Part shown: positions 1 through 64,000 of the stretch, in pieces
Numbering within the stretch: position 1 is the first letter of the stretch
How the letters are laid out: every line of letters starts with the position of its first letter
From: a virus
Direction: 5' to 3' (one strand)
Virus record (IMG/VR): IMGVR_UViG_3300025305_003938
Location: 16,439 to 80,438 of that record
Length of the DNA: 64,000 nucleotides
The notes under the pieces: generated by a model
Told to the model about the DNA's origin: nothing
Databases searched by the model: none
The model's input: the letters and a program-made list of their open reading frames with translations, nothing else
Made by a program: the position numbers and the translations under genes

Positions 1-38
1 TTCACGATCCTAGGCCGACAACGAACGAAGAGGGGTTT

Positions 39-662
39 ATGACCGCCGAACAAGAGGCGGAACTTGAAGCTCTTGCAGCGTCGATTGTCTCGTCTGAAAT
101 AGCGCAAAGAAAAATGGCAGACGAGGCCGCGGCCGAGGGACATTCTCCGGAAGAATATTTGGAATATCTTCGAAACCACTATGGCGATGAAAGTTTCGTC
201 ATTCAATATAAGGATTTACTGTCCGACGAAGACGAACTTCGTGCAGAGAACAAAATTAGTATTTCGCACGCACAACTAAAAAGTATTATTTTAGAGGAAC
301 TAGAAGAGACTAAGCTGCTTCGTTCTTTATACGGGACGCATGTTGATCTTGGCAAAGTTAAGGTTCCTCATCGCGGTTCCAAATCCGCTCCCACTATTCC
401 AGTATATGATGAAGATGGAAAAGAACATTATGTAAGCTATGATAGTATTACATATGATGACGGGAAAAAAGAAGGCTTATCAAACCAAATTAAGCAAAGA
501 AGATTAGAAAGACAAAAATTAGAAGAAGAGGGAACCGCTATAGCTGGTATTGAAGCTTTGGCCTCACGTATGCGCAGCGACATTGAGAGCGTAGCTAAAG
601 AGGCGAAAATAACGACAGCGGCGTTATTATCACTTATTAGTCAAGAACTGACACAAAAATAA
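39..662 (+). CDS. Acidic hypothetical protein with an internal copy of the KI(S/T)xxxLKxIIxEEL motif; may begin left of the window
   Basis: ORF track. Contains KISISHAQLKSIILEEL. The frame is open from position 3 to the ATG at 39. Confidence 0.7.
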   Translation: MTAEQEAELEALAASIVSSEIAQRKMADEAAAEGHSPEEYLEYLRNHYGDESFVIQYKDLLSDEDELRAENKISISHAQLKSIILEELEETKLLRSLYGTHVDLGKVKVPHRGSKSAPTIPVYDEDGKEHYVSYDSITYDDGKKEGLSNQIKQRRLERQKLEEEGTAIAGIEALASRMRSDIESVAKEAKITTAALLSLISQELTQK

Positions 663-675
663 AGGAACATATATC

Positions 676-816
676 ATGAAAGAATTACTAAAAGACGCAC
701 TAGACTTAGCAAGACGACTAGTCTTATTGCAGCAGCCTAGAGAAGCTTATGTTGTACTAGTTGCAACTGGCCTATCTGGCTTTATTGCCGGCCTTATTGT
801 CGCAGGGACCTTGTAG
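676..816 (+). CDS. Small membrane protein (46 aa, MKELLKDALDLARRL...VVLVATGLSGFIAGLIVAGTL)
   Basis: Not in the ORF track. AAGGA SD upstream of ATG 676, fills the gap between genes, C-terminal hydrophobic helix. Confidence 0.65.
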   Translation: MKELLKDALDLARRLVLLQQPREAYVVLVATGLSGFIAGLIVAGTL

Positions 817-823
817 AAAAAAA

Positions 824-1315
824 ATGAAAATCACCAAACAAGAGCTGAAAGAAATTATCAAGGAAGAACTTGCTAGTACATTAGTCGTACAAGAAGCCAT
901 GTCTGAGCTTCGATCAAAATGGTTCAAGATACAGAGTCAATCTGATCGCGACCCCAATAGGCGCTCCGAGTATCTGGTCGCGCTGCAGGCGGAGAAGCTA
1001 ATTAGACTAATAGAAGAACATTCAGAGTTTGAGAATAAATATAATACGATGATGGGTCGCCTCGATAGGCTAGAAGAATCAGATCTAAAAGCCGAAGCCA
1101 TCAGCGATGTTCAGGGGTATCTTGCTTCTGTTAAGAAAGAAGAGATTTCGGAAGGTTGGGGTCAGAAAACCACTACCGCACAGGTTGATCAAGGAATCCG
1201 AAAAGGGAAGATAATATCAGGAGTAAAACGAATTGTATTAGATAAGAGCACTCCGGAAAATACCCTTGTAGGGTTAGAGACATGGATTCGTGGAATCGAA
1301 GGAGAATTAAAATGA
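824..1315 (+). CDS. Putative internal head protein with MKITKQELKEIIKEEL leader
   Basis: Start reassigned from 761 to ATG 824, where the shared leader begins. Confidence 0.75.
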   Translation: MKITKQELKEIIKEELASTLVVQEAMSELRSKWFKIQSQSDRDPNRRSEYLVALQAEKLIRLIEEHSEFENKYNTMMGRLDRLEESDLKAEAISDVQGYLASVKKEEISEGWGQKTTTAQVDQGIRKGKIISGVKRIVLDKSTPENTLVGLETWIRGIEGELK

Positions 1316-1587
1316 AAATCACCAAACAAAGACTAAAAGAGATGATCAAGGAAGAGCTTTCGGAGGCAGGGGTCCGAATGGATGCTTTGGGAAATGTCAA
1401 TCCGAGTGATTTAGAGAACAAAGACACCGACGACGAGCCGGTGATGTCTTGGAGCACAGAGCAGGAGACCGCGTACACCGAGTTGCGCGATGCGGTCAAA
1501 ACTTGGGTCAATCACACTAGGCAAGGAGGCCTTCTCGACGGCGCCGCTATTAGAAACGCAATACATGACGCCCTGAAGGCGAAGTGA
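1312..1587 (+). CDS. Putative internal head protein with MKITKQRLKEMIKEEL leader
   Basis: AAGGAG SD before ATG 1312, ATGA overlap with the upstream stop, shared leader. Confidence 0.75.
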   Translation: MKITKQRLKEMIKEELSEAGVRMDALGNVNPSDLENKDTDDEPVMSWSTEQETAYTELRDAVKTWVNHTRQGGLLDGAAIRNAIHDALKAK

Positions 1588-1598
1588 GGAGACATCGG

Positions 1599-1808
1599 AT
1601 GAAACTCACTAAACAAAGACTTAAAGAGATTATCAAGGAAGAGCTTTTAAGAGAAAGATTCCTAGATCTCACTGAAACCGCGCGGAAGGAACTGCCGGCA
1701 AGAGTACATGCTAAAGCCAAAACACTAGAATCAGAAGGATATCCAAAAGACCAAGCATATGCGGTTGCTATCAGCATGCTTGGCATCAAAGAGGATGAAG
1801 AGAAGTAA
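1599..1808 (+). CDS. Small putative internal head protein with MKLTKQRLKEIIKEEL leader
   Basis: GAGGAG SD, ATG 1599, shared leader, C-terminal EGYPKDQAYAVA helix. Confidence 0.75.
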   Translation: MKLTKQRLKEIIKEELLRERFLDLTETARKELPARVHAKAKTLESEGYPKDQAYAVAISMLGIKEDEEK

Positions 1809-1811
1809 GTT

Positions 1812-2168
1812 ATGAAAATTTCAATAAAGAAATTAAGAGAAATAGTCAAAGAAGAACTCTTCTATAGAGAGTTTTATCGCAATGGTGAAGAAATAGTAGA
1901 AGCTGATCAAGAGCGCGTACGAGCTGATCTTGAAAGGCGCCCGGGCGAAGATAGGGTCCCCAACGGAAGAGCGGTAAGAGTGGCACTCCAACGTCGACTC
2001 GGGGCGAGCATACAGTCTCTGGGTGGTGATTTAGACAAGGCTAGTAAGATATTAGAAGGGATCACGGCCGCAAACAGTGACCCAACCGACAGAGGTTTCG
2101 ATTCAGCTTTAAATTCCATTGTTGAAGTATTAGAGAGCTTAAGTCATCAAACTCACGGAGAAGAATAA
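1812..2168 (+). CDS. Putative internal head protein with MKISIKKLREIVKEEL leader
   Basis: ORF track, shared leader. Confidence 0.75.
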   Translation: MKISIKKLREIVKEELFYREFYRNGEEIVEADQERVRADLERRPGEDRVPNGRAVRVALQRRLGASIQSLGGDLDKASKILEGITAANSDPTDRGFDSALNSIVEVLESLSHQTHGEE

Positions 2169-2169
2169 A

Positions 2170-2637
2170 ATGAAAACTACAAAATCAAGATTATTACAAT
2201 TAATTAAAGAAGAACTTGAAGTTGTTCTCACGAACGACGAAGCTGTTGAATTGTTTGGCAATGATGTCAAAGAACAAATCAACGAGTTTAATGGCGGAAT
2301 TATGAGCGCAGATGATGTTCCTTTTGTTCCCCTCCGACAGTCTCCCAGCGGCGAGCTTGAAGATCAGCGTATCCCGGCCGATGATTTATACGATGCCGTC
2401 TTCGATGCTAGATTAGCCACAGACGACGCTGTGCGCCTCTTGAACAACCCTGAATACGATGATGTATACGAGATGGTCCAGCAAGCGTTCAACGGCCTAG
2501 GAAACGCGCTGAACGCCCTCATAGAGCACGGCGCTCAGCCGCCGCAGAACAAGAGAGTTGTTGCACAGGCGCCGGGTGGTAAAGAAGACTCCGAAATGCG
2601 TAAGCTTTCACACATTGGCGAAGAAAACAAAAAATAA
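2170..2637 (+). CDS. Putative internal head protein with MKTTKSRLLQLIKEEL leader
   Basis: ORF track, GGAG SD, shared leader. Confidence 0.75.
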   Translation: MKTTKSRLLQLIKEELEVVLTNDEAVELFGNDVKEQINEFNGGIMSADDVPFVPLRQSPSGELEDQRIPADDLYDAVFDARLATDDAVRLLNNPEYDDVYEMVQQAFNGLGNALNALIEHGAQPPQNKRVVAQAPGGKEDSEMRKLSHIGEENKK

Positions 2638-2797
2638 TTCATCCTCTTTGATTAAATCAATTTAACCAATGAAATCATTCGTTTCTGAACATTATGTATT
2701 TGTTATTATTTTTATCTCCTTTCTCCTTTCTATAATTTTATTTCCTGAAGACAAAAGCGACCATAGTTAAACTAACAGCCTAGGAGGGCTATGGTGT

Positions 2798-3064
2798 ATG
2801 TCGCGACGGAGAATAGTATATCCTTCTAGGATTAAAATAGGGGACGTTGTTACAGATGTCGCCTCTGCTTATTTGGGCCTTCCAGAAAAAGTTGGAATAG
2901 CCATCGAAAGAAAAATAAAAAATAAAGTTAACTACTTCCATGTCGTATGGATAGGATATACTAACGACGAAAAGAGCGAAGGGCATGTTTTGGAGCAGCC
3001 GGCAGAATCAGAATGGATGCCAGAATCTGCATTAGAAGTGCTCGTTTCAGCAATTAACGAATAG
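2798..3064 (+). CDS. Hypothetical protein (small beta-barrel/SH3-like, IKIGDVV...VGI...YFHVVW)
   Basis: ORF track, AGGAGG SD upstream. Confidence 0.6.
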   Translation: MSRRRIVYPSRIKIGDVVTDVASAYLGLPEKVGIAIERKIKNKVNYFHVVWIGYTNDEKSEGHVLEQPAESEWMPESALEVLVSAINE

Positions 3065-3082
3065 TTAGTATAGGGCCCTTTC

Positions 3083-3247
3083 ATGAATGGACTGTATGAT
3101 TTTATAATCGAATACCTGAAAAGGAAAGAGGAAGAACAAAAGAGACTTCCTATTCAAATCCCAATTCCCAAACAGCCTATGGAGCAAATAAGGGAAGAGG
3201 AGAAGAAAACGCCCTCTGATAGAGGGGTGATAGTAATTGATATGTGA
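3083..3247 (+). CDS. Small protein (54 aa) MNGLYDFIIEYLKRKEEEQKRLPIQIPIP...DRGVIVIDM
   Basis: Read manually, not in the ORF track. Fills the intergenic gap and is preceded by an ATAGTTA motif. Confidence 0.65.
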   Translation: MNGLYDFIIEYLKRKEEEQKRLPIQIPIPKQPMEQIREEEKKTPSDRGVIVIDM

Positions 3248-3587
3248 ATTTAAAAATTCTATTAAAAATATTCAAATATTATTAAAAGTATTAGTAATAC
3301 TTGCACTTTTAGATTTAATAGCAACGATATATTGGGTTGCAGCTGGGCTGGCTACTGAGGCTAATCCCATCATGAACTTCTTTTTGCAGTATTCCTTCTA
3401 TTCTTTCGCCATGGCAAAATTATCTCTCTCGTTCACAGGAATTTTCACTTTGAATCTTCTAAAAGAGAAAAGGCAAACACTTATTTTCAGTCTATCGGCA
3501 ATGCTGGTTATCGTTTATCTCGGTGTTGTTGCATGGCATACGTATGGCTTAGTACTGCTGCTAATTTTTAACAATGGCCTTATCTAA
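3237..3587 (+). CDS. DUF5658-like membrane protein
   Basis: LDLIAT...GLATEANPIMNFF motif, three hydrophobic segments. Confidence 0.65.
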   Translation: MICEFKNSIKNIQILLKVLVILALLDLIATIYWVAAGLATEANPIMNFFLQYSFYSFAMAKLSLSFTGIFTLNLLKEKRQTLIFSLSAMLVIVYLGVVAWHTYGLVLLLIFNNGLI

Positions 3588-3610
3588 TATTAAAAACTAA
3601 TTACCGTGTT

Positions 3611-3862
3611 ATGTTTGATTTCAATCACTTAAGAGATAATGGGTCTTCCTATCGCCAACATGGCCGTTTTGCTATGTTTGTGGCACTGAGAATGTTGGCA
3701 GCTTCCCTATTACTAATGGTTCACTCGGTTTTACCGTTCGTGATGATGCCAAAAGGCCTGAGTATAAAGGGTATGTCCGACTTCTTGTTCGATAAACACT
3801 CAGAAAGCTACGAAAGAGCAGAAAGATCCAAGAAAAGAGTGAGGAATTCGAATGAACTATAA
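3611..3862 (+). CDS. DUF6356-like small protein
   Basis: HLxxxxxSYxQHxxFA...VHSVLPF pattern. Confidence 0.6.
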   Translation: MFDFNHLRDNGSSYRQHGRFAMFVALRMLAASLLLMVHSVLPFVMMPKGLSIKGMSDFLFDKHSESYERAERSKKRVRNSNEL

Positions 3863-4793
3863 AATTATTAATAATTCTACTGCTAATTTGTACCATATTG
3901 AGCAAGTTGTTGACCATTTCTTTCCATATTCTCAAAAAAGACTCAAATTCGATAAGCCCGTAACTATAAGCTTCGAATCTGACGTAGAGAACGCACAAAA
4001 AATGCTTGGAAAAACAGCATATTACGACCCAGAAGGGTATTCATTGGCATTATATGTCGACGATAGGCACCCAAAGGACATTTTACGGTCATTATCCCAC
4101 GAATTGGTACACCATGCTCAGAATTGTCGCGGTGAATTCGCAAAGAGTGGAGATATGGGCCCCGGATATGCTCAAAAGGACCCCCATATGCGCGATATGG
4201 AGCTAGAAGCATATACTGAAGGAAATATTATCTTTAGGGACTTCGAAGACCTAATTAAAGTAGGAAAAATTAATATAAAAATTGATTTTGATGAAGGAGA
4301 AAAGCAAATGTCGCTTAAAGAGTGGAAAAACAACGAAATTAACAGTTTATTACTAGAAAAGTGGGGAATTGGCAAAAAAGAGGCCGAAACTACCACCGAG
4401 AACGAAGAGCTTGAGAAAGCTGAAGTCGAAGAGAGCGCACAGGGTGTAGAGCGCGCGCTGGACACTCCGGCGGCTGATAATGCACAAGCATTGGTTGCTA
4501 AACAGCTTCAAGGCCTTTCCGACGAGGATAAAGCAGCTGCAATATTGGATATTTTGCAAAATCATGGAGTATCTGCAGACGATCTAGTCAATTCCTTGGC
4601 AAGACTCAGAAGAGCTAGTGCAGAGGTCGAACCAGCAGCAGCGCCGGCTGAGCCAGCCCAAGGTGGCCGGCCAACGCCTAGGCGTCATCGGGGCCGCGGG
4701 CCCGAAGTCCGCGGACTGAGGTTTGAAGAGAGTAACATTAATGAGTTAGTCGATAAGATTGTTGAAAAATTACAAAACACGGAGGAAAAGTAA
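3852..4793 (+). CDS. HExxH zinc-metallopeptidase-like domain fused to an acidic C-terminal region
   Basis: KDILRSLSHELVHHAQ and downstream ELEAY, acidic tail. Confidence 0.7.
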   Translation: MNYKIINNSTANLYHIEQVVDHFFPYSQKRLKFDKPVTISFESDVENAQKMLGKTAYYDPEGYSLALYVDDRHPKDILRSLSHELVHHAQNCRGEFAKSGDMGPGYAQKDPHMRDMELEAYTEGNIIFRDFEDLIKVGKINIKIDFDEGEKQMSLKEWKNNEINSLLLEKWGIGKKEAETTTENEELEKAEVEESAQGVERALDTPAADNAQALVAKQLQGLSDEDKAAAILDILQNHGVSADDLVNSLARLRRASAEVEPAAAPAEPAQGGRPTPRRHRGRGPEVRGLRFEESNINELVDKIVEKLQNTEEK

Positions 4794-4794
4794 G

Positions 4795-5184
4795 ATGGCA
4801 TCGCCAAAGAAAAAGAAATTAGCTAGAGCACGAAGAAGACTAGAAGCCGAACGTGCTGCCGCAGCAGCGACGACAGAGGTTGTCACTGCAGCTGCAACAG
4901 AAACAGTTGCCACCACAGCAGATACTACTACTGAGACTTCAACTACTACAGAAGCCACAGAGACTGTTACTACAGAAACCGCAGAAACCGCCGCCACTAC
5001 GGGCGCCGTTGCAACAGCGACTGCGACTGTAGAAGATGCTGCTACCGTAGCTGCTGTTACTGAAACTGCGAAAGCAACTGTAACAACTGCTGCAACCGAA
5101 GAAGCAACCACTACTTCGAAAGCAACAACTACCGCAAAGTCGACTTCGAAAAGTACAGCAAAGAGAACAAGAAAAACGTCTTAA
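4795..5184 (+). CDS. Thr/Ala-rich low-complexity protein with basic termini
   Basis: Start reassigned to ATG 4795 (GGAGG SD). The central region is almost all T/A/E/V. Confidence 0.65.
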   Translation: MASPKKKKLARARRRLEAERAAAAATTEVVTAAATETVATTADTTTETSTTTEATETVTTETAETAATTGAVATATATVEDAATVAAVTETAKATVTTAATEEATTTSKATTTAKSTSKSTAKRTRKTS

Positions 5185-5190
5185 TTTAAA

Positions 5191-5439
5191 ATGGACTTCG
5201 CATCACTTACAAGACGGTTTTTAATGAATGAAACCAAAGAGCCGGGTATACAGAGTTATATCCTAGCTCTCGGTGAAATTATCCATAATGTAAAACCAGG
5301 GACTCAAAGAGACTCCCGCCGTCTTGAAGTGGCTAAGACCCACCTAAGAGAGATAAAACGCCACACAAAGCGGCTACAGGAGCGTGTGAACGTCCTAGAA
5401 GAGCGTGTTAACGTCTTAGAAGAACAAAAAGGAGACTAA
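5191..5439 (+). CDS. Coiled-coil hypothetical protein
   Basis: ORF track, duplicated heptad ERVNVLE-ERVNVLE. Confidence 0.7.
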   Translation: MDFASLTRRFLMNETKEPGIQSYILALGEIIHNVKPGTQRDSRRLEVAKTHLREIKRHTKRLQERVNVLEERVNVLEEQKGD

Positions 5440-5441
5440 TC

Positions 5442-7451
5442 ATGGGCGTGACCCACATGATGCATCCGTTTGATCTACCCAATGTCAAAACGGGAAAAGA
5501 CTTATTAAACTTTTTTCAAGACGCAAGTCGGTGGCTTAAAGAGAACTCCGCTGCATTGAAAATTGATGGTACTAATATACCCGTTAAGCTAATCGATGGC
5601 GACTTCGGAAAACAATTCGCTGGTGATCGTGGCTCTCTCCATCATGCAGATGTGGCCGGCCTAACAAGTAAGAATGTAGCTACAAGATTCAGAGAAGGAC
5701 ATGGGTTTATAGAAACCATACCTGCCGTAGCTGCGGTTTTTGACGCGGCACTTCCCAACATTGAAAAAGAATTAGAAGCACTTGGAATGATGGATGATCC
5801 ATCAATTTACTTAAATACCGAATACGTACCCGCTTCCGGAAAAGGAAATGTCATACAATACGGAGATCAAGAAGAGGGTGAAGAGTCAGTCAACACAATT
5901 GCAATTCATAACTTAAGCCAGTTTTATGCTAAAACAAGCAAAATTAAAGGCAAAGCTGTTCGGCCGGGCTTACCTAGGCCGATTGATCCGATAACAAAGC
6001 GCGCAACGACCACAGATGCTGCAACTGAAATTCCATACGATGAGGGTGTTATGAAAAGCCTCATTGCAAAGATGAACGCAACACTACAGAAACAAGAGTT
6101 GCCCTTTAAGGTTTTCGGAAGTGTGCCAACACACAAACTAAAGGCAGATATTAACTTAAGTGAAGTTTTAGAATCTCCTGTCTCAATATTATTAGACGAA
6201 GAAGTTACCACCAAATCTCTTGGAGAATGGCTAGCTCATGCTGTTAACCCAAAGCGAGAAACCATGGAGCTGAGTAACGGTAATGTAGTGGCAGCTGTAC
6301 ATAAAGAAATATACCAACGTATTATTCCGGAAGATCCCAGTAACGCCTTGGCAGTAGCAAAGCTTCTTGCGAATCCCGAAAGAGACTATAAGAAGGCAAT
6401 CGATGGGGCTATATTCTATCACGCGACCAGATTACTCGGACAAGCTGTATTGGATCCTCTCGATAGTGAACTTGGTTCTGTCATGGATCATGAAGGCATT
6501 GTGCTCCGCGATAAGACTTTTGGGCCCAATCCGGTTAAGATTACTGGCAATTTCATATTGGGTGGCCTCGTGTCTTCATTCAAGCGCAACGAATCTTTAA
6601 CCGAAGAGGACGATTCGCCGGTTGGTGAGAGTTCTGTTGTTTTCATTCCGGGCGGTTTCAAACCTCCACACAAAGGGCACGTATATCTCATAAAGAAGGC
6701 CATTGAACTAGCAAAAGACTCAAAACCTTACATAGTTACAGGAGAAACTTCAAGAGATGGTATAACATTAGATCAATCTAAACGTATACTTGACCTTTAC
6801 CTTAAAAATGAGGATGTTGCCGTAGGTTTTTCGCGTGATGAAGTAGATATCTTGTTTGTTCCTGAAACCGGAGTACCAAAGCTTGATGCCGAAGGTCGCG
6901 AAATGCTTAGGAAAGATGGCCAACCAATAATAACAAACAGTCCCCTTCAAGTAATTTATAACAAATCGATGGAACTACCTCCAGACACAACAGTTTTTAT
7001 TGCTTCAAGTGCGGCTGATCCCGGACATGCGTCTGTTGGGACTTCAATTAAGGATTCTAGGGAAGATCTAGATGTTAGACCATTAATCATCCAGATTCCA
7101 GAAGAGTACATGGATGCCAAGACGGGACAGAAACTAAGCGCCACAGTGTTAAGAAAAGCTATTAAAAACAGTGATTTTGAGAGATTTAAGGACTTCGTGC
7201 CTGAAGCTTCTTTGAAAAGCGCTGGCTTTGTATTCCATGAGGTGCTAGGTGCCGGATTTCCATCGAATGCGGCCGATAACCCATTTGAAATCTCAGATGT
7301 TGGTCATTCTATTGAACATGACGAAGAGCTAGAAGAGATGAGCGTGTCTACTGGAGTTGGTGCTATGGGTCATATGGGGACATCAAGAAAAAGAAAGAAG
7401 CAGTTAAAAGAACTATTTATTAATGATGTTCTAGACTATTTAATAAGATAG
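5442..7451 (+). CDS. Fusion of a KxDG ligase-fold nucleotidyltransferase domain and an HxGH cytidylyltransferase-like domain
   Basis: LKIDGTN, HEGIVLRD and PVKITG in the N-domain; PGGFKPPHKGH and KLSATVLRKAI in the C-domain. Confidence 0.7.
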   Translation: MGVTHMMHPFDLPNVKTGKDLLNFFQDASRWLKENSAALKIDGTNIPVKLIDGDFGKQFAGDRGSLHHADVAGLTSKNVATRFREGHGFIETIPAVAAVFDAALPNIEKELEALGMMDDPSIYLNTEYVPASGKGNVIQYGDQEEGEESVNTIAIHNLSQFYAKTSKIKGKAVRPGLPRPIDPITKRATTTDAATEIPYDEGVMKSLIAKMNATLQKQELPFKVFGSVPTHKLKADINLSEVLESPVSILLDEEVTTKSLGEWLAHAVNPKRETMELSNGNVVAAVHKEIYQRIIPEDPSNALAVAKLLANPERDYKKAIDGAIFYHATRLLGQAVLDPLDSELGSVMDHEGIVLRDKTFGPNPVKITGNFILGGLVSSFKRNESLTEEDDSPVGESSVVFIPGGFKPPHKGHVYLIKKAIELAKDSKPYIVTGETSRDGITLDQSKRILDLYLKNEDVAVGFSRDEVDILFVPETGVPKLDAEGREMLRKDGQPIITNSPLQVIYNKSMELPPDTTVFIASSAADPGHASVGTSIKDSREDLDVRPLIIQIPEEYMDAKTGQKLSATVLRKAIKNSDFERFKDFVPEASLKSAGFVFHEVLGAGFPSNAADNPFEISDVGHSIEHDEELEEMSVSTGVGAMGHMGTSRKRKKQLKELFINDVLDYLIR

Positions 7452-7464
7452 AGGATTTTACTAT

Positions 7465-8361
7465 ATGTCAATTGAAAGAGAAACATTCATAAAAGAACTT
7501 GAACTTCGCGAAAACATTCGCCGAGCAGTTCGAATCGTTAAAGCCAACAAGATACAGGCGATTAACGAGCAAAAAGCTCAAGAGCAGCATCTTCGCACCT
7601 TGATCAACAGAACAATAACGGAGCAGAAATTAACAGATATCGATTCTGTGTTCTCTTTCCTCTTCGAACAGGAGCAAGTCGACCCAGACGAAGCGCCACA
7701 CCGTTCGACTGCAATCAACAAGCTAGAAACGCTTCTCAAGGCTATCATAGACAAGCTAGAGGACGGATATAAATCTCTAACAACTGCGCCAGAGCAGCGA
7801 GAGTCATACAGAGCCCATATTGTCAATGGTGTAGTAAACGCCTTATCGGTAGTTGATTCTAAGGATGAGAAGCAGCATGGGGGCGGAAAAACTCCTATAG
7901 TTCCTGTGACCGAAGAAGTCGGCGTTGATATCGGAACGGAGCCAGAAGAAGATGAAGCTTTTCTTGCAGTCCGAGATGTAGATAAACAGAAATTAGAAGA
8001 CCCGGATCCGGAAATAGAAAAAGCTGCAAATTTCGGGATCGAAGGTATGGATGAGACCGGCCGCGATTTCGCCATTGAGGCGTTCGATGAAATTGATTCG
8101 CAGATTGTCAATGTTTATTCAAAGCTTCGAAATACTGCCGATAAAAAAGAATTTCAAGATTATCTAGTAACGAACCTCAAGTTGCATTTTGATATTTTTG
8201 AGAAGGAGCTGGACGCTAAGATAGCCGAGCCTACAACTCCGGAATATGAAAGGGAGCAGGATGCCAACGCGGCAGGGATGGAAGAACCTCCCATGGCCGA
8301 AGAAGATATCAGCCTAGATCTCAACGAAATTAAGCAATGGCTCAAAAGTCAAAAAAGATAA
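7465..8361 (+). CDS. Acidic hypothetical protein, probably head-associated
   Basis: ORF track, GAGG SD, repeated [IL]xE sites (INEQ, ITEQ, LFEQ). Confidence 0.65.
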   Translation: MSIERETFIKELELRENIRRAVRIVKANKIQAINEQKAQEQHLRTLINRTITEQKLTDIDSVFSFLFEQEQVDPDEAPHRSTAINKLETLLKAIIDKLEDGYKSLTTAPEQRESYRAHIVNGVVNALSVVDSKDEKQHGGGKTPIVPVTEEVGVDIGTEPEEDEAFLAVRDVDKQKLEDPDPEIEKAANFGIEGMDETGRDFAIEAFDEIDSQIVNVYSKLRNTADKKEFQDYLVTNLKLHFDIFEKELDAKIAEPTTPEYEREQDANAAGMEEPPMAEEDISLDLNEIKQWLKSQKR

Positions 8362-8702
8362 GAGGCAAGAACCAATCTCATAGTATTTCTAGAAAGTTAC
8401 GACTAGAGAGAAAGTCCTCAGACGAATTCGAAGTGATGCTGAACTCCTTAACTCTGGAGGAAATTGTCGGACTTAAGTTAGAGTTGGCATCAAAAGCAGT
8501 CAAAGGCAAGATGTATGGAATCCCTCTCTGGAGTAAACTTCCGGAAATAGCCCGGGACGCAGCATTTAAATATGCGGCCTCTGCCACGAAATCCAAGTCT
8601 GAAGCTGCAAAGTTCTTAGGTATCAGTGTCTTAAGGTATAACAAGTTATATTATCGTTATACAATTGATGAGTATTTTACTGAGAATAAAGAGGATTTGT
8701 GA
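8337..8702 (+). CDS. Fis-type HTH domain protein
   Basis: TKSKSEAAKFLGIS...LY pattern. Confidence 0.55.
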   Translation: MAQKSKKIRGKNQSHSISRKLRLERKSSDEFEVMLNSLTLEEIVGLKLELASKAVKGKMYGIPLWSKLPEIARDAAFKYAASATKSKSEAAKFLGISVLRYNKLYYRYTIDEYFTENKEDL

Positions 8703-8741
8703 TGTCAGGGTCTCAGGAAGAGGATATAGTGGATAATTATC

Positions 8742-8770
8742 TTGATATCAATACTAATTGGTGTTATAAT
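8742..8770 (+). promoter_or_regulatory. Sigma70-type promoter for the tmRNA
   Basis: TTGATA-N17-TATAAT with extended -10 TG, 21 nt upstream of the tmRNA. Confidence 0.75.
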
Positions 8771-8791
8771 TAAAGCTAATAACTAAAAGAA

Positions 8792-9109
8792 GGGGGTGAC
8801 TAGGTATCGACAGGGTATAAAATATTGAATGGTGCAAGCTGTGCAACTACTGAATATAACACATAAAACTTAATTCAGAACTATAATAACTGCCAATAAC
8901 GCAGATTACGATCTAGCCTTAACCGCTTAATCCTTGGTTGCTCTTCATACCAAGTGTCCAAGAAGAGTCTAATAAATAAAACGTTTGTTTTTTAGTTTTT
9001 GTCGGATTGAAAAAAAGCTAAAACAATTGCCACATTGTGGCCAAGCTTGTGAATGACCTGAAAATATGTATATTTCTGGACGACGGTGCAAGTCCGTCCA
9101 CCTCCACCA
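8792..9109 (+). ncRNA. ssrA: tmRNA; tag reading frame 8892-8930 encodes ANNADYDLALTA*
   Basis: 5' GGGGGTG pairs with 3' CACCTCC-ACCA and includes the G3:U70 Ala determinant. T-arm GACGG/CCGTC. ATAACT-GCC resume context. 318 nt. Confidence 0.9.
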
Positions 9110-9160
9110 TATTAAAAGGCGTTTCCACCTTTCATAGACTACTTACTATGGAGGGTGGAT

Positions 9161-9703
9161 ATGTCCAAAATTACATTAACCTGTCCTATATGTGGGATGC
9201 ATTTTGATAGAAACAAAAAAGAATATAATAGAAGTCAAAGGGTTGGCCGGCCAAGTTATTGTTCTAGATCTTGTTCTGGTAAGGCCAATATTCAAAGTTT
9301 AGGACGCTATGTTGGCGACGACAGCCAGCTTCGGCTTCATGGATATAAACGAAAAGCAGATGAGTTTTCTAAATTTAGATATTTTTTAAGACGTATAAAA
9401 TCTAGAGATTATAAAAAAGGTAAAAGCGATATTGACTTACCCTATCTCAAAGAGTTATGGGTAAGTCAAGAAGGTAAGTGCCCTTTTACCGGATGGGATC
9501 TCATCCTTCCAAATAACTCATCGAAACGAAATGATAGATCCGCAATGAGAGCATCTATAGATAGAATTGATAACAATAAAGGTTATATAAAAGGAAATAT
9601 TCGTTATGTAGCTGTGATGGCTAACTACTGCCGAAATTCTTTTTCTGATGATGAAGTTAAGATGTTTTGCGAAGCAGTTGTAAGAAATAGAAATATATTA
9701 TGA
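9161..9703 (+). CDS. Putative homing (HNH-like) endonuclease with zinc fingers
   Basis: CPICG, CSRSC, WxxQxGxCPFTG, SIDRIDNNKGYIKGNI. GGAGGG SD favours ATG 9161. Confidence 0.7.
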   Translation: MSKITLTCPICGMHFDRNKKEYNRSQRVGRPSYCSRSCSGKANIQSLGRYVGDDSQLRLHGYKRKADEFSKFRYFLRRIKSRDYKKGKSDIDLPYLKELWVSQEGKCPFTGWDLILPNNSSKRNDRSAMRASIDRIDNNKGYIKGNIRYVAVMANYCRNSFSDDEVKMFCEAVVRNRNIL

Positions 9704-10251
9704 AGAAGATCTTATTATATATAATATTAATATTAATAATACCTAATACTATATTAGCTGGTAATTTAATTACTAACTTTTCTAGAATTCATGCAATAGA
9801 CTCTCAGCCATATAAAATTGGTAAATGGATCGATATTCCTCAGATTGTTGTTTGCAGTACTGCTCCCATCACCCTAGAAGGTGTAAAGGCCGCAATCGAT
9901 TGGTGGACTAAAAGGGGTCACAAACTTAATAAAAATATTATATTTAAGAATAAAGAAGCTGATATTATATGTAATGAAGCTACTCCTATAGGTTATATAA
10001 CAATTGATATAGGAGATGAGAATACATTACAAAAAGACACCTCTCTGGGCACTTCATATGTCTCAGTATTAGATCCAATTGGTGAAATCGTATGGACCAG
10101 AATATATCTTAAATTTACTCCCAATCCAATGGTCTTAGAACATGAACTAGGTCATGGTTTGGGATTTCTTCATTATAATAAAGTTGGCCATTTGATGCAT
10201 GAGAAGTGGGCTGAAAGCGGCTGGTCTGATATAGGCTTAAATTTAAAATAA
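9700..10251 (+). CDS. Matrixin-like (metzincin) metallopeptidase with signal peptide
   Basis: HELGHGLGFLH plus Met-turn LM, hydrophobic N-terminus. Confidence 0.8.
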   Translation: MKKILLYIILILIIPNTILAGNLITNFSRIHAIDSQPYKIGKWIDIPQIVVCSTAPITLEGVKAAIDWWTKRGHKLNKNIIFKNKEADIICNEATPIGYITIDIGDENTLQKDTSLGTSYVSVLDPIGEIVWTRIYLKFTPNPMVLEHELGHGLGFLHYNKVGHLMHEKWAESGWSDIGLNLK

Positions 10252-10300
10252 TTTGTGGGCTGCATAACTCGACACTAGTTAGCTGTGGAGGGCGCCCCAC

Positions 10301-11392
10301 TTGCGTAAAAAGAAGCTTAAAATTGGCCTTGTATCGGGTCATGATGAGAACATCTGGAGTAACGGCCTCGTACAGAATGTTTGGAACCTATATAGGCTTT
10401 TAAAATTAGCTGGTTACAACGTACATTGCGTATCTCAGAGTAGTAAGATAGCCGGGAAGAGCCTCTTTGACGCAAAGATCAAACCTCTACTAATAGAAAA
10501 TGCAAATCAATATGATCTCATTATTGAGATTGTCCACGGCCTCACAACTAAATTAGCAGACAGTTATGTTAAGAAGGGTGGCATAGTTGTTGGTGTACAG
10601 TATGGAAACAATCTCCTAATCCACACAGAAAATATGTTATTCAAGGACGATCTGCTTCCAAAGCATGAGACCAGAAGGTCCGAAATATGGACTAGCCCTC
10701 ACTACGATTTTGCAGTTCCAGCATATGAAATTTTAGAGAAAATGCCAGTTAAGACATGTCCATATGTTTGGGATTCAGATATATTTGATTTAGCATGCAA
10801 GAACAAAAAATATGATCCATTCTTCAAACAAGGGCAAGATATCAAAACATTTGCATCGTTCGAACCAAACATCAATATGGTGAAAACTAGTACAATTCCT
10901 ATATTAATTGCTGAAAAGTACGCCGATATGACCGGTGATTATGACAAAGACGTTTATATATTTGGAGCTGAGAAACTTAAAGGAAATCCAACGTTTATCG
11001 ATTTTATTCGCAAACTAGAATTACATAAAAAAAGAAAGATTTCTTTCGAAGGCCGTTGGCACACGCCCTTTGTAATGCATAAAGGTTTTGCGGACGTAAT
11101 TATATCACATCAGTGGCAAAATCACTTAAATTACCTACAGTTAGAAGCAATGTATACAAATAGGCCATGTGTTCATAATAACCCTAGGCTTGCAGAATAT
11201 GGGTCTTTTTATAATGAATTTGATGTTACTGAGGGCGCCTTGCAGTTGCAGAACGCTCTGGAGACTCATAATGAGAATTTTGAAGAGATATCAGAGATGA
11301 ACAGAGAACGCCTTTGGCGGTTCAGTCCGATAAACAAAAAAAATGTACAGGGATATAGCGAACTAATCGAGGAGCTGATGGATAAAAGATGA
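10301..11392 (+). CDS. DUF2827 family glycosyltransferase-like protein
   Basis: IWSNGLVQN, FEPNINMVKTS.IP, SHQWQNHLNYLQLE. TTG start with GGAGGG SD. Confidence 0.75.
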   Translation: MRKKKLKIGLVSGHDENIWSNGLVQNVWNLYRLLKLAGYNVHCVSQSSKIAGKSLFDAKIKPLLIENANQYDLIIEIVHGLTTKLADSYVKKGGIVVGVQYGNNLLIHTENMLFKDDLLPKHETRRSEIWTSPHYDFAVPAYEILEKMPVKTCPYVWDSDIFDLACKNKKYDPFFKQGQDIKTFASFEPNINMVKTSTIPILIAEKYADMTGDYDKDVYIFGAEKLKGNPTFIDFIRKLELHKKRKISFEGRWHTPFVMHKGFADVIISHQWQNHLNYLQLEAMYTNRPCVHNNPRLAEYGSFYNEFDVTEGALQLQNALETHNENFEEISEMNRERLWRFSPINKKNVQGYSELIEELMDKR

Positions 11393-12630
11393 AAAATGTA
11401 TTCACTAAAATACCAAGAACGGGTGTAATTTATGTTACACAAAGAGCCACGGCCGAAGGATTTTATCGCGGCCATCCGGAGTGGTGCAACTTGGGTCAAG
11501 GCCAACCGGAAATAGGAAAACTAGTAAATGGTGTCGATAGGATCGAAGAGATTAAAATAGATCCATTGGATCATGAATATTCTCCAATAAGTGGCTTAAA
11601 GCCCCTCCGCCAAGCAATTGCAGATCAGTATAATGCACTATACAGAAAAGGTAAAAAGTCTAAATACACATATGAGAACGTCTCAGTCTGCCCCGGCGGC
11701 CGCGCGGCTTTAACAAGAGTAGTGGCATCGATAGGAAATATCAACCTAGGCCACTTCATCCCGGATTATACTGCCTATGAAGAACTCTTAGCTTCATTTA
11801 GGACGTTCAATACAATCCCTATATTATTAGATCCAGAGAATGGATATAATATATCGACACAGGATCTTAAAAAAGAGATTCACGGCAGGGGATTAGGCGC
11901 GCTGCTAGTTTCGAATCCCTGCAATCCAACAGGAAAAGTAATATCAGCTGATTCTTTAAACAAATGGATCGAGCTGGGTAGGGAATTTGATTGTGTTATG
12001 CTCATGGACGAGTTTTATAGTAGCTACATATATTCAGGCGCAAAAACAAATAAAACATTGAGTTCTGCGGCTTATGTAGAAGATATCAATTCAGATCCAG
12101 TCGTCATAATTGATGGAATGTCTAAAAACTGGAGATATCCAGGCTGGCGTGTTGCTTGGGCGATTGGGCCCAAAAATATCATTAGTTCCATTAATAGTGC
12201 CGGCAGTTACTTGGATGGCGGCGCCGCAAGGCCTCTACAAAGAGCGTGCCTGCCACTATTCGAAGATAACAAGATAGCTGTAGAAACTGCAGCTATCCAA
12301 AACACCTTCCGGAAAAAGAGAAGAGTGCTCCTCGATGGATTACAGAATATTGGCGTTTTTTTCGAAAGAGAGCCCGAAGGAGCGTTTTACGCATGGGGTA
12401 ACATATCAAACCTCCCATCTTCCATCAACACCGGCCAGAACTTCCTTGAGGCGTGCCTGAAAGAGAAGGTAATTGTGGTACCCGGAGAGTATTTTGATGT
12501 CAACCCGGGAAAGAGAAGAGACAACAAGTCTAGATTCGCCAATCACATACGTTTTTCTTTCGGACCATCTGAAGATGTGATCGAAGAAGCCATTGGAAGA
12601 TTGGAAAAGGTAATTCAGAGAGAGGGATGA
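11389..12630 (+). CDS. PLP-dependent aminotransferase class I/II
   Basis: NLGQGQPE, SNPCNPTG, DEFY, SKNWRYPGWR (PLP lysine). Confidence 0.9.
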   Translation: MKNVFTKIPRTGVIYVTQRATAEGFYRGHPEWCNLGQGQPEIGKLVNGVDRIEEIKIDPLDHEYSPISGLKPLRQAIADQYNALYRKGKKSKYTYENVSVCPGGRAALTRVVASIGNINLGHFIPDYTAYEELLASFRTFNTIPILLDPENGYNISTQDLKKEIHGRGLGALLVSNPCNPTGKVISADSLNKWIELGREFDCVMLMDEFYSSYIYSGAKTNKTLSSAAYVEDINSDPVVIIDGMSKNWRYPGWRVAWAIGPKNIISSINSAGSYLDGGAARPLQRACLPLFEDNKIAVETAAIQNTFRKKRRVLLDGLQNIGVFFEREPEGAFYAWGNISNLPSSINTGQNFLEACLKEKVIVVPGEYFDVNPGKRRDNKSRFANHIRFSFGPSEDVIEEAIGRLEKVIQREG

Positions 12631-12731
12631 TGCTAGGTAAGATTTTCTTTACAACTGCATCTTTAATTGTTATTCTACTTTTAGCAACCATGCTGACAGA
12701 TGAAGGAAGTCCCACCAGATGGAAGAAGTAA
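12627..12731 (+). CDS. Small membrane peptide (34 aa)
   Basis: Read manually: MMLGKIFFTTASLIVILLLATMLTDEGSPTRWKK. Overlaps the upstream stop. Confidence 0.4.
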   Translation: MMLGKIFFTTASLIVILLLATMLTDEGSPTRWKK

Positions 12732-12967
12732 CTGAGCCAACACCCCACGTTGATGGGCCCCCATGGACCATCGCCGCGCGCTTCGCAGAATTCGAAGAAG
12801 CTGATCGAAAGAGGAAAGAACTAGCCCAAGAGGAAGATCTGCAAGTAAAAGTGCACTATATGACACCTTTGCGCAAAGATCCCTTCTTTGCCGTAAAGAC
12901 AAGGATAGATCCAACTTCTCAGTTGACAACAACTAAAAATAAGAAGAACAAGAAAAGAAAATCTTGA
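12719..12967 (+). CDS. Hypothetical protein with basic tail
   Basis: ORF track, AAGGA SD. Confidence 0.6.
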   Translation: MEEVTEPTPHVDGPPWTIAARFAEFEEADRKRKELAQEEDLQVKVHYMTPLRKDPFFAVKTRIDPTSQLTTTKNKKNKKRKS

Positions 12968-12992
12968 CAACTAGTCATTTAAGCGCTATTAT
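12964..12992 (+). promoter_or_regulatory. Sigma70-type promoter, probably producing a leaderless mRNA
   Basis: TTGACA-N17-TATTAT. The ATG at 12999 sits at the predicted +1. Confidence 0.65.
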
Positions 12993-12998
12993 GGTGGC

Positions 12999-13523
12999 AT
13001 GATTCGTAGTGAGACTAGACGAGAGCGTTATAACGGAAAACTAGTCGATGCAAAGACGTACCCGATATCTCTTTGTGCCATCAATTTTATGTTCGATGAC
13101 AACATTGGGTACTTGATCCGCGCCGCAGCCTGCTTTGGCGCCAAAAAATTGCATGTAATAGGCAGAATGCCCCTGAGAGGCGCTGTGAAAGCCACTAGCG
13201 GCAGTCTGTATGACTACGTAGATATTGAACCTCACAGTTCACCAACGGCATTCTTAGAGCGGATGACAGAGGAAAATGTGCAATTAATTTGTGCGGAACT
13301 GGCTAATAGCGCCGTTTCCATTGAAAATTTCAATTTTTCCTATGAAAAAGAGATATGCATCGTCGTTGGTAACGAAACAACAGGAATTCCACCGGAGATT
13401 CTAAAGAAAAGTCAGAATATATTTATTCCAATGCCCGGTGTGGGATTTTGTTTGAATACTGCGCAAGCAGCGAACATCATGTTATACGAAACTGTTAAAC
13501 AATATGAAAGGTTAAACAAATGA
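12999..13523 (+). CDS. SpoU/TrmH family RNA 2'-O-methyltransferase
   Basis: NIGYLIRAAACFG, VGNETTGI, IPMPG...LNTAQAANIMLYE (SPOUT motifs). Confidence 0.9.
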   Translation: MIRSETRRERYNGKLVDAKTYPISLCAINFMFDDNIGYLIRAAACFGAKKLHVIGRMPLRGAVKATSGSLYDYVDIEPHSSPTAFLERMTEENVQLICAELANSAVSIENFNFSYEKEICIVVGNETTGIPPEILKKSQNIFIPMPGVGFCLNTAQAANIMLYETVKQYERLNK

Positions 13524-13747
13524 GTTTTAAAATTGAAAGAGTGGAGAATGGCTGGATGGCCACCCAAAATGCAGATATGTGGGTTTTTCAGGACGAAGAC
13601 GGAGAAGTCGAAGAGAGGCTATCTGAATCTGAAAGCCTAGGCCGAACGCTAGAATTTTTATTTTCTGATTTCTTGCAATCGAAAGAAAATGGTGGTATAG
13701 TCTTGGGACACACTAGCGAGAGTTTAGAAGTAAATGAAGAGTCTTAA
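13520..13747 (+). CDS. Small acidic hypothetical protein
   Basis: ORF track, KIERVENGW start motif. Confidence 0.6.
   Translation: MSFKIERVENGWMATQNADMWVFQDEDGEVEERLSESESLGRTLEFLFSDFLQSKENGGIVLGHTSESLEVNEES
13673..13701 (+). promoter_or_regulatory. Sigma70-type promoter
   Basis: TTGCAA-N17-TATAGT with extended -10 TG, upstream of ORF 13734 and tRNA-Arg. Confidence 0.5.
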
Positions 13748-14000
13748 GCTAATATTAATAGCAATGCTGTTTTCGACCGGTTGCGCGCATGGCGTGATAT
13801 ATCAATTGAGTTTCAGCGCTGTCCCCACTTTGTCTGGGAACTGCAATCATTCATTCCCGATTAAAGGGAACGATGGTAACTATGGTTTTATATACCACAC
13901 ACATGAGAGCCCCTACTATGATAGGGTGTTGGCCGAACAGTGTTTCGCCGACGAAGCTACTGCAAGAAAGTTGGGATATCGTAGATATAAGCACCCGTAG
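13734..14000 (+). CDS. Putative lipoprotein/secreted small protein
   Basis: Signal peptide ending FSTGC; PIKGN...IYH....YY......CF......A...GYR small domain. Confidence 0.65.
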   Translation: MKSLKLILIAMLFSTGCAHGVIYQLSFSAVPTLSGNCNHSFPIKGNDGNYGFIYHTHESPYYDRVLAEQCFADEATARKLGYRRYKHP

Positions 14001-14068
14001 CTCAGTCTGGATAGAGCAACGGTTTTCTACACCGTTGGTCGCAGGTTCGAATCCTGCCGGGTGTGCCA
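13991..14068 (+). tRNA. tRNA-Arg(TCT)
   Basis: Full cloverleaf, anticodon arm ACGGT-TTTCTAC-ACCGT, encoded CCA. Confidence 0.95.
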
Positions 14069-14084
14069 CCCTTCACTTTTCATT

Positions 14085-14423
14085 ATGATCAAACTAGAGA
14101 AAATCTTATTATTTACTATTTGTGTGATCCTCGCGATCATTCTTCGTGTTACTTGTGTGGGCGCCCAAGAAACTACAGCAAAACTTGATAAAGACACGTG
14201 CTTTGCATTATTTCAGCAAATCATAGAAACTCAGAATACTAGGCGAGCCTATCAGCTTGGATTCGAAGAAACGCTCCTCCGCCACGAAGAAAACAAAATT
14301 TCGAAAGAGCAGTACGATGCTTACCTTACTACTTGGAAAGACAAGGAAAATGAGTTAAGAACCAAGGTCACAGCGCTTTATAATCATGCATATGCCGGGA
14401 GCTGCTTCAACTATAAAAAGTAA
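14085..14423 (+). CDS. Secreted/membrane-anchored helical protein
   Basis: Start moved to ATG 14085 (outside the tRNA), hydrophobic N-terminus. Confidence 0.6.
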   Translation: MIKLEKILLFTICVILAIILRVTCVGAQETTAKLDKDTCFALFQQIIETQNTRRAYQLGFEETLLRHEENKISKEQYDAYLTTWKDKENELRTKVTALYNHAYAGSCFNYKK

Positions 14424-14467
14424 TTTGAATTTTTCGAATACTATTATATTATGAGAAGGGGCCGCAT

Positions 14468-14722
14468 ATGAAAATCACAGAAAAAATAAAAAAAGAGATA
14501 ATTCTTAAAGCCATGGCCGAGTTCGGAAGTGAACCCGACTGGTATATAAAAAATAGTTCAGATATGGGCCTCACTCTCTACGCCGACTGCTGGGAAAACA
14601 CAGATTTGTCTGGAAAACTAAGAATCGACTTGCCTGAAAGGTACCATGGATTAAGAACAGTGGTACTTCACAGAGAATCCCCGTCTTACGCGGAACCCGA
14701 AGGTAAAAAATTTACAATTTAG
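14468..14722 (+). CDS. Hypothetical protein
   Basis: ORF track, AGGGG SD. Confidence 0.6.
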   Translation: MKITEKIKKEIILKAMAEFGSEPDWYIKNSSDMGLTLYADCWENTDLSGKLRIDLPERYHGLRTVVLHRESPSYAEPEGKKFTI

Positions 14723-14723
14723 T

Positions 14724-14752
14724 TTGACATATGCTTGGTTTGATCTTATAAT
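14724..14752 (+). promoter_or_regulatory. Consensus sigma70 promoter
   Basis: TTGACA-N17-TATAAT, perfect match. Confidence 0.85.
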
Positions 14753-14768
14753 AAAGCAGAGGTTATAA

Positions 14769-15269
14769 ATGAGTAAAAAAACAATTGTGGTTAGTGGCGG
14801 TTTCGATCCGGTACATGTTGGCCATGTAAGAATGATTCGTGCAGCGGCCGAGTATGGAGATGTGATTGTTGTTATCAACAGTGACGACTGGCTCATGAGG
14901 AAAAAGGGTTATATCTTTATGCCATGGAATCAACGCCGCGAAATCATTGAATCGATAATTGGAGTACACGAAGTTGCAACTGTAGATGATACAGATGGCA
15001 CTGTGTGCGAGGCGTTAAAAAGGCTGCAGCCGGCATTGTTTGGAAATGGTGGAGATCGTACAAATAAAAATACTCCGGAAATGCAAGTTTGTGAAGACTT
15101 GGACATCGATATGCTCTGGGCTCTAGGCGGTGACAAGGTTCAAAGTAGTTCTGTATTAGTTGCAGATGCTGTAGGCCTGCAGCCCTCCGTACATGAAGAA
15201 AATAGCTTGACAACTCCATCTGAATCCTATATACTAACACCAGAACATATGATTGGGGAAGAACGATGA
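14769..15269 (+). CDS. Cytidylyltransferase family protein (TagD/RfaE-II-like)
   Basis: VSGGFDPVHVGH, NSDDWLMRKKG, NGGDR, KVQSSS. Confidence 0.85.
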   Translation: MSKKTIVVSGGFDPVHVGHVRMIRAAAEYGDVIVVINSDDWLMRKKGYIFMPWNQRREIIESIIGVHEVATVDDTDGTVCEALKRLQPALFGNGGDRTNKNTPEMQVCEDLDIDMLWALGGDKVQSSSVLVADAVGLQPSVHEENSLTTPSESYILTPEHMIGEER

Positions 15270-15622
15270 AATTTAATCTAGAAACTCAACCCGACGCCGG
15301 CGCCTATTTCATCAACTTTACACACGTGAAGGGTGGAAATTACTATCATGCGTATGTTAGGTTAGACGATGTGGTTTCCTGGGAATCGGAGATAGTAACA
15401 TATGCAGATTCTGCAGAGAAGCGCTCCGCACATAGTAATGGTCAAGAAAACTGGGTTTTAACCACGAATCACAGATCTTACAAAACGGTTCAAAATTTTA
15501 ATGAAATTATGGACACGTGCAATTGGCACTCACCCCGAACGACATCGGTCGGCTCGCCCACTGGAAGATTAGATGATGTGACTGTTGCTAATAGAAAGGA
15601 ATCCCATGGAAAACTTTCGTAG
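15266..15622 (+). CDS. Hypothetical protein
   Basis: ORF track, ATGA coupling. Confidence 0.6.
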   Translation: MKFNLETQPDAGAYFINFTHVKGGNYYHAYVRLDDVVSWESEIVTYADSAEKRSAHSNGQENWVLTTNHRSYKTVQNFNEIMDTCNWHSPRTTSVGSPTGRLDDVTVANRKESHGKLS

Positions 15623-15884
15623 TATCATATCGAGTTCATTAATGCGATTAAACAATTTTATCATCATGTCTGCAGCTTGGTTGCTAATGTTTGCTATTGT
15701 TTCTTGTTACGTCGTTACAATGTCTGGAACAATCTCTTATATTTGTAATTCATATAAGATGGACGGATATATGGATATTCGTTTTGGTATGACTGTGTTT
15801 GTGGCGATTGTTGGCCTAGTTTGGGTACCCTATTATATTAAGGATATCTCTAGATTCATCTTCGTACGAGATCACAGACAATAA
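15606..15884 (+). CDS. Two-TM membrane protein
   Basis: AAGGA SD before ATG 15606, two hydrophobic segments. Confidence 0.6.
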   Translation: MENFRSIISSSLMRLNNFIIMSAAWLLMFAIVSCYVVTMSGTISYICNSYKMDGYMDIRFGMTVFVAIVGLVWVPYYIKDISRFIFVRDHRQ

Positions 15885-15885
15885 T

Positions 15886-15961
15886 AGGCAGGTAGCTCAG
15901 TTGGTAGAGCAGTGCCTTTACACGGCACCGGCCGCAGGTTCGAATCCTGTCCTGCCTACCA
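15886..15961 (+). tRNA. tRNA-Val(TAC)
   Basis: Cloverleaf, GTGCC-TTTACAC-GGCAC, CCA end. Confidence 0.95.
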
Positions 15962-16315
15962 TTAAATAATAGTTGTAGAAATTCCAGCTTTCTTTGCATC
16001 GATTTGAAGTTGCAAAGTTTCAGCATATTCTCTGAATACGTCTGATGTGTTGAGAGTGATTCTCATTTTATTAAGAATAAGTTGTGTTGTCGGCGGGTAG
16101 TAAGCTTTTTGCCGGCCAATCATTTGATTCAATTCTTGGACTTTATCGTGTGCGTAATAAAATGCGCGCCCTGGTTCTCTAGTGTTAACGAAATCTAATC
16201 CGCGTTGTGCTTCTTCTAAGAAATCTAATATTCTTTTATTTTGCGCGTTCGTTGGTTCCGGCGCATTATCGAAAAATCTGAGATAACTAAAAAGGTTTTG
16301 AATGTTGTTGGCCAT
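15962..16315 (-). CDS. Hypothetical protein (one of two minus-strand genes)
   Basis: ORF track, occupies an otherwise empty region, divergent AT-rich upstream region. Confidence 0.65.
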   Translation of the reverse strand: MANNIQNLFSYLRFFDNAPEPTNAQNKRILDFLEEAQRGLDFVNTREPGRAFYYAHDKVQELNQMIGRQKAYYPPTTQLILNKMRITLNTSDVFREYAETLQLQIDAKKAGISTTII

Positions 16316-16469
16316 ATTCTCTTGGTTTCCTTGTGTAGTCTAATTATTTTTAAAAAAAACAAATAGCCGTTTTTTTCCCATCTTGTTGAATTATAACGGC
16401 ATTATTTTTACAATGACATAAACGAAAAAAAAATAAAAGAGAATAGATTTTCATACGTCTATGTAATGC

Positions 16470-16504
16470 GAGTGGTCCGTGTCTTTGCGGGCATGGGTAC
16501 ACTC
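16470..16504 (+). promoter_or_regulatory. 5'-UTR stem-loop
   Basis: GAGTG/CACTC outer stem and CCGTGTCT/GGGCATGG inner stem around a TTGC loop, just upstream of the TAAGGAG SD. Confidence 0.5.
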
Positions 16505-16533
16505 ATTTACCATAAATAAGGAGAAAATAAATT

Positions 16534-18186
16534 ATGGCTTTTGAATTAGGACAAGTAATTCAGGGACGCCACCTCGTAGCAGGTGACATGTCCGGTGAAC
16601 TACAGGTATCCGCAGTAGGCGGACACAGCGGCGACCTTGATGCCGTTCTCGCTGGCTTGAACAGCGACATTGAAGCAGAGGAAGTTGCTCGCGCAGCTGC
16701 CTTTGCAGCAGGTGAAGCAGCAACAAACGCTGGCTTTACATCCATGGGCGCTCGCGTCGATGCACACGAAGCTTCTGCTGACACTCGTATGGGTGCTGAA
16801 GAAGTTGCACGTGCTGCAGCCGACACATCTCTCACGACTCGTCTCGCAGCGGAAGAAGCGGCTCTCGCAGCAGAAATCGCAGCAACAGCAGCAGACTTCG
16901 TGTCTGCAGACGCTCGTTCCACAAGCGGCGAAGCAGCTCTCGCAGCTGAAATCGCAGCAACAGCAGCAGATTTCACATCCGCTGACCTCCGCGCTTCCAA
17001 CGGTGAAGCAGCTCTCGCAGCAGAGATTGCAGCAACAGCAGCAGACTTCGTGTCTTCTGACGCGCGCGTTCTCGCTGACGAGGCTGCTCTCGCAGCTGAA
17101 ATCGCTCGCGCAGGTGGTGTTGAGTCCTCTTTAGAGACTCGTCTCGCAGCTGAAGAAGCAGCTCTCGCAGCTGAAATCGTAGCAACGACAGCAGATTTCG
17201 TATCTGCAGACCTCCGCGCTTTCAACGGTGAAGCAGCTCTGACGGCCTACTCTGGCTCGCAGGCATCAGTCCGTGCTTACGATCAAGTAATCATCAGTGA
17301 CCACTTCGCTGATGTATACGTAGCTATGGGTGCTCACGAAGTATCTGCTGACGCACGCATTGGCGCTGAAGAATCTGCCCGTGCAGCTTTCCAGACATCT
17401 TCTGATGCGCGCCTCAGCGCTGACGAGATTGCCTTGAACGCAGCTGACGCTTCCATTGAGACTCGTCTCATTGCTGAAGAAGCAGCTCTCGCAGCTGAAA
17501 TCGCAGCAACAAACGCTGATGTCACTTCTATCGATCTTGCAATTGCAGACGAAGTAGCCCTTCGCGGCGGAGCCGACGCGTCTCTCACGACTCGTCTCGC
17601 TGCAGCGGAAGCTAAAGAAGCAGCAGATTTCGTATCTGCAGACGCAGCTGCAGCAGCTGAGCACGTAGCAGTAAGCGCAGCCTTCGCATCCGGTGACACT
17701 CGTCACGGTGTGGAAGAAGCAGCCCGAGCAGCAGGCGACTTATCTTTGGAAACAAAGATTGACGCTGACATTGCAGCATTGGTTAACTCTGCTCCAGCAC
17801 AGCTTGACACTCTCTTAGAGATTGCAAACTCTTTGAACAACGATGCTAACGCATTCAACACTCTCAATGGACTCATCTCCACCGAGAATGCTGGCCGTGT
17901 AGCAGCACTTGCTTCCGCAGACACTCGTCAGGGTGTAGAAGAGGCAGCACGCGCAGCAGCAGACGCATCTCTCACGACTCGTCTCGCAGCAGCAGAAGCT
18001 GAAGAAGCAGCTGATATGATCAGCTCTGACGCACGCGTTCTTGCAGTAGAAGACACTGGTGTCCAGAAGGTTTCCTTCGACGACGCAGCTGGCATCTACA
18101 GCATGAGCTTCGGCGCAGGCAAGCCATCGATGGAAATGTCCCTCGACGGTGGTCAGATCAAGGTTGAGTTCAAGGTTGCTGTATAA
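16534..18186 (+). CDS. Ala-rich repetitive coiled-coil fibre protein (tail/head fibre-like)
   Basis: Repeats EAALAAEIAATAADFVSAD and EEAARAAADASLTTRLAA; phage-fibre motif LVNSAPAQLDTLLEIANSLNND; strong SD. Confidence 0.75.
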   Translation: MAFELGQVIQGRHLVAGDMSGELQVSAVGGHSGDLDAVLAGLNSDIEAEEVARAAAFAAGEAATNAGFTSMGARVDAHEASADTRMGAEEVARAAADTSLTTRLAAEEAALAAEIAATAADFVSADARSTSGEAALAAEIAATAADFTSADLRASNGEAALAAEIAATAADFVSSDARVLADEAALAAEIARAGGVESSLETRLAAEEAALAAEIVATTADFVSADLRAFNGEAALTAYSGSQASVRAYDQVIISDHFADVYVAMGAHEVSADARIGAEESARAAFQTSSDARLSADEIALNAADASIETRLIAEEAALAAEIAATNADVTSIDLAIADEVALRGGADASLTTRLAAAEAKEAADFVSADAAAAAEHVAVSAAFASGDTRHGVEEAARAAGDLSLETKIDADIAALVNSAPAQLDTLLEIANSLNNDANAFNTLNGLISTENAGRVAALASADTRQGVEEAARAAADASLTTRLAAAEAEEAADMISSDARVLAVEDTGVQKVSFDDAAGIYSMSFGAGKPSMEMSLDGGQIKVEFKVAV

Positions 18187-18193
18187 TACAGCT

Positions 18194-18263
18194 TAGTTCT
18201 TGTGAACTACTTAATCTTTTAGATTAAAATTTGAAGGGGGTGGTCTTTAGGCCACCCCCTTCA
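18194..18263 (+). terminator. Three consecutive hairpins downstream of the fibre gene (terminator or 3' stabiliser)
   Basis: TAGTTC/GAACTA, TTAATCT/AGATTAA and a 12-bp TGAAGGGGGTGG/CCACCCCCTTCA stem; no long U-tract. Confidence 0.6.
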
Positions 18264-18293
18264 TCTATATAATATGAAACAATACAACGAAGG

Positions 18294-18911
18294 GTGTCAA
18301 AAATGAACAAAAACTATAAAAAGTTAATATTGAAATATCAATATCTCTTAGAAGAATTACAAGACACAGAAGACGATCTACAAACAGTTCAAACTCTCTT
18401 CAATAAAGAAATTGAAGATGATGAGCGTACATCAGCTTGGAACGATCATGCTGAAGAATTGAACGAAAATGAAGCTGCAGAAGAAAAACAGGAAGCCTCT
18501 GACGATGACGATTGTGGCGACGATGAATCCATGGTACATCCAAAAATAATGAAAACAATATATAGGAGATTGTCTAGAGTTTGCCACCCTGATATATCAG
18601 CTGATCCTAGCTCCGAAGCAACGTTCGTGGAGCTATCCGCTGCATATGCCGAACAAAATTATCTTCTCATGCTAATATTGGCTATCGAACTAGATGTCAA
18701 TATAGACGATCTTAAGAGGCAAATATCAAAAAAACACTTCAAACATTTTAAAAAATCGATAAATAAGCTTGAAGAAAAAATATCCAAACATCAAGGTTCT
18801 TTCGCATGGATGTGGTATAACGAAGAAGATGAGAAAAAGAAAGAGGCGATCAAAGAACTGTTTTTGAGAACAATTGACAATATGAGACAAAAAGAAGGGA
18901 GATCGAAATAA
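18294..18911 (+). CDS. J-domain (DnaJ-like) protein
   Basis: KTIYRRLSRVCHPD...FVELSAAY with the HPD motif. Confidence 0.7.
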   Translation: MSKMNKNYKKLILKYQYLLEELQDTEDDLQTVQTLFNKEIEDDERTSAWNDHAEELNENEAAEEKQEASDDDDCGDDESMVHPKIMKTIYRRLSRVCHPDISADPSSEATFVELSAAYAEQNYLLMLILAIELDVNIDDLKRQISKKHFKHFKKSINKLEEKISKHQGSFAWMWYNEEDEKKKEAIKELFLRTIDNMRQKEGRSK

Positions 18912-19363
18912 TGTCAGAAAACAATGAAATAGAAAATTACATCTTAAAGCATATGGAATATGTGGATGTAACTCTCACGGTCCGCGCCGACGACGCTAAA
19001 TTGCTATGTCGTTCTGCTTTGGCCATGATGGTCAATAATTATGAAAAAGAGCATTCCAAATATGCTGTAGCTATCAACAATCTACTAACTGAAGGAAATG
19101 CAAAACAAGTTGAAAAAAATATAGTGGAATATATTGCTTTTATTGATGAATATAGGGATTCTTTAGTTGAACTCGACCGCGCCGTAAAAGCGTATGTTGC
19201 AAGAGAAACAGCTGAAGTTTCTGCAAACTTCCCCCTAGACGAAAAAATTGATTTAGATGATTTTAACGCACAACTAGCGGAAGCTTCGAAAAAACAACAA
19301 GAAGAGATCAAGAAACATAATTCAAAAATTAAAAAATCAACAAAGAGAAAAACAAAGAAATAA
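18911..19363 (+). CDS. Hypothetical helical protein
   Basis: ORF track, TAATG coupling. Confidence 0.65.
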   Translation: MSENNEIENYILKHMEYVDVTLTVRADDAKLLCRSALAMMVNNYEKEHSKYAVAINNLLTEGNAKQVEKNIVEYIAFIDEYRDSLVELDRAVKAYVARETAEVSANFPLDEKIDLDDFNAQLAEASKKQQEEIKKHNSKIKKSTKRKTKK

Positions 19364-19385
19364 CACATAGATAGGAGTAAAAGAT

Positions 19386-19820
19386 ATGCCAGGAGGAAAA
19401 ACAAATTCATCGCCAGTCGGTACAAGTTTCATATCACACAATGTAGGCCTTTATAACGTTGGGTCGTACCAAGTTAGTAGTGTACCATTCTTGTCGAGTT
19501 CGATAACTGCACAGGCGGATGGAGATATAATCGCCGTTGAATTCCCAAAGGTTACTAAATTCATAGTAATAAGAAATCTACGGCCGGCGTCTCAAACATC
19601 AGCGCCACTTAGGTTTGGATTCTCAGAGAATGGGATCAACCGGGCAAATTATATAACCCTTTTTAACGACGAATCATTCACAGCCGATTACAAAGTTTCA
19701 AAGATGTATATACGTGCCGATCTTGCCGCAGCAGCAACTGCCTCTGTTTATGCAGGGTTAACTGGAATTCCCGCAAGTCAACTTACGCACAACTGGACTG
19801 GATCCAAGGGTGTTGGGTAG
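19386..19820 (+). CDS. Putative virion structural protein
   Basis: GLYNVGSYQVS.VP...FPKVTKFI...NWTGSKGVG beta-rich pattern, AGGAG SD. Confidence 0.55.
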   Translation: MPGGKTNSSPVGTSFISHNVGLYNVGSYQVSSVPFLSSSITAQADGDIIAVEFPKVTKFIVIRNLRPASQTSAPLRFGFSENGINRANYITLFNDESFTADYKVSKMYIRADLAAAATASVYAGLTGIPASQLTHNWTGSKGVG

Positions 19821-19822
19821 AA

Positions 19823-21052
19823 ATGAGCTTCGGTACATTCAGATCGAGGGTACCTCGTGATATTCTGGCCACTTTAGAGAACACTAAAGAGGAAGCGAAA
19901 CAATACGCCCAAGAACAAGTTAATCAGTTTTCAAGCTCTATTATGACAGAGGTTCTTCCGAACTTGACAGTTTCCGGGGGAATCTCACCAACTGAATTTG
20001 CAGCGTTCAGCGCCTCGTTCTCTCAAAACTTAGTAGCGGTAGAAGTTGGGACGATGGCGTACGCCGACCAGCAGGTCACTGTCTTTTCAGCATCTGTCAG
20101 TGAGAATCTTTCTGACGGCATATCTGCAACTGAATTTGAAGCATTCAGTGCCTCTTTTGCACAAAACTTAACAGCAGTTGGTGCAGCATCAATGGCTTAC
20201 GCGGATCAACAAGTTCAAGCCGCAACAGGGTCGATAATGGCATATGCCGATCAGCAGGTTACTAACTTTTCAGCATCTGTCAATGGGAATTTTTCTTACG
20301 GCATATCTGCAACTGAATTTGCAGCGTTCAGCGCCTCTTTTGCACAAAACTTAGTAGCGGTAGAAGTTGGGACGATGGCGTACGCCGACCAACAGGTTAC
20401 TAACTTTTCAGCATCTGTCAATGGGAATCTTTCTCACGGCATATCTGCAACTGAATTTGCAGCGTTCAGCGCCTCTTTTGCACAAAACTTAGTAGCGGTA
20501 GAAGTTGGGACGATGGCGTACGCCGACCAACAGGTTACTAACTTTTCAGCATCTGTCAATGTATCCGGCGCCGTAGACACCACTAGTTTGACCACATTAA
20601 GTGGTTCAATGGCGGCGGCCGTCGCTGCAATGGAGCTACAAATGAACACTAATATTGGAAACATTGATACTGGTGCCTCTTCGGCCGAAGTAACAGCTTT
20701 AAGTGGCACAGTTGGAACAGAAATAAATCAACTTGTTGACGCTATAGCGACGTTAGAATCAATATCTTCACAATTACAATCCCGTGTATCTTACAATACT
20801 GCAATTATTGGAATGCCTGAACATATCATACTTACAAATGACACAGGTACCGAATACTCACTCCACGTTAATGACGATGGAGATCTCCTCTTTGATGCAT
20901 ATGCAAACACTGGTTCGGCATGCAACACTCAACTGGTTGCTCTAGAATATTTGACACTCAAAGCTCCAAATGGCCAGCATTATCAATTGAGCGTTCAACC
21001 AGACGGCGGCTTAACATTCGATATCAGCACTCTGCCCACTGGAAGCTGCTAG
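19823..21052 (+). CDS. Repeat-containing fibre-like protein
   Basis: Four 46-aa repeats, and two C-terminal LxxxxGxxYxLxVxxDGxL units typical of fibre tips/shafts. Confidence 0.65.
   Translation: MSFGTFRSRVPRDILATLENTKEEAKQYAQEQVNQFSSSIMTEVLPNLTVSGGISPTEFAAFSASFSQNLVAVEVGTMAYADQQVTVFSASVSENLSDGISATEFEAFSASFAQNLTAVGAASMAYADQQVQAATGSIMAYADQQVTNFSASVNGNFSYGISATEFAAFSASFAQNLVAVEVGTMAYADQQVTNFSASVNGNLSHGISATEFAAFSASFAQNLVAVEVGTMAYADQQVTNFSASVNVSGAVDTTSLTTLSGSMAAAVAAMELQMNTNIGNIDTGASSAEVTALSGTVGTEINQLVDAIATLESISSQLQSRVSYNTAIIGMPEHIILTNDTGTEYSLHVNDDGDLLFDAYANTGSACNTQLVALEYLTLKAPNGQHYQLSVQPDGGLTFDISTLPTGSC
19979..20560 (+). repeat. 138-bp coding tandem repeat, about 4 copies
   Basis: Units start at 19979, 20117, 20300 and 20438. 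Unit 2 has a 45-bp insertion; units 3 and 4 are near-identical in DNA. Confidence 0.9.
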
Positions 21053-21561
21053 TCCTCTTTGTAAAATACGTCACCGTTGACTAGTTCTGATATTTGATCA
21101 TAATCTATAAATAGAGAGAGATGTTTTTCATCTTCTCCCTCTGGGCGCCATATTAAAGAGAGTCGGCGCTCCTCATCATACCAGATCCAATCAAACTCAT
21201 TACCTAGGTTTATCTCTCTAGAAAAAATACAACTGTATTTGTTTTGAGTCATTCCGACGACTAGATCATCATGAAGTGAATATCCTGTGTTTAATATTAG
21301 GTCTTCGCCACAGAATGCTAAGGTATCCTTATCAACTAATTCTAGAAACAAATAGCCAGTAATCATCGTGGTGGATACATCAGCCTCGCACCACCACGTG
21401 GAAAGCTCATCTTCGTGACTAATCCAAGAACAATCCATGGAAAAAAAGTATTCTCCAAATTCATTATAGTCATCATCTATCGGCCCACTGCATCCGGATA
21501 GAATAGACAAAACAAGTAATGTTATTGATTTATTAATTGTATCTCCTATAGTAATTATCAT
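21049..21561 (-). CDS. Acidic putative lipoprotein
   Basis: Lipobox-like ILSGC after a hydrophobic stretch, convergent with the upstream gene. Confidence 0.6.
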   Translation of the reverse strand: MIITIGDTINKSITLLVLSILSGCSGPIDDDYNEFGEYFFSMDCSWISHEDELSTWWCEADVSTTMITGYLFLELVDKDTLAFCGEDLILNTGYSLHDDLVVGMTQNKYSCIFSREINLGNEFDWIWYDEERRLSLIWRPEGEDEKHLSLFIDYDQISELVNGDVFYKED

Positions 21562-21593
21562 AGATTACAAAAAAACAATTTTTAATAAAATAC

Positions 21594-21623
21594 TTGCAAC
21601 ACTAGGTACTATTGTGCTAATAT
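21594..21623 (+). promoter_or_regulatory. Sigma70-type promoter for the tRNA cluster
   Basis: TTGCAA-N18-TAATAT with extended -10 TG, AT-rich UP-like tract upstream. Confidence 0.5.
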
Positions 21624-21645
21624 TGATTTTGATAATGAATATTGT

Positions 21646-21720
21646 GCTTCCTTCGTCTAACGGTTAGGACATCGGGTTTTCATCCCGGAAATAGGGGTTC
21701 GATTCCCCTAGGAAGTACCA
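21646..21720 (+). tRNA. tRNA-Glu(TTC)
   Basis: Cloverleaf, TCGGG-TTTTCAT-CCCGG, CCA. Confidence 0.93.
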
Positions 21721-21726
21721 AAAAGA

Positions 21727-21800
21727 TGAGATGTGATGTAATGGCAACATGGAACGCTTTGACCGTTCTTTTCTAGGTTCGAATCCTAGCATCTCAGCCA
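21727..21800 (+). tRNA. tRNA-Gln(TTG)
   Basis: TGAGATG/CATCTCA acceptor, GAACG-CTTTGAC-CGTTC, CCA. Confidence 0.92.
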
Positions 21801-21822
21801 TGGAGGGGGAGAAGGGAGAAAA

Positions 21823-21945
21823 ATGGATACTTTAGGCTTAGTCAGCACTGTCGCTCTAGTGTTTATTTCATGTCGAATGATTTGGAAAATACACGCCAAT
21901 GAAGCGAGCATAAAACGAATCCTCGATGAATTAAACAAAAATTAA
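21823..21945 (+). CDS. Small membrane peptide (40 aa) within the tRNA cluster
   Basis: Read manually: MDTLGLVSTVALVFISCRMIWKIHANEASIKRILDELNKN, AGGGAG SD. Confidence 0.55.
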   Translation: MDTLGLVSTVALVFISCRMIWKIHANEASIKRILDELNKN

Positions 21946-21951
21946 AAAATA

Positions 21952-22027
21952 GCCGGTATAGCTCAGTTGGTAGAGCACTTCACTTGTAATGAAGATGTCC
22001 CGCGTTCGATTCGTGGTGCCGGCACCA
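21952..22027 (+). tRNA. tRNA-Thr(TGT)
   Basis: Cloverleaf, CTTCA-CTTGTAA-TGAAG, CCA. Confidence 0.95.
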
Positions 22028-22099
22028 ATAATTTCTTTAAAATTTAGTTTTTGAAGTTAAATGTAGTGAAACCCGATTATGGGTTGTATATAAAGACAT

Positions 22100-22175
22100 G
22101 GGGGTGTAGCTCAGTTGGGAGAGCAGTTGCCTTGCACGCATCAGGTCGTAGGTTCGACTCCTATCACCTCCACCA
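22100..22175 (+). tRNA. tRNA-Ala(TGC)
   Basis: GGGGGTG/CACCTCC acceptor with G3:U70, loop CTTGCAC, one T-T mismatch in the anticodon stem. Confidence 0.92.
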
Positions 22176-22181
22176 TCTTCT

Positions 22182-22212
22182 AAAAGGGGCCCTCGCGGGC
22201 CCCTTTTTTTTA
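22182..22212 (+). terminator. Rho-independent terminator
   Basis: AAAAGGGGCCC-TCGC-GGGCCCC followed by a T-run. Confidence 0.9.
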
Positions 22213-22226
22213 ATAAATTTAGTGAA

Positions 22227-22255
22227 TTTACAAACATAGCCAAAGCTGATAAGAT
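22227..22255 (+). promoter_or_regulatory. Sigma70-type promoter upstream of the chimeric tRNA
   Basis: TTTACA-N17-TAAGAT with extended -10 TG. Confidence 0.5.
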
Positions 22256-22285
22256 ATATCATATTGAATAGTAAAAAAAGAACCA

Positions 22286-22359
22286 GCGGGTGTAGCTCAG
22301 CGGTAGAGCATCGCGTTGCAACGCGAAGGTCGTGAGTTCGAATCCTACCACCGAGACCA
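22286..22359 (+). pseudogene. Chimeric/degenerate tRNA: Gly(GCC)-like 5' part with a 6-nt anticodon loop and a Pro-like 3' end
   Basis: GCGGGTG pairs with only 4 of 7 bases of CACCGAG. Loop is TTGCAA (TTGCCAA minus one C). T-stem GTGAG/CCTAC is mismatched. ACCA end retained. Confidence 0.75.
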
Positions 22360-22402
22360 TCTTTCTGTCTTTACGCAGCTATTTAAAATAATTAATTGTT
22401 TT

Positions 22403-22491
22403 GGAAGCGTGTCCGAGAGGCCGATGGAGCACGATTGGAAATCGTGTGTAGTTCATAGCTACCGAAGGTTCGAATCCTTCCGCTTCCGCCA
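22403..22491 (+). tRNA. tRNA-Ser(GGA)
   Basis: Cloverleaf with long variable arm, CACGA-TTGGAAA-TCGTG, G73, CCA. Confidence 0.95.
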
Positions 22492-22517
22492 ATAATTTTC
22501 CCGCGTCTATATAATAT

Positions 22518-23306
22518 ATGAATGACAGCAATACAGTGCTTCTATGTCCACCCATGTTTTTTGATGTGAAATATTCAATCAATCCATGGATGAAGGGTGA
22601 AAAAGTCAACACGGCCATGGCAAGAAAACAATGGTTTGAGATGAAGTGGGTACTGGAAGATCTAGGTATAAAAGTGAAGCTCATAGGGCAGGAAAACTAT
22701 CTGCCAGATATGGTTTTCACAGCCAACGCCGGAACAGTTAAAGACAAAAAAGTAGTCTTAAGTAATTTTAAGCACTATCAACGACAGCCGGAAAGAGAAG
22801 TATTTCAGCGTTGGTTTGAGGAATTCGGATATGAAACTCACAAGCTACCAGACGGCATGCACTTTGAAGGCTGCGGAGACACGATTCTATCGGGCAACAA
22901 GCTGATTGCGGGGTATGGATATAGATCAGACCTCCGGGCCCTTAAAAAGACCGCTGAGATCTTAGAATTGCAATTAATTTCTCTTAAGCTAAAGAATCCC
23001 AACTTTTATCACCTAGACACCTGTTTTAGCCTCCTAAGAGAAGACTTGGCCATATATTATCCCGGCGCATTTAGCGATCACACAATATCGAAAATTAAAA
23101 ACATAGAACTGTTACCGGTAACGGAGAACGAAGCTAATCAGTTCGCATGCAACTCTATCGTGTACAAAGACAACATATTAATGCCGGCAAAGAATAATCG
23201 CCTTGTTGATGAATTGGCAAATTATGGTTACACTGTTAGGCTGATCGACACTTCTGAATTCTTAAAATCCGGTGGATCATTACAATGTATGTCTTTATGG
23301 ATTTAA
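22518..23306 (+). CDS. Amidinotransferase / dimethylarginine dimethylaminohydrolase family protein
   Basis: YSINPWM, PDMVFTANAG, FEGCGD, FYHLDTCF, EFLKSGGSLQCM. Confidence 0.9.
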   Translation: MNDSNTVLLCPPMFFDVKYSINPWMKGEKVNTAMARKQWFEMKWVLEDLGIKVKLIGQENYLPDMVFTANAGTVKDKKVVLSNFKHYQRQPEREVFQRWFEEFGYETHKLPDGMHFEGCGDTILSGNKLIAGYGYRSDLRALKKTAEILELQLISLKLKNPNFYHLDTCFSLLREDLAIYYPGAFSDHTISKIKNIELLPVTENEANQFACNSIVYKDNILMPAKNNRLVDELANYGYTVRLIDTSEFLKSGGSLQCMSLWI

Positions 23307-23374
23307 ATATTAATAGGAATAATATATACTTAATTCGAACCATAAAACTACTTATTACATAAGAGGATAATATA

Positions 23375-23938
23375 ATGAGTAGATCATCGGAGAACGTCAA
23401 GCGCTGGCGTAAAGCCACAAAAGATAGAATAGTTGCAGCTTTTGGCTCCCAGTGTGGTGTTTGTGGATATGATAGAACCTCTGCAGCTCTTGAACTCCAT
23501 CATCTCGACCCTGAAGAGAAGGAATTTTCGTTAGGGTCTGTACGAGCTAACATACGTTCGTGGGCTAAAATCGTAACTGAATGTAGAAAGTGTGTACTTT
23601 TGTGCGCAAATTGTCACCGTGAATATCACCAAGGTTTGCTTGAGCTACCAAGCGGTATTGCACGCTTTGATGAAAATTATGTAGACTACAAAGAAGTGAG
23701 AAGACGCGACAAAAAAGACATATGTCCTATATGTAATGGTGAGAAATTGGTCGGCTCGATAACCTGTTCACGACAATGCGCGGCCAAAAAGAGGCATAAG
23801 ATTAATTGGGAAATATATGATAGTGTCTTAAAAGAAGAGTTAAAAAGAGGAAGCTCTTGGGTTAAAATATCGGATAAGATAGGAAACATTAGCGACGTTG
23901 CTGTTAAAAAGAGAGCAGTAAAAATAGGATTAATCTAA
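23375..23938 (+). CDS. HNH endonuclease
   Basis: CGVCGY...LELHHLDP...KCVLLCANCHREYH, C-terminal zinc finger and HTH. Confidence 0.85.
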   Translation: MSRSSENVKRWRKATKDRIVAAFGSQCGVCGYDRTSAALELHHLDPEEKEFSLGSVRANIRSWAKIVTECRKCVLLCANCHREYHQGLLELPSGIARFDENYVDYKEVRRRDKKDICPICNGEKLVGSITCSRQCAAKKRHKINWEIYDSVLKEELKRGSSWVKISDKIGNISDVAVKKRAVKIGLI

Positions 23939-23947
23939 ACTTGACAT

Positions 23948-24034
23948 TCCGGAGTGGCGAAACTGGTAACCGCACTTGACTGTTAATCAAGCGTCATTTA
24001 TGACTTGGGAGTTCAAACCTCTCCTCCGGAGCCA
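23948..24034 (+). tRNA. tRNA-Asn(GTT) with an atypical long variable arm (87 nt)
   Basis: TCCGGAG/CTCCGGA acceptor, G73, CTTGA-CTGTTAA-TCAAG, variable stem GTCA-TTTA-TGAC, CCA. Confidence 0.88.
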
Positions 24035-24124
24035 AGATTAGACCCCATCCTGCCGCCGCAGCCAAAAATATTATTAGTGTTCGTAAGAAATACCGGCTCT
24101 ATATAGTACATATGAGGAAGTCTA

Positions 24125-25357
24125 ATGAGTATTTTTAGAGAACACAAATCAAAAGTTGATAGAAGTGCAACTGACAGAAAGCGCCACAAAGAAAAGATTG
24201 AAAAGGCTATCAAGGAAAGCATAAAAGATGTTGTAGCAGAAGAGAGTATTATTGGCCAGAGTGGCAAAAAGAAAATAAAAATCCCTGTAAAGGGTATAAA
24301 AGAATATAGGTTTGTCTACGGTGGCAACGAAAAGAATCAAAAGGTTGGATCCGCCGGCGACATCGACGTTAAGAAGGGCCAAAGGATCGGCAAAAAGACG
24401 GCAGAAAGAATGCAACAGGGAAACAAGCCCTCCGACAAAGCCGGCGAAGAATCCTATGAAGTAGAGATAAGCTTAGAAGAGTTAGCTAGTTACCTGTTTG
24501 ACAGCCTAGAGCTTCCGGAACTAGAAAAGAAGAGATTTAAGTTTGTAAATCAAGAAAAGCTAAGAAGGAAGGGCCATCGCCTCAAAGGCATCCGTTCCAG
24601 ACTTTCAAAGAAGGAAACTCTTAAGAGAAAAATTAAGAGAAAGAAGCGGGCTATAGCGGCTGGTACCTATAATCCCGACAGCGACGAGCGCTTTCCGTTT
24701 CACAAGGACGATTTAAAGTATCACCACGTTAAGCCAAAAAATAAAGAAAATACTGCCGCTGTCATTTTCTTCTTAATGGATGTATCCGGTTCTATGGATC
24801 AGGATAAAAAATTCTTGGCAAGAAGCTTCTGTTTCCTCTTGTATCAATTCATTAGGCACAAATACGAAAACGTTGAAGTTGTATTTATCTCACACACCAC
24901 TGAAGCAAAGCAGGTAAATGAGCAAGAGTTCTTCACTAGAATAACGTCCGGCGGTACGATAATGTCGACGGCCCTAGAGTTAGAGAAAGACCTAATTGAG
25001 AAGCAATATCACCCAAGTTCTTGGAATATATACACTTTTTATGCCGGCGATGGTGAAAATTGGCCGGCCGACATCAAAAAGTCTGTAGATCTGCTAGCCG
25101 AACTCAAAGAAATTAATCAACTAATTTCATATGCAGAAATAACGCCATGGGATACCAACGGTTGGCAAGATCCCACGTGGGTAGATCCCATGGTACCAAA
25201 ACCATACCATGCCAGAAGGACCAATCTGAACCCCATGGCGCTGTCGATGTGGGAAGAATTAAATTTAATTGAGGACTCCTCTTTGAAGAGAATAAAGATA
25301 GTTAACTCAGAGTCAATATGGCCCGCATTCAACAGGCTGTTCGGAGTAAAGAAATAA
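24125..25357 (+). CDS. yeaH: YeaH/YhbH (DUF444) vWA-domain protein
   Basis: DRKRHKEKI, IKIPVKGIKEYRFVYG, FLMDVSGSM, SGGTIMS, YHPSSWNIY, GDGEN. Confidence 0.9.
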   Translation: MSIFREHKSKVDRSATDRKRHKEKIEKAIKESIKDVVAEESIIGQSGKKKIKIPVKGIKEYRFVYGGNEKNQKVGSAGDIDVKKGQRIGKKTAERMQQGNKPSDKAGEESYEVEISLEELASYLFDSLELPELEKKRFKFVNQEKLRRKGHRLKGIRSRLSKKETLKRKIKRKKRAIAAGTYNPDSDERFPFHKDDLKYHHVKPKNKENTAAVIFFLMDVSGSMDQDKKFLARSFCFLLYQFIRHKYENVEVVFISHTTEAKQVNEQEFFTRITSGGTIMSTALELEKDLIEKQYHPSSWNIYTFYAGDGENWPADIKKSVDLLAELKEINQLISYAEITPWDTNGWQDPTWVDPMVPKPYHARRTNLNPMALSMWEELNLIEDSSLKRIKIVNSESIWPAFNRLFGVKK

Positions 25358-26673
25358 TGAACGATTGGACTATAGGAGAATTAGAGGACTGGGATAATAA
25401 GATCTGTAAGATCGGCGAATCATACGGCCTAGACTGGTTTGACATTGATTATGAAATAATCGATTATCATGAAATGATCGGTGCGATGTCCTACACTGGC
25501 ATGCCTACGCACTATAGACATTGGTCTTTTGGAAAGTCTTTTGAACTTACTCATGCAAAATATACAATGGGTCAGACCGGCCTACCTTATGAGATGATTA
25601 TCAACTCAAACCCGAGCATCGCTTATTTGATGAAAGAGAATCCACTAAGCACACATTTGTTAACCATGGCACATTGTGTCGGCCATAGTGATTTCTTTAA
25701 GAACAACAGAATGTTTAAACATACAGATCCAGACAACGTGATCAATAGGTTCAAGTTAGGCGCTAAGAGGATTCAAGAATATCTCGGAGATCCATCGATA
25801 GGTGTAGAGAAAGTAGAAAACATTATAGATGCATGTCATGCAATAAAGTACCAAATCCCCAGAACCCCTGGTATCATAAGACGAAGCAATGATGAACTTA
25901 GGGCAATTTATGCGGAGAAGATGCTTGATGATGAGGATGGGATATACGATGATATTAATCTGGATAAGGTGCCCCTAGAACGAGATTATAATTTACTAGC
26001 ATTCATCAGAGAAAACTCTCGTAATCTTACAGATTGGCAGAGAGATGTAATGTTGATTGTAGAAGAGAATTCTCAATATTTCCTTCCACAAGCTTATACG
26101 AAAATTATGAACGAGGGTTGGGCCGTCCTAATTCATGAAAAAATAATGAAAGAATTAGATCTCCCACATAAACATCATTTGGCTTTTATAAAATTACATA
26201 ATCAGGTCGTCCGCCCACATTTGGGTAGTGTAAATCCTTACCACCTAGGCTATACAATTTTTAAGAAGATAGAGGAAGCTGAAGGCCTAGACGCTTGTTT
26301 GTTAGCCCGCGAAGTACATAATGATGTTTCATTTTTAAGAAAATACTTAGATGAAGAAACTTGTAGGGAGTTGAATTTATTTGCTTTTTCCTTTAAAAAA
26401 AGAAACAATCAGCATACTATAGATGATGTTTCTAATGAAGACGGGTGGACGAACGTCCGCGACGCTCTAATTAGTACAGTTGGATTGAACTCTGTGCCGG
26501 TTGTGTATGTGGAAGAGCTAATGAAGGACAGCACACTACGTATTATACATGAGCACGATGGTCGCGATATAGACCTACGTGACGCGCAAAGAGTGTATGA
26601 CCATATAAAACAACTGTGGGGAGACGATGTACTCTTTACAACAATAATTGAAGAGGAGCCATGGGAATTCTAA
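25357..26673 (+). CDS. spoVR: SpoVR/YcgB family protein
   Basis: GMPTHYRHWSFGK, YEMIINSNP, AHCVGHSDFFKNN, TKIMNEGWA, NPYHLG. Start at the TAATG overlap. Confidence 0.92.
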   Translation: MNDWTIGELEDWDNKICKIGESYGLDWFDIDYEIIDYHEMIGAMSYTGMPTHYRHWSFGKSFELTHAKYTMGQTGLPYEMIINSNPSIAYLMKENPLSTHLLTMAHCVGHSDFFKNNRMFKHTDPDNVINRFKLGAKRIQEYLGDPSIGVEKVENIIDACHAIKYQIPRTPGIIRRSNDELRAIYAEKMLDDEDGIYDDINLDKVPLERDYNLLAFIRENSRNLTDWQRDVMLIVEENSQYFLPQAYTKIMNEGWAVLIHEKIMKELDLPHKHHLAFIKLHNQVVRPHLGSVNPYHLGYTIFKKIEEAEGLDACLLAREVHNDVSFLRKYLDEETCRELNLFAFSFKKRNNQHTIDDVSNEDGWTNVRDALISTVGLNSVPVVYVEELMKDSTLRIIHEHDGRDIDLRDAQRVYDHIKQLWGDDVLFTTIIEEEPWEF

Positions 26674-26674
26674 A

Positions 26675-28609
26675 ATGAAAAAATCAACAAAATTTCTTAA
26701 GGAAATAGACAAACACAGCAGTCGTAAAAGAGCTGAAAAATTTGAAGGAACTTTGGGAGAATATATCAATCTTCTAGAAGTCAATCCTTCAGCTTGTGAT
26801 TTAGCTCACAAGCGACTCTATGAGGCTCTTGCTGGCCATGGTATCACTACTATGGCGGAGTCCGACACTAGGTGCAATAAACTTTTTGGCGGAGAAGCAG
26901 TAAAAACTTATGATTATTTTCAAAGTAAGTTCTTTGGAATGGAGCGTTCTTTAGCAAAAATCATGAGATTCCTGAGATCAGCCTCTTTAAAAGGTGAAGA
27001 AAGCCGACAGGTTTTGCTTTTACTCGGCCCAGTTGGCGCCGGCAAATCTGCCCTTGTAGAACACATCAAGCGCGCCCTAGAGAATTCCGGCCCGATGTAT
27101 CACATTGCAGATTGTCCAATACACGAGGAACCCCTCCATTTGATCCCGCGTGGTTTAAGAGCCTCTTTCCAAGAAATTTATGGCATCAAAATCGAAGGTG
27201 ATTTATGTCCCGTCTGCCGGCACAATCTCTTGAATGAACACGCCGGCGATTACATGAATGTTCCAGTTTCAGAGTCGACCTTTTCAATTAGAGGCCGCCG
27301 CGGCGTCGGTGTTGTACCACCAATGGATGCCAATACACAGGATACATCGATCTTAATAGGTACTGAAGACATTTCGAAATTGGATCTATATCCAGAAGAT
27401 GATCCCCGTGTCTTGAGTCTTAATGGGGCATTCAACGTAGGTAATCGCGGCATTGTAGAGTTCGTTGAGGTCTTCAAGAATGAAATCGAGTTCTTGCATA
27501 CCATGATTACGGCAACTCAGGAAAAATCAGTCCCTTCCCCGGGCAAGCAGGCCATGATTTATTTTGATGGTGTAATCCTCTCTCACTGTAACGAAGCAGA
27601 GTGGAATAAGTTCAAGTCTGAGCACACTAACGAAGCAATCTTGGATAGAATTGTACGCGTTAACGTGCCGTACTGCTTAGAATACGCAGAAGAAGAGAAG
27701 ATTTACAAAAAATTAATTGGTGAATCTGATTTTGAGTGCCATTTTGCGCCTCACACACTAGAATTTGCCTCCATGTTTGCTGTTCTTTCCCGCCTCAAGC
27801 CAACGAACAAAGTAGATCTTCTTACGAAGATGAAAATATACAACGGTGAAGAGATTGTTGAAAAGGGTTCTGTTCGCAAACTTGACATTGATGATCTCCG
27901 CGAAGAGGTAGTTGATGAAGGGATGACGGGTATTTCTACACGTTTTATCATGAAGGCTATCGACAATGCATTGTCGGACTCAGATAAGAACATGATAACT
28001 CCAATCTCTATTCGCGACTCACTTGTAAAGCAGGTGAAGGACCAGATTGTAGATCAAGAAACTAGAGAAACATGCTTGATTTTCTTACAGAAAATTCTTC
28101 ACGAAGAGTACCTAAGAATTCTAGAGAAAGAAATAACAAAGGCTTTTGTTTCCGCATATGACGAACAGGCCGAAGCTTTATTCAATAACTATCTCGACCA
28201 TGCCGAGGCTTACGTGAACGCCACAAAGGTTAAGGATCGGGTTACGAAAGAAGAGATCAATCCCGATGAGAACTTCATGAAATCAATCGAACAGCAGATC
28301 GGTATACAGGGTAGCGCTAAAGATAATTTTAGAAGCGACATTACTGCTTACATGTTTGCTATGCTCCGCCGCGGCGAAGTCATTGACTGGAGAAGTTACG
28401 GGCCCCTACGTGAAGCAATTGAGAACAAATTAGTAACATCAGTGAAAGATATAACAAGAATCGTTACAAAGTCTAAGAGTAGAGATAAGGGCCAACAGAA
28501 GAAATACAATGGTATGGTAGAAACTCTAATAGAAGACTATGGATACACCGAAGACTCTGCAGAGGAAATTATCAAATTTGCTGCTAATAATTTGTGGAGA
28601 GATTCGTAA
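26675..28609 (+). CDS. prkA: PrkA/YeaG family AAA+ serine kinase/ATPase
   Basis: LLLLGPVGAGKS, CPIHEEPL, IEGDLCP, NRGIVEFVEVFK, EGMTGISTRF. Confidence 0.92.
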   Translation: MKKSTKFLKEIDKHSSRKRAEKFEGTLGEYINLLEVNPSACDLAHKRLYEALAGHGITTMAESDTRCNKLFGGEAVKTYDYFQSKFFGMERSLAKIMRFLRSASLKGEESRQVLLLLGPVGAGKSALVEHIKRALENSGPMYHIADCPIHEEPLHLIPRGLRASFQEIYGIKIEGDLCPVCRHNLLNEHAGDYMNVPVSESTFSIRGRRGVGVVPPMDANTQDTSILIGTEDISKLDLYPEDDPRVLSLNGAFNVGNRGIVEFVEVFKNEIEFLHTMITATQEKSVPSPGKQAMIYFDGVILSHCNEAEWNKFKSEHTNEAILDRIVRVNVPYCLEYAEEEKIYKKLIGESDFECHFAPHTLEFASMFAVLSRLKPTNKVDLLTKMKIYNGEEIVEKGSVRKLDIDDLREEVVDEGMTGISTRFIMKAIDNALSDSDKNMITPISIRDSLVKQVKDQIVDQETRETCLIFLQKILHEEYLRILEKEITKAFVSAYDEQAEALFNNYLDHAEAYVNATKVKDRVTKEEINPDENFMKSIEQQIGIQGSAKDNFRSDITAYMFAMLRRGEVIDWRSYGPLREAIENKLVTSVKDITRIVTKSKSRDKGQQKKYNGMVETLIEDYGYTEDSAEEIIKFAANNLWRDS

Positions 28610-28623
28610 ATAAAAAGTGATAT

Positions 28624-29964
28624 ATGACAAAGACTATCTATGTGCTAGACACTAGTGTTTATTTAACAAACGCTGATTCAATTTTTTCCTTCAACGATAA
28701 TGATATAATTATTCCGCTGAAGGTATTAGAAGAGGTAGACAAGCATAAGAAGCGCCAAGATGGCGCCGGCTTGAATGCTAGAACGATAATTCGAATATTA
28801 GATTCCCTAAGAGAAGAGGGCAGCCTCTATGAAGGCGTCGGCTTGGGCCCGGGCCTGGGAAAAATCAAGGTAAGAGGGATAGAGACAGTTCATACAGACC
28901 AGTTCCCTAAAGATCTGAATATGAACGTTCCCGACCATATGATCATCGCGACAGCTCTGTCTGAAAAGATAGATAGTCCCGAAAGCGAAATTGTGGTTGT
29001 CACGCGTGACATTAACATGCGCGTAATCTGTGACTCTCTGGGTCTGTCCTGTGAAGATTATATTGACAATAAGATTGTTAAGAGTGGCGAAAGTATTTTT
29101 ACAGGTCACGTGGCGCACAGCATAGAAGACTCAGAAATCGATGCACTCTATAGCGGTGAAGAGATATACTTAGATCCTGAAGAGATTGAAGTCTTTCCAA
29201 ATCAATTTGTAATGTTGAAATCAAACATCAATTCAAAAAGAACGGTTTTGACACGATTTGTAAATTATGTTAGCCCTCTCGTCCGCGTCGCCGCTAACAG
29301 GGCTGGTGTCTGGGGGGTGAAACCTAGGAACAGGGAACAGACGTACGCCCTAGATATCTTGATGAACCCAGATATATCCCTAGTTACGTTGATAGGCAAG
29401 GCCGGCTCCGGTAAGACTCTTTGTGCTATAGCCGCGGGAATACAGCAAACTTTAGATCCAACATCGGGTGATGCTGGCGAACCTAGATACACTAGAATGA
29501 TCGTTTCTCGCCCCGTTCAGCCGCTAGGAAAGGATATTGGTTTCCTTCCCGGCACCCTGGAAGAGAAGATGCACCCATGGTTGATGCCGATTCAAGATAA
29601 TCTGCAGTTCTTAATGGGTAACGACAAAGCAACGCTAGAAATGTACATGGAGCAGGGCACAATTGAGATAGAAGCTCTGACCTATATCCGCGGCCGCTCG
29701 ATAGCAAATGCTTTTATTATTATTGATGAGGCTCAGAACTTAACAACTCACGAATTAAAGACTATTATTACAAGAGTTGGTGAGGGTACTAAAATTGTAT
29801 TGACCGGTGATGTCGAACAGATTGATAATACATATATCGATGCTACTAGCAACGGTTTAACGCATGCAGTTGAGAAGTTTAAAGAAGCAGACCTAGCAGC
29901 CCACATCACCCTCTTGAAAGGTGAGAGATCTAAAGTTGCAACCCTCGCCGCAAAAATCTTATAG
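28624..29964 (+). CDS. phoH: PIN-PhoH (PhoH2/YlaK-like) protein
   Basis: YVLDTSV PIN domain; GKAGSGKT, IGFLPG, YIRGRS, DEAQN, LTGDVEQID. Confidence 0.92.
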   Translation: MTKTIYVLDTSVYLTNADSIFSFNDNDIIIPLKVLEEVDKHKKRQDGAGLNARTIIRILDSLREEGSLYEGVGLGPGLGKIKVRGIETVHTDQFPKDLNMNVPDHMIIATALSEKIDSPESEIVVVTRDINMRVICDSLGLSCEDYIDNKIVKSGESIFTGHVAHSIEDSEIDALYSGEEIYLDPEEIEVFPNQFVMLKSNINSKRTVLTRFVNYVSPLVRVAANRAGVWGVKPRNREQTYALDILMNPDISLVTLIGKAGSGKTLCAIAAGIQQTLDPTSGDAGEPRYTRMIVSRPVQPLGKDIGFLPGTLEEKMHPWLMPIQDNLQFLMGNDKATLEMYMEQGTIEIEALTYIRGRSIANAFIIIDEAQNLTTHELKTIITRVGEGTKIVLTGDVEQIDNTYIDATSNGLTHAVEKFKEADLAAHITLLKGERSKVATLAAKIL

Positions 29965-29973
29965 GAGAATAGA

Positions 29974-30282
29974 ATGAGCACAGAAGAGAATCCAATATTA
30001 AAAGAAGTAGTCGAGCAGGATTCACCATTAAAAACTTTAGTGGTTAATTATGTCGGCACAGTACACAGTCCAGAAAACGGAGAAGTTACCGTAGAAATGA
30101 TTGTAGACACCATGGTTAAAGAATTTCCAGAATTTTTGATGGTTATCGCAGAAGAAAACTGGATTAGAGGATATCACCAAGCGCTGGGCGATGTCGAAGA
30201 GGGCGAACGTTTGGCACAGGAACAATCCACTACTCCCGAGCAAACTGAAACGACTGAAGAAGTCCCCGCCGCAGCAGAATGA
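29974..30282 (+). CDS. Hypothetical protein
   Basis: ORF track, AGGAG SD. Confidence 0.7.
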   Translation: MSTEENPILKEVVEQDSPLKTLVVNYVGTVHSPENGEVTVEMIVDTMVKEFPEFLMVIAEENWIRGYHQALGDVEEGERLAQEQSTTPEQTETTEEVPAAAE

Positions 30283-30947
30283 TGAGAGATTTTGTAAAAG
30301 AGGCCGCATCACAGCCTAGGCGTGAATATCATATATACAATGATATCAACGTCTTAATCAAGGATTTCCCGCAGTCCGAAGAGGTTGATATTCCGGCCCT
30401 TTTATCAAAAATAGAATACACACTACCCAGATACTACTTCGATAATATTGACGTTGTTTATGTCGGCGAATTCGAAGATTTGGGTGATCGCAATGCTGCA
30501 TTTTTAGATGGCGCTATCTATATGACGAGCACAGAACCAACAACACATGATATGTTAGAAAATATTGTACATGAGGTTGCGCACTCCCTAGAGGGCGATC
30601 ATGGTGATATGCTGTATGGCGACCAGAAGGTTATTAGCGAATTCCTAGGAAAAAGAGAAAGACTTAGGTTAATTCTAGAACAAGAAGGTTACACAATCCC
30701 TGAAGAGTTCTACGAGCAGACCGAATACAACAGAAATTTTGATAAATTCCTAATGAATACGGTAGGGTACCCTACATTAACATATCTGACAATGGGCCTG
30801 TTTGTTAGCCCATATGGTGCCACTTCTTTGCGAGAGTATTTTGCAAATGCTTTTGAGCATTTTTATATCAATGATCGCGAAGATGTTAAGAAAGTAAGTC
30901 CGCAAGTTTACTTGAAGATTGACTATTTACATAAAACAGGAGAGTAA
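30279..30947 (+). CDS. HExxH zinc-metallopeptidase-like protein
   Basis: IVHEVAHSLE and SPYGATSLREYFANAFE. Confidence 0.7.
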   Translation: MMRDFVKEAASQPRREYHIYNDINVLIKDFPQSEEVDIPALLSKIEYTLPRYYFDNIDVVYVGEFEDLGDRNAAFLDGAIYMTSTEPTTHDMLENIVHEVAHSLEGDHGDMLYGDQKVISEFLGKRERLRLILEQEGYTIPEEFYEQTEYNRNFDKFLMNTVGYPTLTYLTMGLFVSPYGATSLREYFANAFEHFYINDREDVKKVSPQVYLKIDYLHKTGE

Positions 30948-30948
30948 T

Positions 30949-31392
30949 ATGTTAAACACATTCAACGAACTTAAAAAGGAATTATCCCTAGATACCAGCA
31001 CGAACACCTTGACAGTGACAATTGGCGTACCAAAGAAGACCAGAAGAACCTCATTGATTGTCGTAAAGGGTAAAACCGTTAAGAATTGGGTAGAGAATTC
31101 TGGCTATGTTGTTGTCGATACAATTAAATCAAATCGTATCGACAATAGCGAAAGCGTAGCCGACAACACTTGGGTATATGAAGTGGAGAAATTGATTCAG
31201 GCCACCCAGCCGACAAAAATTGAAAAAGAAGACCCTCAGCCGGCCGCGAGACCAGAAAATCAAGAAAAAGAAGAAAAAGCTATTGACAATTCTGAAGCAG
31301 AGGCTATAATAGAGACTAAGACAGTGCAAAAGCGACCTAAAACTCGCAAAAAGGGAACTAAGACAGTTCGGAGCACTAGAAAAGAGGATTAG
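30949..31392 (+). CDS. Hypothetical protein with basic tail
   Basis: Start reassigned to ATG 30949 (AGGAG SD). Confidence 0.65.
   Translation: MLNTFNELKKELSLDTSTNTLTVTIGVPKKTRRTSLIVVKGKTVKNWVENSGYVVVDTIKSNRIDNSESVADNTWVYEVEKLIQATQPTKIEKEDPQPAARPENQEKEEKAIDNSEAEAIIETKTVQKRPKTRKKGTKTVRSTRKED
31283..31310 (+). promoter_or_regulatory. Consensus sigma70 promoter inside the upstream CDS, facing the nuclease/glycan operon
   Basis: TTGACA-N16-TATAAT. Confidence 0.65.
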
Positions 31393-32168
31393 TGTCTGCA
31401 AAAAAACATATATCTTTTAGCGAGCTAAAGGATTGGAAATTATGTCCGTTTTATCACAACTTAGCATGGATCAAGAAATTAAGCTCGTTTGAGGGCAATG
31501 AATACACCGCTTTTGGTACGGCTATCCACGACACCTGTGAGAAAAAGCTTCTAGAAAAGGGTTTTGACGAGAAGGAGCATTTTCTGACTTCTTTCAAGAA
31601 GACCCTGCAAATTCTAGAAAATAAGTCCGTAGTAATCGACACCTCTTTGATAGAAAAGATGGTTGAACAGGGCGTCGGTCTTCTTCCGGAAATCGAACCG
31701 GCCGTGAAGGAATATTTTCAAGAATTTGAAGTTGTTTCGACAGAAGAACAACTCTATGAACCCATTGAAGGTGCTGATGGCCTTTGTTTTAAGGGTTTTA
31801 TCGATGCCGTGATCAAGACGCCGGATGGAAAATATCATATTATAGATTGGAAGACTTGTTCCTGGGGCTGGGATGCCCGGAAACGCCAAGATCCGATGGT
31901 GACATATCAGCTAACTTTATATAAGAAGTTTTTCTGTGAAAAGCACAATCTTGATCCGAAAGATGTTGAAACCTACTTTGCTCTATTGAAGCGCACGGCT
32001 AAGAAAGACAAGGTTGAAGTTTTCAGAGTTACCTCAGGGCCAAGAAAAACTGAAAATGCTTTTAAACTTTTGATGAAGGCTGTTTATAATATAAAAAACA
32101 AGAAGGTCATCAAGAACCGTCTTTCTTGCACGCGGTGTGTGTTTAGGGGGACCGAACACTGCCCTTAA
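31392..32168 (+). CDS. PD-(D/E)XK nuclease, Cas4/RecB-like
   Basis: ISFS..CP, FGTAIH, GFID, IIDWKT, QLTLY, C-terminal CTRC.......CP. Confidence 0.85.
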   Translation: MSAKKHISFSELKDWKLCPFYHNLAWIKKLSSFEGNEYTAFGTAIHDTCEKKLLEKGFDEKEHFLTSFKKTLQILENKSVVIDTSLIEKMVEQGVGLLPEIEPAVKEYFQEFEVVSTEEQLYEPIEGADGLCFKGFIDAVIKTPDGKYHIIDWKTCSWGWDARKRQDPMVTYQLTLYKKFFCEKHNLDPKDVETYFALLKRTAKKDKVEVFRVTSGPRKTENAFKLLMKAVYNIKNKKVIKNRLSCTRCVFRGTEHCP

Positions 32169-32177
32169 AGGAATAAA

Positions 32178-33443
32178 ATGGCAAAAAAGATTAAAATTTT
32201 CACATTAAGCGACCATCCGCTTTCGCCCTCTGGTGTGGGCACACAGACAAAGTACATGATAGAGGCTATGCTTAGAACTGGAAATTACCAGTTCGTAAGC
32301 TTTGGCGGCGCAATCAAGCATCACGACTACAGGCCAGTTAAAACAGAAGAGTGGGGTGATGACTGGGTAATATACCCTGTTGATGGCTACGGAGATCAAG
32401 AGTCAGTAAGATCAGTAGTGTGGTCTGAAAAGCCAGATGTGCTGTGGTTTATGACAGATCCTCGCTTCTGGGACTGGCTATGGGCGATTGAAAATGAGAT
32501 CCGGGCCAATGTTCCTATGGTCTACTATCACGTTTGGGACAACTATCCTTACCCTAAATTCAACAAAGCTTTTTATGACTCCAACGATCATGTCGCATGC
32601 ATATCGAAGCTAACGTATGATGTTGTACAGAACGTATCACCAGACGTAGGTAGCTCCTATGTTCCTCACACGGTTGACACAGGCATATTCAAGAGGCTCG
32701 ATGAAGCGACAGTTGCGGAGTTTAAAGAAGAGCACTTCAAAAGCGCGAATAATCCAGATCGCTTAGTTTTCTTCTGGAACAATAGAAATGCAAGAAGAAA
32801 GCAGTCCGGCACTGTATTATGGTGGTTTAAAGATTTCTTAGACGTTGTTGGCCACAGTAACGCATGTTTGATAATGCACACCGAAACGGATGATGTACAT
32901 GGCCAGGATCTGGAAGCTATAGCTAGAGAATTAAACCTCACAGATGGCCAAGTTCGCTTTTCGAAACAAAAAGTCCCACCGGAGTACTTAGCGCTCGCCT
33001 ATAACATGGCCGATTGTACTATCAATCTCGCCGATGCTGAAGGCTTTGGTTTGGCAACTCTAGAGTCCTTAGCATGTGAGACTCCCATTATAGTCACAAT
33101 GACCGGCGGTATGCAGGAGCAAGTTACAGATGGTGAGAACTGGTTTGGCATAGGCCTGGAACCGGCCTCAAAGGCAATTATCGGATCGCAAGAGGTTCCG
33201 TACATCTATGAAGACAGGCTAGCCCGTAAAGACTTTTTAGATGCCATATTAAAGATTTATAACATGACTCCAGCCCAACGCCAAGAATTGGGCGCCAATG
33301 GTCGTAATCACATCATGACAAACTATTCGTTTGATCAATATAGCAAAAACTGGGATGAGCTTTTTATGAGCATTCATGAAGAGTGTGGTTCGTGGTCGAC
33401 AAGAAAAAATTATGAGTCTTGGACCTTCAAGGAGATAAAATGA
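32178..33443 (+). CDS. Glycosyltransferase family 4
   Basis: NRNARRK, EGFGLATLESLAC. Confidence 0.9.
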   Translation: MAKKIKIFTLSDHPLSPSGVGTQTKYMIEAMLRTGNYQFVSFGGAIKHHDYRPVKTEEWGDDWVIYPVDGYGDQESVRSVVWSEKPDVLWFMTDPRFWDWLWAIENEIRANVPMVYYHVWDNYPYPKFNKAFYDSNDHVACISKLTYDVVQNVSPDVGSSYVPHTVDTGIFKRLDEATVAEFKEEHFKSANNPDRLVFFWNNRNARRKQSGTVLWWFKDFLDVVGHSNACLIMHTETDDVHGQDLEAIARELNLTDGQVRFSKQKVPPEYLALAYNMADCTINLADAEGFGLATLESLACETPIIVTMTGGMQEQVTDGENWFGIGLEPASKAIIGSQEVPYIYEDRLARKDFLDAILKIYNMTPAQRQELGANGRNHIMTNYSFDQYSKNWDELFMSIHEECGSWSTRKNYESWTFKEIK

Positions 33444-35524
33444 GAAAGAAGATTTTAGTCAAGGGCCCCGCCCTCTCACGTTCAGGGTATGGAGAACAGA
33501 CAAGGTTCGCCCTCAGATCCCTCAGATCCCAGGAAGAGAAGTATGACATTTATTTACAGAATATCCCATGGGGTGCCACTGGGTGGATCTTTGAGGTCAA
33601 CGAAGAGCGCGAGTGGATCGATAGTACACTAGCTAAAACTGTCAAGCATACAGCCTCTGGTGGCAAGTTTGATATGTCCTTGCAGGTCACAATCCCAAAT
33701 GAGTGGGAAAAGTTAGCTCCGATAAACATCGGATATACGGCCGGCATTGAGACAAGCCAAATCTCTCCACATTGGATTGAAAAATCAGAAGTGGTTGATA
33801 AGATAATCACAATATCCAAGCACTCCCGGGACGTTTTCTTAAATACAGTCTATGATGTGCAGAACAAGGAAACCGGTGCTGTCGTTAAGGGCTACAGATG
33901 TGAAACACCCATCGAAGTAGTCCACTACCCAGTGAGAAGCGTTGAACCGGCCGCTTTGAGTTTGGATCTAGAAACAGATTTTAACTTCTTGATGATAGCT
34001 CAATGGGGAGTTAGAAAGAACCTAGAGAATACCTTACGATGGTTTGTTGAGGAATTTATTGATCGTGACGTTGGCTTAGTCCTCAAGACGAATCTAGCGA
34101 ACGATTCGGTTATGGATCGCGTACATGCAGAAGAGCGCCTAAAAAGTCTTCTAGATTCGTACAAAGACAGGAAGTGTAAAGTGTACATGATACACGGCAC
34201 AATGTCTGATAGTGAATTGGCCGGACTCTACACACATCCGAAAATTAAAGCTCTAATTTCTTTAACTCACGGTGAGGGCTACGGCCTTCCAATTTTTGAA
34301 GCCGCTTATAGTGGCCTACCGATTGTCACTGCTGGCTGGAGTGGCCATGTAGACTTCCTAAGTGCCCCAGTTAAAGATAAGAAGGGCAAAATGAAAGTCA
34401 AGCCACTTTACGCATCGGTCGATTACGAAGTCAAGCGAATTCAGAAAGAGGCTCGATGGGAAGGCGTCATCGAAAAGAAATCAGAGTGGTGTTACCCCCG
34501 CGAAGGCAGTGCAAAAATGCGCATGCGAGAGGTCTTTAAAAACCATAAACTAGCCCAAAGTCGCGCCAACAAATTGCAGAGTTGGATCATCGATAACTTT
34601 ACAGAAGAGTCGAAATATGAACAATTTGCGAATGCAGTTTGTAATGAAACGCTTAACTTAGATTGTGAATATGTTTTTGTCAGCGACAGGTTCGCTGATC
34701 AAGCGCCCGGCGGAGCAGAATTGAGCCTGCAGGCTGTAATCGACAGCACACCAGCCGATTATATTAAACTTAACGCAGCTGACGTTAGTTTGGGTTTGAT
34801 TGAAAAGTTGCAAGACAAAACTTGGATATTCTCTAACTTCACTTCTTTGGACAAGACTCTGATTCCTGTAGTAGCAAGAGACTTAAAGTATTACTTTATA
34901 GAATCAGATTACAAATACTGCGAACACAGACTACCACAACTTTGCCAGATCTTCAATGGCTGCGAAGATTGTGATTGCGTCGAAAAAGAGTCCGGACAAT
35001 TAATTAAATTGTTCTGTGATAACGCGCAGTTACTGTTCTTCCGTTCTGAGAAACAGCGCGAACATCATTTATCTGCCCTGGCTCTAAATAAGAAGAAGAC
35101 GAGAATAATGTCCGCTGTGTTCACATCGGAGATACTAGACTTACTGCAAGAAATGCGCACCACGTTTGCCGACAAGAAAGTGGATGTTTGGGTTATTAGC
35201 TCCTCCCCGTCGTGGGTCAAGGGTCATCAAGCTTCTAAGAAATGGTGTGAAGAAAATAAGAAGAACGTATTTGAATTGCATGGTCGATCATATAAAGAAT
35301 CCCTAGCTTGCTTAGCTCAGGCCCGCGGCCTCTGCGCATTGCCTCCGGGTTATGATACTTGTCCGCGGATGGTGATCGAAGCAAAATTATTAGGCTGTGA
35401 TCTGGAATTGAATGATAATGTTTTACATGCGAAAGAGCACTGGTTCGATACAGATGATTTGGAGGTTGTAGATACACACTTAAGATCTGTCATTCCATCC
35501 TTCTGGGAGGCAGTAACTGGTTAA
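33440..35524 (+). CDS. Two-domain glycosyltransferase (GT4 plus a second GT-B-like domain)
   Basis: SRSGYG, RKN, GEGYGLPIFEAA; second half GGAELS...DTCPRMVIEAKLLGC. Confidence 0.85.
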   Translation: MRKKILVKGPALSRSGYGEQTRFALRSLRSQEEKYDIYLQNIPWGATGWIFEVNEEREWIDSTLAKTVKHTASGGKFDMSLQVTIPNEWEKLAPINIGYTAGIETSQISPHWIEKSEVVDKIITISKHSRDVFLNTVYDVQNKETGAVVKGYRCETPIEVVHYPVRSVEPAALSLDLETDFNFLMIAQWGVRKNLENTLRWFVEEFIDRDVGLVLKTNLANDSVMDRVHAEERLKSLLDSYKDRKCKVYMIHGTMSDSELAGLYTHPKIKALISLTHGEGYGLPIFEAAYSGLPIVTAGWSGHVDFLSAPVKDKKGKMKVKPLYASVDYEVKRIQKEARWEGVIEKKSEWCYPREGSAKMRMREVFKNHKLAQSRANKLQSWIIDNFTEESKYEQFANAVCNETLNLDCEYVFVSDRFADQAPGGAELSLQAVIDSTPADYIKLNAADVSLGLIEKLQDKTWIFSNFTSLDKTLIPVVARDLKYYFIESDYKYCEHRLPQLCQIFNGCEDCDCVEKESGQLIKLFCDNAQLLFFRSEKQREHHLSALALNKKKTRIMSAVFTSEILDLLQEMRTTFADKKVDVWVISSSPSWVKGHQASKKWCEENKKNVFELHGRSYKESLACLAQARGLCALPPGYDTCPRMVIEAKLLGCDLELNDNVLHAKEHWFDTDDLEVVDTHLRSVIPSFWEAVTG

Positions 35525-35525
35525 A

Positions 35526-36278
35526 ATGTCAGATACTCATTTTAAAATTGTTACTTCGATGTACAACGTTGAAGATTGGATTAAAAGAACAGCGTCGAGC
35601 ATAAAAAATCAGAACTACACAAATTTTCAATGTGTCTTCATTGATGATGCGTCCACTGACAGAACTGTGGAGATCTTAGAAAGCCTCGTAGGCGATGATG
35701 AGCGGTTTGCTGTTCTTAAGAATTCAGATAAGAAATATTCGCTAGGCAGGATCAACCAGGGTATCGAGCATGCTTCTCCTGCCGATGAAGATATTATTCT
35801 GAGTGTCGACGGAGATGATTGGCTAGCCACAAAAAACGTATTAACTTATCTGGATGAGTTTTATAAGAAGGAACAATGTTGGATGACATACGGAAGCTAT
35901 ATGGAATACCCAACAGGTATGAAGGGTATCGAAGCTTCGGCATATTCTCCGGAAGTCGTCCAAAATAACACATATAGAACAGATCGATGGCGTGCCTCCC
36001 ATTTAAGAACATTCAAATACAAACTTTGGAAGAACATCGAAAAAGAAGACCTTCTAGACTGGAATGGCAATTTCTTCAAAACGACTATCGATAAAGCTTT
36101 CATGTACCCTATGCTGGAGATGGCCGGCCCCCGTGCCAAATATATAGACGAAACGCTCTACGTGTACAATCTGACAAATCCGCTTAACGTGCATAAATCC
36201 CGTCGAGAGTTACAATTAAAAACAAACGATTACCTGAGAGGCAAAGAAGCATATGACCGCAAAGACATATTGCATTAA
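35526..36278 (+). CDS. Glycosyltransferase family 2
   Basis: YNVEDWI, IDDASTD, VDGDDWL. Confidence 0.9.
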   Translation: MSDTHFKIVTSMYNVEDWIKRTASSIKNQNYTNFQCVFIDDASTDRTVEILESLVGDDERFAVLKNSDKKYSLGRINQGIEHASPADEDIILSVDGDDWLATKNVLTYLDEFYKKEQCWMTYGSYMEYPTGMKGIEASAYSPEVVQNNTYRTDRWRASHLRTFKYKLWKNIEKEDLLDWNGNFFKTTIDKAFMYPMLEMAGPRAKYIDETLYVYNLTNPLNVHKSRRELQLKTNDYLRGKEAYDRKDILH

Positions 36279-36873
36279 AGAAGAATACATCCACAGAGAT
36301 GAATATATCCAGAATGTACAAATAGGCTCTGGAGACAAGTTCCAAGATCGAGTGTACGCAAAAGCCCACGAGGTTTGCGAGCGTAATAATTGTATGACTG
36401 TACTGGATATTGGATGCGGATCTGCCTATAAGCTGATAAAATATTTTGGTGATAAAATTTTTTTAGGATTAGAACTTGAACCGAATCTGAGTTGGCTTAA
36501 AGAAACTTACCCTCATTACCACTTCCGACGTTCTGATTTTGACAACCCTCCCGGTGGCCACTTTGACTTGGTAATCTGCTCTGATGTTATCGAGCACTTA
36601 ATAGATCCAGATCAGCTGCTAGAATTTGTACAAAAGCTAAGCTTTGGCACATTCGTTGTTTCAACTCCGGAGCGAGACAATATGCAGATTTTACAAAAGG
36701 GTCACACTTGGGATGGCCCACCACACAATGTCTATCACGTTAGAGAATGGACGGCACCAGAGTTCAAGCAATACATTTCTCAAACATTCAATGTCGAAGA
36801 ACAGATATTAACGAAAGGTGAAGAAGTTAGTACAGTTGACGAGTGTCAAATCGTCGTTGCAACTAGAAAATGA
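36253..36873 (+). CDS. Class I SAM-dependent methyltransferase
   Basis: VLDIGCGS, FDLVICSDVIEHL, STP, HVREW. Confidence 0.9.
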   Translation: MTAKTYCIKEEYIHRDEYIQNVQIGSGDKFQDRVYAKAHEVCERNNCMTVLDIGCGSAYKLIKYFGDKIFLGLELEPNLSWLKETYPHYHFRRSDFDNPPGGHFDLVICSDVIEHLIDPDQLLEFVQKLSFGTFVVSTPERDNMQILQKGHTWDGPPHNVYHVREWTAPEFKQYISQTFNVEEQILTKGEEVSTVDECQIVVATRK

Positions 36874-37778
36874 AAGTTCTTCTAGACAATGTGAATTTAA
36901 ATTCCACTAGTGGTCCGAATCACTTTGGATCAAAACTAAATAAATACATAAGTCGCCTGGGGTCGGAACTAGTATCACACCCTTCAGCTGCAGCTCCTGA
37001 CATTCAATTGTCTTTTATAGAATCCTTCATCGATACGAATTTACCATTAGTTCAGCGCCTCGATGGAATCTACTTCGATATTGATAAAGATAACAAGTTG
37101 CTAAACTCAAACATACTCAGGACATATGAGAGATCATCAGGAGTGATATTCCAATCCGAATATTGCAGAGATCTCTGTTTTAGATATTTGGGAGAACACG
37201 ACAATCATGCCGTCATTCATAACGGCGCCGATTATGAGCTAATAAGAGAGATTACTCCCATGGAGGTCCCTATGCTTAACAAATTCGAAACAGTGTGGTC
37301 TTGCGCCGGCCGCTGGCGACCATGGAAGCGCCTCCGACAAAACATAGAATATTTCATTAACTTTTCTGGACCCAACGACTGCTTGATTGTCGCTGGAGAT
37401 GGTGGCGCCAGTGAGATGATAAAACACGATAGAGTATTTTATGTTGGTAGACTTCCGGTTGATATCTTATTTTCTTTATATAAGAGATCTAAGCACTTTA
37501 TACATTTGGCAAGATATGACGCTTGTCCAAACGTTGTAGTCGATGCCCGCGCCAGCGGCTGTCAGATCATATGCTCTTCTTTAGCAGGAACAAAAGAAGT
37601 CGCTGGCCCAGACGCTACCATTGTCGAAGATATCCCATGGGATTTGGAGCCGGTAAGCACAACGAGAATTCCAGATATTAAGTTCGATAACATAACAAAG
37701 AACACATACGATACGAACATCGACATGTCCTTTGTTGCAAAAAAATACTTAAACTTTCTAGAAAAAACTTTACAATAG
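36870..37778 (+). CDS. Glycosyltransferase family 4
   Basis: SGPNHF, QRLDG, IHNG, DACPNVVVDARASG. Confidence 0.85.
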   Translation: MKVLLDNVNLNSTSGPNHFGSKLNKYISRLGSELVSHPSAAAPDIQLSFIESFIDTNLPLVQRLDGIYFDIDKDNKLLNSNILRTYERSSGVIFQSEYCRDLCFRYLGEHDNHAVIHNGADYELIREITPMEVPMLNKFETVWSCAGRWRPWKRLRQNIEYFINFSGPNDCLIVAGDGGASEMIKHDRVFYVGRLPVDILFSLYKRSKHFIHLARYDACPNVVVDARASGCQIICSSLAGTKEVAGPDATIVEDIPWDLEPVSTTRIPDIKFDNITKNTYDTNIDMSFVAKKYLNFLEKTLQ

Positions 37779-37785
37779 GATTATT

Positions 37786-38634
37786 ATGTTAGTACAAAAA
37801 CAAGTTGATAAATTTATGATGAACCTGAACGTTGAGGATGGAGGCATCTCCAGAGTGCTCTATCACATCGGAGAACGCGAGCTAGCGTTTATGTCTCTTT
37901 TGCGAGAGACAGTGCAGGAGGGCATGACATGTGTAGATCTGGGTAGTAATATCGGGTACACAACTCTTTTTATGCTCGACAAGGTTGGGCCCCGCGGCCG
38001 CGTTTATGCAATTGAGCCCGACCCAAACAACCTAGGTCTCCTTCGAAGTAATGTTAGCCAGAACCACTTCCTAGAAAACTGTGAGATCACTCAATGTGCA
38101 ATTTCAGATACAGATGGTCAGTTAGACTTTTGGCAGGCCAGCGCTCCGAACCTGAGCAGTATCACCAAACACAAAAATAGCACTCACAAAATCACCGTTG
38201 ATTCTTACTGTCTTAACACTTTCTTGTCTGAGCGTTCCTATCCAAACTTTATAAAAATGGACGTTGAAGGAGGCGAAGTCAAGATTTTTGAAGGTGGGCT
38301 GGAATACTTTACGAAAAATAGAGGCACCACACACTTCTTGGTCGAGGTGCATCCAGCAACCTACAATGAAGACAACGACTTCGAAGCAGTGCTCAAAGAG
38401 TACTTCAAGATAGGATTCAACCCCAAATATGTTGTAACCACACCGGTGCCACAGCCGGCCTTATTTGCTGATGCTGGTTACACTCCGTCCCGCACTGTTG
38501 AAACCGATGGTTTTCATCGAGGCGTCTACGATGATATTTCACAAGAACATCTACTAGAATTTTCTTGTAGAGAACATCCCGAGGGCCGCAGCAAGAAAAT
38601 CGTAAGAAGCTTCATGCTTTCCAGAGAAGAGTAA
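37786..38634 (+). CDS. FkbM family methyltransferase
   Basis: VDLGSNIGY, AIEPDP, FIKMDVEGGE, VEVH. Confidence 0.9.
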   Translation: MLVQKQVDKFMMNLNVEDGGISRVLYHIGERELAFMSLLRETVQEGMTCVDLGSNIGYTTLFMLDKVGPRGRVYAIEPDPNNLGLLRSNVSQNHFLENCEITQCAISDTDGQLDFWQASAPNLSSITKHKNSTHKITVDSYCLNTFLSERSYPNFIKMDVEGGEVKIFEGGLEYFTKNRGTTHFLVEVHPATYNEDNDFEAVLKEYFKIGFNPKYVVTTPVPQPALFADAGYTPSRTVETDGFHRGVYDDISQEHLLEFSCREHPEGRSKKIVRSFMLSREE

Positions 38635-38642
38635 AACATTAA

Positions 38643-39335
38643 ATGTACTTTGACAAAGGATTGAATGACTTTGGGATAGTTCTAAAGGGGGCTAGTGTTG
38701 CAAGGATTCATAAGATAGTCGACAATTATCAAGACTGCTATATGGTTAATAATTTTGACCGTAATGCGAATAATGAAGAGTCTGAGTGGAGTTTAGTAGC
38801 TCCATTACTTCATGGAAAGAACATTGTTCATTTTGTCAATCGACTTGAAACGGCCCCCCTTCTAAGAGAACATTATGAAGAATTGAATATCCAACATATC
38901 CAGTTCACGAAAACAGAGCTGGACGCCCGCCTCCGCGACATGAAAAACCTTTATGAAAGCTATGACCTAACTTGCCATATGCTTCCAGAGGAACTGTTAG
39001 AATATAATAGCTTCTTTACGGACAAATATTATATGCGCCCGGGCGATTCCAATTACGCTGTGAAGCACCCGAACACAGGTGTTTTATCGATCATTTATGC
39101 TGCTCATGTTTTGAAACCCAAGAACTTGTGGATTGCTGGTTTGGACTTTTATCAAAACGATTACCTGTTCAGAAGGCCGTGGATTGCGCCCCTAAAGAAT
39201 CAACAGTTGAAAATGAAAAACACTCAGATGGTAGAGCACTTTGTCGAGATCATCAAAAAGCATCCGGATATTAATTTTAAGATGATAACTAATGCGAAAT
39301 TACCAAGTTTAGATAACTTGGAGATCATAGAGTGA
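38643..39335 (+). CDS. Sialyltransferase-like protein (GT29/GT42-type fold)
   Basis: PNTGVLSIIYAA...LWIAGLDFY resembles the TG..A......I.I.G.DFY motif; adjacent to neu genes. Confidence 0.6.
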   Translation: MYFDKGLNDFGIVLKGASVARIHKIVDNYQDCYMVNNFDRNANNEESEWSLVAPLLHGKNIVHFVNRLETAPLLREHYEELNIQHIQFTKTELDARLRDMKNLYESYDLTCHMLPEELLEYNSFFTDKYYMRPGDSNYAVKHPNTGVLSIIYAAHVLKPKNLWIAGLDFYQNDYLFRRPWIAPLKNQQLKMKNTQMVEHFVEIIKKHPDINFKMITNAKLPSLDNLEIIE

Positions 39336-40138
39336 CAGAGTATAAAGATCTTTTTGGGCCCGCCGAGTTACGTCTTTTTCTAGAGAAGATCAAACCCGAT
39401 GAAAAATATAATGATTATCTTAGAGGCAAGCGCGTCGCCATAGTGGGCCCATCGAAACATATGCTGGCATATGACGCCGGCAGTGTTATTGATGAATATG
39501 ATGTTGTTATTAGAATGAAGTGGGTTGATATCCTACCACTCTCAGAACACTGCAATGGCAAATATGTAAAACACATCGGCAGTAAGACTGATGTTGTATA
39601 CGGTAATAGGTTTCTTATTGTTAACAACATGATGCAGGAATATCTAGAGTATTTTAAAAGATCTGAAATAGATCACTATAGAATCCCCGATAATAAGGTT
39701 TCGAACCACTTTTTCTCCAAGGAACTAGCATGCGGCACGACGTATACAGAATACGCATGCGGAGATTTTGGACTTCAGTATCAATCTATCACACAAACAG
39801 ATGGTACAAGATATTGGCCGCAAACAGGAACGGTGGCCATCATGGAAGCAATTGCTAGCGATGCTGCAGAGATTTTCGTTAGTGGCATAACCATGTATCA
39901 TGGCGGTGGCCACATCTTCCAGAAGAATAAGAACCCCACACACAATCAGCCTATTGTGGGAAAACATCACGGCGTGTTAGAAACAGCAATGTTAATAGAT
40001 TGCTATGAATTATCAGAAAATCGTGGTAAAATAAGATTTGATGAGCCCCTGTATAACATTATGAACATGTACAAACAGGGTTTAGCCACGAAGGAAATTA
40101 CAAAAACAATAAATGAGTTTGTAAATAAACTGGAATGA
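39332..40138 (+). CDS. GT29-like sialyltransferase
   Basis: Sialylmotif L-like RVAIVGPS...G..IDEYDVVIR...GSKTD, S-like PQTGTVAI...IFVSGITMY, VS-like HHGVLE. Confidence 0.75.
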   Translation: MTEYKDLFGPAELRLFLEKIKPDEKYNDYLRGKRVAIVGPSKHMLAYDAGSVIDEYDVVIRMKWVDILPLSEHCNGKYVKHIGSKTDVVYGNRFLIVNNMMQEYLEYFKRSEIDHYRIPDNKVSNHFFSKELACGTTYTEYACGDFGLQYQSITQTDGTRYWPQTGTVAIMEAIASDAAEIFVSGITMYHGGGHIFQKNKNPTHNQPIVGKHHGVLETAMLIDCYELSENRGKIRFDEPLYNIMNMYKQGLATKEITKTINEFVNKLE

Positions 40139-40812
40139 TAACAGACAAGAAAATTTTAGCAGTCACTCTCGCCCGCGGCGGCTCAAAGAAGATTCCGAGA
40201 AAAAACATAATCGACATCAATGGTAAGCCGCTGCTAGCCTACACAACAGAGATCGTCAAGGAGAGTCAGTATGTGGATAAACATATTGTATCGACGGATG
40301 ATTTGGAAATTGCAATGATCGTAGAAGAATGTGGAGCCGAGTTGCATATGAGGCCCCCCCTTTTGGCACAAGATGATACTACCTCTGCAGCTGCGTTGAT
40401 GGATGTTGTGCAAAGCAACCCCAACTATGACTATGTGGTGGAAGTCATGGCCACAAATCCATTAAAAACGACAGAAGACCTTGACAAAGCACTAGAGAAG
40501 CTTTATGATACTGGAGCTGACTCTGTTGTATCGGTAGTGAGAATATGGGATCACCACCCCTCTAGAGTCAAATATATCAAAGAAGACAAGTTAATGGATT
40601 TTTACCCAGAGATACCCGAATCCCGCCGGCAAGATTTAACACCGGCAGCATATGTCAGAAACGGAAGTATATATGCAACGACTGTGGAGTCTTTCCTAGA
40701 ACATGAGGTTCGCCTAGGCCCAGATACAAGGCCCTATATTATGTCAGAAGAGAACACGATTAATATCGATGAACCTAGAGATTTAGAGTTAGCAAGAATA
40801 ATACTTAAATGA
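40135..40812 (+). CDS. neuA: Acylneuraminate cytidylyltransferase (CMP-nonulosonate synthetase)
   Basis: ARGGSKKIPRKN...GKPL, VSTDD, RRQDL...Y.RNGSIY, INIDEPRD. Confidence 0.9.
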   Translation: MITDKKILAVTLARGGSKKIPRKNIIDINGKPLLAYTTEIVKESQYVDKHIVSTDDLEIAMIVEECGAELHMRPPLLAQDDTTSAAALMDVVQSNPNYDYVVEVMATNPLKTTEDLDKALEKLYDTGADSVVSVVRIWDHHPSRVKYIKEDKLMDFYPEIPESRRQDLTPAAYVRNGSIYATTVESFLEHEVRLGPDTRPYIMSEENTINIDEPRDLELARIILK

Positions 40813-41741
40813 AAATTATATGTATAACACCAGTGACTGATACCATGATGCAGAACCTTGAGACGAAAGGTGATGTCACATACTGTCCAAATATTAACAA
40901 AAATCAGCTGTCAGAGGCTCTTAAGGAAGACTACGACGTTATATTCACCAACCCTAACAAACAGGGTTTCGTGCTTGATAAGGGCCTCCTGGGGCCCTCT
41001 AGCGTGTCTGTAATCTGTACAGCCTCGACGGGTACTAACCATATTGACAAAAAATACTGCCAAGACAACAATATTACTATATTTTCTATAACGACGGATT
41101 ATCCACTTTTGAGGAAAATCACATCAACAGCAGAGCACTCTTTTGCTCTAATGATGGCCTTGTTGAGAAATCTACCTAATTCACAGAATTCTGTTATTGC
41201 CGGGGCATGGAACTGGGAACCGTTTTTAGGTCGCCAAATCAACTGTTTGAAAATTGGTATTGTTGGCTATGGCCGCCTAGGCGAGATGATGGCGCGCTAT
41301 TGTGCCGCTTTCGGAGCAGAGGTTTATATCTGTGATCCATATAAAAGTACAGACATGAAATACCCCCAGGTTGATTCTTTAGAGCGACTGTTCGAAATTT
41401 GCGATGTGGTTTCTCTCCATGTGCATGTCACAGATGAAACAAAATATTTTATTAATAAAAAATTGCTTGCAAAAGTAACCAAATCAGTGTATCTTATCAA
41501 TACGTCTCGTGGTGAGGTTGTTGATGAGAAGGACATCATTTCCATGTTAGAATCAGGTAAGTTAGCTGGATATGCGACAGATGTCGTTGAGGATGAATTT
41601 GGAGACGTATCGAACAGTCCAATAATCCAACACTTAGAAGATTTAAATATTATTGTTACTCCTCACATTGGGGGTATGACAAGTGATGCTAGGGAACTAG
41701 CTTATAATGGAGCAATTAACAAATTGGAGAATACAAAATGA
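40809..41741 (+). CDS. D-isomer-specific 2-hydroxyacid dehydrogenase
   Basis: TGTNHID, STAEH, GIVGYGRLG, LINTSRG, TPHIGG. Confidence 0.9.
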   Translation: MKIICITPVTDTMMQNLETKGDVTYCPNINKNQLSEALKEDYDVIFTNPNKQGFVLDKGLLGPSSVSVICTASTGTNHIDKKYCQDNNITIFSITTDYPLLRKITSTAEHSFALMMALLRNLPNSQNSVIAGAWNWEPFLGRQINCLKIGIVGYGRLGEMMARYCAAFGAEVYICDPYKSTDMKYPQVDSLERLFEICDVVSLHVHVTDETKYFINKKLLAKVTKSVYLINTSRGEVVDEKDIISMLESGKLAGYATDVVEDEFGDVSNSPIIQHLEDLNIIVTPHIGGMTSDARELAYNGAINKLENTK

Positions 41742-42541
41742 CAGAAATTATTGCTGAAATCGGTTGGAATCATATGGGAGACATCGAGTTGGCTGATCGT
41801 ATGATCGGTGCTGCAGCCCGAAGTGGCGCCACTTATGCTAAATTTCAAACTTGGTCTGTTTCTAGGTTGAAAGACGGAGAGTGGGACAGGGACGGCCGCC
41901 GCCAAATCTACGAAAATGCAGAATTAACCGCAGCTGATCATATAGACTTGATGAACCTGTGTGACAAGCATAGCATTAAATTTCTATCATCAGTGTTTAG
42001 TGTTCCAGATGCTCAACTGCTAGCAGACTTGGGCCAGTCATCGGTTGTTAAGATTCCGAGTTTTGAATGCAGAAATGTAGAATTAATTGATTTCTGTAAT
42101 GAGCACTTTAAGAAGGTTTATATGTCAACAGGCACATCCAAGTGGTCAGAATTACAGGAAATCGTACCAAGGTTCGATAAAGCTGAACTCACCCTTCTTC
42201 ACTGTGTCTCTTCTTATCCATGCTTGCCAACCATGGCAAACATTTCAAAGCTAGCTGACTTAAAAACTCTTTGCCCTCGTATCGGCTATAGCGACCATAT
42301 CATGGGAGTGGAGTCCGCGAAAGTGGCGTTAGCCTATGGTCTAGACGTTGTTGAGAAGCATTTTACGGTAGACCATGACCTTCCGGGCCGCGACAACAAG
42401 TTTGCAGTACTACCAGAGGAACTTAAGAGCCTATCGGAATTTATCACACTTGTCAAAGAGATGCATCAGTTTCACGGGCTAGACTATCAGGCCGCAGAGG
42501 AAGGTGCCCGCAATGAATACGCGGGAAGATTTAATGGCTGA
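41738..42541 (+). CDS. neuB: N-acetylneuraminate synthase family protein lacking the C-terminal SAF/AFL domain
   Basis: IIAEIGWNHMGD, AKFQT, KIPS, LHCVSSYP, GYSDH, EKHFT. 267 aa. Confidence 0.9.
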   Translation: MTEIIAEIGWNHMGDIELADRMIGAAARSGATYAKFQTWSVSRLKDGEWDRDGRRQIYENAELTAADHIDLMNLCDKHSIKFLSSVFSVPDAQLLADLGQSSVVKIPSFECRNVELIDFCNEHFKKVYMSTGTSKWSELQEIVPRFDKAELTLLHCVSSYPCLPTMANISKLADLKTLCPRIGYSDHIMGVESAKVALAYGLDVVEKHFTVDHDLPGRDNKFAVLPEELKSLSEFITLVKEMHQFHGLDYQAAEEGARNEYAGRFNG

Positions 42542-43178
42542 TAATATCTCTATTATTATTCGAAACAGGAACGAGGAGAGGTGGATAGGTTATGCTATTC
42601 AGTCTTCTCTAGACACATTTGAAAATCCGGAGATTATTGTCATTAATAACAATTCAGTGGATCAGTCAATGGAGATCGTGAACGAGTTCTGTTTTTCTAA
42701 TATTAAGATTTCAAACATTGACAATTATACCCCTGGTCGCGCCTTGAACACTGCAGTGAGGGAGGCATCAAACGAAACAATTTTGATCCTATCAGCTCAC
42801 AGTGTTATAACGAAGCCAGTCGATTTGGAAAAAGTCCAAAGACAGCTTCAGGAACATGTTGCTGTATTCGGAAAACAAACACCAGTATATCGCGGCCGCA
42901 AGATCACAAAGCGTTACGTTTGGTCACACTTTACAGACGAATCTGTGGTTAATATGTGGTCTGAGCCCGAGAGCAGACACTTCCTTCACAATGCTTTCTG
43001 CTTTTATAACAAAGGGGCATTGCTGGAAAATAAATTCGATGAACGGCTTTCTGGTAAAGAGGATCGTTACTGGGCTAATAAGGTTGTATCACGCGGCCTG
43101 ACGTACCTATATGATGTAGAGTTACAATGTGACCACCATTGGACCCCAGCCGGCAACACTTGGAAAGGTTTGGGCTAA
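42534..43178 (+). CDS. Glycosyltransferase family 2
   Basis: ISIIIRNRNEE, NNNSVD, LSAH, EDRYWA. Confidence 0.85.
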   Translation: MADNISIIIRNRNEERWIGYAIQSSLDTFENPEIIVINNNSVDQSMEIVNEFCFSNIKISNIDNYTPGRALNTAVREASNETILILSAHSVITKPVDLEKVQRQLQEHVAVFGKQTPVYRGRKITKRYVWSHFTDESVVNMWSEPESRHFLHNAFCFYNKGALLENKFDERLSGKEDRYWANKVVSRGLTYLYDVELQCDHHWTPAGNTWKGLG

Positions 43179-43741
43179 TGAGAATTGTTGCGTTTATACC
43201 AGCCAAGGGGAATTCGAACAGACTTAAGGGGAAAAACATGTTTCCTCTGAAAGATAAACCTCTAATTTGTTGGACTTTCGACGCGATCAAAGAATCAAAA
43301 TACTTAGATGAGGTATATATTTCGACAGATAGTGAAGAAATCTCTAACATTTCCTTACTTTACGGCTTTAACGTCATAGAAAGGCCTCCGGAGCTTACGC
43401 TACGACATGTTGGAAAACAAGAGGTTTTAGAACATGCGATTGTTGAAATAGAAGATGTGGAAAAAGTAGATTATATTTGTATGCTACAGGCAAATTCCCC
43501 TCAGATTGAGGCTTCTAAGATAGACGAAGCTGTCGAGAAAGTTGTAAATTCGGCCGGCGAGGTGTGGGAGTGCTTATCGATAAACAAAGAAACCTTGTTT
43601 ACTGATGGTGCTATAAGGGTTTTTCACCGAGATTGCTTAACTCGCAAAGGCCTAGGCATGTATATAAGTACTGTTTTGACCGATTACGTTGACGTACATA
43701 CGATTGAAGATATAAGAAATATAGAGGCTACAGGCGCTTAG
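43178..43741 (+). CDS. Second NeuA-like cytidylyltransferase
   Basis: IPAKGNSNRLKGKN, ISTDS, LQANSP, VDVHTIED. Confidence 0.85.
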   Translation: MRIVAFIPAKGNSNRLKGKNMFPLKDKPLICWTFDAIKESKYLDEVYISTDSEEISNISLLYGFNVIERPPELTLRHVGKQEVLEHAIVEIEDVEKVDYICMLQANSPQIEASKIDEAVEKVVNSAGEVWECLSINKETLFTDGAIRVFHRDCLTRKGLGMYISTVLTDYVDVHTIEDIRNIEATGA

Positions 43742-44401
43742 ATGTATAAAGTTACTGTTGGTATATGCTGTTTTAATCAAGACGATTGGGTGTATCGTTG
43801 TTTGAGGAGTCTATCATCTCAAAGTATGCACAAAGACGATTTTGAAGTTGTTATTGTAGACGATAACCACAAACCCAGCCAAACGCTAGAGGATGTATGC
43901 GCCGCAATGTCTAACGTATTGAACATACGACTGGTAAGGAACGAAACGAACATTGGCCTGCCCGCCTCATTGAATAGGATTCTAAAAACGGCCCGCGGCA
44001 AATACTTTGTTAGAGTAGACTCTGATGATTATGTGTCCAGGCATTTCCTCTATATGTTATCGACGTTTTTAGAGATGAATGAGAACTATCAAGCCGTTTA
44101 TTGCGATTATATGAAAGTCAACCATGTTGGCCAGAAGTTGGGGTATTATGATGCACATACTGCCCCTATAGCGTGCGGTGTCATGTTTACATATGAATCA
44201 CTTTGTTCATTAAATTTTTATAACGAAGAGTATAAAATGAGAGAAGGGCATGAATTGTTGGAGAGATTCCAGCAGAATTATTCAATGTACCACCTAGAAG
44301 CACCACTGTATCGGTACAGGATACATGAAGAGAATAGAACAAACAACAAAAAGCAAGTAGAATACTACGATTTAAAGCTTAAAGGAGAAGAAAATGGCTA
44401 G
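43742..44401 (+). CDS. Glycosyltransferase family 2
   Basis: VVIVDD, NIGLPASLN, VRVDSDD, LYRYRIH. Confidence 0.9.
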   Translation: MYKVTVGICCFNQDDWVYRCLRSLSSQSMHKDDFEVVIVDDNHKPSQTLEDVCAAMSNVLNIRLVRNETNIGLPASLNRILKTARGKYFVRVDSDDYVSRHFLYMLSTFLEMNENYQAVYCDYMKVNHVGQKLGYYDAHTAPIACGVMFTYESLCSLNFYNEEYKMREGHELLERFQQNYSMYHLEAPLYRYRIHEENRTNNKKQVEYYDLKLKGEENG

Positions 44402-45269
44402 ATGTTTAGTAACAGGGCATAAAGGGTATATTGGTACCAAGCTCGTTGAGGAATTAGAACGACAGGGGCATGAGGTCGTAGGGATCGATCTGCAAGATGG
44501 AAAAGATGTAATATTAGAATTGCAAGAACATACAGATGGAGGGTTTCACCCCCACTACGTAAATTTTAAACCAGAATATCTGTTCCACTTAGCTTGTATC
44601 CCTCGCGTCGCCTACAGTGTAGAGCAACCTGTTGAAACAATGCAGAACAACGTTCTAGCCACTAGCGTTGCCCTTAATTTTGCGCGCAAGAACGGGGTAA
44701 AGCGGTTTGTATATTCAAGCTCCTCTTCGGTACGTGGCAATGGGAATGGTCCTGTTAGTCCATATGCTCTTCAGAAGTACACATCTGAGTTAGAAGTGGG
44801 AATGTACAGCGCCCTTTATGGCACGATGGACACTGTGTCTCTTCGTTACTTCAATGTTTATTCACACGATCAACAGGCCTCTGGCCCATACGCTACTGCC
44901 GTCGCAGCATATATGAGAGCCGTGAGAGAGGGTACCACCCCTCACATCACTGGAGATGGAGAGCAGCGCCGCGATATGTCTCACGTACTGGATATTGTTT
45001 CTGCAAACATATTCGCCATGGAACACACTAAGGATTTTTCTGGCCAACACTTTGACGTTGGAACTGGAAGTAATATATCTCTTAACCAGATAAAAAATAT
45101 TGTACAAAAACACCACCCTAGTGTAGAATTTGAATATGTTGAAGACCGCGCCGGCGATGTACGCAATACAAAAGCAAATATGGTGCCACTAATGGAATTG
45201 GGATGGACGCCTAGCTGGAATATTAACGATGGCATTGAGGACTGTTTTGAGCGAACGAGAGTAGGGTAG
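44394..45269 (+). CDS. NAD-dependent nucleotide-sugar epimerase/dehydratase
   Basis: VTGHKGYIG, SSSS, SPYALQK, LRYFNVY, GDGEQRRD. Confidence 0.9.
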   Translation: MARCLVTGHKGYIGTKLVEELERQGHEVVGIDLQDGKDVILELQEHTDGGFHPHYVNFKPEYLFHLACIPRVAYSVEQPVETMQNNVLATSVALNFARKNGVKRFVYSSSSSVRGNGNGPVSPYALQKYTSELEVGMYSALYGTMDTVSLRYFNVYSHDQQASGPYATAVAAYMRAVREGTTPHITGDGEQRRDMSHVLDIVSANIFAMEHTKDFSGQHFDVGTGSNISLNQIKNIVQKHHPSVEFEYVEDRAGDVRNTKANMVPLMELGWTPSWNINDGIEDCFERTRVG

Positions 45270-45270
45270 T

Positions 45271-46119
45271 ATGAAAGAGAAGATCGGTATTATAGGAAAT
45301 GGATTTGTAGGCTCTGCAATTGCGTCCGGCTTCGCGCTGCATGCAGATGTGAAGGTCTATGATGTAGATACAACTAGGTCGACCCACAGCATGGGGCATG
45401 TCATAAATGAATCTAATGTTATTTTTGTTTCGGTACCGACTCCAATGCTTCACACCCTAGGCGGAAAGATTGATACAACAATCATGGATGGGGTTTTCGA
45501 ACAAATTTCCATGTTGAATAATCGAAAAGACAATATCTTTGTGGTGAAATCTACAATTGTACCCGGAACAATCGAGAGGTACATAGAAAGATATCCCAAG
45601 CTCAACATCGTGTTTAGTCCCGAGTTCTTAACCGAACGTGCTGCGCGCTTTGATTTTATTAATGCATCTAGGATTATTTTAGGTGGAGAATCCAAGCTAA
45701 CTGAGCAAGTGGAAAACACTCTAAGAGTAAGGTTCCCCCATGTTAGAATCATCCACACAGATGTAGCTACGGCTCAATTTATCAAGTATATGGCAAATTG
45801 CTTTTTCGCAACAAAAGTTTCATTCATGAATGAGATGAAACAAGGAGCAGACAAATTGGGCGTTAATTGGGATGATGCCATATTAGGCTTCATCACAGAC
45901 GGCCGTATCGGGAATTCGCATATCGATGTCCCAGGTCACGATGGTAGCCTAGGTTTTGGAGGCAAATGCTTTCCAAAAGACTTGAATGCATTTATTGAAC
46001 TGTTCCACGAGAATGGTATTGATCCGGCAGTTATGGAATCAGTTTGGAAGAAGAATTTAGAAGTAAGAAAAAACTTAGATTGGGCCGAGATTGTCGGCGC
46101 AGTAACTAACAAAAACTAA
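45271..46119 (+). CDS. UDP-glucose/GDP-mannose dehydrogenase family protein (short form)
   Basis: GIIGNGFVG, VPTP, KSTIVPGT, PEFL, GFGGKCFPKD. Confidence 0.9.
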   Translation: MKEKIGIIGNGFVGSAIASGFALHADVKVYDVDTTRSTHSMGHVINESNVIFVSVPTPMLHTLGGKIDTTIMDGVFEQISMLNNRKDNIFVVKSTIVPGTIERYIERYPKLNIVFSPEFLTERAARFDFINASRIILGGESKLTEQVENTLRVRFPHVRIIHTDVATAQFIKYMANCFFATKVSFMNEMKQGADKLGVNWDDAILGFITDGRIGNSHIDVPGHDGSLGFGGKCFPKDLNAFIELFHENGIDPAVMESVWKKNLEVRKNLDWAEIVGAVTNKN

Positions 46120-46132
46120 GAGGAGTTTTAAG

Positions 46133-46363
46133 ATGAAGTTAAGTAAGCAAGCACTTGGGGCAATCATGATGACCCTACAGAAATCATTAATGGAACAAAG
46201 CGATATCGTTCCAGTTTTAGAGGGGTTTAATTTGACTCCAGATGAGGACGATGGAAACGTATTGCACGTTGCAAACCCCCCTGTCGTCAGTTTCGAAAAC
46301 GTTAACCCTGAGGTCGCAACCGCAGAAACCACCGAGACTGATACTACAGATACAGAAGCATAA
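46133..46363 (+). CDS. Hypothetical protein
   Basis: ORF track, AGGAG SD. Confidence 0.7.
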   Translation: MKLSKQALGAIMMTLQKSLMEQSDIVPVLEGFNLTPDEDDGNVLHVANPPVVSFENVNPEVATAETTETDTTDTEA

Positions 46364-46366
46364 AAC

Positions 46367-46615
46367 ATGCCGAGATACACATATCAATGTAGTTCCTGTA
46401 ATGACATGTTGAATGTGTATCACTCCATTAAGGACGTTTTGGAAGATTGTACCTTATGCGAGACTACGGGTTCTTTGGGCCGGCTATTGAGTCGACCTTT
46501 ATACACTACGAAAGTTGCAACAAAAGCAAAAATCGGAGAAGTCACAGAAAACTTTATCGAGGATGCTAAGAAAGAACTAGCCCAGCAAAAGAAAGGGCTA
46601 AAGAAAAAAAGATGA
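46367..46615 (+). CDS. FmdB-like zinc-ribbon protein
   Basis: MPRYTYQCSSC...CTLC...L.RLLS. Confidence 0.8.
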   Translation: MPRYTYQCSSCNDMLNVYHSIKDVLEDCTLCETTGSLGRLLSRPLYTTKVATKAKIGEVTENFIEDAKKELAQQKKGLKKKR

Positions 46616-46929
46616 TAATAGTTGTTATACTATCTGTATTATTGAATATTCTTTTAGTCTGGTATCTGTATAAGGTGCTGGCCAAATTATTGTATACTTC
46701 CGACAACTTGGGCGACTTATATCTCATCACTAGAACATACAAAGAAATGGTTAGCTCCATGTATGGTATGGATATGTTTTATGGAGAGCCTGTGATACAA
46801 GAACTACTCGCGCGATCCAAAGAATTGGTTGAAGAGATTGAGAAGTTTGAGGAAATATACGAAATTACAACGAATATTGAATTTGAGGATGAACTAGATG
46901 CCGCCGAAGAAGAGAAAAAAGAGAACTAA
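46612..46929 (+). CDS. Membrane-anchored hypothetical protein
   Basis: N-terminal TM helix, MFYGEPVIQEL. Confidence 0.65.
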   Translation: MIIVVILSVLLNILLVWYLYKVLAKLLYTSDNLGDLYLITRTYKEMVSSMYGMDMFYGEPVIQELLARSKELVEEIEKFEEIYEITTNIEFEDELDAAEEEKKEN

Positions 46930-47593
46930 AAATTTATATTTTACCAAAGATCACGAACTAGCGATCATTGAATATACAAAAACTCCGTCAAGAGCTAAGA
47001 GATCAGAGTTGTATATCGAGTGGATTCAGCCGGCCTTTGATCAAATGGTAGACAAAATTATTTATACTTACCGGTTTGGTAATCTGCCAAACATTGAGTA
47101 CCTTAAGCAAGATTGCAAGATCTGGTTAACCACCATTTTAGATAAATATGATCCAAGCAAAGGATCGAAGGCGTTCTCATACTTTTCAGTTGTTACAAAA
47201 AACTGGTTTATTCATAAAGTAAAAAAGAACAACACTCGGGCCCGTAGAGAAGTCTTTCTAGAAGATATAACTAGCGAAAGAGACGTTGAGAAGATCAGCG
47301 AAGAGTTGAGTTATATTAGAGAAAGGCAAATGAAAGAGTTCTGGTTGCACTTTTACCATGAAATGAACACGTGGCACAGCGCAAACCTCAAGCCGAATGA
47401 ACGAAAAGTTTTAGAAGCTATCCGAATTTTGTTTGAAAGTTCGGAAGATATTGAAATTTTCAATAAAAAGGCTATTTACTTATACTTACGAGAGCTTACA
47501 GGTCTTAACACCAAGCAGGTTGTTAACATACTTAACAAGTTACGAGCGAAATACAGGAATTTTAGGAACAAATGGGACGCGGGCGAGATTTAG
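46898..47593 (+). CDS. Phage sigma factor, T4 gp55-like (late transcription)
   Basis: N-terminal YF motif and KYDPSKGSKAFSYFSVVTKNWFI, matching the region-2 FDP.K...F.YF....N.F pattern. Confidence 0.7.
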   Translation: MPPKKRKKRTKNLYFTKDHELAIIEYTKTPSRAKRSELYIEWIQPAFDQMVDKIIYTYRFGNLPNIEYLKQDCKIWLTTILDKYDPSKGSKAFSYFSVVTKNWFIHKVKKNNTRARREVFLEDITSERDVEKISEELSYIRERQMKEFWLHFYHEMNTWHSANLKPNERKVLEAIRILFESSEDIEIFNKKAIYLYLRELTGLNTKQVVNILNKLRAKYRNFRNKWDAGEI

Positions 47594-47865
47594 AAGAGTA
47601 CATAGAGGAGATCACGAACAACGTGCGAGAAGATCGCGCAGTTGCTAAGGTCCTTCTCATTGAAGCAATGCATGAGATGAAAAGCTCCGATGTCGCGCGC
47701 AAAGATCTAGGGCCCTTGGCAGCAAAATACGTCGAGAACCTGCAGCGTTCCAACGAACAACTCGTTAAACTGTCGGCTATAATTCAGAGAAAAGACAACA
47801 AAAATACAGGCTTATCCGCGGAAGACAAATCAGACATATATGAGATGATCAAGGATAAGGAGTGA
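47572..47865 (+). CDS. Small helical conserved phage protein (possibly terminase small-subunit-like)
   Basis: ORF track, helical hairpin/coiled-coil. The function is a guess. Confidence 0.5.
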   Translation: MGRGRDLEEYIEEITNNVREDRAVAKVLLIEAMHEMKSSDVARKDLGPLAAKYVENLQRSNEQLVKLSAIIQRKDNKNTGLSAEDKSDIYEMIKDKE

Positions 47866-49091
47866 TGGGCGAGATAGAGCGTTTTGTAAGACTCTGGCCA
47901 AAAAACACAAACACTGGAGCAGAAAAAAACGCCATCAACACAAGGCAGCACGATGTTGCCAGAGCCGCAAGAAATCTTCTTAGTGAAGCCTCAACGTTAA
48001 ATATCACCAAGGGTGTTGTATTACATGAGGCGCTAGTACTGAAGGTTAAAGAGTATTCTCCACTTCGCGGCTCAGCACTAGATCCCGATATGGGATTTTT
48101 TGAAAATGTGCCACCAAACATAGAACTAAAATGTTTGGTTTTAACCGACCTACAGGCAGAAGCCGTCGAATTACCAAAGAACATTCCAGCTGCAGAGAAT
48201 TCAGCTGATGATTACTTGATCGAAAATTCTTTTCCATCTTTTATCGGCCGAGCTTTCGGAGAGCATGCCGTCGAGGTCGGCGATATTGTCATAGTTCAGG
48301 TAAGGAACCCGAACTCCAAAGACGGATATTACATTAAAAAAACAGGCAACAGATATACACCAGATACTGGAGGCCAACATACTAGCCCAGAAGAAGTACA
48401 CAGGAATTTAACTGCAGGGCCCGGGACCATGGGCAATCTTCTCGGCGCCGCCCCCCCTGTCGGTCGCCCCGATACCGTTTTAGTCTTTGGCGATAGCCAA
48501 ATACAGGGCGCTATCGGCCGAAGCTTAGAAAAACAGCTGCCAGAGCATGGCTGGACTATAGTCGGTGGCGGGCGCCTAGGGAAGACCGGCTCTCGACCCT
48601 CTTTCTGGGTTAAAAACGACGGCCTAAGCGCAGATCTTAGACAGAGACTACAAGCTCGCCCGGCGATAATAGTAATCAATCTTGGGGGCAACGGGCTTAG
48701 TGGCACTGAGAGTCTATTAAGCTTAATTGCCGAATTGTCCCCCTTATCGAAAGTTATTTGGCTTGGCCCCCCTCCTGCAGTAAAACCAACCCAAGAACCT
48801 TCAATCCATCAGCTAGTTTACGCGACACCGTGTCCGGATGAAACAGATGAGCAACGTTGCAATCGCTATTATCTTAAATACGCTGAAAAGAGAGAGGACT
48901 TGTCGATGAAACTCTTCGACAAGATCAGCTCCCGCGAATCCCAGCAGAATGTAATATCAATTAATGCCATCGCTGCATTCGCGCAATTAGGAATGGCTTC
49001 TTCTCCAGATGGTGTACATGTTGTTAATCCATGGGCAACTCGATATATTGAGAAGATAATAGAAATGCACATTGGCCCAGCGCCGGTTTAA
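47862..49091 (+). CDS. gp5-OB-like N-domain fused to an SGNH hydrolase
   Basis: EVGDIVIV; SGNH blocks FGDSQ, INLGGNG, DGVH. The N-domain is paralogous to 49139. Confidence 0.75.
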   Translation: MMGEIERFVRLWPKNTNTGAEKNAINTRQHDVARAARNLLSEASTLNITKGVVLHEALVLKVKEYSPLRGSALDPDMGFFENVPPNIELKCLVLTDLQAEAVELPKNIPAAENSADDYLIENSFPSFIGRAFGEHAVEVGDIVIVQVRNPNSKDGYYIKKTGNRYTPDTGGQHTSPEEVHRNLTAGPGTMGNLLGAAPPVGRPDTVLVFGDSQIQGAIGRSLEKQLPEHGWTIVGGGRLGKTGSRPSFWVKNDGLSADLRQRLQARPAIIVINLGGNGLSGTESLLSLIAELSPLSKVIWLGPPPAVKPTQEPSIHQLVYATPCPDETDEQRCNRYYLKYAEKREDLSMKLFDKISSRESQQNVISINAIAAFAQLGMASSPDGVHVVNPWATRYIEKIIEMHIGPAPV

Positions 49092-49138
49092 TGAATGCAT
49101 AAAATATAAAATATAGCTAATTATTAACAGGACTTATA

Positions 49139-50461
49139 ATGACAAACGAAATTGAAAGATTTTATAGAACTTATAAAAAGAATGTTTCTACCGGGAACAC
49201 TCTGCCTGCTATTGATCAAAGACAGACTCGCGCCACTAGGCACCTTCGGGAATTAATAGAGAAACGATCTTCGCTCGATATAACAGAAGGCATACACGAG
49301 TATGACGCTTGGGTATTGAGAGTCGACCCGTGGTCACCTGACCCTGGAACGTCCCTAGACCCTGATATGGGGTTTTTTGAGAACGACGCAACTAACTTTA
49401 AAATTTACTGCGCGATACTAGACTCCCCAATAACTGATTGTTATGACCTGCCCGCCGCCGCCGAGCTTGGCTCTCCACCCGGTACCCCCGGCGGCATGAA
49501 AATAGAGAGCTTTCCTGAGTTTATCGGCCGAGTTTTTAATGGCACCGAAGGCTGGCCCGAGATCGGAGACGTTGTAAGGGTTACATTCAATGGCCAGGGT
49601 TTCACTCGGGGGTACTACCTAGGAAGAACTGGCGCCAAATACCTTCCGGGTGAAGGCGGTTCAATTTCGCCACCTCCGTCCGGACCTTTTGGTGCCCTTG
49701 GTTCGCAGGCGGGCATGATTGGCGGAGGTTCTTGTGTCGAAGGTACCGGCGCCGCCGGTTCTGTGCGCTTCACTTACAATGAGCTTAAGATCCTGCGTCC
49801 GCCCTTGCAAGAGCTTTTAGAATATATCGCCGCGCACGAATCTAGGGGTAACTATAACGCCGTTAATCGCGGCGTCGGCGGAGACACCAGGGGCGGCTCA
49901 AAACCTTTAATTGGCAAAGAACTGACTGAATTGACAATTGGAGAATTATTAAGTTATATGAAGGGCGGCTCGCGCGCCGCAGAGACTGGTGTCGGCGGAA
50001 AGACTGAAAAGCACCCCAATGGGACAGTCGGTTTCCTAGCAACAGGAAAATATCAAATGATCCCAGTAACGCTTCGAAGTTCAATATCTAGTGCAGGCGT
50101 GAGCGAGGGTGAACTCTATAATGTAGAAACTCAGGAGACTTTAGGTGTTTATTTATTATTAAAGAAACGGCCAAAATTGGGTAAATACCTCCTAGGCATC
50201 AGCAATGATGAGTGCGGCGCCGCCCAATCGGCAGCATTAGAATGGGCATCTCTACCGCTACAGTATGCTCGTTCGAACGGCTGTCAACGAGGCTATAGCG
50301 CATATTGTGTAGGTGGAGCAAATGCAACAGGGAAATTATCCCGCAGCCCCGAGGAAGTGATTTCAGTACTTCGTTCCGCTCGATCCAAAGTATTACAAAA
50401 TTCTAGTTCAAGACAATTAATAGCTAGCAAGGGCTATGAGATACAGGAGGCGGTTGTATAA
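49139..50461 (+). CDS. gp5-OB-like N-domain fused to a lambda-lysozyme/lytic transglycosylase-like domain
   Basis: WPEIGDVVRVTFNG; AHESRGNYNA, ATGKYQ, EWASLP. Confidence 0.8.
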   Translation: MTNEIERFYRTYKKNVSTGNTLPAIDQRQTRATRHLRELIEKRSSLDITEGIHEYDAWVLRVDPWSPDPGTSLDPDMGFFENDATNFKIYCAILDSPITDCYDLPAAAELGSPPGTPGGMKIESFPEFIGRVFNGTEGWPEIGDVVRVTFNGQGFTRGYYLGRTGAKYLPGEGGSISPPPSGPFGALGSQAGMIGGGSCVEGTGAAGSVRFTYNELKILRPPLQELLEYIAAHESRGNYNAVNRGVGGDTRGGSKPLIGKELTELTIGELLSYMKGGSRAAETGVGGKTEKHPNGTVGFLATGKYQMIPVTLRSSISSAGVSEGELYNVETQETLGVYLLLKKRPKLGKYLLGISNDECGAAQSAALEWASLPLQYARSNGCQRGYSAYCVGGANATGKLSRSPEEVISVLRSARSKVLQNSSSRQLIASKGYEIQEAVV

Positions 50462-50464
50462 ATC

Positions 50465-51445
50465 ATGGGCGAAGAGAGCAAATACACAAAGCCGCGTACA
50501 ATAAAGCCGGCTAAAGACTTATCCGGGCTATCCCCGGGCGCCATAGCTGCAACTGAAGCAATGCGCAACGCCCGACTAGCCCACATGAATTCTGGTATTG
50601 GCGGCGGCCGGCAGACTGAAGCTATCCCTGAATTCAACAATACTCCATCTGAGCACATAATCTCTGCCAGAGATTTAGGACGAAACGCCTCGATAGTATT
50701 AGGTTTCGACCGACAAACTACGAAAACCACCGGCTACGGGGGCCGCGGCCACACTCAAGCAGCTGCAATCGATATTGTCGTCGGCCGCGGCGGAGCGTAC
50801 GCCACTCAAGTAGACGAACTGGGTAAAAAGGTTAAAGCGAATGTAGGCTTCGAAGTTGATTCGGCGAGGATATACATAAGTCAAAAATCAGATATTGATG
50901 ATTATTTTCGTATCAATGAGGGATCCGTAGGTAGCCCAAAGGGCAGATCTGCAATTGCTATGAAAGCCGATAGCGTAAGGTTAGTGGCTAGAAAGGGTAT
51001 TAAACTAGTAACAGGAACGGACACAAGGGATTCAATGGGTTTCAGACAAATGGAATTTCAAGGGATCGATTTGATGGCTGGCAATCCAGAAGATGAGACA
51101 GCCATGCAGCCACTAGTACGAGGCGATAACTTACAAGAAGCCTTAGATTCCCTGTGCGATCAGATAGTTAAACTAAGAGGTATCGTGCACGGATTTATAA
51201 TGTCACAAAGAGAATTCAATGGGCAGATTTTATCGCATACTCACAATTCTCCATTTTTTGGCATTCCGACCGGGCCTTCTTTTGTTTTGATGCCGGGTGG
51301 TGTCAAGACAATCATACAGCAGGTTGCAACCACGGAGAAGGATATGAATTTACACGTTACGACTTTGGAAGCATGGAGAACCATGTACTTGAATCCAGTC
51401 AAAATGGACACCTACATTAACAGCAACTACAACAGGACCAATTAA
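50465..51445 (+). CDS. Baseplate central spike-like (gp5/VgrG C-terminal-like) protein
   Basis: Beta-strand repeats (ARIYISQ, SAIAMKADSVRLVAR.GIKLVT), QPLVRGD, HTH (His-Thr-His) motif. Confidence 0.6.
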   Translation: MGEESKYTKPRTIKPAKDLSGLSPGAIAATEAMRNARLAHMNSGIGGGRQTEAIPEFNNTPSEHIISARDLGRNASIVLGFDRQTTKTTGYGGRGHTQAAAIDIVVGRGGAYATQVDELGKKVKANVGFEVDSARIYISQKSDIDDYFRINEGSVGSPKGRSAIAMKADSVRLVARKGIKLVTGTDTRDSMGFRQMEFQGIDLMAGNPEDETAMQPLVRGDNLQEALDSLCDQIVKLRGIVHGFIMSQREFNGQILSHTHNSPFFGIPTGPSFVLMPGGVKTIIQQVATTEKDMNLHVTTLEAWRTMYLNPVKMDTYINSNYNRTN

Positions 51446-51454
51446 AAGAAGCTC

Positions 51455-54400
51455 ATGACAAAAAGAATGCCAAACAGTAGATGGAGCCTAAAAGAGCTTA
51501 ATAAACCGTACGAAGAAGACGGTTTGTATAAAATTGTTGTACGTTCTGATAACAGAACAAAAGACGGTATGTTGGTCGATTATGCGTCCACCGAGGTTCT
51601 TTTAAAAGCAATTGAACTCGCATATGATTACTATGGGAAATTAGATATAGGCCCGCGGGCAATATCTCCAATAATAACAACGGAGTCTGCAATTGCGGGA
51701 CAGTTTTCCCCTCGTCTTACTGTACAGGACTTTTTTGTAGACGGCCGCCCCAACTCGGCTGCAAAATTGTTGGTTACTTTCGACAAAGGTGCCATGGACG
51801 CATATCCGGAGATCCAACCCGCTATATTACCGACAGATGTGCAGCGACATATCTCGACCCTTTCTTTAGGGCAGAACATAAAGAAGCTTAAAGGACTTTT
51901 TACTGATTATCACAATACTGCAAAGTTCTTTGATGGGAAGATTAGCCCTCACGTTAATTTTCTAAAAGAACATCAAAGGCTTGAACTGTGGTACGAAGCT
52001 CTAACCGATATGGTAGAGATGAACGGCTATAAAATAAGAGAAGATGAAGATGACACGATCATATTAACGCTAAGCTCTAATTATGAGCTGGTTTATGCAG
52101 AGATGCTGCAGTCCGGAATCGACAGGCCACTGACAAGGGGATTTAAATACTTTAAATCGAAGACTGTTTTAGGAAACCCAAGGACAAACGCCTTAGCGCT
52201 AAATGTAAAAGAGATGATGTCAATCCGTAAGAGGCCCCCTTCTTGGAGCCAGTTCTTACAAGACTATATAATCTCTGGCAAAGAAGACGCAACAATCAAG
52301 ATTATGCACTCTGGGCGCCCCAGGACTGACAAGATGTCAGAAATTCTAGCAGATATAGCTAAGAACGAAAACAAACTATTCCAGTCTGCGAAAGCTTCAG
52401 AAGAAGAGAAAGCCCGAATCCGCGAAGACATTGCCACTGGAAAGATAATGTTTAACGAAGCGGCAAGCGAAAAAGAAGAGAATATTCAACAAAGCTTAAG
52501 CGCCCTAGCTGAGAAGATGAGGAAAGTAAACAGCGCGAAAAAACTGGTTAGCGAGGTCATAATGAAATATGGCATCGACAACTTGATTAGTGCCGGCCTT
52601 GAGTGTTTGATGCTTAGAACTGGGATTGATATTCCAGATCTTCCAGATATTCCCGGTATATCTCCGTTCGAAAAACCAACTCCGCCCAAAGAGTTTAAAC
52701 TTCCAAAATTTCCAACTGAACTACCAACATTCGATCCTACAGTACTCATGGCCCGCGGCATAAAGGAGGCTCTTAAAGGCGCCCTCGATGGAGCGATCAA
52801 AGCCATGATAAGTGCTGTCGCCGATATCATCACCGATCTATGTGCTGACACAAACTACGGAGAGACAGAGCCGATATCTCTTGCCGTAGCTGGAAATTTA
52901 AGCCCCATCGAAACAGGTAAAGGTCCGGGCGCCCTGGACTCCTGCTATCAAAACTATTCCTTGACGACTGGCGAAGGGACCGTGCTCATAGATGCAGTCT
53001 CAGATGTCCTATCTCCAATTGAAGTGTGTGATCTGTTGAATATGAGTCCGTCTTCTAGCGTTCTAGAGACGATAACGGATATTGTTGAGCAACAGAATCT
53101 AAAAATGAATTTCATGACAGATGAGGATATTATCGATTTCTTCGGCTGCTTGGGAGATTTGATTGATCCAAGCTATTGCGATGCAATATATAATCCTCCA
53201 ATTTTGCCATCTGACGTAGATCCATGCTTGTTCGAAGATCAGCTCGTAGATGCATTGAATGACACTGACTTATTTAATGATCTAAACGATCTGCTGGACT
53301 TAATAAATAACAATGAACAAATATTGGATCCGATTGACATATGCGCCACAGGAATAGTTCCACCATTTAGTGGCATGCCCACTCTCGTTCATTCGCTGGG
53401 TTCTGCCCTCGATGCATCCCTCATGCCCGCGCAGACTTCATTCATTAACGATGTTAGTGGCATAAAGAGTTTATATCTCATAGTTGATCCAAAACAGCCA
53501 AATGCAGAATTAATAGAAGAACTTATCGCCGCGGAAGCAATAAAGGAACAAGACGACGAAGACGAACGCGAACGCAGAATGGGACATCTAAACAACTTTT
53601 TAGCAATAGATGCCTTCGCCGGCCAAGAAGATATAGCAAACGTCACTAGGCTTATCGAAGCCGGCAACGCGGCCATAATGGCCAGCGCGCAATACAGCGT
53701 TGTATCTGATTTCAAGAGGAAATTAGAAAGGATTGAAACAGATATTATAACTCCATTTGACGCTTCTGTTTTAAATATAGAAGATTGGACTTTCTCCGTG
53801 AATTCTGGATCAAAGAAGATCCACTATGGCGCCCCCGATATGCTTCTTTTGGAAGACACTATAGACTCAGAGAATTCTCTGCCTGTCAATGCTAGTGCTC
53901 TAGACTTCAGCACACAAGCTTCGCCATCTGTGCTTAAGCAGCGCGACGCTACGTCTAGAGACTTCTCTAATATCATCCACGATGCAATTGCCACCCTCGC
54001 TTCGGCGCCGGCTAATAACGCCGATGTCACGGCTGATTTGTCAAATAAACAATACTTTAACTTAGTTTTGTCAATGTTGAGGTCTGCAGCCCATGGCATA
54101 ACAAAATCTCCCTTGTTTGAGTCGGACAACTTCAGAAAGTTCGCACTGGTCCCAGTTCCGTGTCAAGATGGAACAGAGCTAAACTCCGGAGATCTTCTAG
54201 ATTTGGAGAACATAAAAAACAGCGCTCTACAAGATTTCTTTCAAGGCACTTGTTTAGATGGTGAATTTGAAGTTGGCCCGGTCGAAGATGCAATGCTTTT
54301 TGCAACTACAAACGTGTACATCCAAGTTTATGTTATAGAACAGTTAATAAAGAACCTGTTCTTATTTAATGTTTATGGAACGGCCGAAATCTTATCTGAT

Positions 54401-56878
54401 CCAATGTTGGTCCAACAGATGGTTCGCGATATCAAAAGTGGGTTCTCTATGGAAGCAGAGAGAATATCCCCGGAAGACCCAGAATCTGTTCAACCATCTT
54501 TGCATACCACAATCGAAGAATTGAGCATAATATACGTCAGAAAATTGATTGCTGCTCCAATTGAAGGTCAGATTCCGGATCTAATAAATGAGGGTGAGTT
54601 CATACAAATGGCCCCCGAAAATGTTACTGCAGACTTCGCCTTAGAGTACATTGTACAAAAGAGATTAATCGACGCATCGGAGACTATAGGAACGATATTA
54701 TCATCGGGCGCCGTTGGTAGTTTCGGTGCTCAATACTTAGCTTATGGCATACCAACATGTGATCTGTGGATGCCCGCCACGGAGCCAACAGAGGATCATC
54801 CCACCTTGCGCACCACCTCAGGGGGCCAAAACACTGAAGGATTGACTTACAAATTTTTGAAGCACGATCCGGTTAACTCCATGGATCCAGAGCAGGCCCC
54901 CGACATCTATACAAATATCGGCTTTGACGGTGACATTGCCGACTATATATCGGACAAGGGAGCCCTCGCCAACGAGAGGTATGTTACATTCGATTTCGAC
55001 AGTGCCGCTTTTGACGCTCTAAGTCCATTCGAACAACTCCTAACCGAGACTTTAATTAGCGTGAATATTCCTGCAGAACATATCAAGCAGACTGGGAATA
55101 TAAAAAGATATACTACCTCTTTTGATGAGTTTACGAACCTACTCAGAATGGCGAACTATTTCCACGCAGGGCCCGGCCAAGGTCTAACCGTCAATGATAT
55201 GTTCGAAAATTTACCTCCAATTACTTTAAAGGCCCCGAACGCTAATGGCATTTCTACCAAACAAATTAGATTAACACAAGATAACTACGAACAGCTCAGG
55301 TTTATGTCAAACCTTATCTCTGATCGATATGACGGCGGAGCCCGCGTCGGCGGCCTTCGGGTATTAGATCCCGACGAAATCCAATATCAGGCCTTCGATA
55401 TGGCTGAAGAATTGGGCATACCTGAATCATTCTGGAGTACTCCTCGCATCGACTGGGTGGCGCCAAAACTCATCGACTGGCCATGGTGGGGTTCAGACAA
55501 CCCCGGTCCGGCCCATGACTGGCCTGCCTCATGGAGTAATTATAATTTAGAAAATGGCGAAGGGGACAACGAAGCCCCGCAAAGAATATATCTAACACCA
55601 CCGATTGACAGCGCGTATGAATACCCCAGCGGATGGCCAATCTATCCGAGTAAATTTGTTTATAAATCAGGAGTGAACGATCCAGCCGAAATAGATCCTG
55701 ACGCTTCACAGCCCGCCGGTTTAAACTCATTTTGGCGGTCTGTTGAAGACTTCCCAGATTTCTTAAGGCACATCACGATGTCTCAAATAGAAGATATACT
55801 GACCGCCGGCGGAGCTGCTTCGACTACTAATATACTTACTGTAGGTGAGCCACCGCCTGTGCCATTAGCTTTACTCTCTATCTTTGAGAACATAAAAATT
55901 GGTACAAGGTTGGTGTACTACACGGGATATCGAACTTTCGATGATCTATATAATAGCGGCTATTTCAATCTATACGCAGCTGCAACTCCAGAAGAGCAGG
56001 AAACTAAATGGATCGAAGATAGAATAGGGCTGCCCATCAAAGGCCGCGGCCCAAACTACGTATTCCCAATTGATCTAGGTGTAAAATCTGAAATTGGGAT
56101 CCTGTCAAATCTGACATCCACTGTTTCAAGCCCCGGGTCATTCATTCACACATCTTTTGAGAATTTGAAAAAAGACTTGTACGAGGGCATGACCGCGACA
56201 ACTGCGTACAGAAACTTATTCGTTTTACCCGGACTTGAACGCGAAAATGCGATCTTACCTGCAAAACAAGTGATTGCTTTTCTGGCCCTGCTGGGTCAGG
56301 CCGTCAACAGCGACAAAGCTACTGAAATTAATAAGATTTTTGATGATACGAAACTTAGTTTAAGGTTCGTATTAAGGGCTCTGCTAGCCGGAAATGACTT
56401 CGCATATGAGGATCCGGAAAACAGGACATCTGCACAGGCAGCTCGCGATGCTGTGTTGAACATTACTGGCGCCGGCGCCGCGCCATTCGCACAGATGGGG
56501 GCATCTTTTATTATTAAAATGCTGATTGAGGCTCCGAAAATGATCCTCAAGGGTCTAGCGGAATTGGTAGATCCGCACGTTGTTATAGGAAACATGATAA
56601 AGAATATATCAGGCACCGCGTTGACACAAATACCATCTAGCTTACCGTTCGAAGAATTGTTAGATTTGATACAAGGTCAGATTGACCGACAGGCAGAATC
56701 TGACCTTATACCCCCGCCCCTGGTGCCCCAAGTTAGAAAGACTGGAATAGATCTTGTTGGCAAACTTCCATTGCTATTTTTGATACCGCCGACGCCGCTT
56801 GGGCTAGCATATATTCTATTGAACATGAATCTGGAAGACTTAATACCTCTACCTGATTGCGAAACCGAGGAAGAATAG
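51455..56878 (+). CDS. Large (1807 aa) acidic protein in the baseplate module, function unknown
   Basis: ORF track, lies between spike-like and gp25 genes. Confidence 0.7.
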   Translation: MTKRMPNSRWSLKELNKPYEEDGLYKIVVRSDNRTKDGMLVDYASTEVLLKAIELAYDYYGKLDIGPRAISPIITTESAIAGQFSPRLTVQDFFVDGRPNSAAKLLVTFDKGAMDAYPEIQPAILPTDVQRHISTLSLGQNIKKLKGLFTDYHNTAKFFDGKISPHVNFLKEHQRLELWYEALTDMVEMNGYKIREDEDDTIILTLSSNYELVYAEMLQSGIDRPLTRGFKYFKSKTVLGNPRTNALALNVKEMMSIRKRPPSWSQFLQDYIISGKEDATIKIMHSGRPRTDKMSEILADIAKNENKLFQSAKASEEEKARIREDIATGKIMFNEAASEKEENIQQSLSALAEKMRKVNSAKKLVSEVIMKYGIDNLISAGLECLMLRTGIDIPDLPDIPGISPFEKPTPPKEFKLPKFPTELPTFDPTVLMARGIKEALKGALDGAIKAMISAVADIITDLCADTNYGETEPISLAVAGNLSPIETGKGPGALDSCYQNYSLTTGEGTVLIDAVSDVLSPIEVCDLLNMSPSSSVLETITDIVEQQNLKMNFMTDEDIIDFFGCLGDLIDPSYCDAIYNPPILPSDVDPCLFEDQLVDALNDTDLFNDLNDLLDLINNNEQILDPIDICATGIVPPFSGMPTLVHSLGSALDASLMPAQTSFINDVSGIKSLYLIVDPKQPNAELIEELIAAEAIKEQDDEDERERRMGHLNNFLAIDAFAGQEDIANVTRLIEAGNAAIMASAQYSVVSDFKRKLERIETDIITPFDASVLNIEDWTFSVNSGSKKIHYGAPDMLLLEDTIDSENSLPVNASALDFSTQASPSVLKQRDATSRDFSNIIHDAIATLASAPANNADVTADLSNKQYFNLVLSMLRSAAHGITKSPLFESDNFRKFALVPVPCQDGTELNSGDLLDLENIKNSALQDFFQGTCLDGEFEVGPVEDAMLFATTNVYIQVYVIEQLIKNLFLFNVYGTAEILSDPMLVQQMVRDIKSGFSMEAERISPEDPESVQPSLHTTIEELSIIYVRKLIAAPIEGQIPDLINEGEFIQMAPENVTADFALEYIVQKRLIDASETIGTILSSGAVGSFGAQYLAYGIPTCDLWMPATEPTEDHPTLRTTSGGQNTEGLTYKFLKHDPVNSMDPEQAPDIYTNIGFDGDIADYISDKGALANERYVTFDFDSAAFDALSPFEQLLTETLISVNIPAEHIKQTGNIKRYTTSFDEFTNLLRMANYFHAGPGQGLTVNDMFENLPPITLKAPNANGISTKQIRLTQDNYEQLRFMSNLISDRYDGGARVGGLRVLDPDEIQYQAFDMAEELGIPESFWSTPRIDWVAPKLIDWPWWGSDNPGPAHDWPASWSNYNLENGEGDNEAPQRIYLTPPIDSAYEYPSGWPIYPSKFVYKSGVNDPAEIDPDASQPAGLNSFWRSVEDFPDFLRHITMSQIEDILTAGGAASTTNILTVGEPPPVPLALLSIFENIKIGTRLVYYTGYRTFDDLYNSGYFNLYAAATPEEQETKWIEDRIGLPIKGRGPNYVFPIDLGVKSEIGILSNLTSTVSSPGSFIHTSFENLKKDLYEGMTATTAYRNLFVLPGLERENAILPAKQVIAFLALLGQAVNSDKATEINKIFDDTKLSLRFVLRALLAGNDFAYEDPENRTSAQAARDAVLNITGAGAAPFAQMGASFIIKMLIEAPKMILKGLAELVDPHVVIGNMIKNISGTALTQIPSSLPFEELLDLIQGQIDRQAESDLIPPPLVPQVRKTGIDLVGKLPLLFLIPPTPLGLAYILLNMNLEDLIPLPDCETEEE

Positions 56879-56919
56879 GAGAATATTTAAACCTTCAACT
56901 AAATATAACAGATAAAGAT

Positions 56920-57315
56920 ATGAGCGGACTGTCACCAAAATTTCCATTAAGTCTTGACACTGGGGATATTAATTATAAACTTAATAAAACCTACAAGGAG
57001 CTTATTGCGCAAAATTTAAAAAATTTGTTGCTAACATCTCCTGGCGAACGCGTCATGGAACCACGATTTGGCGCCGGCCTCCGGAGGTATTTTTTTGAAC
57101 CAATGCTTCCGGAAACCTTCATGGAAATAAAAGAAAGTATTTTCGAACAAGTGCAGGTGTATATGCCGTTTATAGAAATAATAGAGGTTGGCTTCCATGA
57201 ATCTGACGATATATCGGTGAATCCAAACTTCCTCTCAGTGACTCTCAAATATGCAATAACTCCACTGCAAGAGACGGATGTTATTGTTTTAGAAAACAGC
57301 TTTAGTGAATTTTAG
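56920..57315 (+). CDS. Baseplate wedge protein gp25 / GPW
   Basis: QNLKNLLLTSPGERVMEPRFGAGLRRYFFE, YMPFI. Start moved to ATG 56920. Confidence 0.92.
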   Translation: MSGLSPKFPLSLDTGDINYKLNKTYKELIAQNLKNLLLTSPGERVMEPRFGAGLRRYFFEPMLPETFMEIKESIFEQVQVYMPFIEIIEVGFHESDDISVNPNFLSVTLKYAITPLQETDVIVLENSFSEF

Positions 57316-57326
57316 GAATATATTAC

Positions 57327-59123
57327 ATGGCCAAAAAAATTAAATCGATTGATTATACGAGCAGAGACTTCGAATCCATTAAACAGGATTTGATGAACTA
57401 TGTAAAAAAGTACTACCCCGACACGTTTAAAGATTTTAACGAAGCCGGCTTTGGTTCTTTGATGCTTGACAGTGTGGCCTATGTTGGTGACATGCTTTCT
57501 TTCTATTTGGACTATCAAGCAAACGAGAGCTTCCTAACGACCGCCATGGAATATAACAACGTTGTGAAACATGGCCGCCAATTGGGCTTCAAATATCCCG
57601 GCGTCCCCTCCTCTTCTGGAATTGTCTCGATTTATATTACAGTTCCCGCCAACCCAGATGGAACAGGCCCGGATATGTCCTATGTGCCAACTCTAATAAA
57701 GGGGACTAACTTTGCTTCTGCAAACGGCGGCATCTTTACCTTAATGGAAGATGTTTATTTCGGAAATGAAAACAACGAGATTGTAGTTTCAAGCGTCAAT
57801 TCTTCTACGGGCGCCCCCGCATATTACGCAATAAAAGCGAAAGGTCTAGCAATATCCGGCCAGCTCTCTTCTCAGGAAGAGGAAGTTGGCAATTTCGAAA
57901 AATTCTTAAGAATAGGAATTAAGAACGTTAACGTCACAGAGATAGTATCTTGCGTTGATTCAGAGGGGCATGAATATTTTGAAGTAGATCATCTGTCACA
58001 GAACGTTGTGTACAAGGCAGTTAGGAATAACAATTCGTTCAGGAAATCCACCCCATCAATTCTTAAAGCGGTTCCAGTACCAAGAAGGTTCGTTTTAGAG
58101 AAATCTCCATCCCTAGCCTATCTACAATTTGGCTACGGCAGCGACTCTGAACTAACAAACGCTAGTGTTGTTGATCCGAGCAATATTGTCATGAATATAC
58201 ATGGTAGAGACTATTCAGTTGATGAGGGGTTTGATCCCACCAAGCTCACATCGACAGACAAATTTGGAATATCTCCGTCTAATACCACTCTTACAATTCT
58301 TTATAGAAGCAATTCTGTTGAAGACGTTAACGCCGGCGTCGGTTCAATTAATAAGGCCGTCGCACCCCTCTTCAAATTCACAAACCAGGGCGCCCTTGAT
58401 GCGGCCAAAAGGAATGTTGTACGTTCTTCATTAGAAGTGTTGAACGAAGAAGCCTTCGTGGGAGACGTTGAACTCCCAACAGCAGACGAGTTGAAACAAA
58501 GGATGTTCAGCCATTTCGCCTCACAAAACAGAGCGGTGACTGCAGAAGATTACAAGTCTATGACATATTCAATGCCGGCAAAATTTGGAGCAGTCAGGAG
58601 ATGTTCGGTTTCTAGAGACTTCGACTCTTTTAAAAGAAACTTGAATTTGTATATCATATCCGAGGATAATGATAAAAAATTAACCCTAGCCAACGAAACA
58701 ATTAAAAATAACCTTAAAACTTGGCTAAATCGGTATAAAATGATTAATGACACAGTTGACATTTTAGATGCTAGGATCGTTAACTTTGGAATCAAATACA
58801 TGATAGTCGCAGACTATGAAGAAAACAAGTTTACCGTTTTGAATAGAGCAACCGCAGCATTAAGAGAATTCTTCCTTAGAAACAACTATGATATCGGGGA
58901 GCCCATTTATATTACAGACATTTATAAAGCCTTACAGAAGGTCAAAGGGGTTGTAGATGTGGTGGATGTTATTATTATGCAGAAGCGCGGCGGAGTTTAT
59001 TCGAACTCAACATATGATTTCCAATCAGCCGTTTCAAACGACGGAAGGTCGATTATGGCAGATGAGAACGTTATATTTGAAATGAAATATCGAAATACAG
59101 ATATCATAGGAAGCGTTTCGTAA
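57327..59123 (+). CDS. Baseplate wedge subunit, T4 gp6-like
   Basis: YTSRDFESIKQDL, YYPDTFKDF, AYVGDMLSFYLD.QANESFL.TA, LQFG.G, QNRAVTAEDY. Confidence 0.92.
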   Translation: MAKKIKSIDYTSRDFESIKQDLMNYVKKYYPDTFKDFNEAGFGSLMLDSVAYVGDMLSFYLDYQANESFLTTAMEYNNVVKHGRQLGFKYPGVPSSSGIVSIYITVPANPDGTGPDMSYVPTLIKGTNFASANGGIFTLMEDVYFGNENNEIVVSSVNSSTGAPAYYAIKAKGLAISGQLSSQEEEVGNFEKFLRIGIKNVNVTEIVSCVDSEGHEYFEVDHLSQNVVYKAVRNNNSFRKSTPSILKAVPVPRRFVLEKSPSLAYLQFGYGSDSELTNASVVDPSNIVMNIHGRDYSVDEGFDPTKLTSTDKFGISPSNTTLTILYRSNSVEDVNAGVGSINKAVAPLFKFTNQGALDAAKRNVVRSSLEVLNEEAFVGDVELPTADELKQRMFSHFASQNRAVTAEDYKSMTYSMPAKFGAVRRCSVSRDFDSFKRNLNLYIISEDNDKKLTLANETIKNNLKTWLNRYKMINDTVDILDARIVNFGIKYMIVADYEENKFTVLNRATAALREFFLRNNYDIGEPIYITDIYKALQKVKGVVDVVDVIIMQKRGGVYSNSTYDFQSAVSNDGRSIMADENVIFEMKYRNTDIIGSVS

Positions 59124-60754
59124 TGGCTATCAAAAGATATAAAGCAAATAAAGATACGACAATCTCAAATGCGTATGACTTTTCTCTGCTACCCAGGAAT
59201 AGGGCCACTGGCTCAAACATGGGCGCCGCCGATGTATTAGAAGTATTCTCAATTTATGGCCAAGTCTCCTCTTCGGGCAAGCAAGAGGCTGTTGGTATTT
59301 CCTCAGAGTTATCAAGAGTATTAGTTGGCTTCCCGGTCAGTGGATCCACAGAATCTATCGGCGCCGACAGAAATTCTGGCAAGATCCCTGTATCCGGAAA
59401 CGTGAAATTCTTTTTACGAATGTTCAACGCTAAACACTCATATACAACACCAAGAAACATTAAATTGGTGGTTGCTGCAATCTCTTCAAGTGCAAATTGG
59501 GAAGAGGGCACCGGAGTAGACATTGACGAATATAAAGATAAAACACATGGAATCGAAGGTGCCAATTGGATAAACTATGCATCCAATCAAGCTTGGGACC
59601 GAGCCGGCGGCACGTTCTACATTGACAGAACCTCCTCCTATAATGCTACTTTGGAAAAGGGCGACGAGGATCTAGAGGTCGATGTCACCTCTATAGTCGA
59701 GTACTGGCTTAAGCCCGAGGGCGACGGACAGCGCCGAGAGGACCGCGGCTTTGCGGTCTTCCTCACATCAAGCCAAGAGGCTTACCACTCCGCGTCAAAG
59801 GGCTATAACCTGAGTCTATTTCAGGGCCAAGGAGCAACGGGTTCGATTATCCATAATCCAGCCGGCGCCAAAAGATCGTATTATACAAAGAAGTTTTTTG
59901 CAAGAACTTCTGAATTCTTCTTTAAACAGCCCGTGATCGAAGCGCGCTGGGACAGTACAGTTAAAGACAGAAGGGGTGACTGTCACTATAGTAGCTCCAT
60001 GGCTACCATGCAGGACAATTTAAACACCATATATCTCTACAACTACGTTCGTGGAAAACTTCAGAATATCCCCGAAGCGGGCACTGGCCGGATATTCGTG
60101 ACCCTGTATTCAGGTTCCGCTAACAATAACTCTCCATCAGTCAACACTATCAGTTTACCTCAGGGTGGTGGCGTTCCCACGGCAGCAAACACAGTAATCA
60201 CTGGCGGCTATGTATCGACCGGTGTGTATTCTGCCTCGTTTGCAATCACGGCCGGCGTAAATCCCCCAACTAGAGTCTTTGATGTGTGGCACAATGGCGC
60301 TCTGGCTCAGCATGAATTTTGGACAGGTAGTATCAATGTTAAGTCCTTTGGGACATACACACATGCTCCAAGTTTCCAATACGTCACTGCGATGCCGAAT
60401 CTTAAATCGAAGTATTCAAAAACAGAGACAGCGAGGTTCAGGCTTTATGTGCGAGACCAAAACTGGAATCCAACAATTTACACGAAAGCTACCAACCGGC
60501 CCGATAATACTATCATTGAAAGTGGATCATACAAGATTATGCGTCTATCAGATAACACGAACGTAATTCAATACGGCACGGGCTCGCAAAGACACACACA
60601 CTTATCCTTCGATGTATCAGGAAACTACTTTGATTTAGATGTCGATCTTCTACAGGAAGATTATGCATATGGAATCAAGCTAGCGTACTATAACGACTCT
60701 ATCGGTGGCTGGGTAGAACAACCGGAAATATTTAAGTTTAGAGTCGAGAGCTAA
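59123..60754 (+). CDS. Virion structural protein (baseplate-associated)
   Basis: MAIKRY.A.KDTTI, SRVL..F, WEEG.G, KKFFAR, P.IEARWD, GNYFDLD; rich in [ST][GAS]S. Confidence 0.7.
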   Translation: MAIKRYKANKDTTISNAYDFSLLPRNRATGSNMGAADVLEVFSIYGQVSSSGKQEAVGISSELSRVLVGFPVSGSTESIGADRNSGKIPVSGNVKFFLRMFNAKHSYTTPRNIKLVVAAISSSANWEEGTGVDIDEYKDKTHGIEGANWINYASNQAWDRAGGTFYIDRTSSYNATLEKGDEDLEVDVTSIVEYWLKPEGDGQRREDRGFAVFLTSSQEAYHSASKGYNLSLFQGQGATGSIIHNPAGAKRSYYTKKFFARTSEFFFKQPVIEARWDSTVKDRRGDCHYSSSMATMQDNLNTIYLYNYVRGKLQNIPEAGTGRIFVTLYSGSANNNSPSVNTISLPQGGGVPTAANTVITGGYVSTGVYSASFAITAGVNPPTRVFDVWHNGALAQHEFWTGSINVKSFGTYTHAPSFQYVTAMPNLKSKYSKTETARFRLYVRDQNWNPTIYTKATNRPDNTIIESGSYKIMRLSDNTNVIQYGTGSQRHTHLSFDVSGNYFDLDVDLLQEDYAYGIKLAYYNDSIGGWVEQPEIFKFRVES

Positions 60755-63700
60755 TGAGCATTAAGCATCTTTTTGATAAGGTACATATTGATAAGAGTAC
60801 CGCCGGCACGAACTCGGACCAACTTGGTGGCGAGGTCGAATCTGAGCGTTTTCATAGTGCCAAGATCGCAAAAGATGATAGAATCATCCCGCAGGTTGAT
60901 TTCTCAAAACCAGAAAATTTTGTATTTTATGGTTCGGCTGAACGGTACTACGATGACGCAATAAAGAACATTTATCAAACTTACCCGTATGATGGCTCGC
61001 TATACGAGAAGCTAGACTGGGAGAACAGCGCTTCTTATATTGATCTATATGTTTTTGAGAACCTATACCCCAGAACGAACGGTTACATAAGGTTTGATCG
61101 CGACGGCGCCGATAGTTCTACTAGTATCGTATCTGATTACGGTATCTTCAACAGTGCAGATCAGGAATACATCACAATAAAGGGTGGTCCCGGCATAGGC
61201 GGCGGCCCACAGAATGCCGGCGCAAATATATACAACACGGGCTCCTTCCAAGAATCTAATTTAAAATTAGATCCAGTTGAGGGCACTACAGTTGAATTCT
61301 GGTTAAAGAAGAAAGCATTTAACACTTCTAGGACTAAAAAGGAAGTACTTTTCGATCTCTGGAACGGAGAACATTCTTCAAGTTCTGGATATGGTCGCCT
61401 AACAATCGAACTAACTGGCGCAACATATAGTCAGGCCACTACAACTTCAGGTAGATCTTTCCGCGTCACTTATCAGTCAGGCAACCTCGCCGACGCCGGC
61501 GCACCAACACACGGGTTCCAAAATGAATCGATTGGTACAGTTGACACTCTAACCTCCTCCGTTGCAGACAACACGTGGCACCACTATGCATTCTCTTTCT
61601 TATCTGCATCCAATGGCGTAAAGACCAGACTATACGTCGATGGCGATTTAAATGAAGAAAAAATTCTAGGTTCGAACGGTGCACGAGAGATAACCGGCTC
61701 TTTAATTGCGCGCATCGGCGCCCTGCGAACAGCCCCATCTGGCGCTGTTGGGGCCCACGGATCAACAGCTTTAGACGGCGCCGGCAAGCTATCAGGCTCC
61801 TTGGATGAATTTAGATACTGGAAGACTCAGCGCTCATCGAAAGAGATAGGTCGCCACTGGTTCACGCAAGTTGGCGGAGGCACCAACACAGATACTGCCA
61901 ATACAAAGTTGGGCGTCTATTACAAATTCAATGAGGGGATTCTAGGAAATAGCACCGACGCCACGGTTTTAGATTATTCTGGTAGGGTGACGAATGGAGC
62001 TTGGACGGGTTACATCGCCGGCGCAAGAGAAACTGGTTCCGCTATCAACGAGGCTACATCTACAAACCAAGAATTCTTAGATCCGATTCTTTATAGAAAT
62101 CACTCATCTGTAAATTCTTTAATTTCAAGGATGCGACTTTCCGGCTCTTCGTTCGACCATACAAACACTACATCTCTCTTTAGTTCCCTGCCCAGTTGGA
62201 TGCAGGAAGAAGATCAGAAATCTGGAGACCTCCTCTTAGATTTGACTCAGATAATGTCAAGTTACTTTGACTCTGTACAATTACAGATATCAGAACTTCC
62301 AAAATTGAAGGACGTTGAATACATCAGCGGTTCTTCGAAACCAAACAACTTCAACAGCACCTTATTGAGTTCAATGGGCTTCTTGGCTCCAGAAATATTT
62401 ATTGATGCGGAGATTATTGAAAACCTAGCTGCACGAAGCGAAGACAGAAAATACGAAAAGTCCCTAGAGCACACCAAAAATCTTATATATAAGAACATTT
62501 ACAACAATTTATCTTACATTTATAAATCGAAGGGTACCGAGAAGTCTTTTAGGAACTTGATTCGCTGCTTTGGCATCGATGATGATATAATCAAGCTCAG
62601 TACATACGGAAATAATGTAACTCACAAGTTTAGAAACAACTATAGAGTTGTATCGACACCTAAGAAGTATGTCAATTTTAATGACAACGGAAACTTCGAA
62701 GGCACTGTGTTCCAGATGTCTTCTAGTAAGAATTCTAATAGTTTGCCTTATATCGACGCGGCAAAACAATTGACTGGCGGCTATGGATTCACACTACAGA
62801 CTGAAGTAGTCCTTCCAAAGAAAGCAAACACGGGCGACTCTTTCTATTCAAGACAGAGATACACTGACCTGACTGCTTCTCTGTTTGGCGTACATACTGC
62901 CAGAACCTCATCGACAAATACATCAAACACCCAATGGGCCGAACCGGACGTTGTAAACTTCCAAGTACATGCTGTACGAGATGAAGCAGAATCAGACAAC
63001 GTACGTTTTGTTTTGACCGGATCCGGCGACGGGTATTTTCCCGAACTATCAAGTAGCTTGTTTGAGGGAGCATATGACAACACTAAATGGAACTTAGCAG
63101 TAAGAGTTAAGCCGGCCAAATTTCCACATGTCGACTCTATCCATGGTACGACCGGTTCCAACTCCGGTGCAGATATAAATTACAGTAGGTATTACACAGT
63201 TGAACTTTATGGCAATCAGACTGATGCAGGATCCATTCAGAACGAATTTACTGTTACTGGGAACATTGATCTGCAGCAGCTTAGTCCCGGGACATCTGCA
63301 GATCAGTTCATATACGGCGCCCGCCGTATATATATGGGCGCCCATAGAACAAACTTTACTGGCGCAGTGTTGCAAAGGACTGACGCCAAAATTTCTTCGT
63401 GCCGTTTCTGGCTAGATTACTTAGATGATGAAACACTGAGGGCTCATGCTCGCGATGTGAACAACCATGGTGCCAAGAATCCATACAGAAATGCCTACCT
63501 TTTTGAAGGAAAATCAATATATAATGATTCTAGAGAACTAGTCGGCCGCGGCCGCAACTTCGAAGTGCCGCAGATTGAGACGCTGGCACTTAACTGGGAC
63601 TTCAATCAAGTCACTGGCTCCAACGCTGCCGGCGAATTCAACGTTGTAGATTTCTCCTCCGGTTCGGTTGAGAAGAAAAAGAGGTACGGCTGGATAGGCG

Positions 63701-64000
63701 ATATCACAAAGGCCCAATATACAGCCCGGGGCTATGGGTTTGCAACCTCTTCAATAAAGGTGATTGACAAAGAGTATATCACATCAGCTCGTCAGAACAT
63801 GCCAGAAAACATGCAGTCTGAAGATATGATCTCTGTTTTGTCGACGCAAGATGACATACAGTTCACTAGAGACACGCGACCAATAAATCACTTCTTTGCT
63901 TTCGAAAAGAGCATGTATCAGACAATTTCTGAAGAAATGCTCAATATATTTGCTAGTATAGTCGATTTTAACAACTTAATTGGTGAACCGGTTAACAAAT
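60754..64000 (+). CDS. Large baseplate/tail protein with LamG (concanavalin-like) domain(s), truncated at the window end
   Basis: Not in the track because it has no stop. ATG overlaps the TAA at 60752-60754 (MSIKHLFDKV...). TVEFWLKK, WHHYAFSF, RLYVDG, GSLDEFRYW, YYKFNEG; NLSYIYKSKGTEKSFRNLIRCFG baseplate-type motif. Confidence 0.85.
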   Translation, partial: MSIKHLFDKVHIDKSTAGTNSDQLGGEVESERFHSAKIAKDDRIIPQVDFSKPENFVFYGSAERYYDDAIKNIYQTYPYDGSLYEKLDWENSASYIDLYVFENLYPRTNGYIRFDRDGADSSTSIVSDYGIFNSADQEYITIKGGPGIGGGPQNAGANIYNTGSFQESNLKLDPVEGTTVEFWLKKKAFNTSRTKKEVLFDLWNGEHSSSSGYGRLTIELTGATYSQATTTSGRSFRVTYQSGNLADAGAPTHGFQNESIGTVDTLTSSVADNTWHHYAFSFLSASNGVKTRLYVDGDLNEEKILGSNGAREITGSLIARIGALRTAPSGAVGAHGSTALDGAGKLSGSLDEFRYWKTQRSSKEIGRHWFTQVGGGTNTDTANTKLGVYYKFNEGILGNSTDATVLDYSGRVTNGAWTGYIAGARETGSAINEATSTNQEFLDPILYRNHSSVNSLISRMRLSGSSFDHTNTTSLFSSLPSWMQEEDQKSGDLLLDLTQIMSSYFDSVQLQISELPKLKDVEYISGSSKPNNFNSTLLSSMGFLAPEIFIDAEIIENLAARSEDRKYEKSLEHTKNLIYKNIYNNLSYIYKSKGTEKSFRNLIRCFGIDDDIIKLSTYGNNVTHKFRNNYRVVSTPKKYVNFNDNGNFEGTVFQMSSSKNSNSLPYIDAAKQLTGGYGFTLQTEVVLPKKANTGDSFYSRQRYTDLTASLFGVHTARTSSTNTSNTQWAEPDVVNFQVHAVRDEAESDNVRFVLTGSGDGYFPELSSSLFEGAYDNTKWNLAVRVKPAKFPHVDSIHGTTGSNSGADINYSRYYTVELYGNQTDAGSIQNEFTVTGNIDLQQLSPGTSADQFIYGARRIYMGAHRTNFTGAVLQRTDAKISSCRFWLDYLDDETLRAHARDVNNHGAKNPYRNAYLFEGKSIYNDSRELVGRGRNFEVPQIETLALNWDFNQVTGSNAAGEFNVVDFSSGSVEKKKRYGWIGDITKAQYTARGYGFATSSIKVIDKEYITSARQNMPENMQSEDMISVLSTQDDIQFTRDTRPINHFFAFEKSMYQTISEEMLNIFASIVDFNNLIGEPVNK

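Follow-up and report, generated by a model that had tools for sequence, protein, structure and literature searches.

A 16-gene glycan island of soluble enzymes, including two sialyltransferase-fold proteins, in an uncultured marine tailed phage

What glycan would a phage build with 16 genes of its own, and which molecule would receive it? The locus that raises this question lies on an 80-kb contig, about 43% of the genome of an uncultured marine tailed phage (a large myophage); the window analyzed here is a 64,000-nucleotide stretch of that contig. The phage origin of the DNA, as proposed in an earlier note, is supported by tRNAs, a tmRNA, PhoH and a baseplate wedge gene, as well as by its IMG/VR virus record.

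Layout and conservation of the island

Sixteen ORFs, all on the + strand, are tightly packed at 32178-46119 (~14 kb). Adjacent ORFs either overlap by 4-40 nt or are separated by 0-8 nt, no reading frame is interrupted, and the GC content (0.41-0.44) does not differ from that of the remaining window. Both spacing and family matches agree with the 16 tightly coupled glycan genes listed in the earlier note. Most of its family assignments stand, the exceptions being the second half of a "two-domain GT4", which is left without an assignment, and the protein encoded at 38643, which is not GT29. All 16 products are soluble, and together they would be expected to make a methylated, acidic glycan with sialic-acid-like sugars. 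The features are as follows.

31283..31310, + strand: perfect sigma-70 consensus promoter (TTGACA-N16-TATAAT), ~80 nt 5' of the nuclease gene heading the nuclease-island unit
31392..32168, + strand: PD-(D/E)XK-type exonuclease (phrog_69/1218)
32178..33443, + strand: GT4 glycosyltransferase, 421 aa (PF00534, 50.9 bits; phrog_2170, E 8e-25)
33419..35524, + strand: 701-aa protein, N-terminal half GT4-like (22 bits, under the Pfam cut-off; phrog_2170, E 6e-10)
35526..36278, + strand: GT2 glycosyltransferase, 250 aa (PF00535, 73.7 bits)
36253..36873, + strand: class I SAM methyltransferase, 206 aa (PF13489, Methyltransf_23, 45 bits)
36870..37778, + strand: GT4 glycosyltransferase, 302 aa (PF13692, 31 bits; PF00534, 29.5 bits)
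37786..38634, + strand: FkbM-family methyltransferase, 282 aa (PF05050, 73.4 bits; TIGR01444, 92.7 bits)
38643..39335, + strand: sialyltransferase-fold transferase of an unannotated family, 230 aa (fold of predicted model)
39332..40138, + strand: GT29-like soluble transferase, 268 aa (PF00777, 24.5 bits; cut-off 23)
40135..40812, + strand: CMP-ulosonic acid synthetase, 225 aa (PF02348, CTP_transf_3, 92 bits)
40809..41741, + strand: D-isomer-specific 2-hydroxyacid dehydrogenase, 310 aa (PF02826, 161.6 bits)
41738..42541, + strand: NeuB-family PEP-aldose condensing synthase, 267 aa (PF03102, 171 bits)
42504..43178, + strand: GT2 glycosyltransferase, 224 aa (PF00535, 63.8 bits)
43139..43741, + strand: second, shorter cytidylyltransferase, 200 aa (PF02348, 76.6 bits)
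43742..44401, + strand: GT2 glycosyltransferase, 219 aa (PF00535, 75.9 bits)
44394..45269, + strand: SDR NDP-sugar epimerase/dehydratase, 291 aa (PF01370, 143.5 bits)
45271..46119, + strand: NDP-sugar 6-dehydrogenase, 282 aa (PF03721 and PF00984 only)

The exonuclease gene anchors the locus on its left side, a conserved position, and does not belong to the glycan machinery. Between it and a sigma-like gene, full or variant islands occupy the slot in L002-L005, L007, L008, L010 and L039; four of these, on independent viral contigs, carry the island itself there, with amino-acid identities of 77-89% (L002/L003) and 29-70% (L004/L005). The order nuclease, GT4, GT4, variable GT/MT/aminotransferase genes recurs in two cultured phages, Mel-JY01 of Microcystis and immuto of Flavobacterium. 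The locus is a property of the phage lineage. A perfect or near-perfect sigma-70 promoter is found at the matching relative position in L002, L007/L008, L039 and L005, with diverged spacers, and the T4-type late promoter motif showed no enrichment; the conserved promoter suggests early or middle, rather than late, expression of the nuclease-island unit.

The GT4 gene at 32178 is the most conserved of the island (57-78% identity across variants), with orthologs at 29-34% identity in cultured Microcystis, Flavobacterium and Rhodothermus phages; its product is a candidate first (acceptor-specific) transferase. No family assignment was found for the C-terminal ~320 aa of the 33419 protein, whose ortholog in L005 matches GT4 at 31.7 bits. 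The FkbM protein is probably a sugar O-methyltransferase. The GT2 gene at 42504 is specific to the present island variant, and is absent from G002, a syntenic relative that is 95% complete.

The sialyltransferase-fold proteins and the predicted sugar

Both proteins encoded between 38643 and 40138 had been described as GT29-like. By the test set beforehand, this held for the 39332 protein: it scores over the Pfam cut-off, its profile matched ST3Gal1 (E 8e-5) with all top matches in GT29, its model matched GT29 in Foldseek (E 1e-6) and gave VIA Z scores of 13.2 (ST6Gal1), 11.1, 11.1 and 10.6 against four GT29 structures, and L/S/III/VS-like motifs are conserved. The same description did not hold for the 38643 protein, which has no match in Pfam (GT42 and Maf models included), NCBIfam or PHROG. 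Its AlphaFold2 model (pLDDT 86) gave VIA Z scores of 11.8 to Cst-I, 10.4 to Maf and 9.6 to ST3Gal1, while hhalign related it to the GT29-like family with a probability of 81% (E 1e-5). Its family is small, with 296 cluster representatives in a set of 1.84 billion proteins, and two distant members have weak MptE-like/Maf Pfam matches. As modeled, the protein appears to represent an unannotated sialyltransferase-fold family nearer to GT42/Maf than to GT29.

The view that GT29 is mainly eukaryotic and uncommon in prokaryotes needs qualification. GT29-like genes with sialylmotifs had already been reported from bacteria and archaea, including many marine bacteria (Petit et al. 2018, PMC5811610), and our own scan found 20 bacterial loci (19-35% identity). 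The bacterial genes were found in capsule/polysaccharide loci, in the examined example directly after Wza/Wzc, so the enzyme type alone is no pointer to a cytoplasmic acceptor. GT29-like relatives are also present on giant-virus MAG contigs (L006, L011, L012 and L033).

As noted earlier, a NeuB-family synthase and two CMP-transferases adjoin the two sialyltransferase-fold enzymes. The 40135 protein matched PseF TIGR03584 over its full length (146 bits, under the equivalog cut-off), and the triad of GT29-like, cytidylyltransferase and 2-hydroxyacid dehydrogenase genes recurs in bacteria and in G002. The cytidylyltransferase at 43139, specific to the present variant, is 28% identical to the 40135 protein, its family match being confined to the N-terminal ~125 residues. 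NeuB lacks a SAF domain (best solved relative: the 290-aa chain 6ncs, E 7e-35), and the dehydrogenase at 45271 lacks the C-terminal UDP-binding domain and retains the catalytic-Cys motif GFGGKCFPKD, a shortened form also found in G002. The best NCBIfam matches of the SDR protein, GalE and TviC, are both below cut-off. Given a NeuB without SAF and a Ugd-like enzyme without its nucleotide-sugar-binding domain, substrates may be non-classical. The synthase and CMP-transferases are consistent with the nonulosonic acid proposed earlier; however, neither NeuC nor a sugar aminotransferase or acetyltransferase was found alongside NeuB, which, with the missing SAF domain, leaves room for a product that is Kdn-like or some other 2-keto-3-deoxy acid.

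Export machinery and candidate acceptors

The earlier note found no export or polymerase genes in the window, and none was found in the whole contig or in the 95%-complete relative. A hydropathy scan of all ORFs on the 80-kb contig revealed no + strand ORF with more than two hydrophobic segments, and none of the 16 island proteins, including all eight transferases, has even one. Wzx (PF01943) was missing on the contig as well as on four contigs of relatives, of which one is 95% complete; the absence of Wzy, ABC-permease and initiating-transferase families was judged by hydropathy scan alone, not by HMM. In G002, only two ORFs have 4-5 hydrophobic segments, neither matching Pfam, and no NeuC, sugar aminotransferase, KdsA or dCMP-hydroxymethylase-type gene was found.

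We favor a phage-encoded protein as acceptor, over host envelope remodeling and then DNA. That the acceptor is a surface-exposed virion protein, with the island acting as a self-contained cytoplasmic glycan-assembly line, we consider about equally likely to be right or wrong. Host UDP-sugars would be converted to uronic-acid-type donors by the Ugd-like dehydrogenase and SDR epimerase. The SAF-less NeuB would condense PEP with a host-supplied aldose to a 2-keto-3-deoxy acid (sialic-acid-like, possibly Kdn-like), which one or both cytidylyltransferases would convert to a CMP-sugar. Sugars would then be transferred stepwise to the acceptor itself, with no lipid carrier involved, by eight enzymes: three GT4, three GT2 and, with the sialyltransferase fold, one GT29-like and one GT42/Maf-like. 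The conserved GT4 pair would act first, the two methyltransferases would cap or modify the chain, and variation among the distal genes would set the glycan type of each phage lineage.

The missing export genes are consistent with the cytoplasmic acceptor proposed earlier; that this is a virion protein we infer. Phages sharing the locus infect hosts from different phyla, with envelopes that also differ, which is more easily explained by a phage-encoded acceptor. Capsid genes lie outside the present 43%-complete contig. The tripeptide [ST][GAS]S is 4-5x over-represented relative to shuffled sequences in no more than three proteins, all without a known function; two of them are encoded directly after the gp6-like wedge gene. 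It is also enriched in their G002 orthologs. These proteins are candidate acceptors by composition, although the enrichment may reflect no more than a fiber structural repeat. The following count against a virion protein: (i) the bacterial GT29-like relatives in Wza/Wzc capsule loci would act on lipid-linked glycans, and the phage could borrow the host's carrier, flippase and ligase; and (ii) the sigma-70 promoter suggests that expression is not late.

Both (i) and (ii) fit a possible, if less probable, explanation: the soluble enzymes extend or cap lipid-linked O-antigen, capsule or LOS intermediates at the cytoplasmic face, and the host exports them, altering the cell surface and, for example, excluding other phages or stopping progeny from re-adsorbing to debris. 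Partner cytidylyltransferase and 2-hydroxyacid dehydrogenase genes accompany the bacterial GT29-like genes in polysaccharide loci, lipooligosaccharide is the acceptor of GT42 enzymes, to which the 38643 protein comes closest in fold, and missing Wzx/Wzy is no bar to using the host's. However, no initiating transferase, flippase, polymerase or ligase was found even in the 95%-complete relative, all eight transferases lack a membrane segment, and the conserved GT4 pair is shared by phages infecting Cyanobacteria, Bacteroidota and Rhodothermus, among which lipid-linked intermediates differ. A 16-gene investment would also be unusual for an apparently lytic phage.

It is unlikely that the acceptor is instead a host protein (flagellin, pilin or S-layer, as for Maf), a non-virion phage protein or a small molecule. 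The match of the 38643 model to the Maf flagellin glycosyltransferase core, and the weak MptE-like/Maf matches of its distant relatives, would suit such a target, but its 230 aa leave no extra acceptor-binding domain like that of Maf (632-aa chain), no contig feature indicates a particular host protein, and a host-specific one is not easily reconciled with conservation of the locus in phages whose hosts are unrelated.

Least probable among the acceptors, and very unlikely, is DNA, with an oligosaccharide attached to a modified base so as to block restriction of the phage genome. The island is preceded by a nuclease gene, two of its GT4s have sub-threshold matches to a 'GT4-conflict' model, and phage glycosyltransferases placing diverse glycans on 5hmC DNA are described in the available text of two reports (10.1101/2023.12.21.572611, PMC13326640). 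Yet a thymidylate-synthase-like hydroxymethylase is absent from G000-G002; a Tet/JBP search gave no match, but neither did its control. Eight transferases, CMP-ulosonic acids and methylation go far beyond the DNA glycans known to us. For immuto, which has the syntenic GT locus, the available part of a published LC-UV-MS analysis of its DNA mentions canonical peaks for dA, dC and dT, an unknown peak that was identified as fdPreQ1 and replaces dG, and no glycosylated nucleoside (10.1101/2023.04.13.536721).

An artefact, whether bacterial DNA mis-assembled onto a phage contig or a decaying, recent and functionless acquisition, is scarcely credible: NeuB, Ugd and the second cytidylyltransferase are shorter than classical homologs and all score under NCBIfam equivalog cut-offs, but these shortened enzymes are conserved across variants, and the identical slot in four other viral contigs, the closely spaced intact frames (overlapping or <=8 nt apart) and the phage-like GC content all argue against it.

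Comparison with known glycosylation systems

Our literature search found no paper describing a phage system of this kind, nor any on the glycosyltransferase loci of immuto (vB_FspM_immuto, MW353176) or Mel-JY01 (PP395634), the cultured phages that share its order (PD-(D/E)XK nuclease, GT4, GT4-like, then GT2/methyltransferase/sugar-tailoring genes). Both share the first GT4 ortholog (29-34% identity over >95% of its length) and the baseplate wedge protein (30-33%), but have no NeuB, cytidylyltransferase or sialyltransferase-fold gene; immuto has WecE-type aminotransferases in their place. The prokaryotic GT29-like homologs are likewise small GT29-module proteins with sialylmotifs outside eukaryotes, but the published set comprises only bacterial and archaeal sequences with no mention of phage (PMC5811610). 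The bacterial example sits in a Wza/Wzc export locus, in contrast to the phage island, and no biochemical characterization of such homologs was found in the literature.

The Campylobacter jejuni LOS locus (neuB1, neuC1, neuA1 and the GT42 enzymes Cst-I/II) and Maf similarly bring together a NeuB-type synthase, a CMP-synthetase and a GT-A variant 2 transferase, and it is on Cst-I and Maf that the 38643 model superposes best. The phage, however, lacks NeuC and Pse/Leg precursor enzymes, and the 38643 protein fits neither corresponding Pfam model.

In the Kdn pathway of Bacteroides thetaiotaomicron and microalgae, a NeuB-family Kdn-9-P synthase, a phosphatase and a CMP-Kdn synthetase make a nonulosonic acid from a common hexose, without recourse to NeuC or to an amination step. 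The lack of NeuC and DegT genes in the phage agrees with such a route, whereas the island has no visible HAD phosphatase and the pathway has no step for the island's 2-hydroxyacid dehydrogenase. Giant-virus glycosylation clusters (chloroviruses, Mimiviridae fibril glycans and the Kdo pathway of Cafeteria roenbergensis virus) decorate virion surface proteins and, like the island, are clade-specific, multi-gene and host-independent in sugar synthesis and transfer, but belong to eukaryotic viruses; to our knowledge, none has a characterized GT29-type ulosonic-acid transferase.

Finally, mycobacteriophage virions (Che8/Corndog type) are reportedly glycosylated by phage-encoded glycosyltransferases and methyltransferases (Freeman et al. 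2023, Cell Host Microbe 31:1216, cited in PMC11256854). That system has 2-4 genes rather than 16, no CMP-ulosonic acid branch, no GT29/GT42-fold enzymes and actinobacterial hosts. What it would share with the island is soluble phage glycosyltransferases and O-methyltransferases that need neither lipid carrier nor flippase and work in the cytoplasm of the infected cell, and it offers a precedent for a virion-protein acceptor.

Island genes and their divergent products

The gene cluster described in the earlier note as 16 tightly coupled genes consists of 16 plus-strand ORFs, with either 4-40 nt of overlap or a gap of 0-8 nt between neighbours. The features discussed here are listed below; proteins are named by the window coordinate at which their genes start.

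31392-32168, PD-(D/E)XK nuclease gene
32178-46119, plus strand, the 16-gene island
33419-35524, plus strand, 701-aa protein with a GT4-like N-terminal half
36870-37778, plus strand, 302-aa GT4 glycosyltransferase
from 38643, plus strand, sialyltransferase-fold protein
from 39332, plus strand, GT29-like protein
from 40135, plus strand, cytidylyltransferase
41738-42541, plus strand, NeuB-family synthase, 267 aa
from 43139, plus strand, second cytidylyltransferase
45271-46119, plus strand, NDP-sugar (Ugd-like) dehydrogenase, 282 aa

The family assignments made from the sequence alone were reproduced by Pfam, NCBIfam and PHROGs. They comprise three GT4 and three GT2 glycosyltransferases, a class I and an FkbM methyltransferase, a PF00777 (GT29) protein, two CTP_transf_3 proteins, a D-2-hydroxyacid dehydrogenase, a NeuB-family synthase, an SDR epimerase and an NDP-sugar dehydrogenase. 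Only 38643 lacked a family match in all three collections, and PHROGs held no family for either sialyltransferase-fold protein or for this NeuB. No equivalog-level NCBIfam score reached its cut-off; judged by sequence, the island enzymes are divergent members of their families.

Several of the products are incomplete relative to their families. The 701-aa protein had been described as a two-domain GT4, and its N-terminal half is indeed GT4-like; the last ~320 residues, however, match no family. This C-terminal half had no Pfam match, no PDB sequence match and, in the ESM Atlas, no match other than viral clusters without a name; it aligned with the 302-aa GT4 only marginally, over 18 residues. 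The NeuB protein retains the TIM-barrel domain (PF03102, 171 bits, profile positions 1-235 of 241). When it was aligned to 6ncs and SpsE, the segments IIAE.G.NH, HCVSSYP and YSDH, which we take to be metal-binding, coincided. It lacks the SAF (antifreeze-like) C-terminal domain, ending at model position 259 of 329, and falls below equivalog level for both NeuB_NnaB (180 bits vs 399.65) and PseI (146 bits vs 340.25); its best solved relative, 6ncs (290 aa), is likewise SAF-less. The match of the second cytidylyltransferase is confined to its first ~125 residues. Lastly, the NDP-sugar dehydrogenase has the N-terminal and central domains, with the catalytic-Cys motif GFGGKCFPKD, and no C-terminal UDP-binding domain. 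This truncation is kept across island variants and is shared by a relative at 47% identity (L005:13934-14803, in the island locus of the syntenic relative G002), indicating that it is not decay. The small ORFs that follow position 46119 were considered as the missing domain and ruled out, as they encode a Zn-ribbon protein and an unrelated protein.

The match of 39332 to GT29 held up under closer analysis. It scored 24.5 bits against PF00777 (cut-off 23) over profile positions 48-125, which cover sialylmotif L, while its orthologue in G002 and a Mucilaginibacter relative scored 25.9 and 49.6 bits. A profile built from nine homologues reached ST3Gal1 at E 7.8e-5, and the best eight PDB matches were all GT29, with no other family found by sequence. 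In the AlphaFold2 model (pLDDT 78.5, pTM 0.83), the top 29 informative Foldseek matches were GT29 (best E 1e-6), and VIA-align gave Z scores of 13.2 to ST6Gal1 (rmsd 3.4 over 204 residues), 11.1 to ST3Gal1, 11.1 to ST8Sia3 and 10.6 to ST6GalNAc2, vs 8.7 to GT42. The protein is thus predicted to adopt the GT-A variant 2 sialyltransferase fold. The nine homologues share invariant blocks that follow one another as sialylmotifs L, S, III and VS would: (i) K-x4-V-G-P ... D-x2-D-x3-R, (ii) W-x3-G ... G-x-T-x-Y-H-G-G-G-H and (iii) H212-x4-E217. The order and spacing of W162/G166...G185-T-x-Y-H-G-G-G-H194 and H212-x4-E217 would fit sialylmotifs S, III and VS, the HMM alignments themselves covering motif L only. 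The cysteines of the L-S disulfide are absent: the motif L position reads VGPS, and no invariant column in the nine homologues holds Cys. The protein also has no hydrophobic segment that could serve as a type II membrane anchor. Because it lacks both the conserved Cys and the anchor, we assign 39332 to a GT29-like, prokaryotic/viral branch rather than to the canonical Golgi sialyltransferases. Its gene has cytidylyltransferase and NeuB genes as neighbours, an adjacency that recurs in phage and bacterial loci, and this genomic association makes 39332 a putative CMP-ulosonic acid transferase.

Protein 38643 had also been called sialyltransferase-like. The fold assignment stands, but no Pfam, NCBIfam or PHROG model matches it and its nearest structure is GT42, not GT29. 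Its model (pLDDT 86) gave VIA-align Z scores of 11.8 to Cst-I (GT42; 189 residues aligned), 10.4 to Maf and 9.6-8.4 to four GT29 structures, so that it too is predicted to have the GT-A variant 2 fold. It matched neither GT42 nor Maf/MptE-like sequence models; a 22-sequence profile found no significant PDB sequence match, and just 2 of 60 distant relatives showed an MptE-like match, a weak one (E 0.008). Pairwise BLAST between 38643 and 39332 was not significant, leaving profile-profile comparison as the sole link between them as paralogues: in hhalign, a 60-member 38643 profile aligned with the GT29-like family at a probability of 81% (E 1.2e-5), with L-like and S-like regions in register. 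The family is small, with 296 cluster representatives among 1.84 billion proteins. Two distant members are fused to class I methyltransferase domains, fusions that would tie the family functionally to sugar methylation.

Precursor and export genes

The absence of export machinery noted previously was borne out. No island protein contains a hydrophobic segment, and Wzx (PF01943) is absent from five related records; the wider search that had been proposed for neuC and wzx, performed by HMM on our own contig (G000), a 56%-complete near relative (G001) and the 95%-complete G002, returned neither Wzx nor a NeuC-type epimerase (PF02350). A DegT-type aminotransferase (PF01041) and KdsA were absent from the same three genomes, in all of which the NeuB positive control matched. 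Wzy, WecA, WbaP and a Wzm/ABC permease were excluded by hydropathy scan rather than by HMM, with 57% of the phage's own genome unseen: among all contig ORFs of at least 60 aa, none on the coding strand had more than two hydrophobic segments, and in G002 (172 kb) just two ORFs had 4-5, both without a Pfam match. None of the 16 island proteins is an acetyltransferase, and a complete Neu5Ac, Pse or Leg precursor pathway is not present in G000, G001 or G002. From these missing genes it follows that the phage makes no Neu5Ac, Pse or Leg amino-sugar precursors, makes no Kdo-8-P via KdsA, and has no export of its own.

That NeuB has no SAF domain and is accompanied by no NeuC, aminotransferase or acetyltransferase suggests either (i) a deaminated acid, such as Kdn formed from a common hexose, or (ii) a precursor made by the host. 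Two cytidylyltransferases together with two sialyltransferase-fold enzymes would allow two CMP-activated acids, one of them possibly host-derived. The Ugd-like dehydrogenase and the SDR enzyme together suggest that there is a uronic acid branch, although the absent nucleotide-sugar-binding domain makes even that uncertain.

Source phage, promoters and distribution of the locus

The window covers bases 16439-80438 of a single 80,438-bp viral contig, which belongs to a large tailed phage, has no terminal repeat and has a CheckV completeness of 43%. Nearly all of its genes lie on one strand. They include PhoH, a gp6-like baseplate wedge gene, a late-sigma-like gene and a PrkA/YeaH/SpoVR trio, together with nine tRNAs called by ARAGORN, a tenth (window 22289-22352) called by Rfam only, and a one-piece tmRNA (window 8792-9109; RF00023, 105.6 bits) with the tag peptide ANNADYDLALTA. 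A megablast search of 50,697 phage records with the island and the upstream block gave no DNA-level relative, indicating that there is no close cultured one; the nearest cultured phages, by wedge protein and first GT4, are the Microcystis phage Mel-JY01 and the Flavobacterium phage vB_FspM_immuto (immuto), at ~30% identity. An 89%-identical homologue, P0011, is encoded on a 187-kb contig.

Other genes of the window deserve mention in their own right. The trio (SpoVR-like, YeaH-like and PrkA, a serine kinase) and then PhoH occupy 24125-29964, tightly packed both among themselves and with the genes that lead up to the island; homologues of PrkA, about 30-34% identical, are present in Thermus phages and megaphages. 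At 10301-12630, in a region with early-type promoters, a DUF2827 protein gene (216 bits) overlaps a class I/II aminotransferase gene by 4 nt. A SpoU-family RNA methylase is encoded at 12999-13523, and a DDAH/amidinotransferase-like protein (PF19420, 74.8 bits) at 22518-23306, among tRNA genes. A 222-aa protein (30279-30947) with a weak zinc-metallopeptidase signature (ATLF 26.2 bits vs a cut-off of 27.4; Peptidase_M90 21.9 bits) precedes the nuclease gene and is conserved there in relatives too.

Scanned for terminators and promoters, the island gave totals no better than shuffles, and from the promoter scan we kept only a single perfect sigma-70 promoter that is conserved in relatives. This promoter, TTGACA-N16-TATAAT (12/12), lies at 31283-31310 inside ORF 30919-31392, ~80 nt before the nuclease gene. 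Viral loci with relatives of the island have a perfect or one-off copy with a diverged spacer in the same place (L002:1931; L007:1180, for L007/L008; L039:1803; L005:377), and near-consensus sigma-70-type promoters fill the intergenic regions in the left part of the window. Host sigma-70 RNA polymerase would accordingly be the enzyme that reads the island, in which case expression would begin early or mid-infection. Such reading also argues against a Bacteroidota host, and it is against Bacteroidota only that the one-piece tmRNA and the consensus promoters speak. The T4-type late promoter TATAAATA was not enriched (2 seen vs 4 expected), and late expression was rejected as a line of evidence on that count. 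Further perfect sigma-70 copies are found inside variant islands (L004:940, L005:6763, L007:7722 and L039:15732). A separate motif, CTATATA (window 18265, 22507 and 24099), precedes the start codons at 18294, 22518 and 24125 by 11-29 nt; a strong GC hairpin lies ahead of the first copy, and the last heads a 22-kb array that ends with the island. It may be a phage-specific promoter.

The island occupies a slot between the nuclease gene and Zn-ribbon/sigma-like genes. Two viral loci, L002 and L003, carry the same 16 genes in this slot at 77-89% identity. L004 and L005 (the latter in G002, which shares 29-70% amino-acid identity with our phage over island and flanks) carry a 15-gene variant with an added sulfotransferase-like gene but neither the second GT2 nor the second cytidylyltransferase. 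Other variants (L007, L008, L010 and L039) keep the GT29-like and NeuA-like genes and mostly the NeuB-like one. Across the variants the first GT4 is the best-conserved gene (57-78% identity). The sulfotransferase-like gene of G002 (L005:8365-9315; PF13469, 27.5 bits vs a cut-off of 27) sits between the GT42-like and NeuB genes and suggests a sulfated glycan in that lineage. Mel-JY01 and immuto share the order nuclease, GT4, GT4-like, followed by GT2, methyltransferase and aminotransferase genes, but have no ulosonic-acid branch. The shared slot and gene order thus point to an old glycosylation locus that belongs to the whole lineage, its head constant and its tail exchangeable.

IMG/VR contains 45 loci with relatives, giant-virus MAGs among them. 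A tblastn search of the phage genome collection with the GT29-like protein gave no match; a NeuB search of phage records matched just three, one of them a bacterial contig. Twenty bacterial genomes encode relatives of the GT29-like protein, at 19-35% identity (Ignavibacteria, Bacteroidota, Myxococcota, Verrucomicrobia-type and other groups), in agreement with bacterial GT29-like sequences already reported (Petit et al. 2018, PMC5811610). In three loci, from Myxococcota, Clostridia and Mucilaginibacter (among L062, L067 and L070), the GT29-like gene adjoins both a cytidylyltransferase (CTP_transf_3) and a 2-hydroxyacid dehydrogenase gene; on a Prochlorococcus single-cell contig (L072) only the dehydrogenase was detected beside it. 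This recurring triad marks the 2-hydroxyacid dehydrogenase as a genuine partner of this type of CMP-sugar pathway; found in bacteria as well as phages, the triad suggests a step of ulosonic-acid metabolism that has not been described before. At L070:7890-14299 in Mucilaginibacter, Wza and Wzc genes precede the triad, and GFO/IDH/MocA, SIS, SDR, DHQS-like and YhcH genes follow it, in what looks, from its gene content, like an undescribed CMP-sugar-acid pathway without NeuB. As bacteria use such enzymes on exported polysaccharides, the presence of a GT29-like enzyme is not enough to establish that the acceptor is cytoplasmic.

Candidate acceptors and comparison with known systems

We consider the chances about evenly balanced that the acceptor is a virion protein. 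Four considerations argue for a phage-encoded protein: (i) all of the enzymes are soluble; (ii) carrier, flippase and polymerase are absent in a near-complete relative; (iii) the GT4 pair that would start the chain is kept by phages with hosts from different phyla; and (iv) there is a precedent in the virion glycosylation of mycobacteriophages, reportedly described by Freeman et al. in 2023 (cited in PMC11256854). Candidate acceptors were marked by the tripeptide [ST][GAS]S, which among 64 ORFs of at least 150 aa is over-represented 4-5-fold relative to composition-matched shuffles in just three proteins, each without a known function. Two of these, 59123-60754 and 60754-63999 (z 7.6 and 6.8), are encoded directly after the gp6-like wedge gene; the third is 19823-21052 (z 4.8). 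Their G002 orthologues (119884-121485, 110522-119875 and 98403-99617; 42-50% identity) are also enriched (z 7.2-7.9). A fourth outlier, the SDR epimerase, has small counts (4 vs 0.6 expected). The enrichment only marks candidates, and the tripeptide may be either a glycosylation sequon or a structural repeat of fibres.

A host envelope glycan is a possible, if rather doubtful, acceptor. The bacterial context of GT29-like genes, the precedent of GT42 enzymes acting on LOS and the predicted early expression are all in its favour, but no gene cluster that would qualify as Wzx/Wzy- or ABC-dependent was found in the contig or its relatives. Some other acceptor is improbable. Glycosylation of DNA is more improbable by far: G000-G002 encode no thymidylate-synthase-like hydroxymethylase (PF00303) and no Tet/JBP protein (PF12851), the latter a weak point since control genomes gave no match either. 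For immuto, LC-UV-MS showed canonical dA, dC and dT and one further peak, fdPreQ1, and the portion of that report available to us describes no glycosylated nucleoside (10.1101/2023.04.13.536721). That the island is an artefact is scarcely credible.

The island joins virus-encoded glycosylation with bacterial-type CMP-ulosonic acid pathways. Full-text literature searches turned up neither a paper on phage GT29 nor one on nonulosonic-acid glycosylation by phages, and the module, recurrent in uncultured viruses, is undescribed as far as we found. Should its target be the virion, the island would be the first tailed-phage system known to us for the synthesis and attachment of sialic-acid-like sugars.

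We tentatively propose a wider interpretation, namely that large marine and freshwater myophages might, as an entire clade, practise fixed-slot, carrier-independent protein O-glycosylation. The GT4 pair would attach the first sugars to Ser/Thr in distal baseplate or fibre proteins, with [ST][GAS]S as a candidate sequon, and swappable cassettes would complete the glycan: in this phage, soluble GT29-like and GT42-like enzymes would add CMP-activated sialic-acid-like sugars and the glycan would be methylated, whereas in a relative it would be sulfated. The soluble, disulfide-free GT29 enzymes would then be prokaryotic and viral counterparts of animal sialyltransferases that act on proteins. A glycan coat on the virion could influence how specifically the phage adsorbs and how stable its particles are, as well as grazing and recognition by host defences. 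The GT29-like enzymes and the 38643 family bear on the origin of eukaryotic sialyltransferases, and small soluble GT29-like enzymes without conserved Cys, together with a new sialyltransferase-fold family, are attractive for enzymology and glyco-engineering. As the cultured phages immuto and Mel-JY01 have the same locus with other distal sugars, the question of the acceptor is open to bench test now.

As in mycobacteriophage-type virion glycosylation, the island combines phage-encoded soluble glycosyltransferases and methyltransferases with no lipid-carrier machinery. If the virion is the target, the island would extend virus-encoded glycosylation, as in giant viruses and mycobacteriophages, to abundant marine phages. 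The logic of the locus resembles that of a bacterial O-antigen locus, and fixed-slot O-glycosylation would make it a phage 'serotype locus' comparable to those of bacteria.
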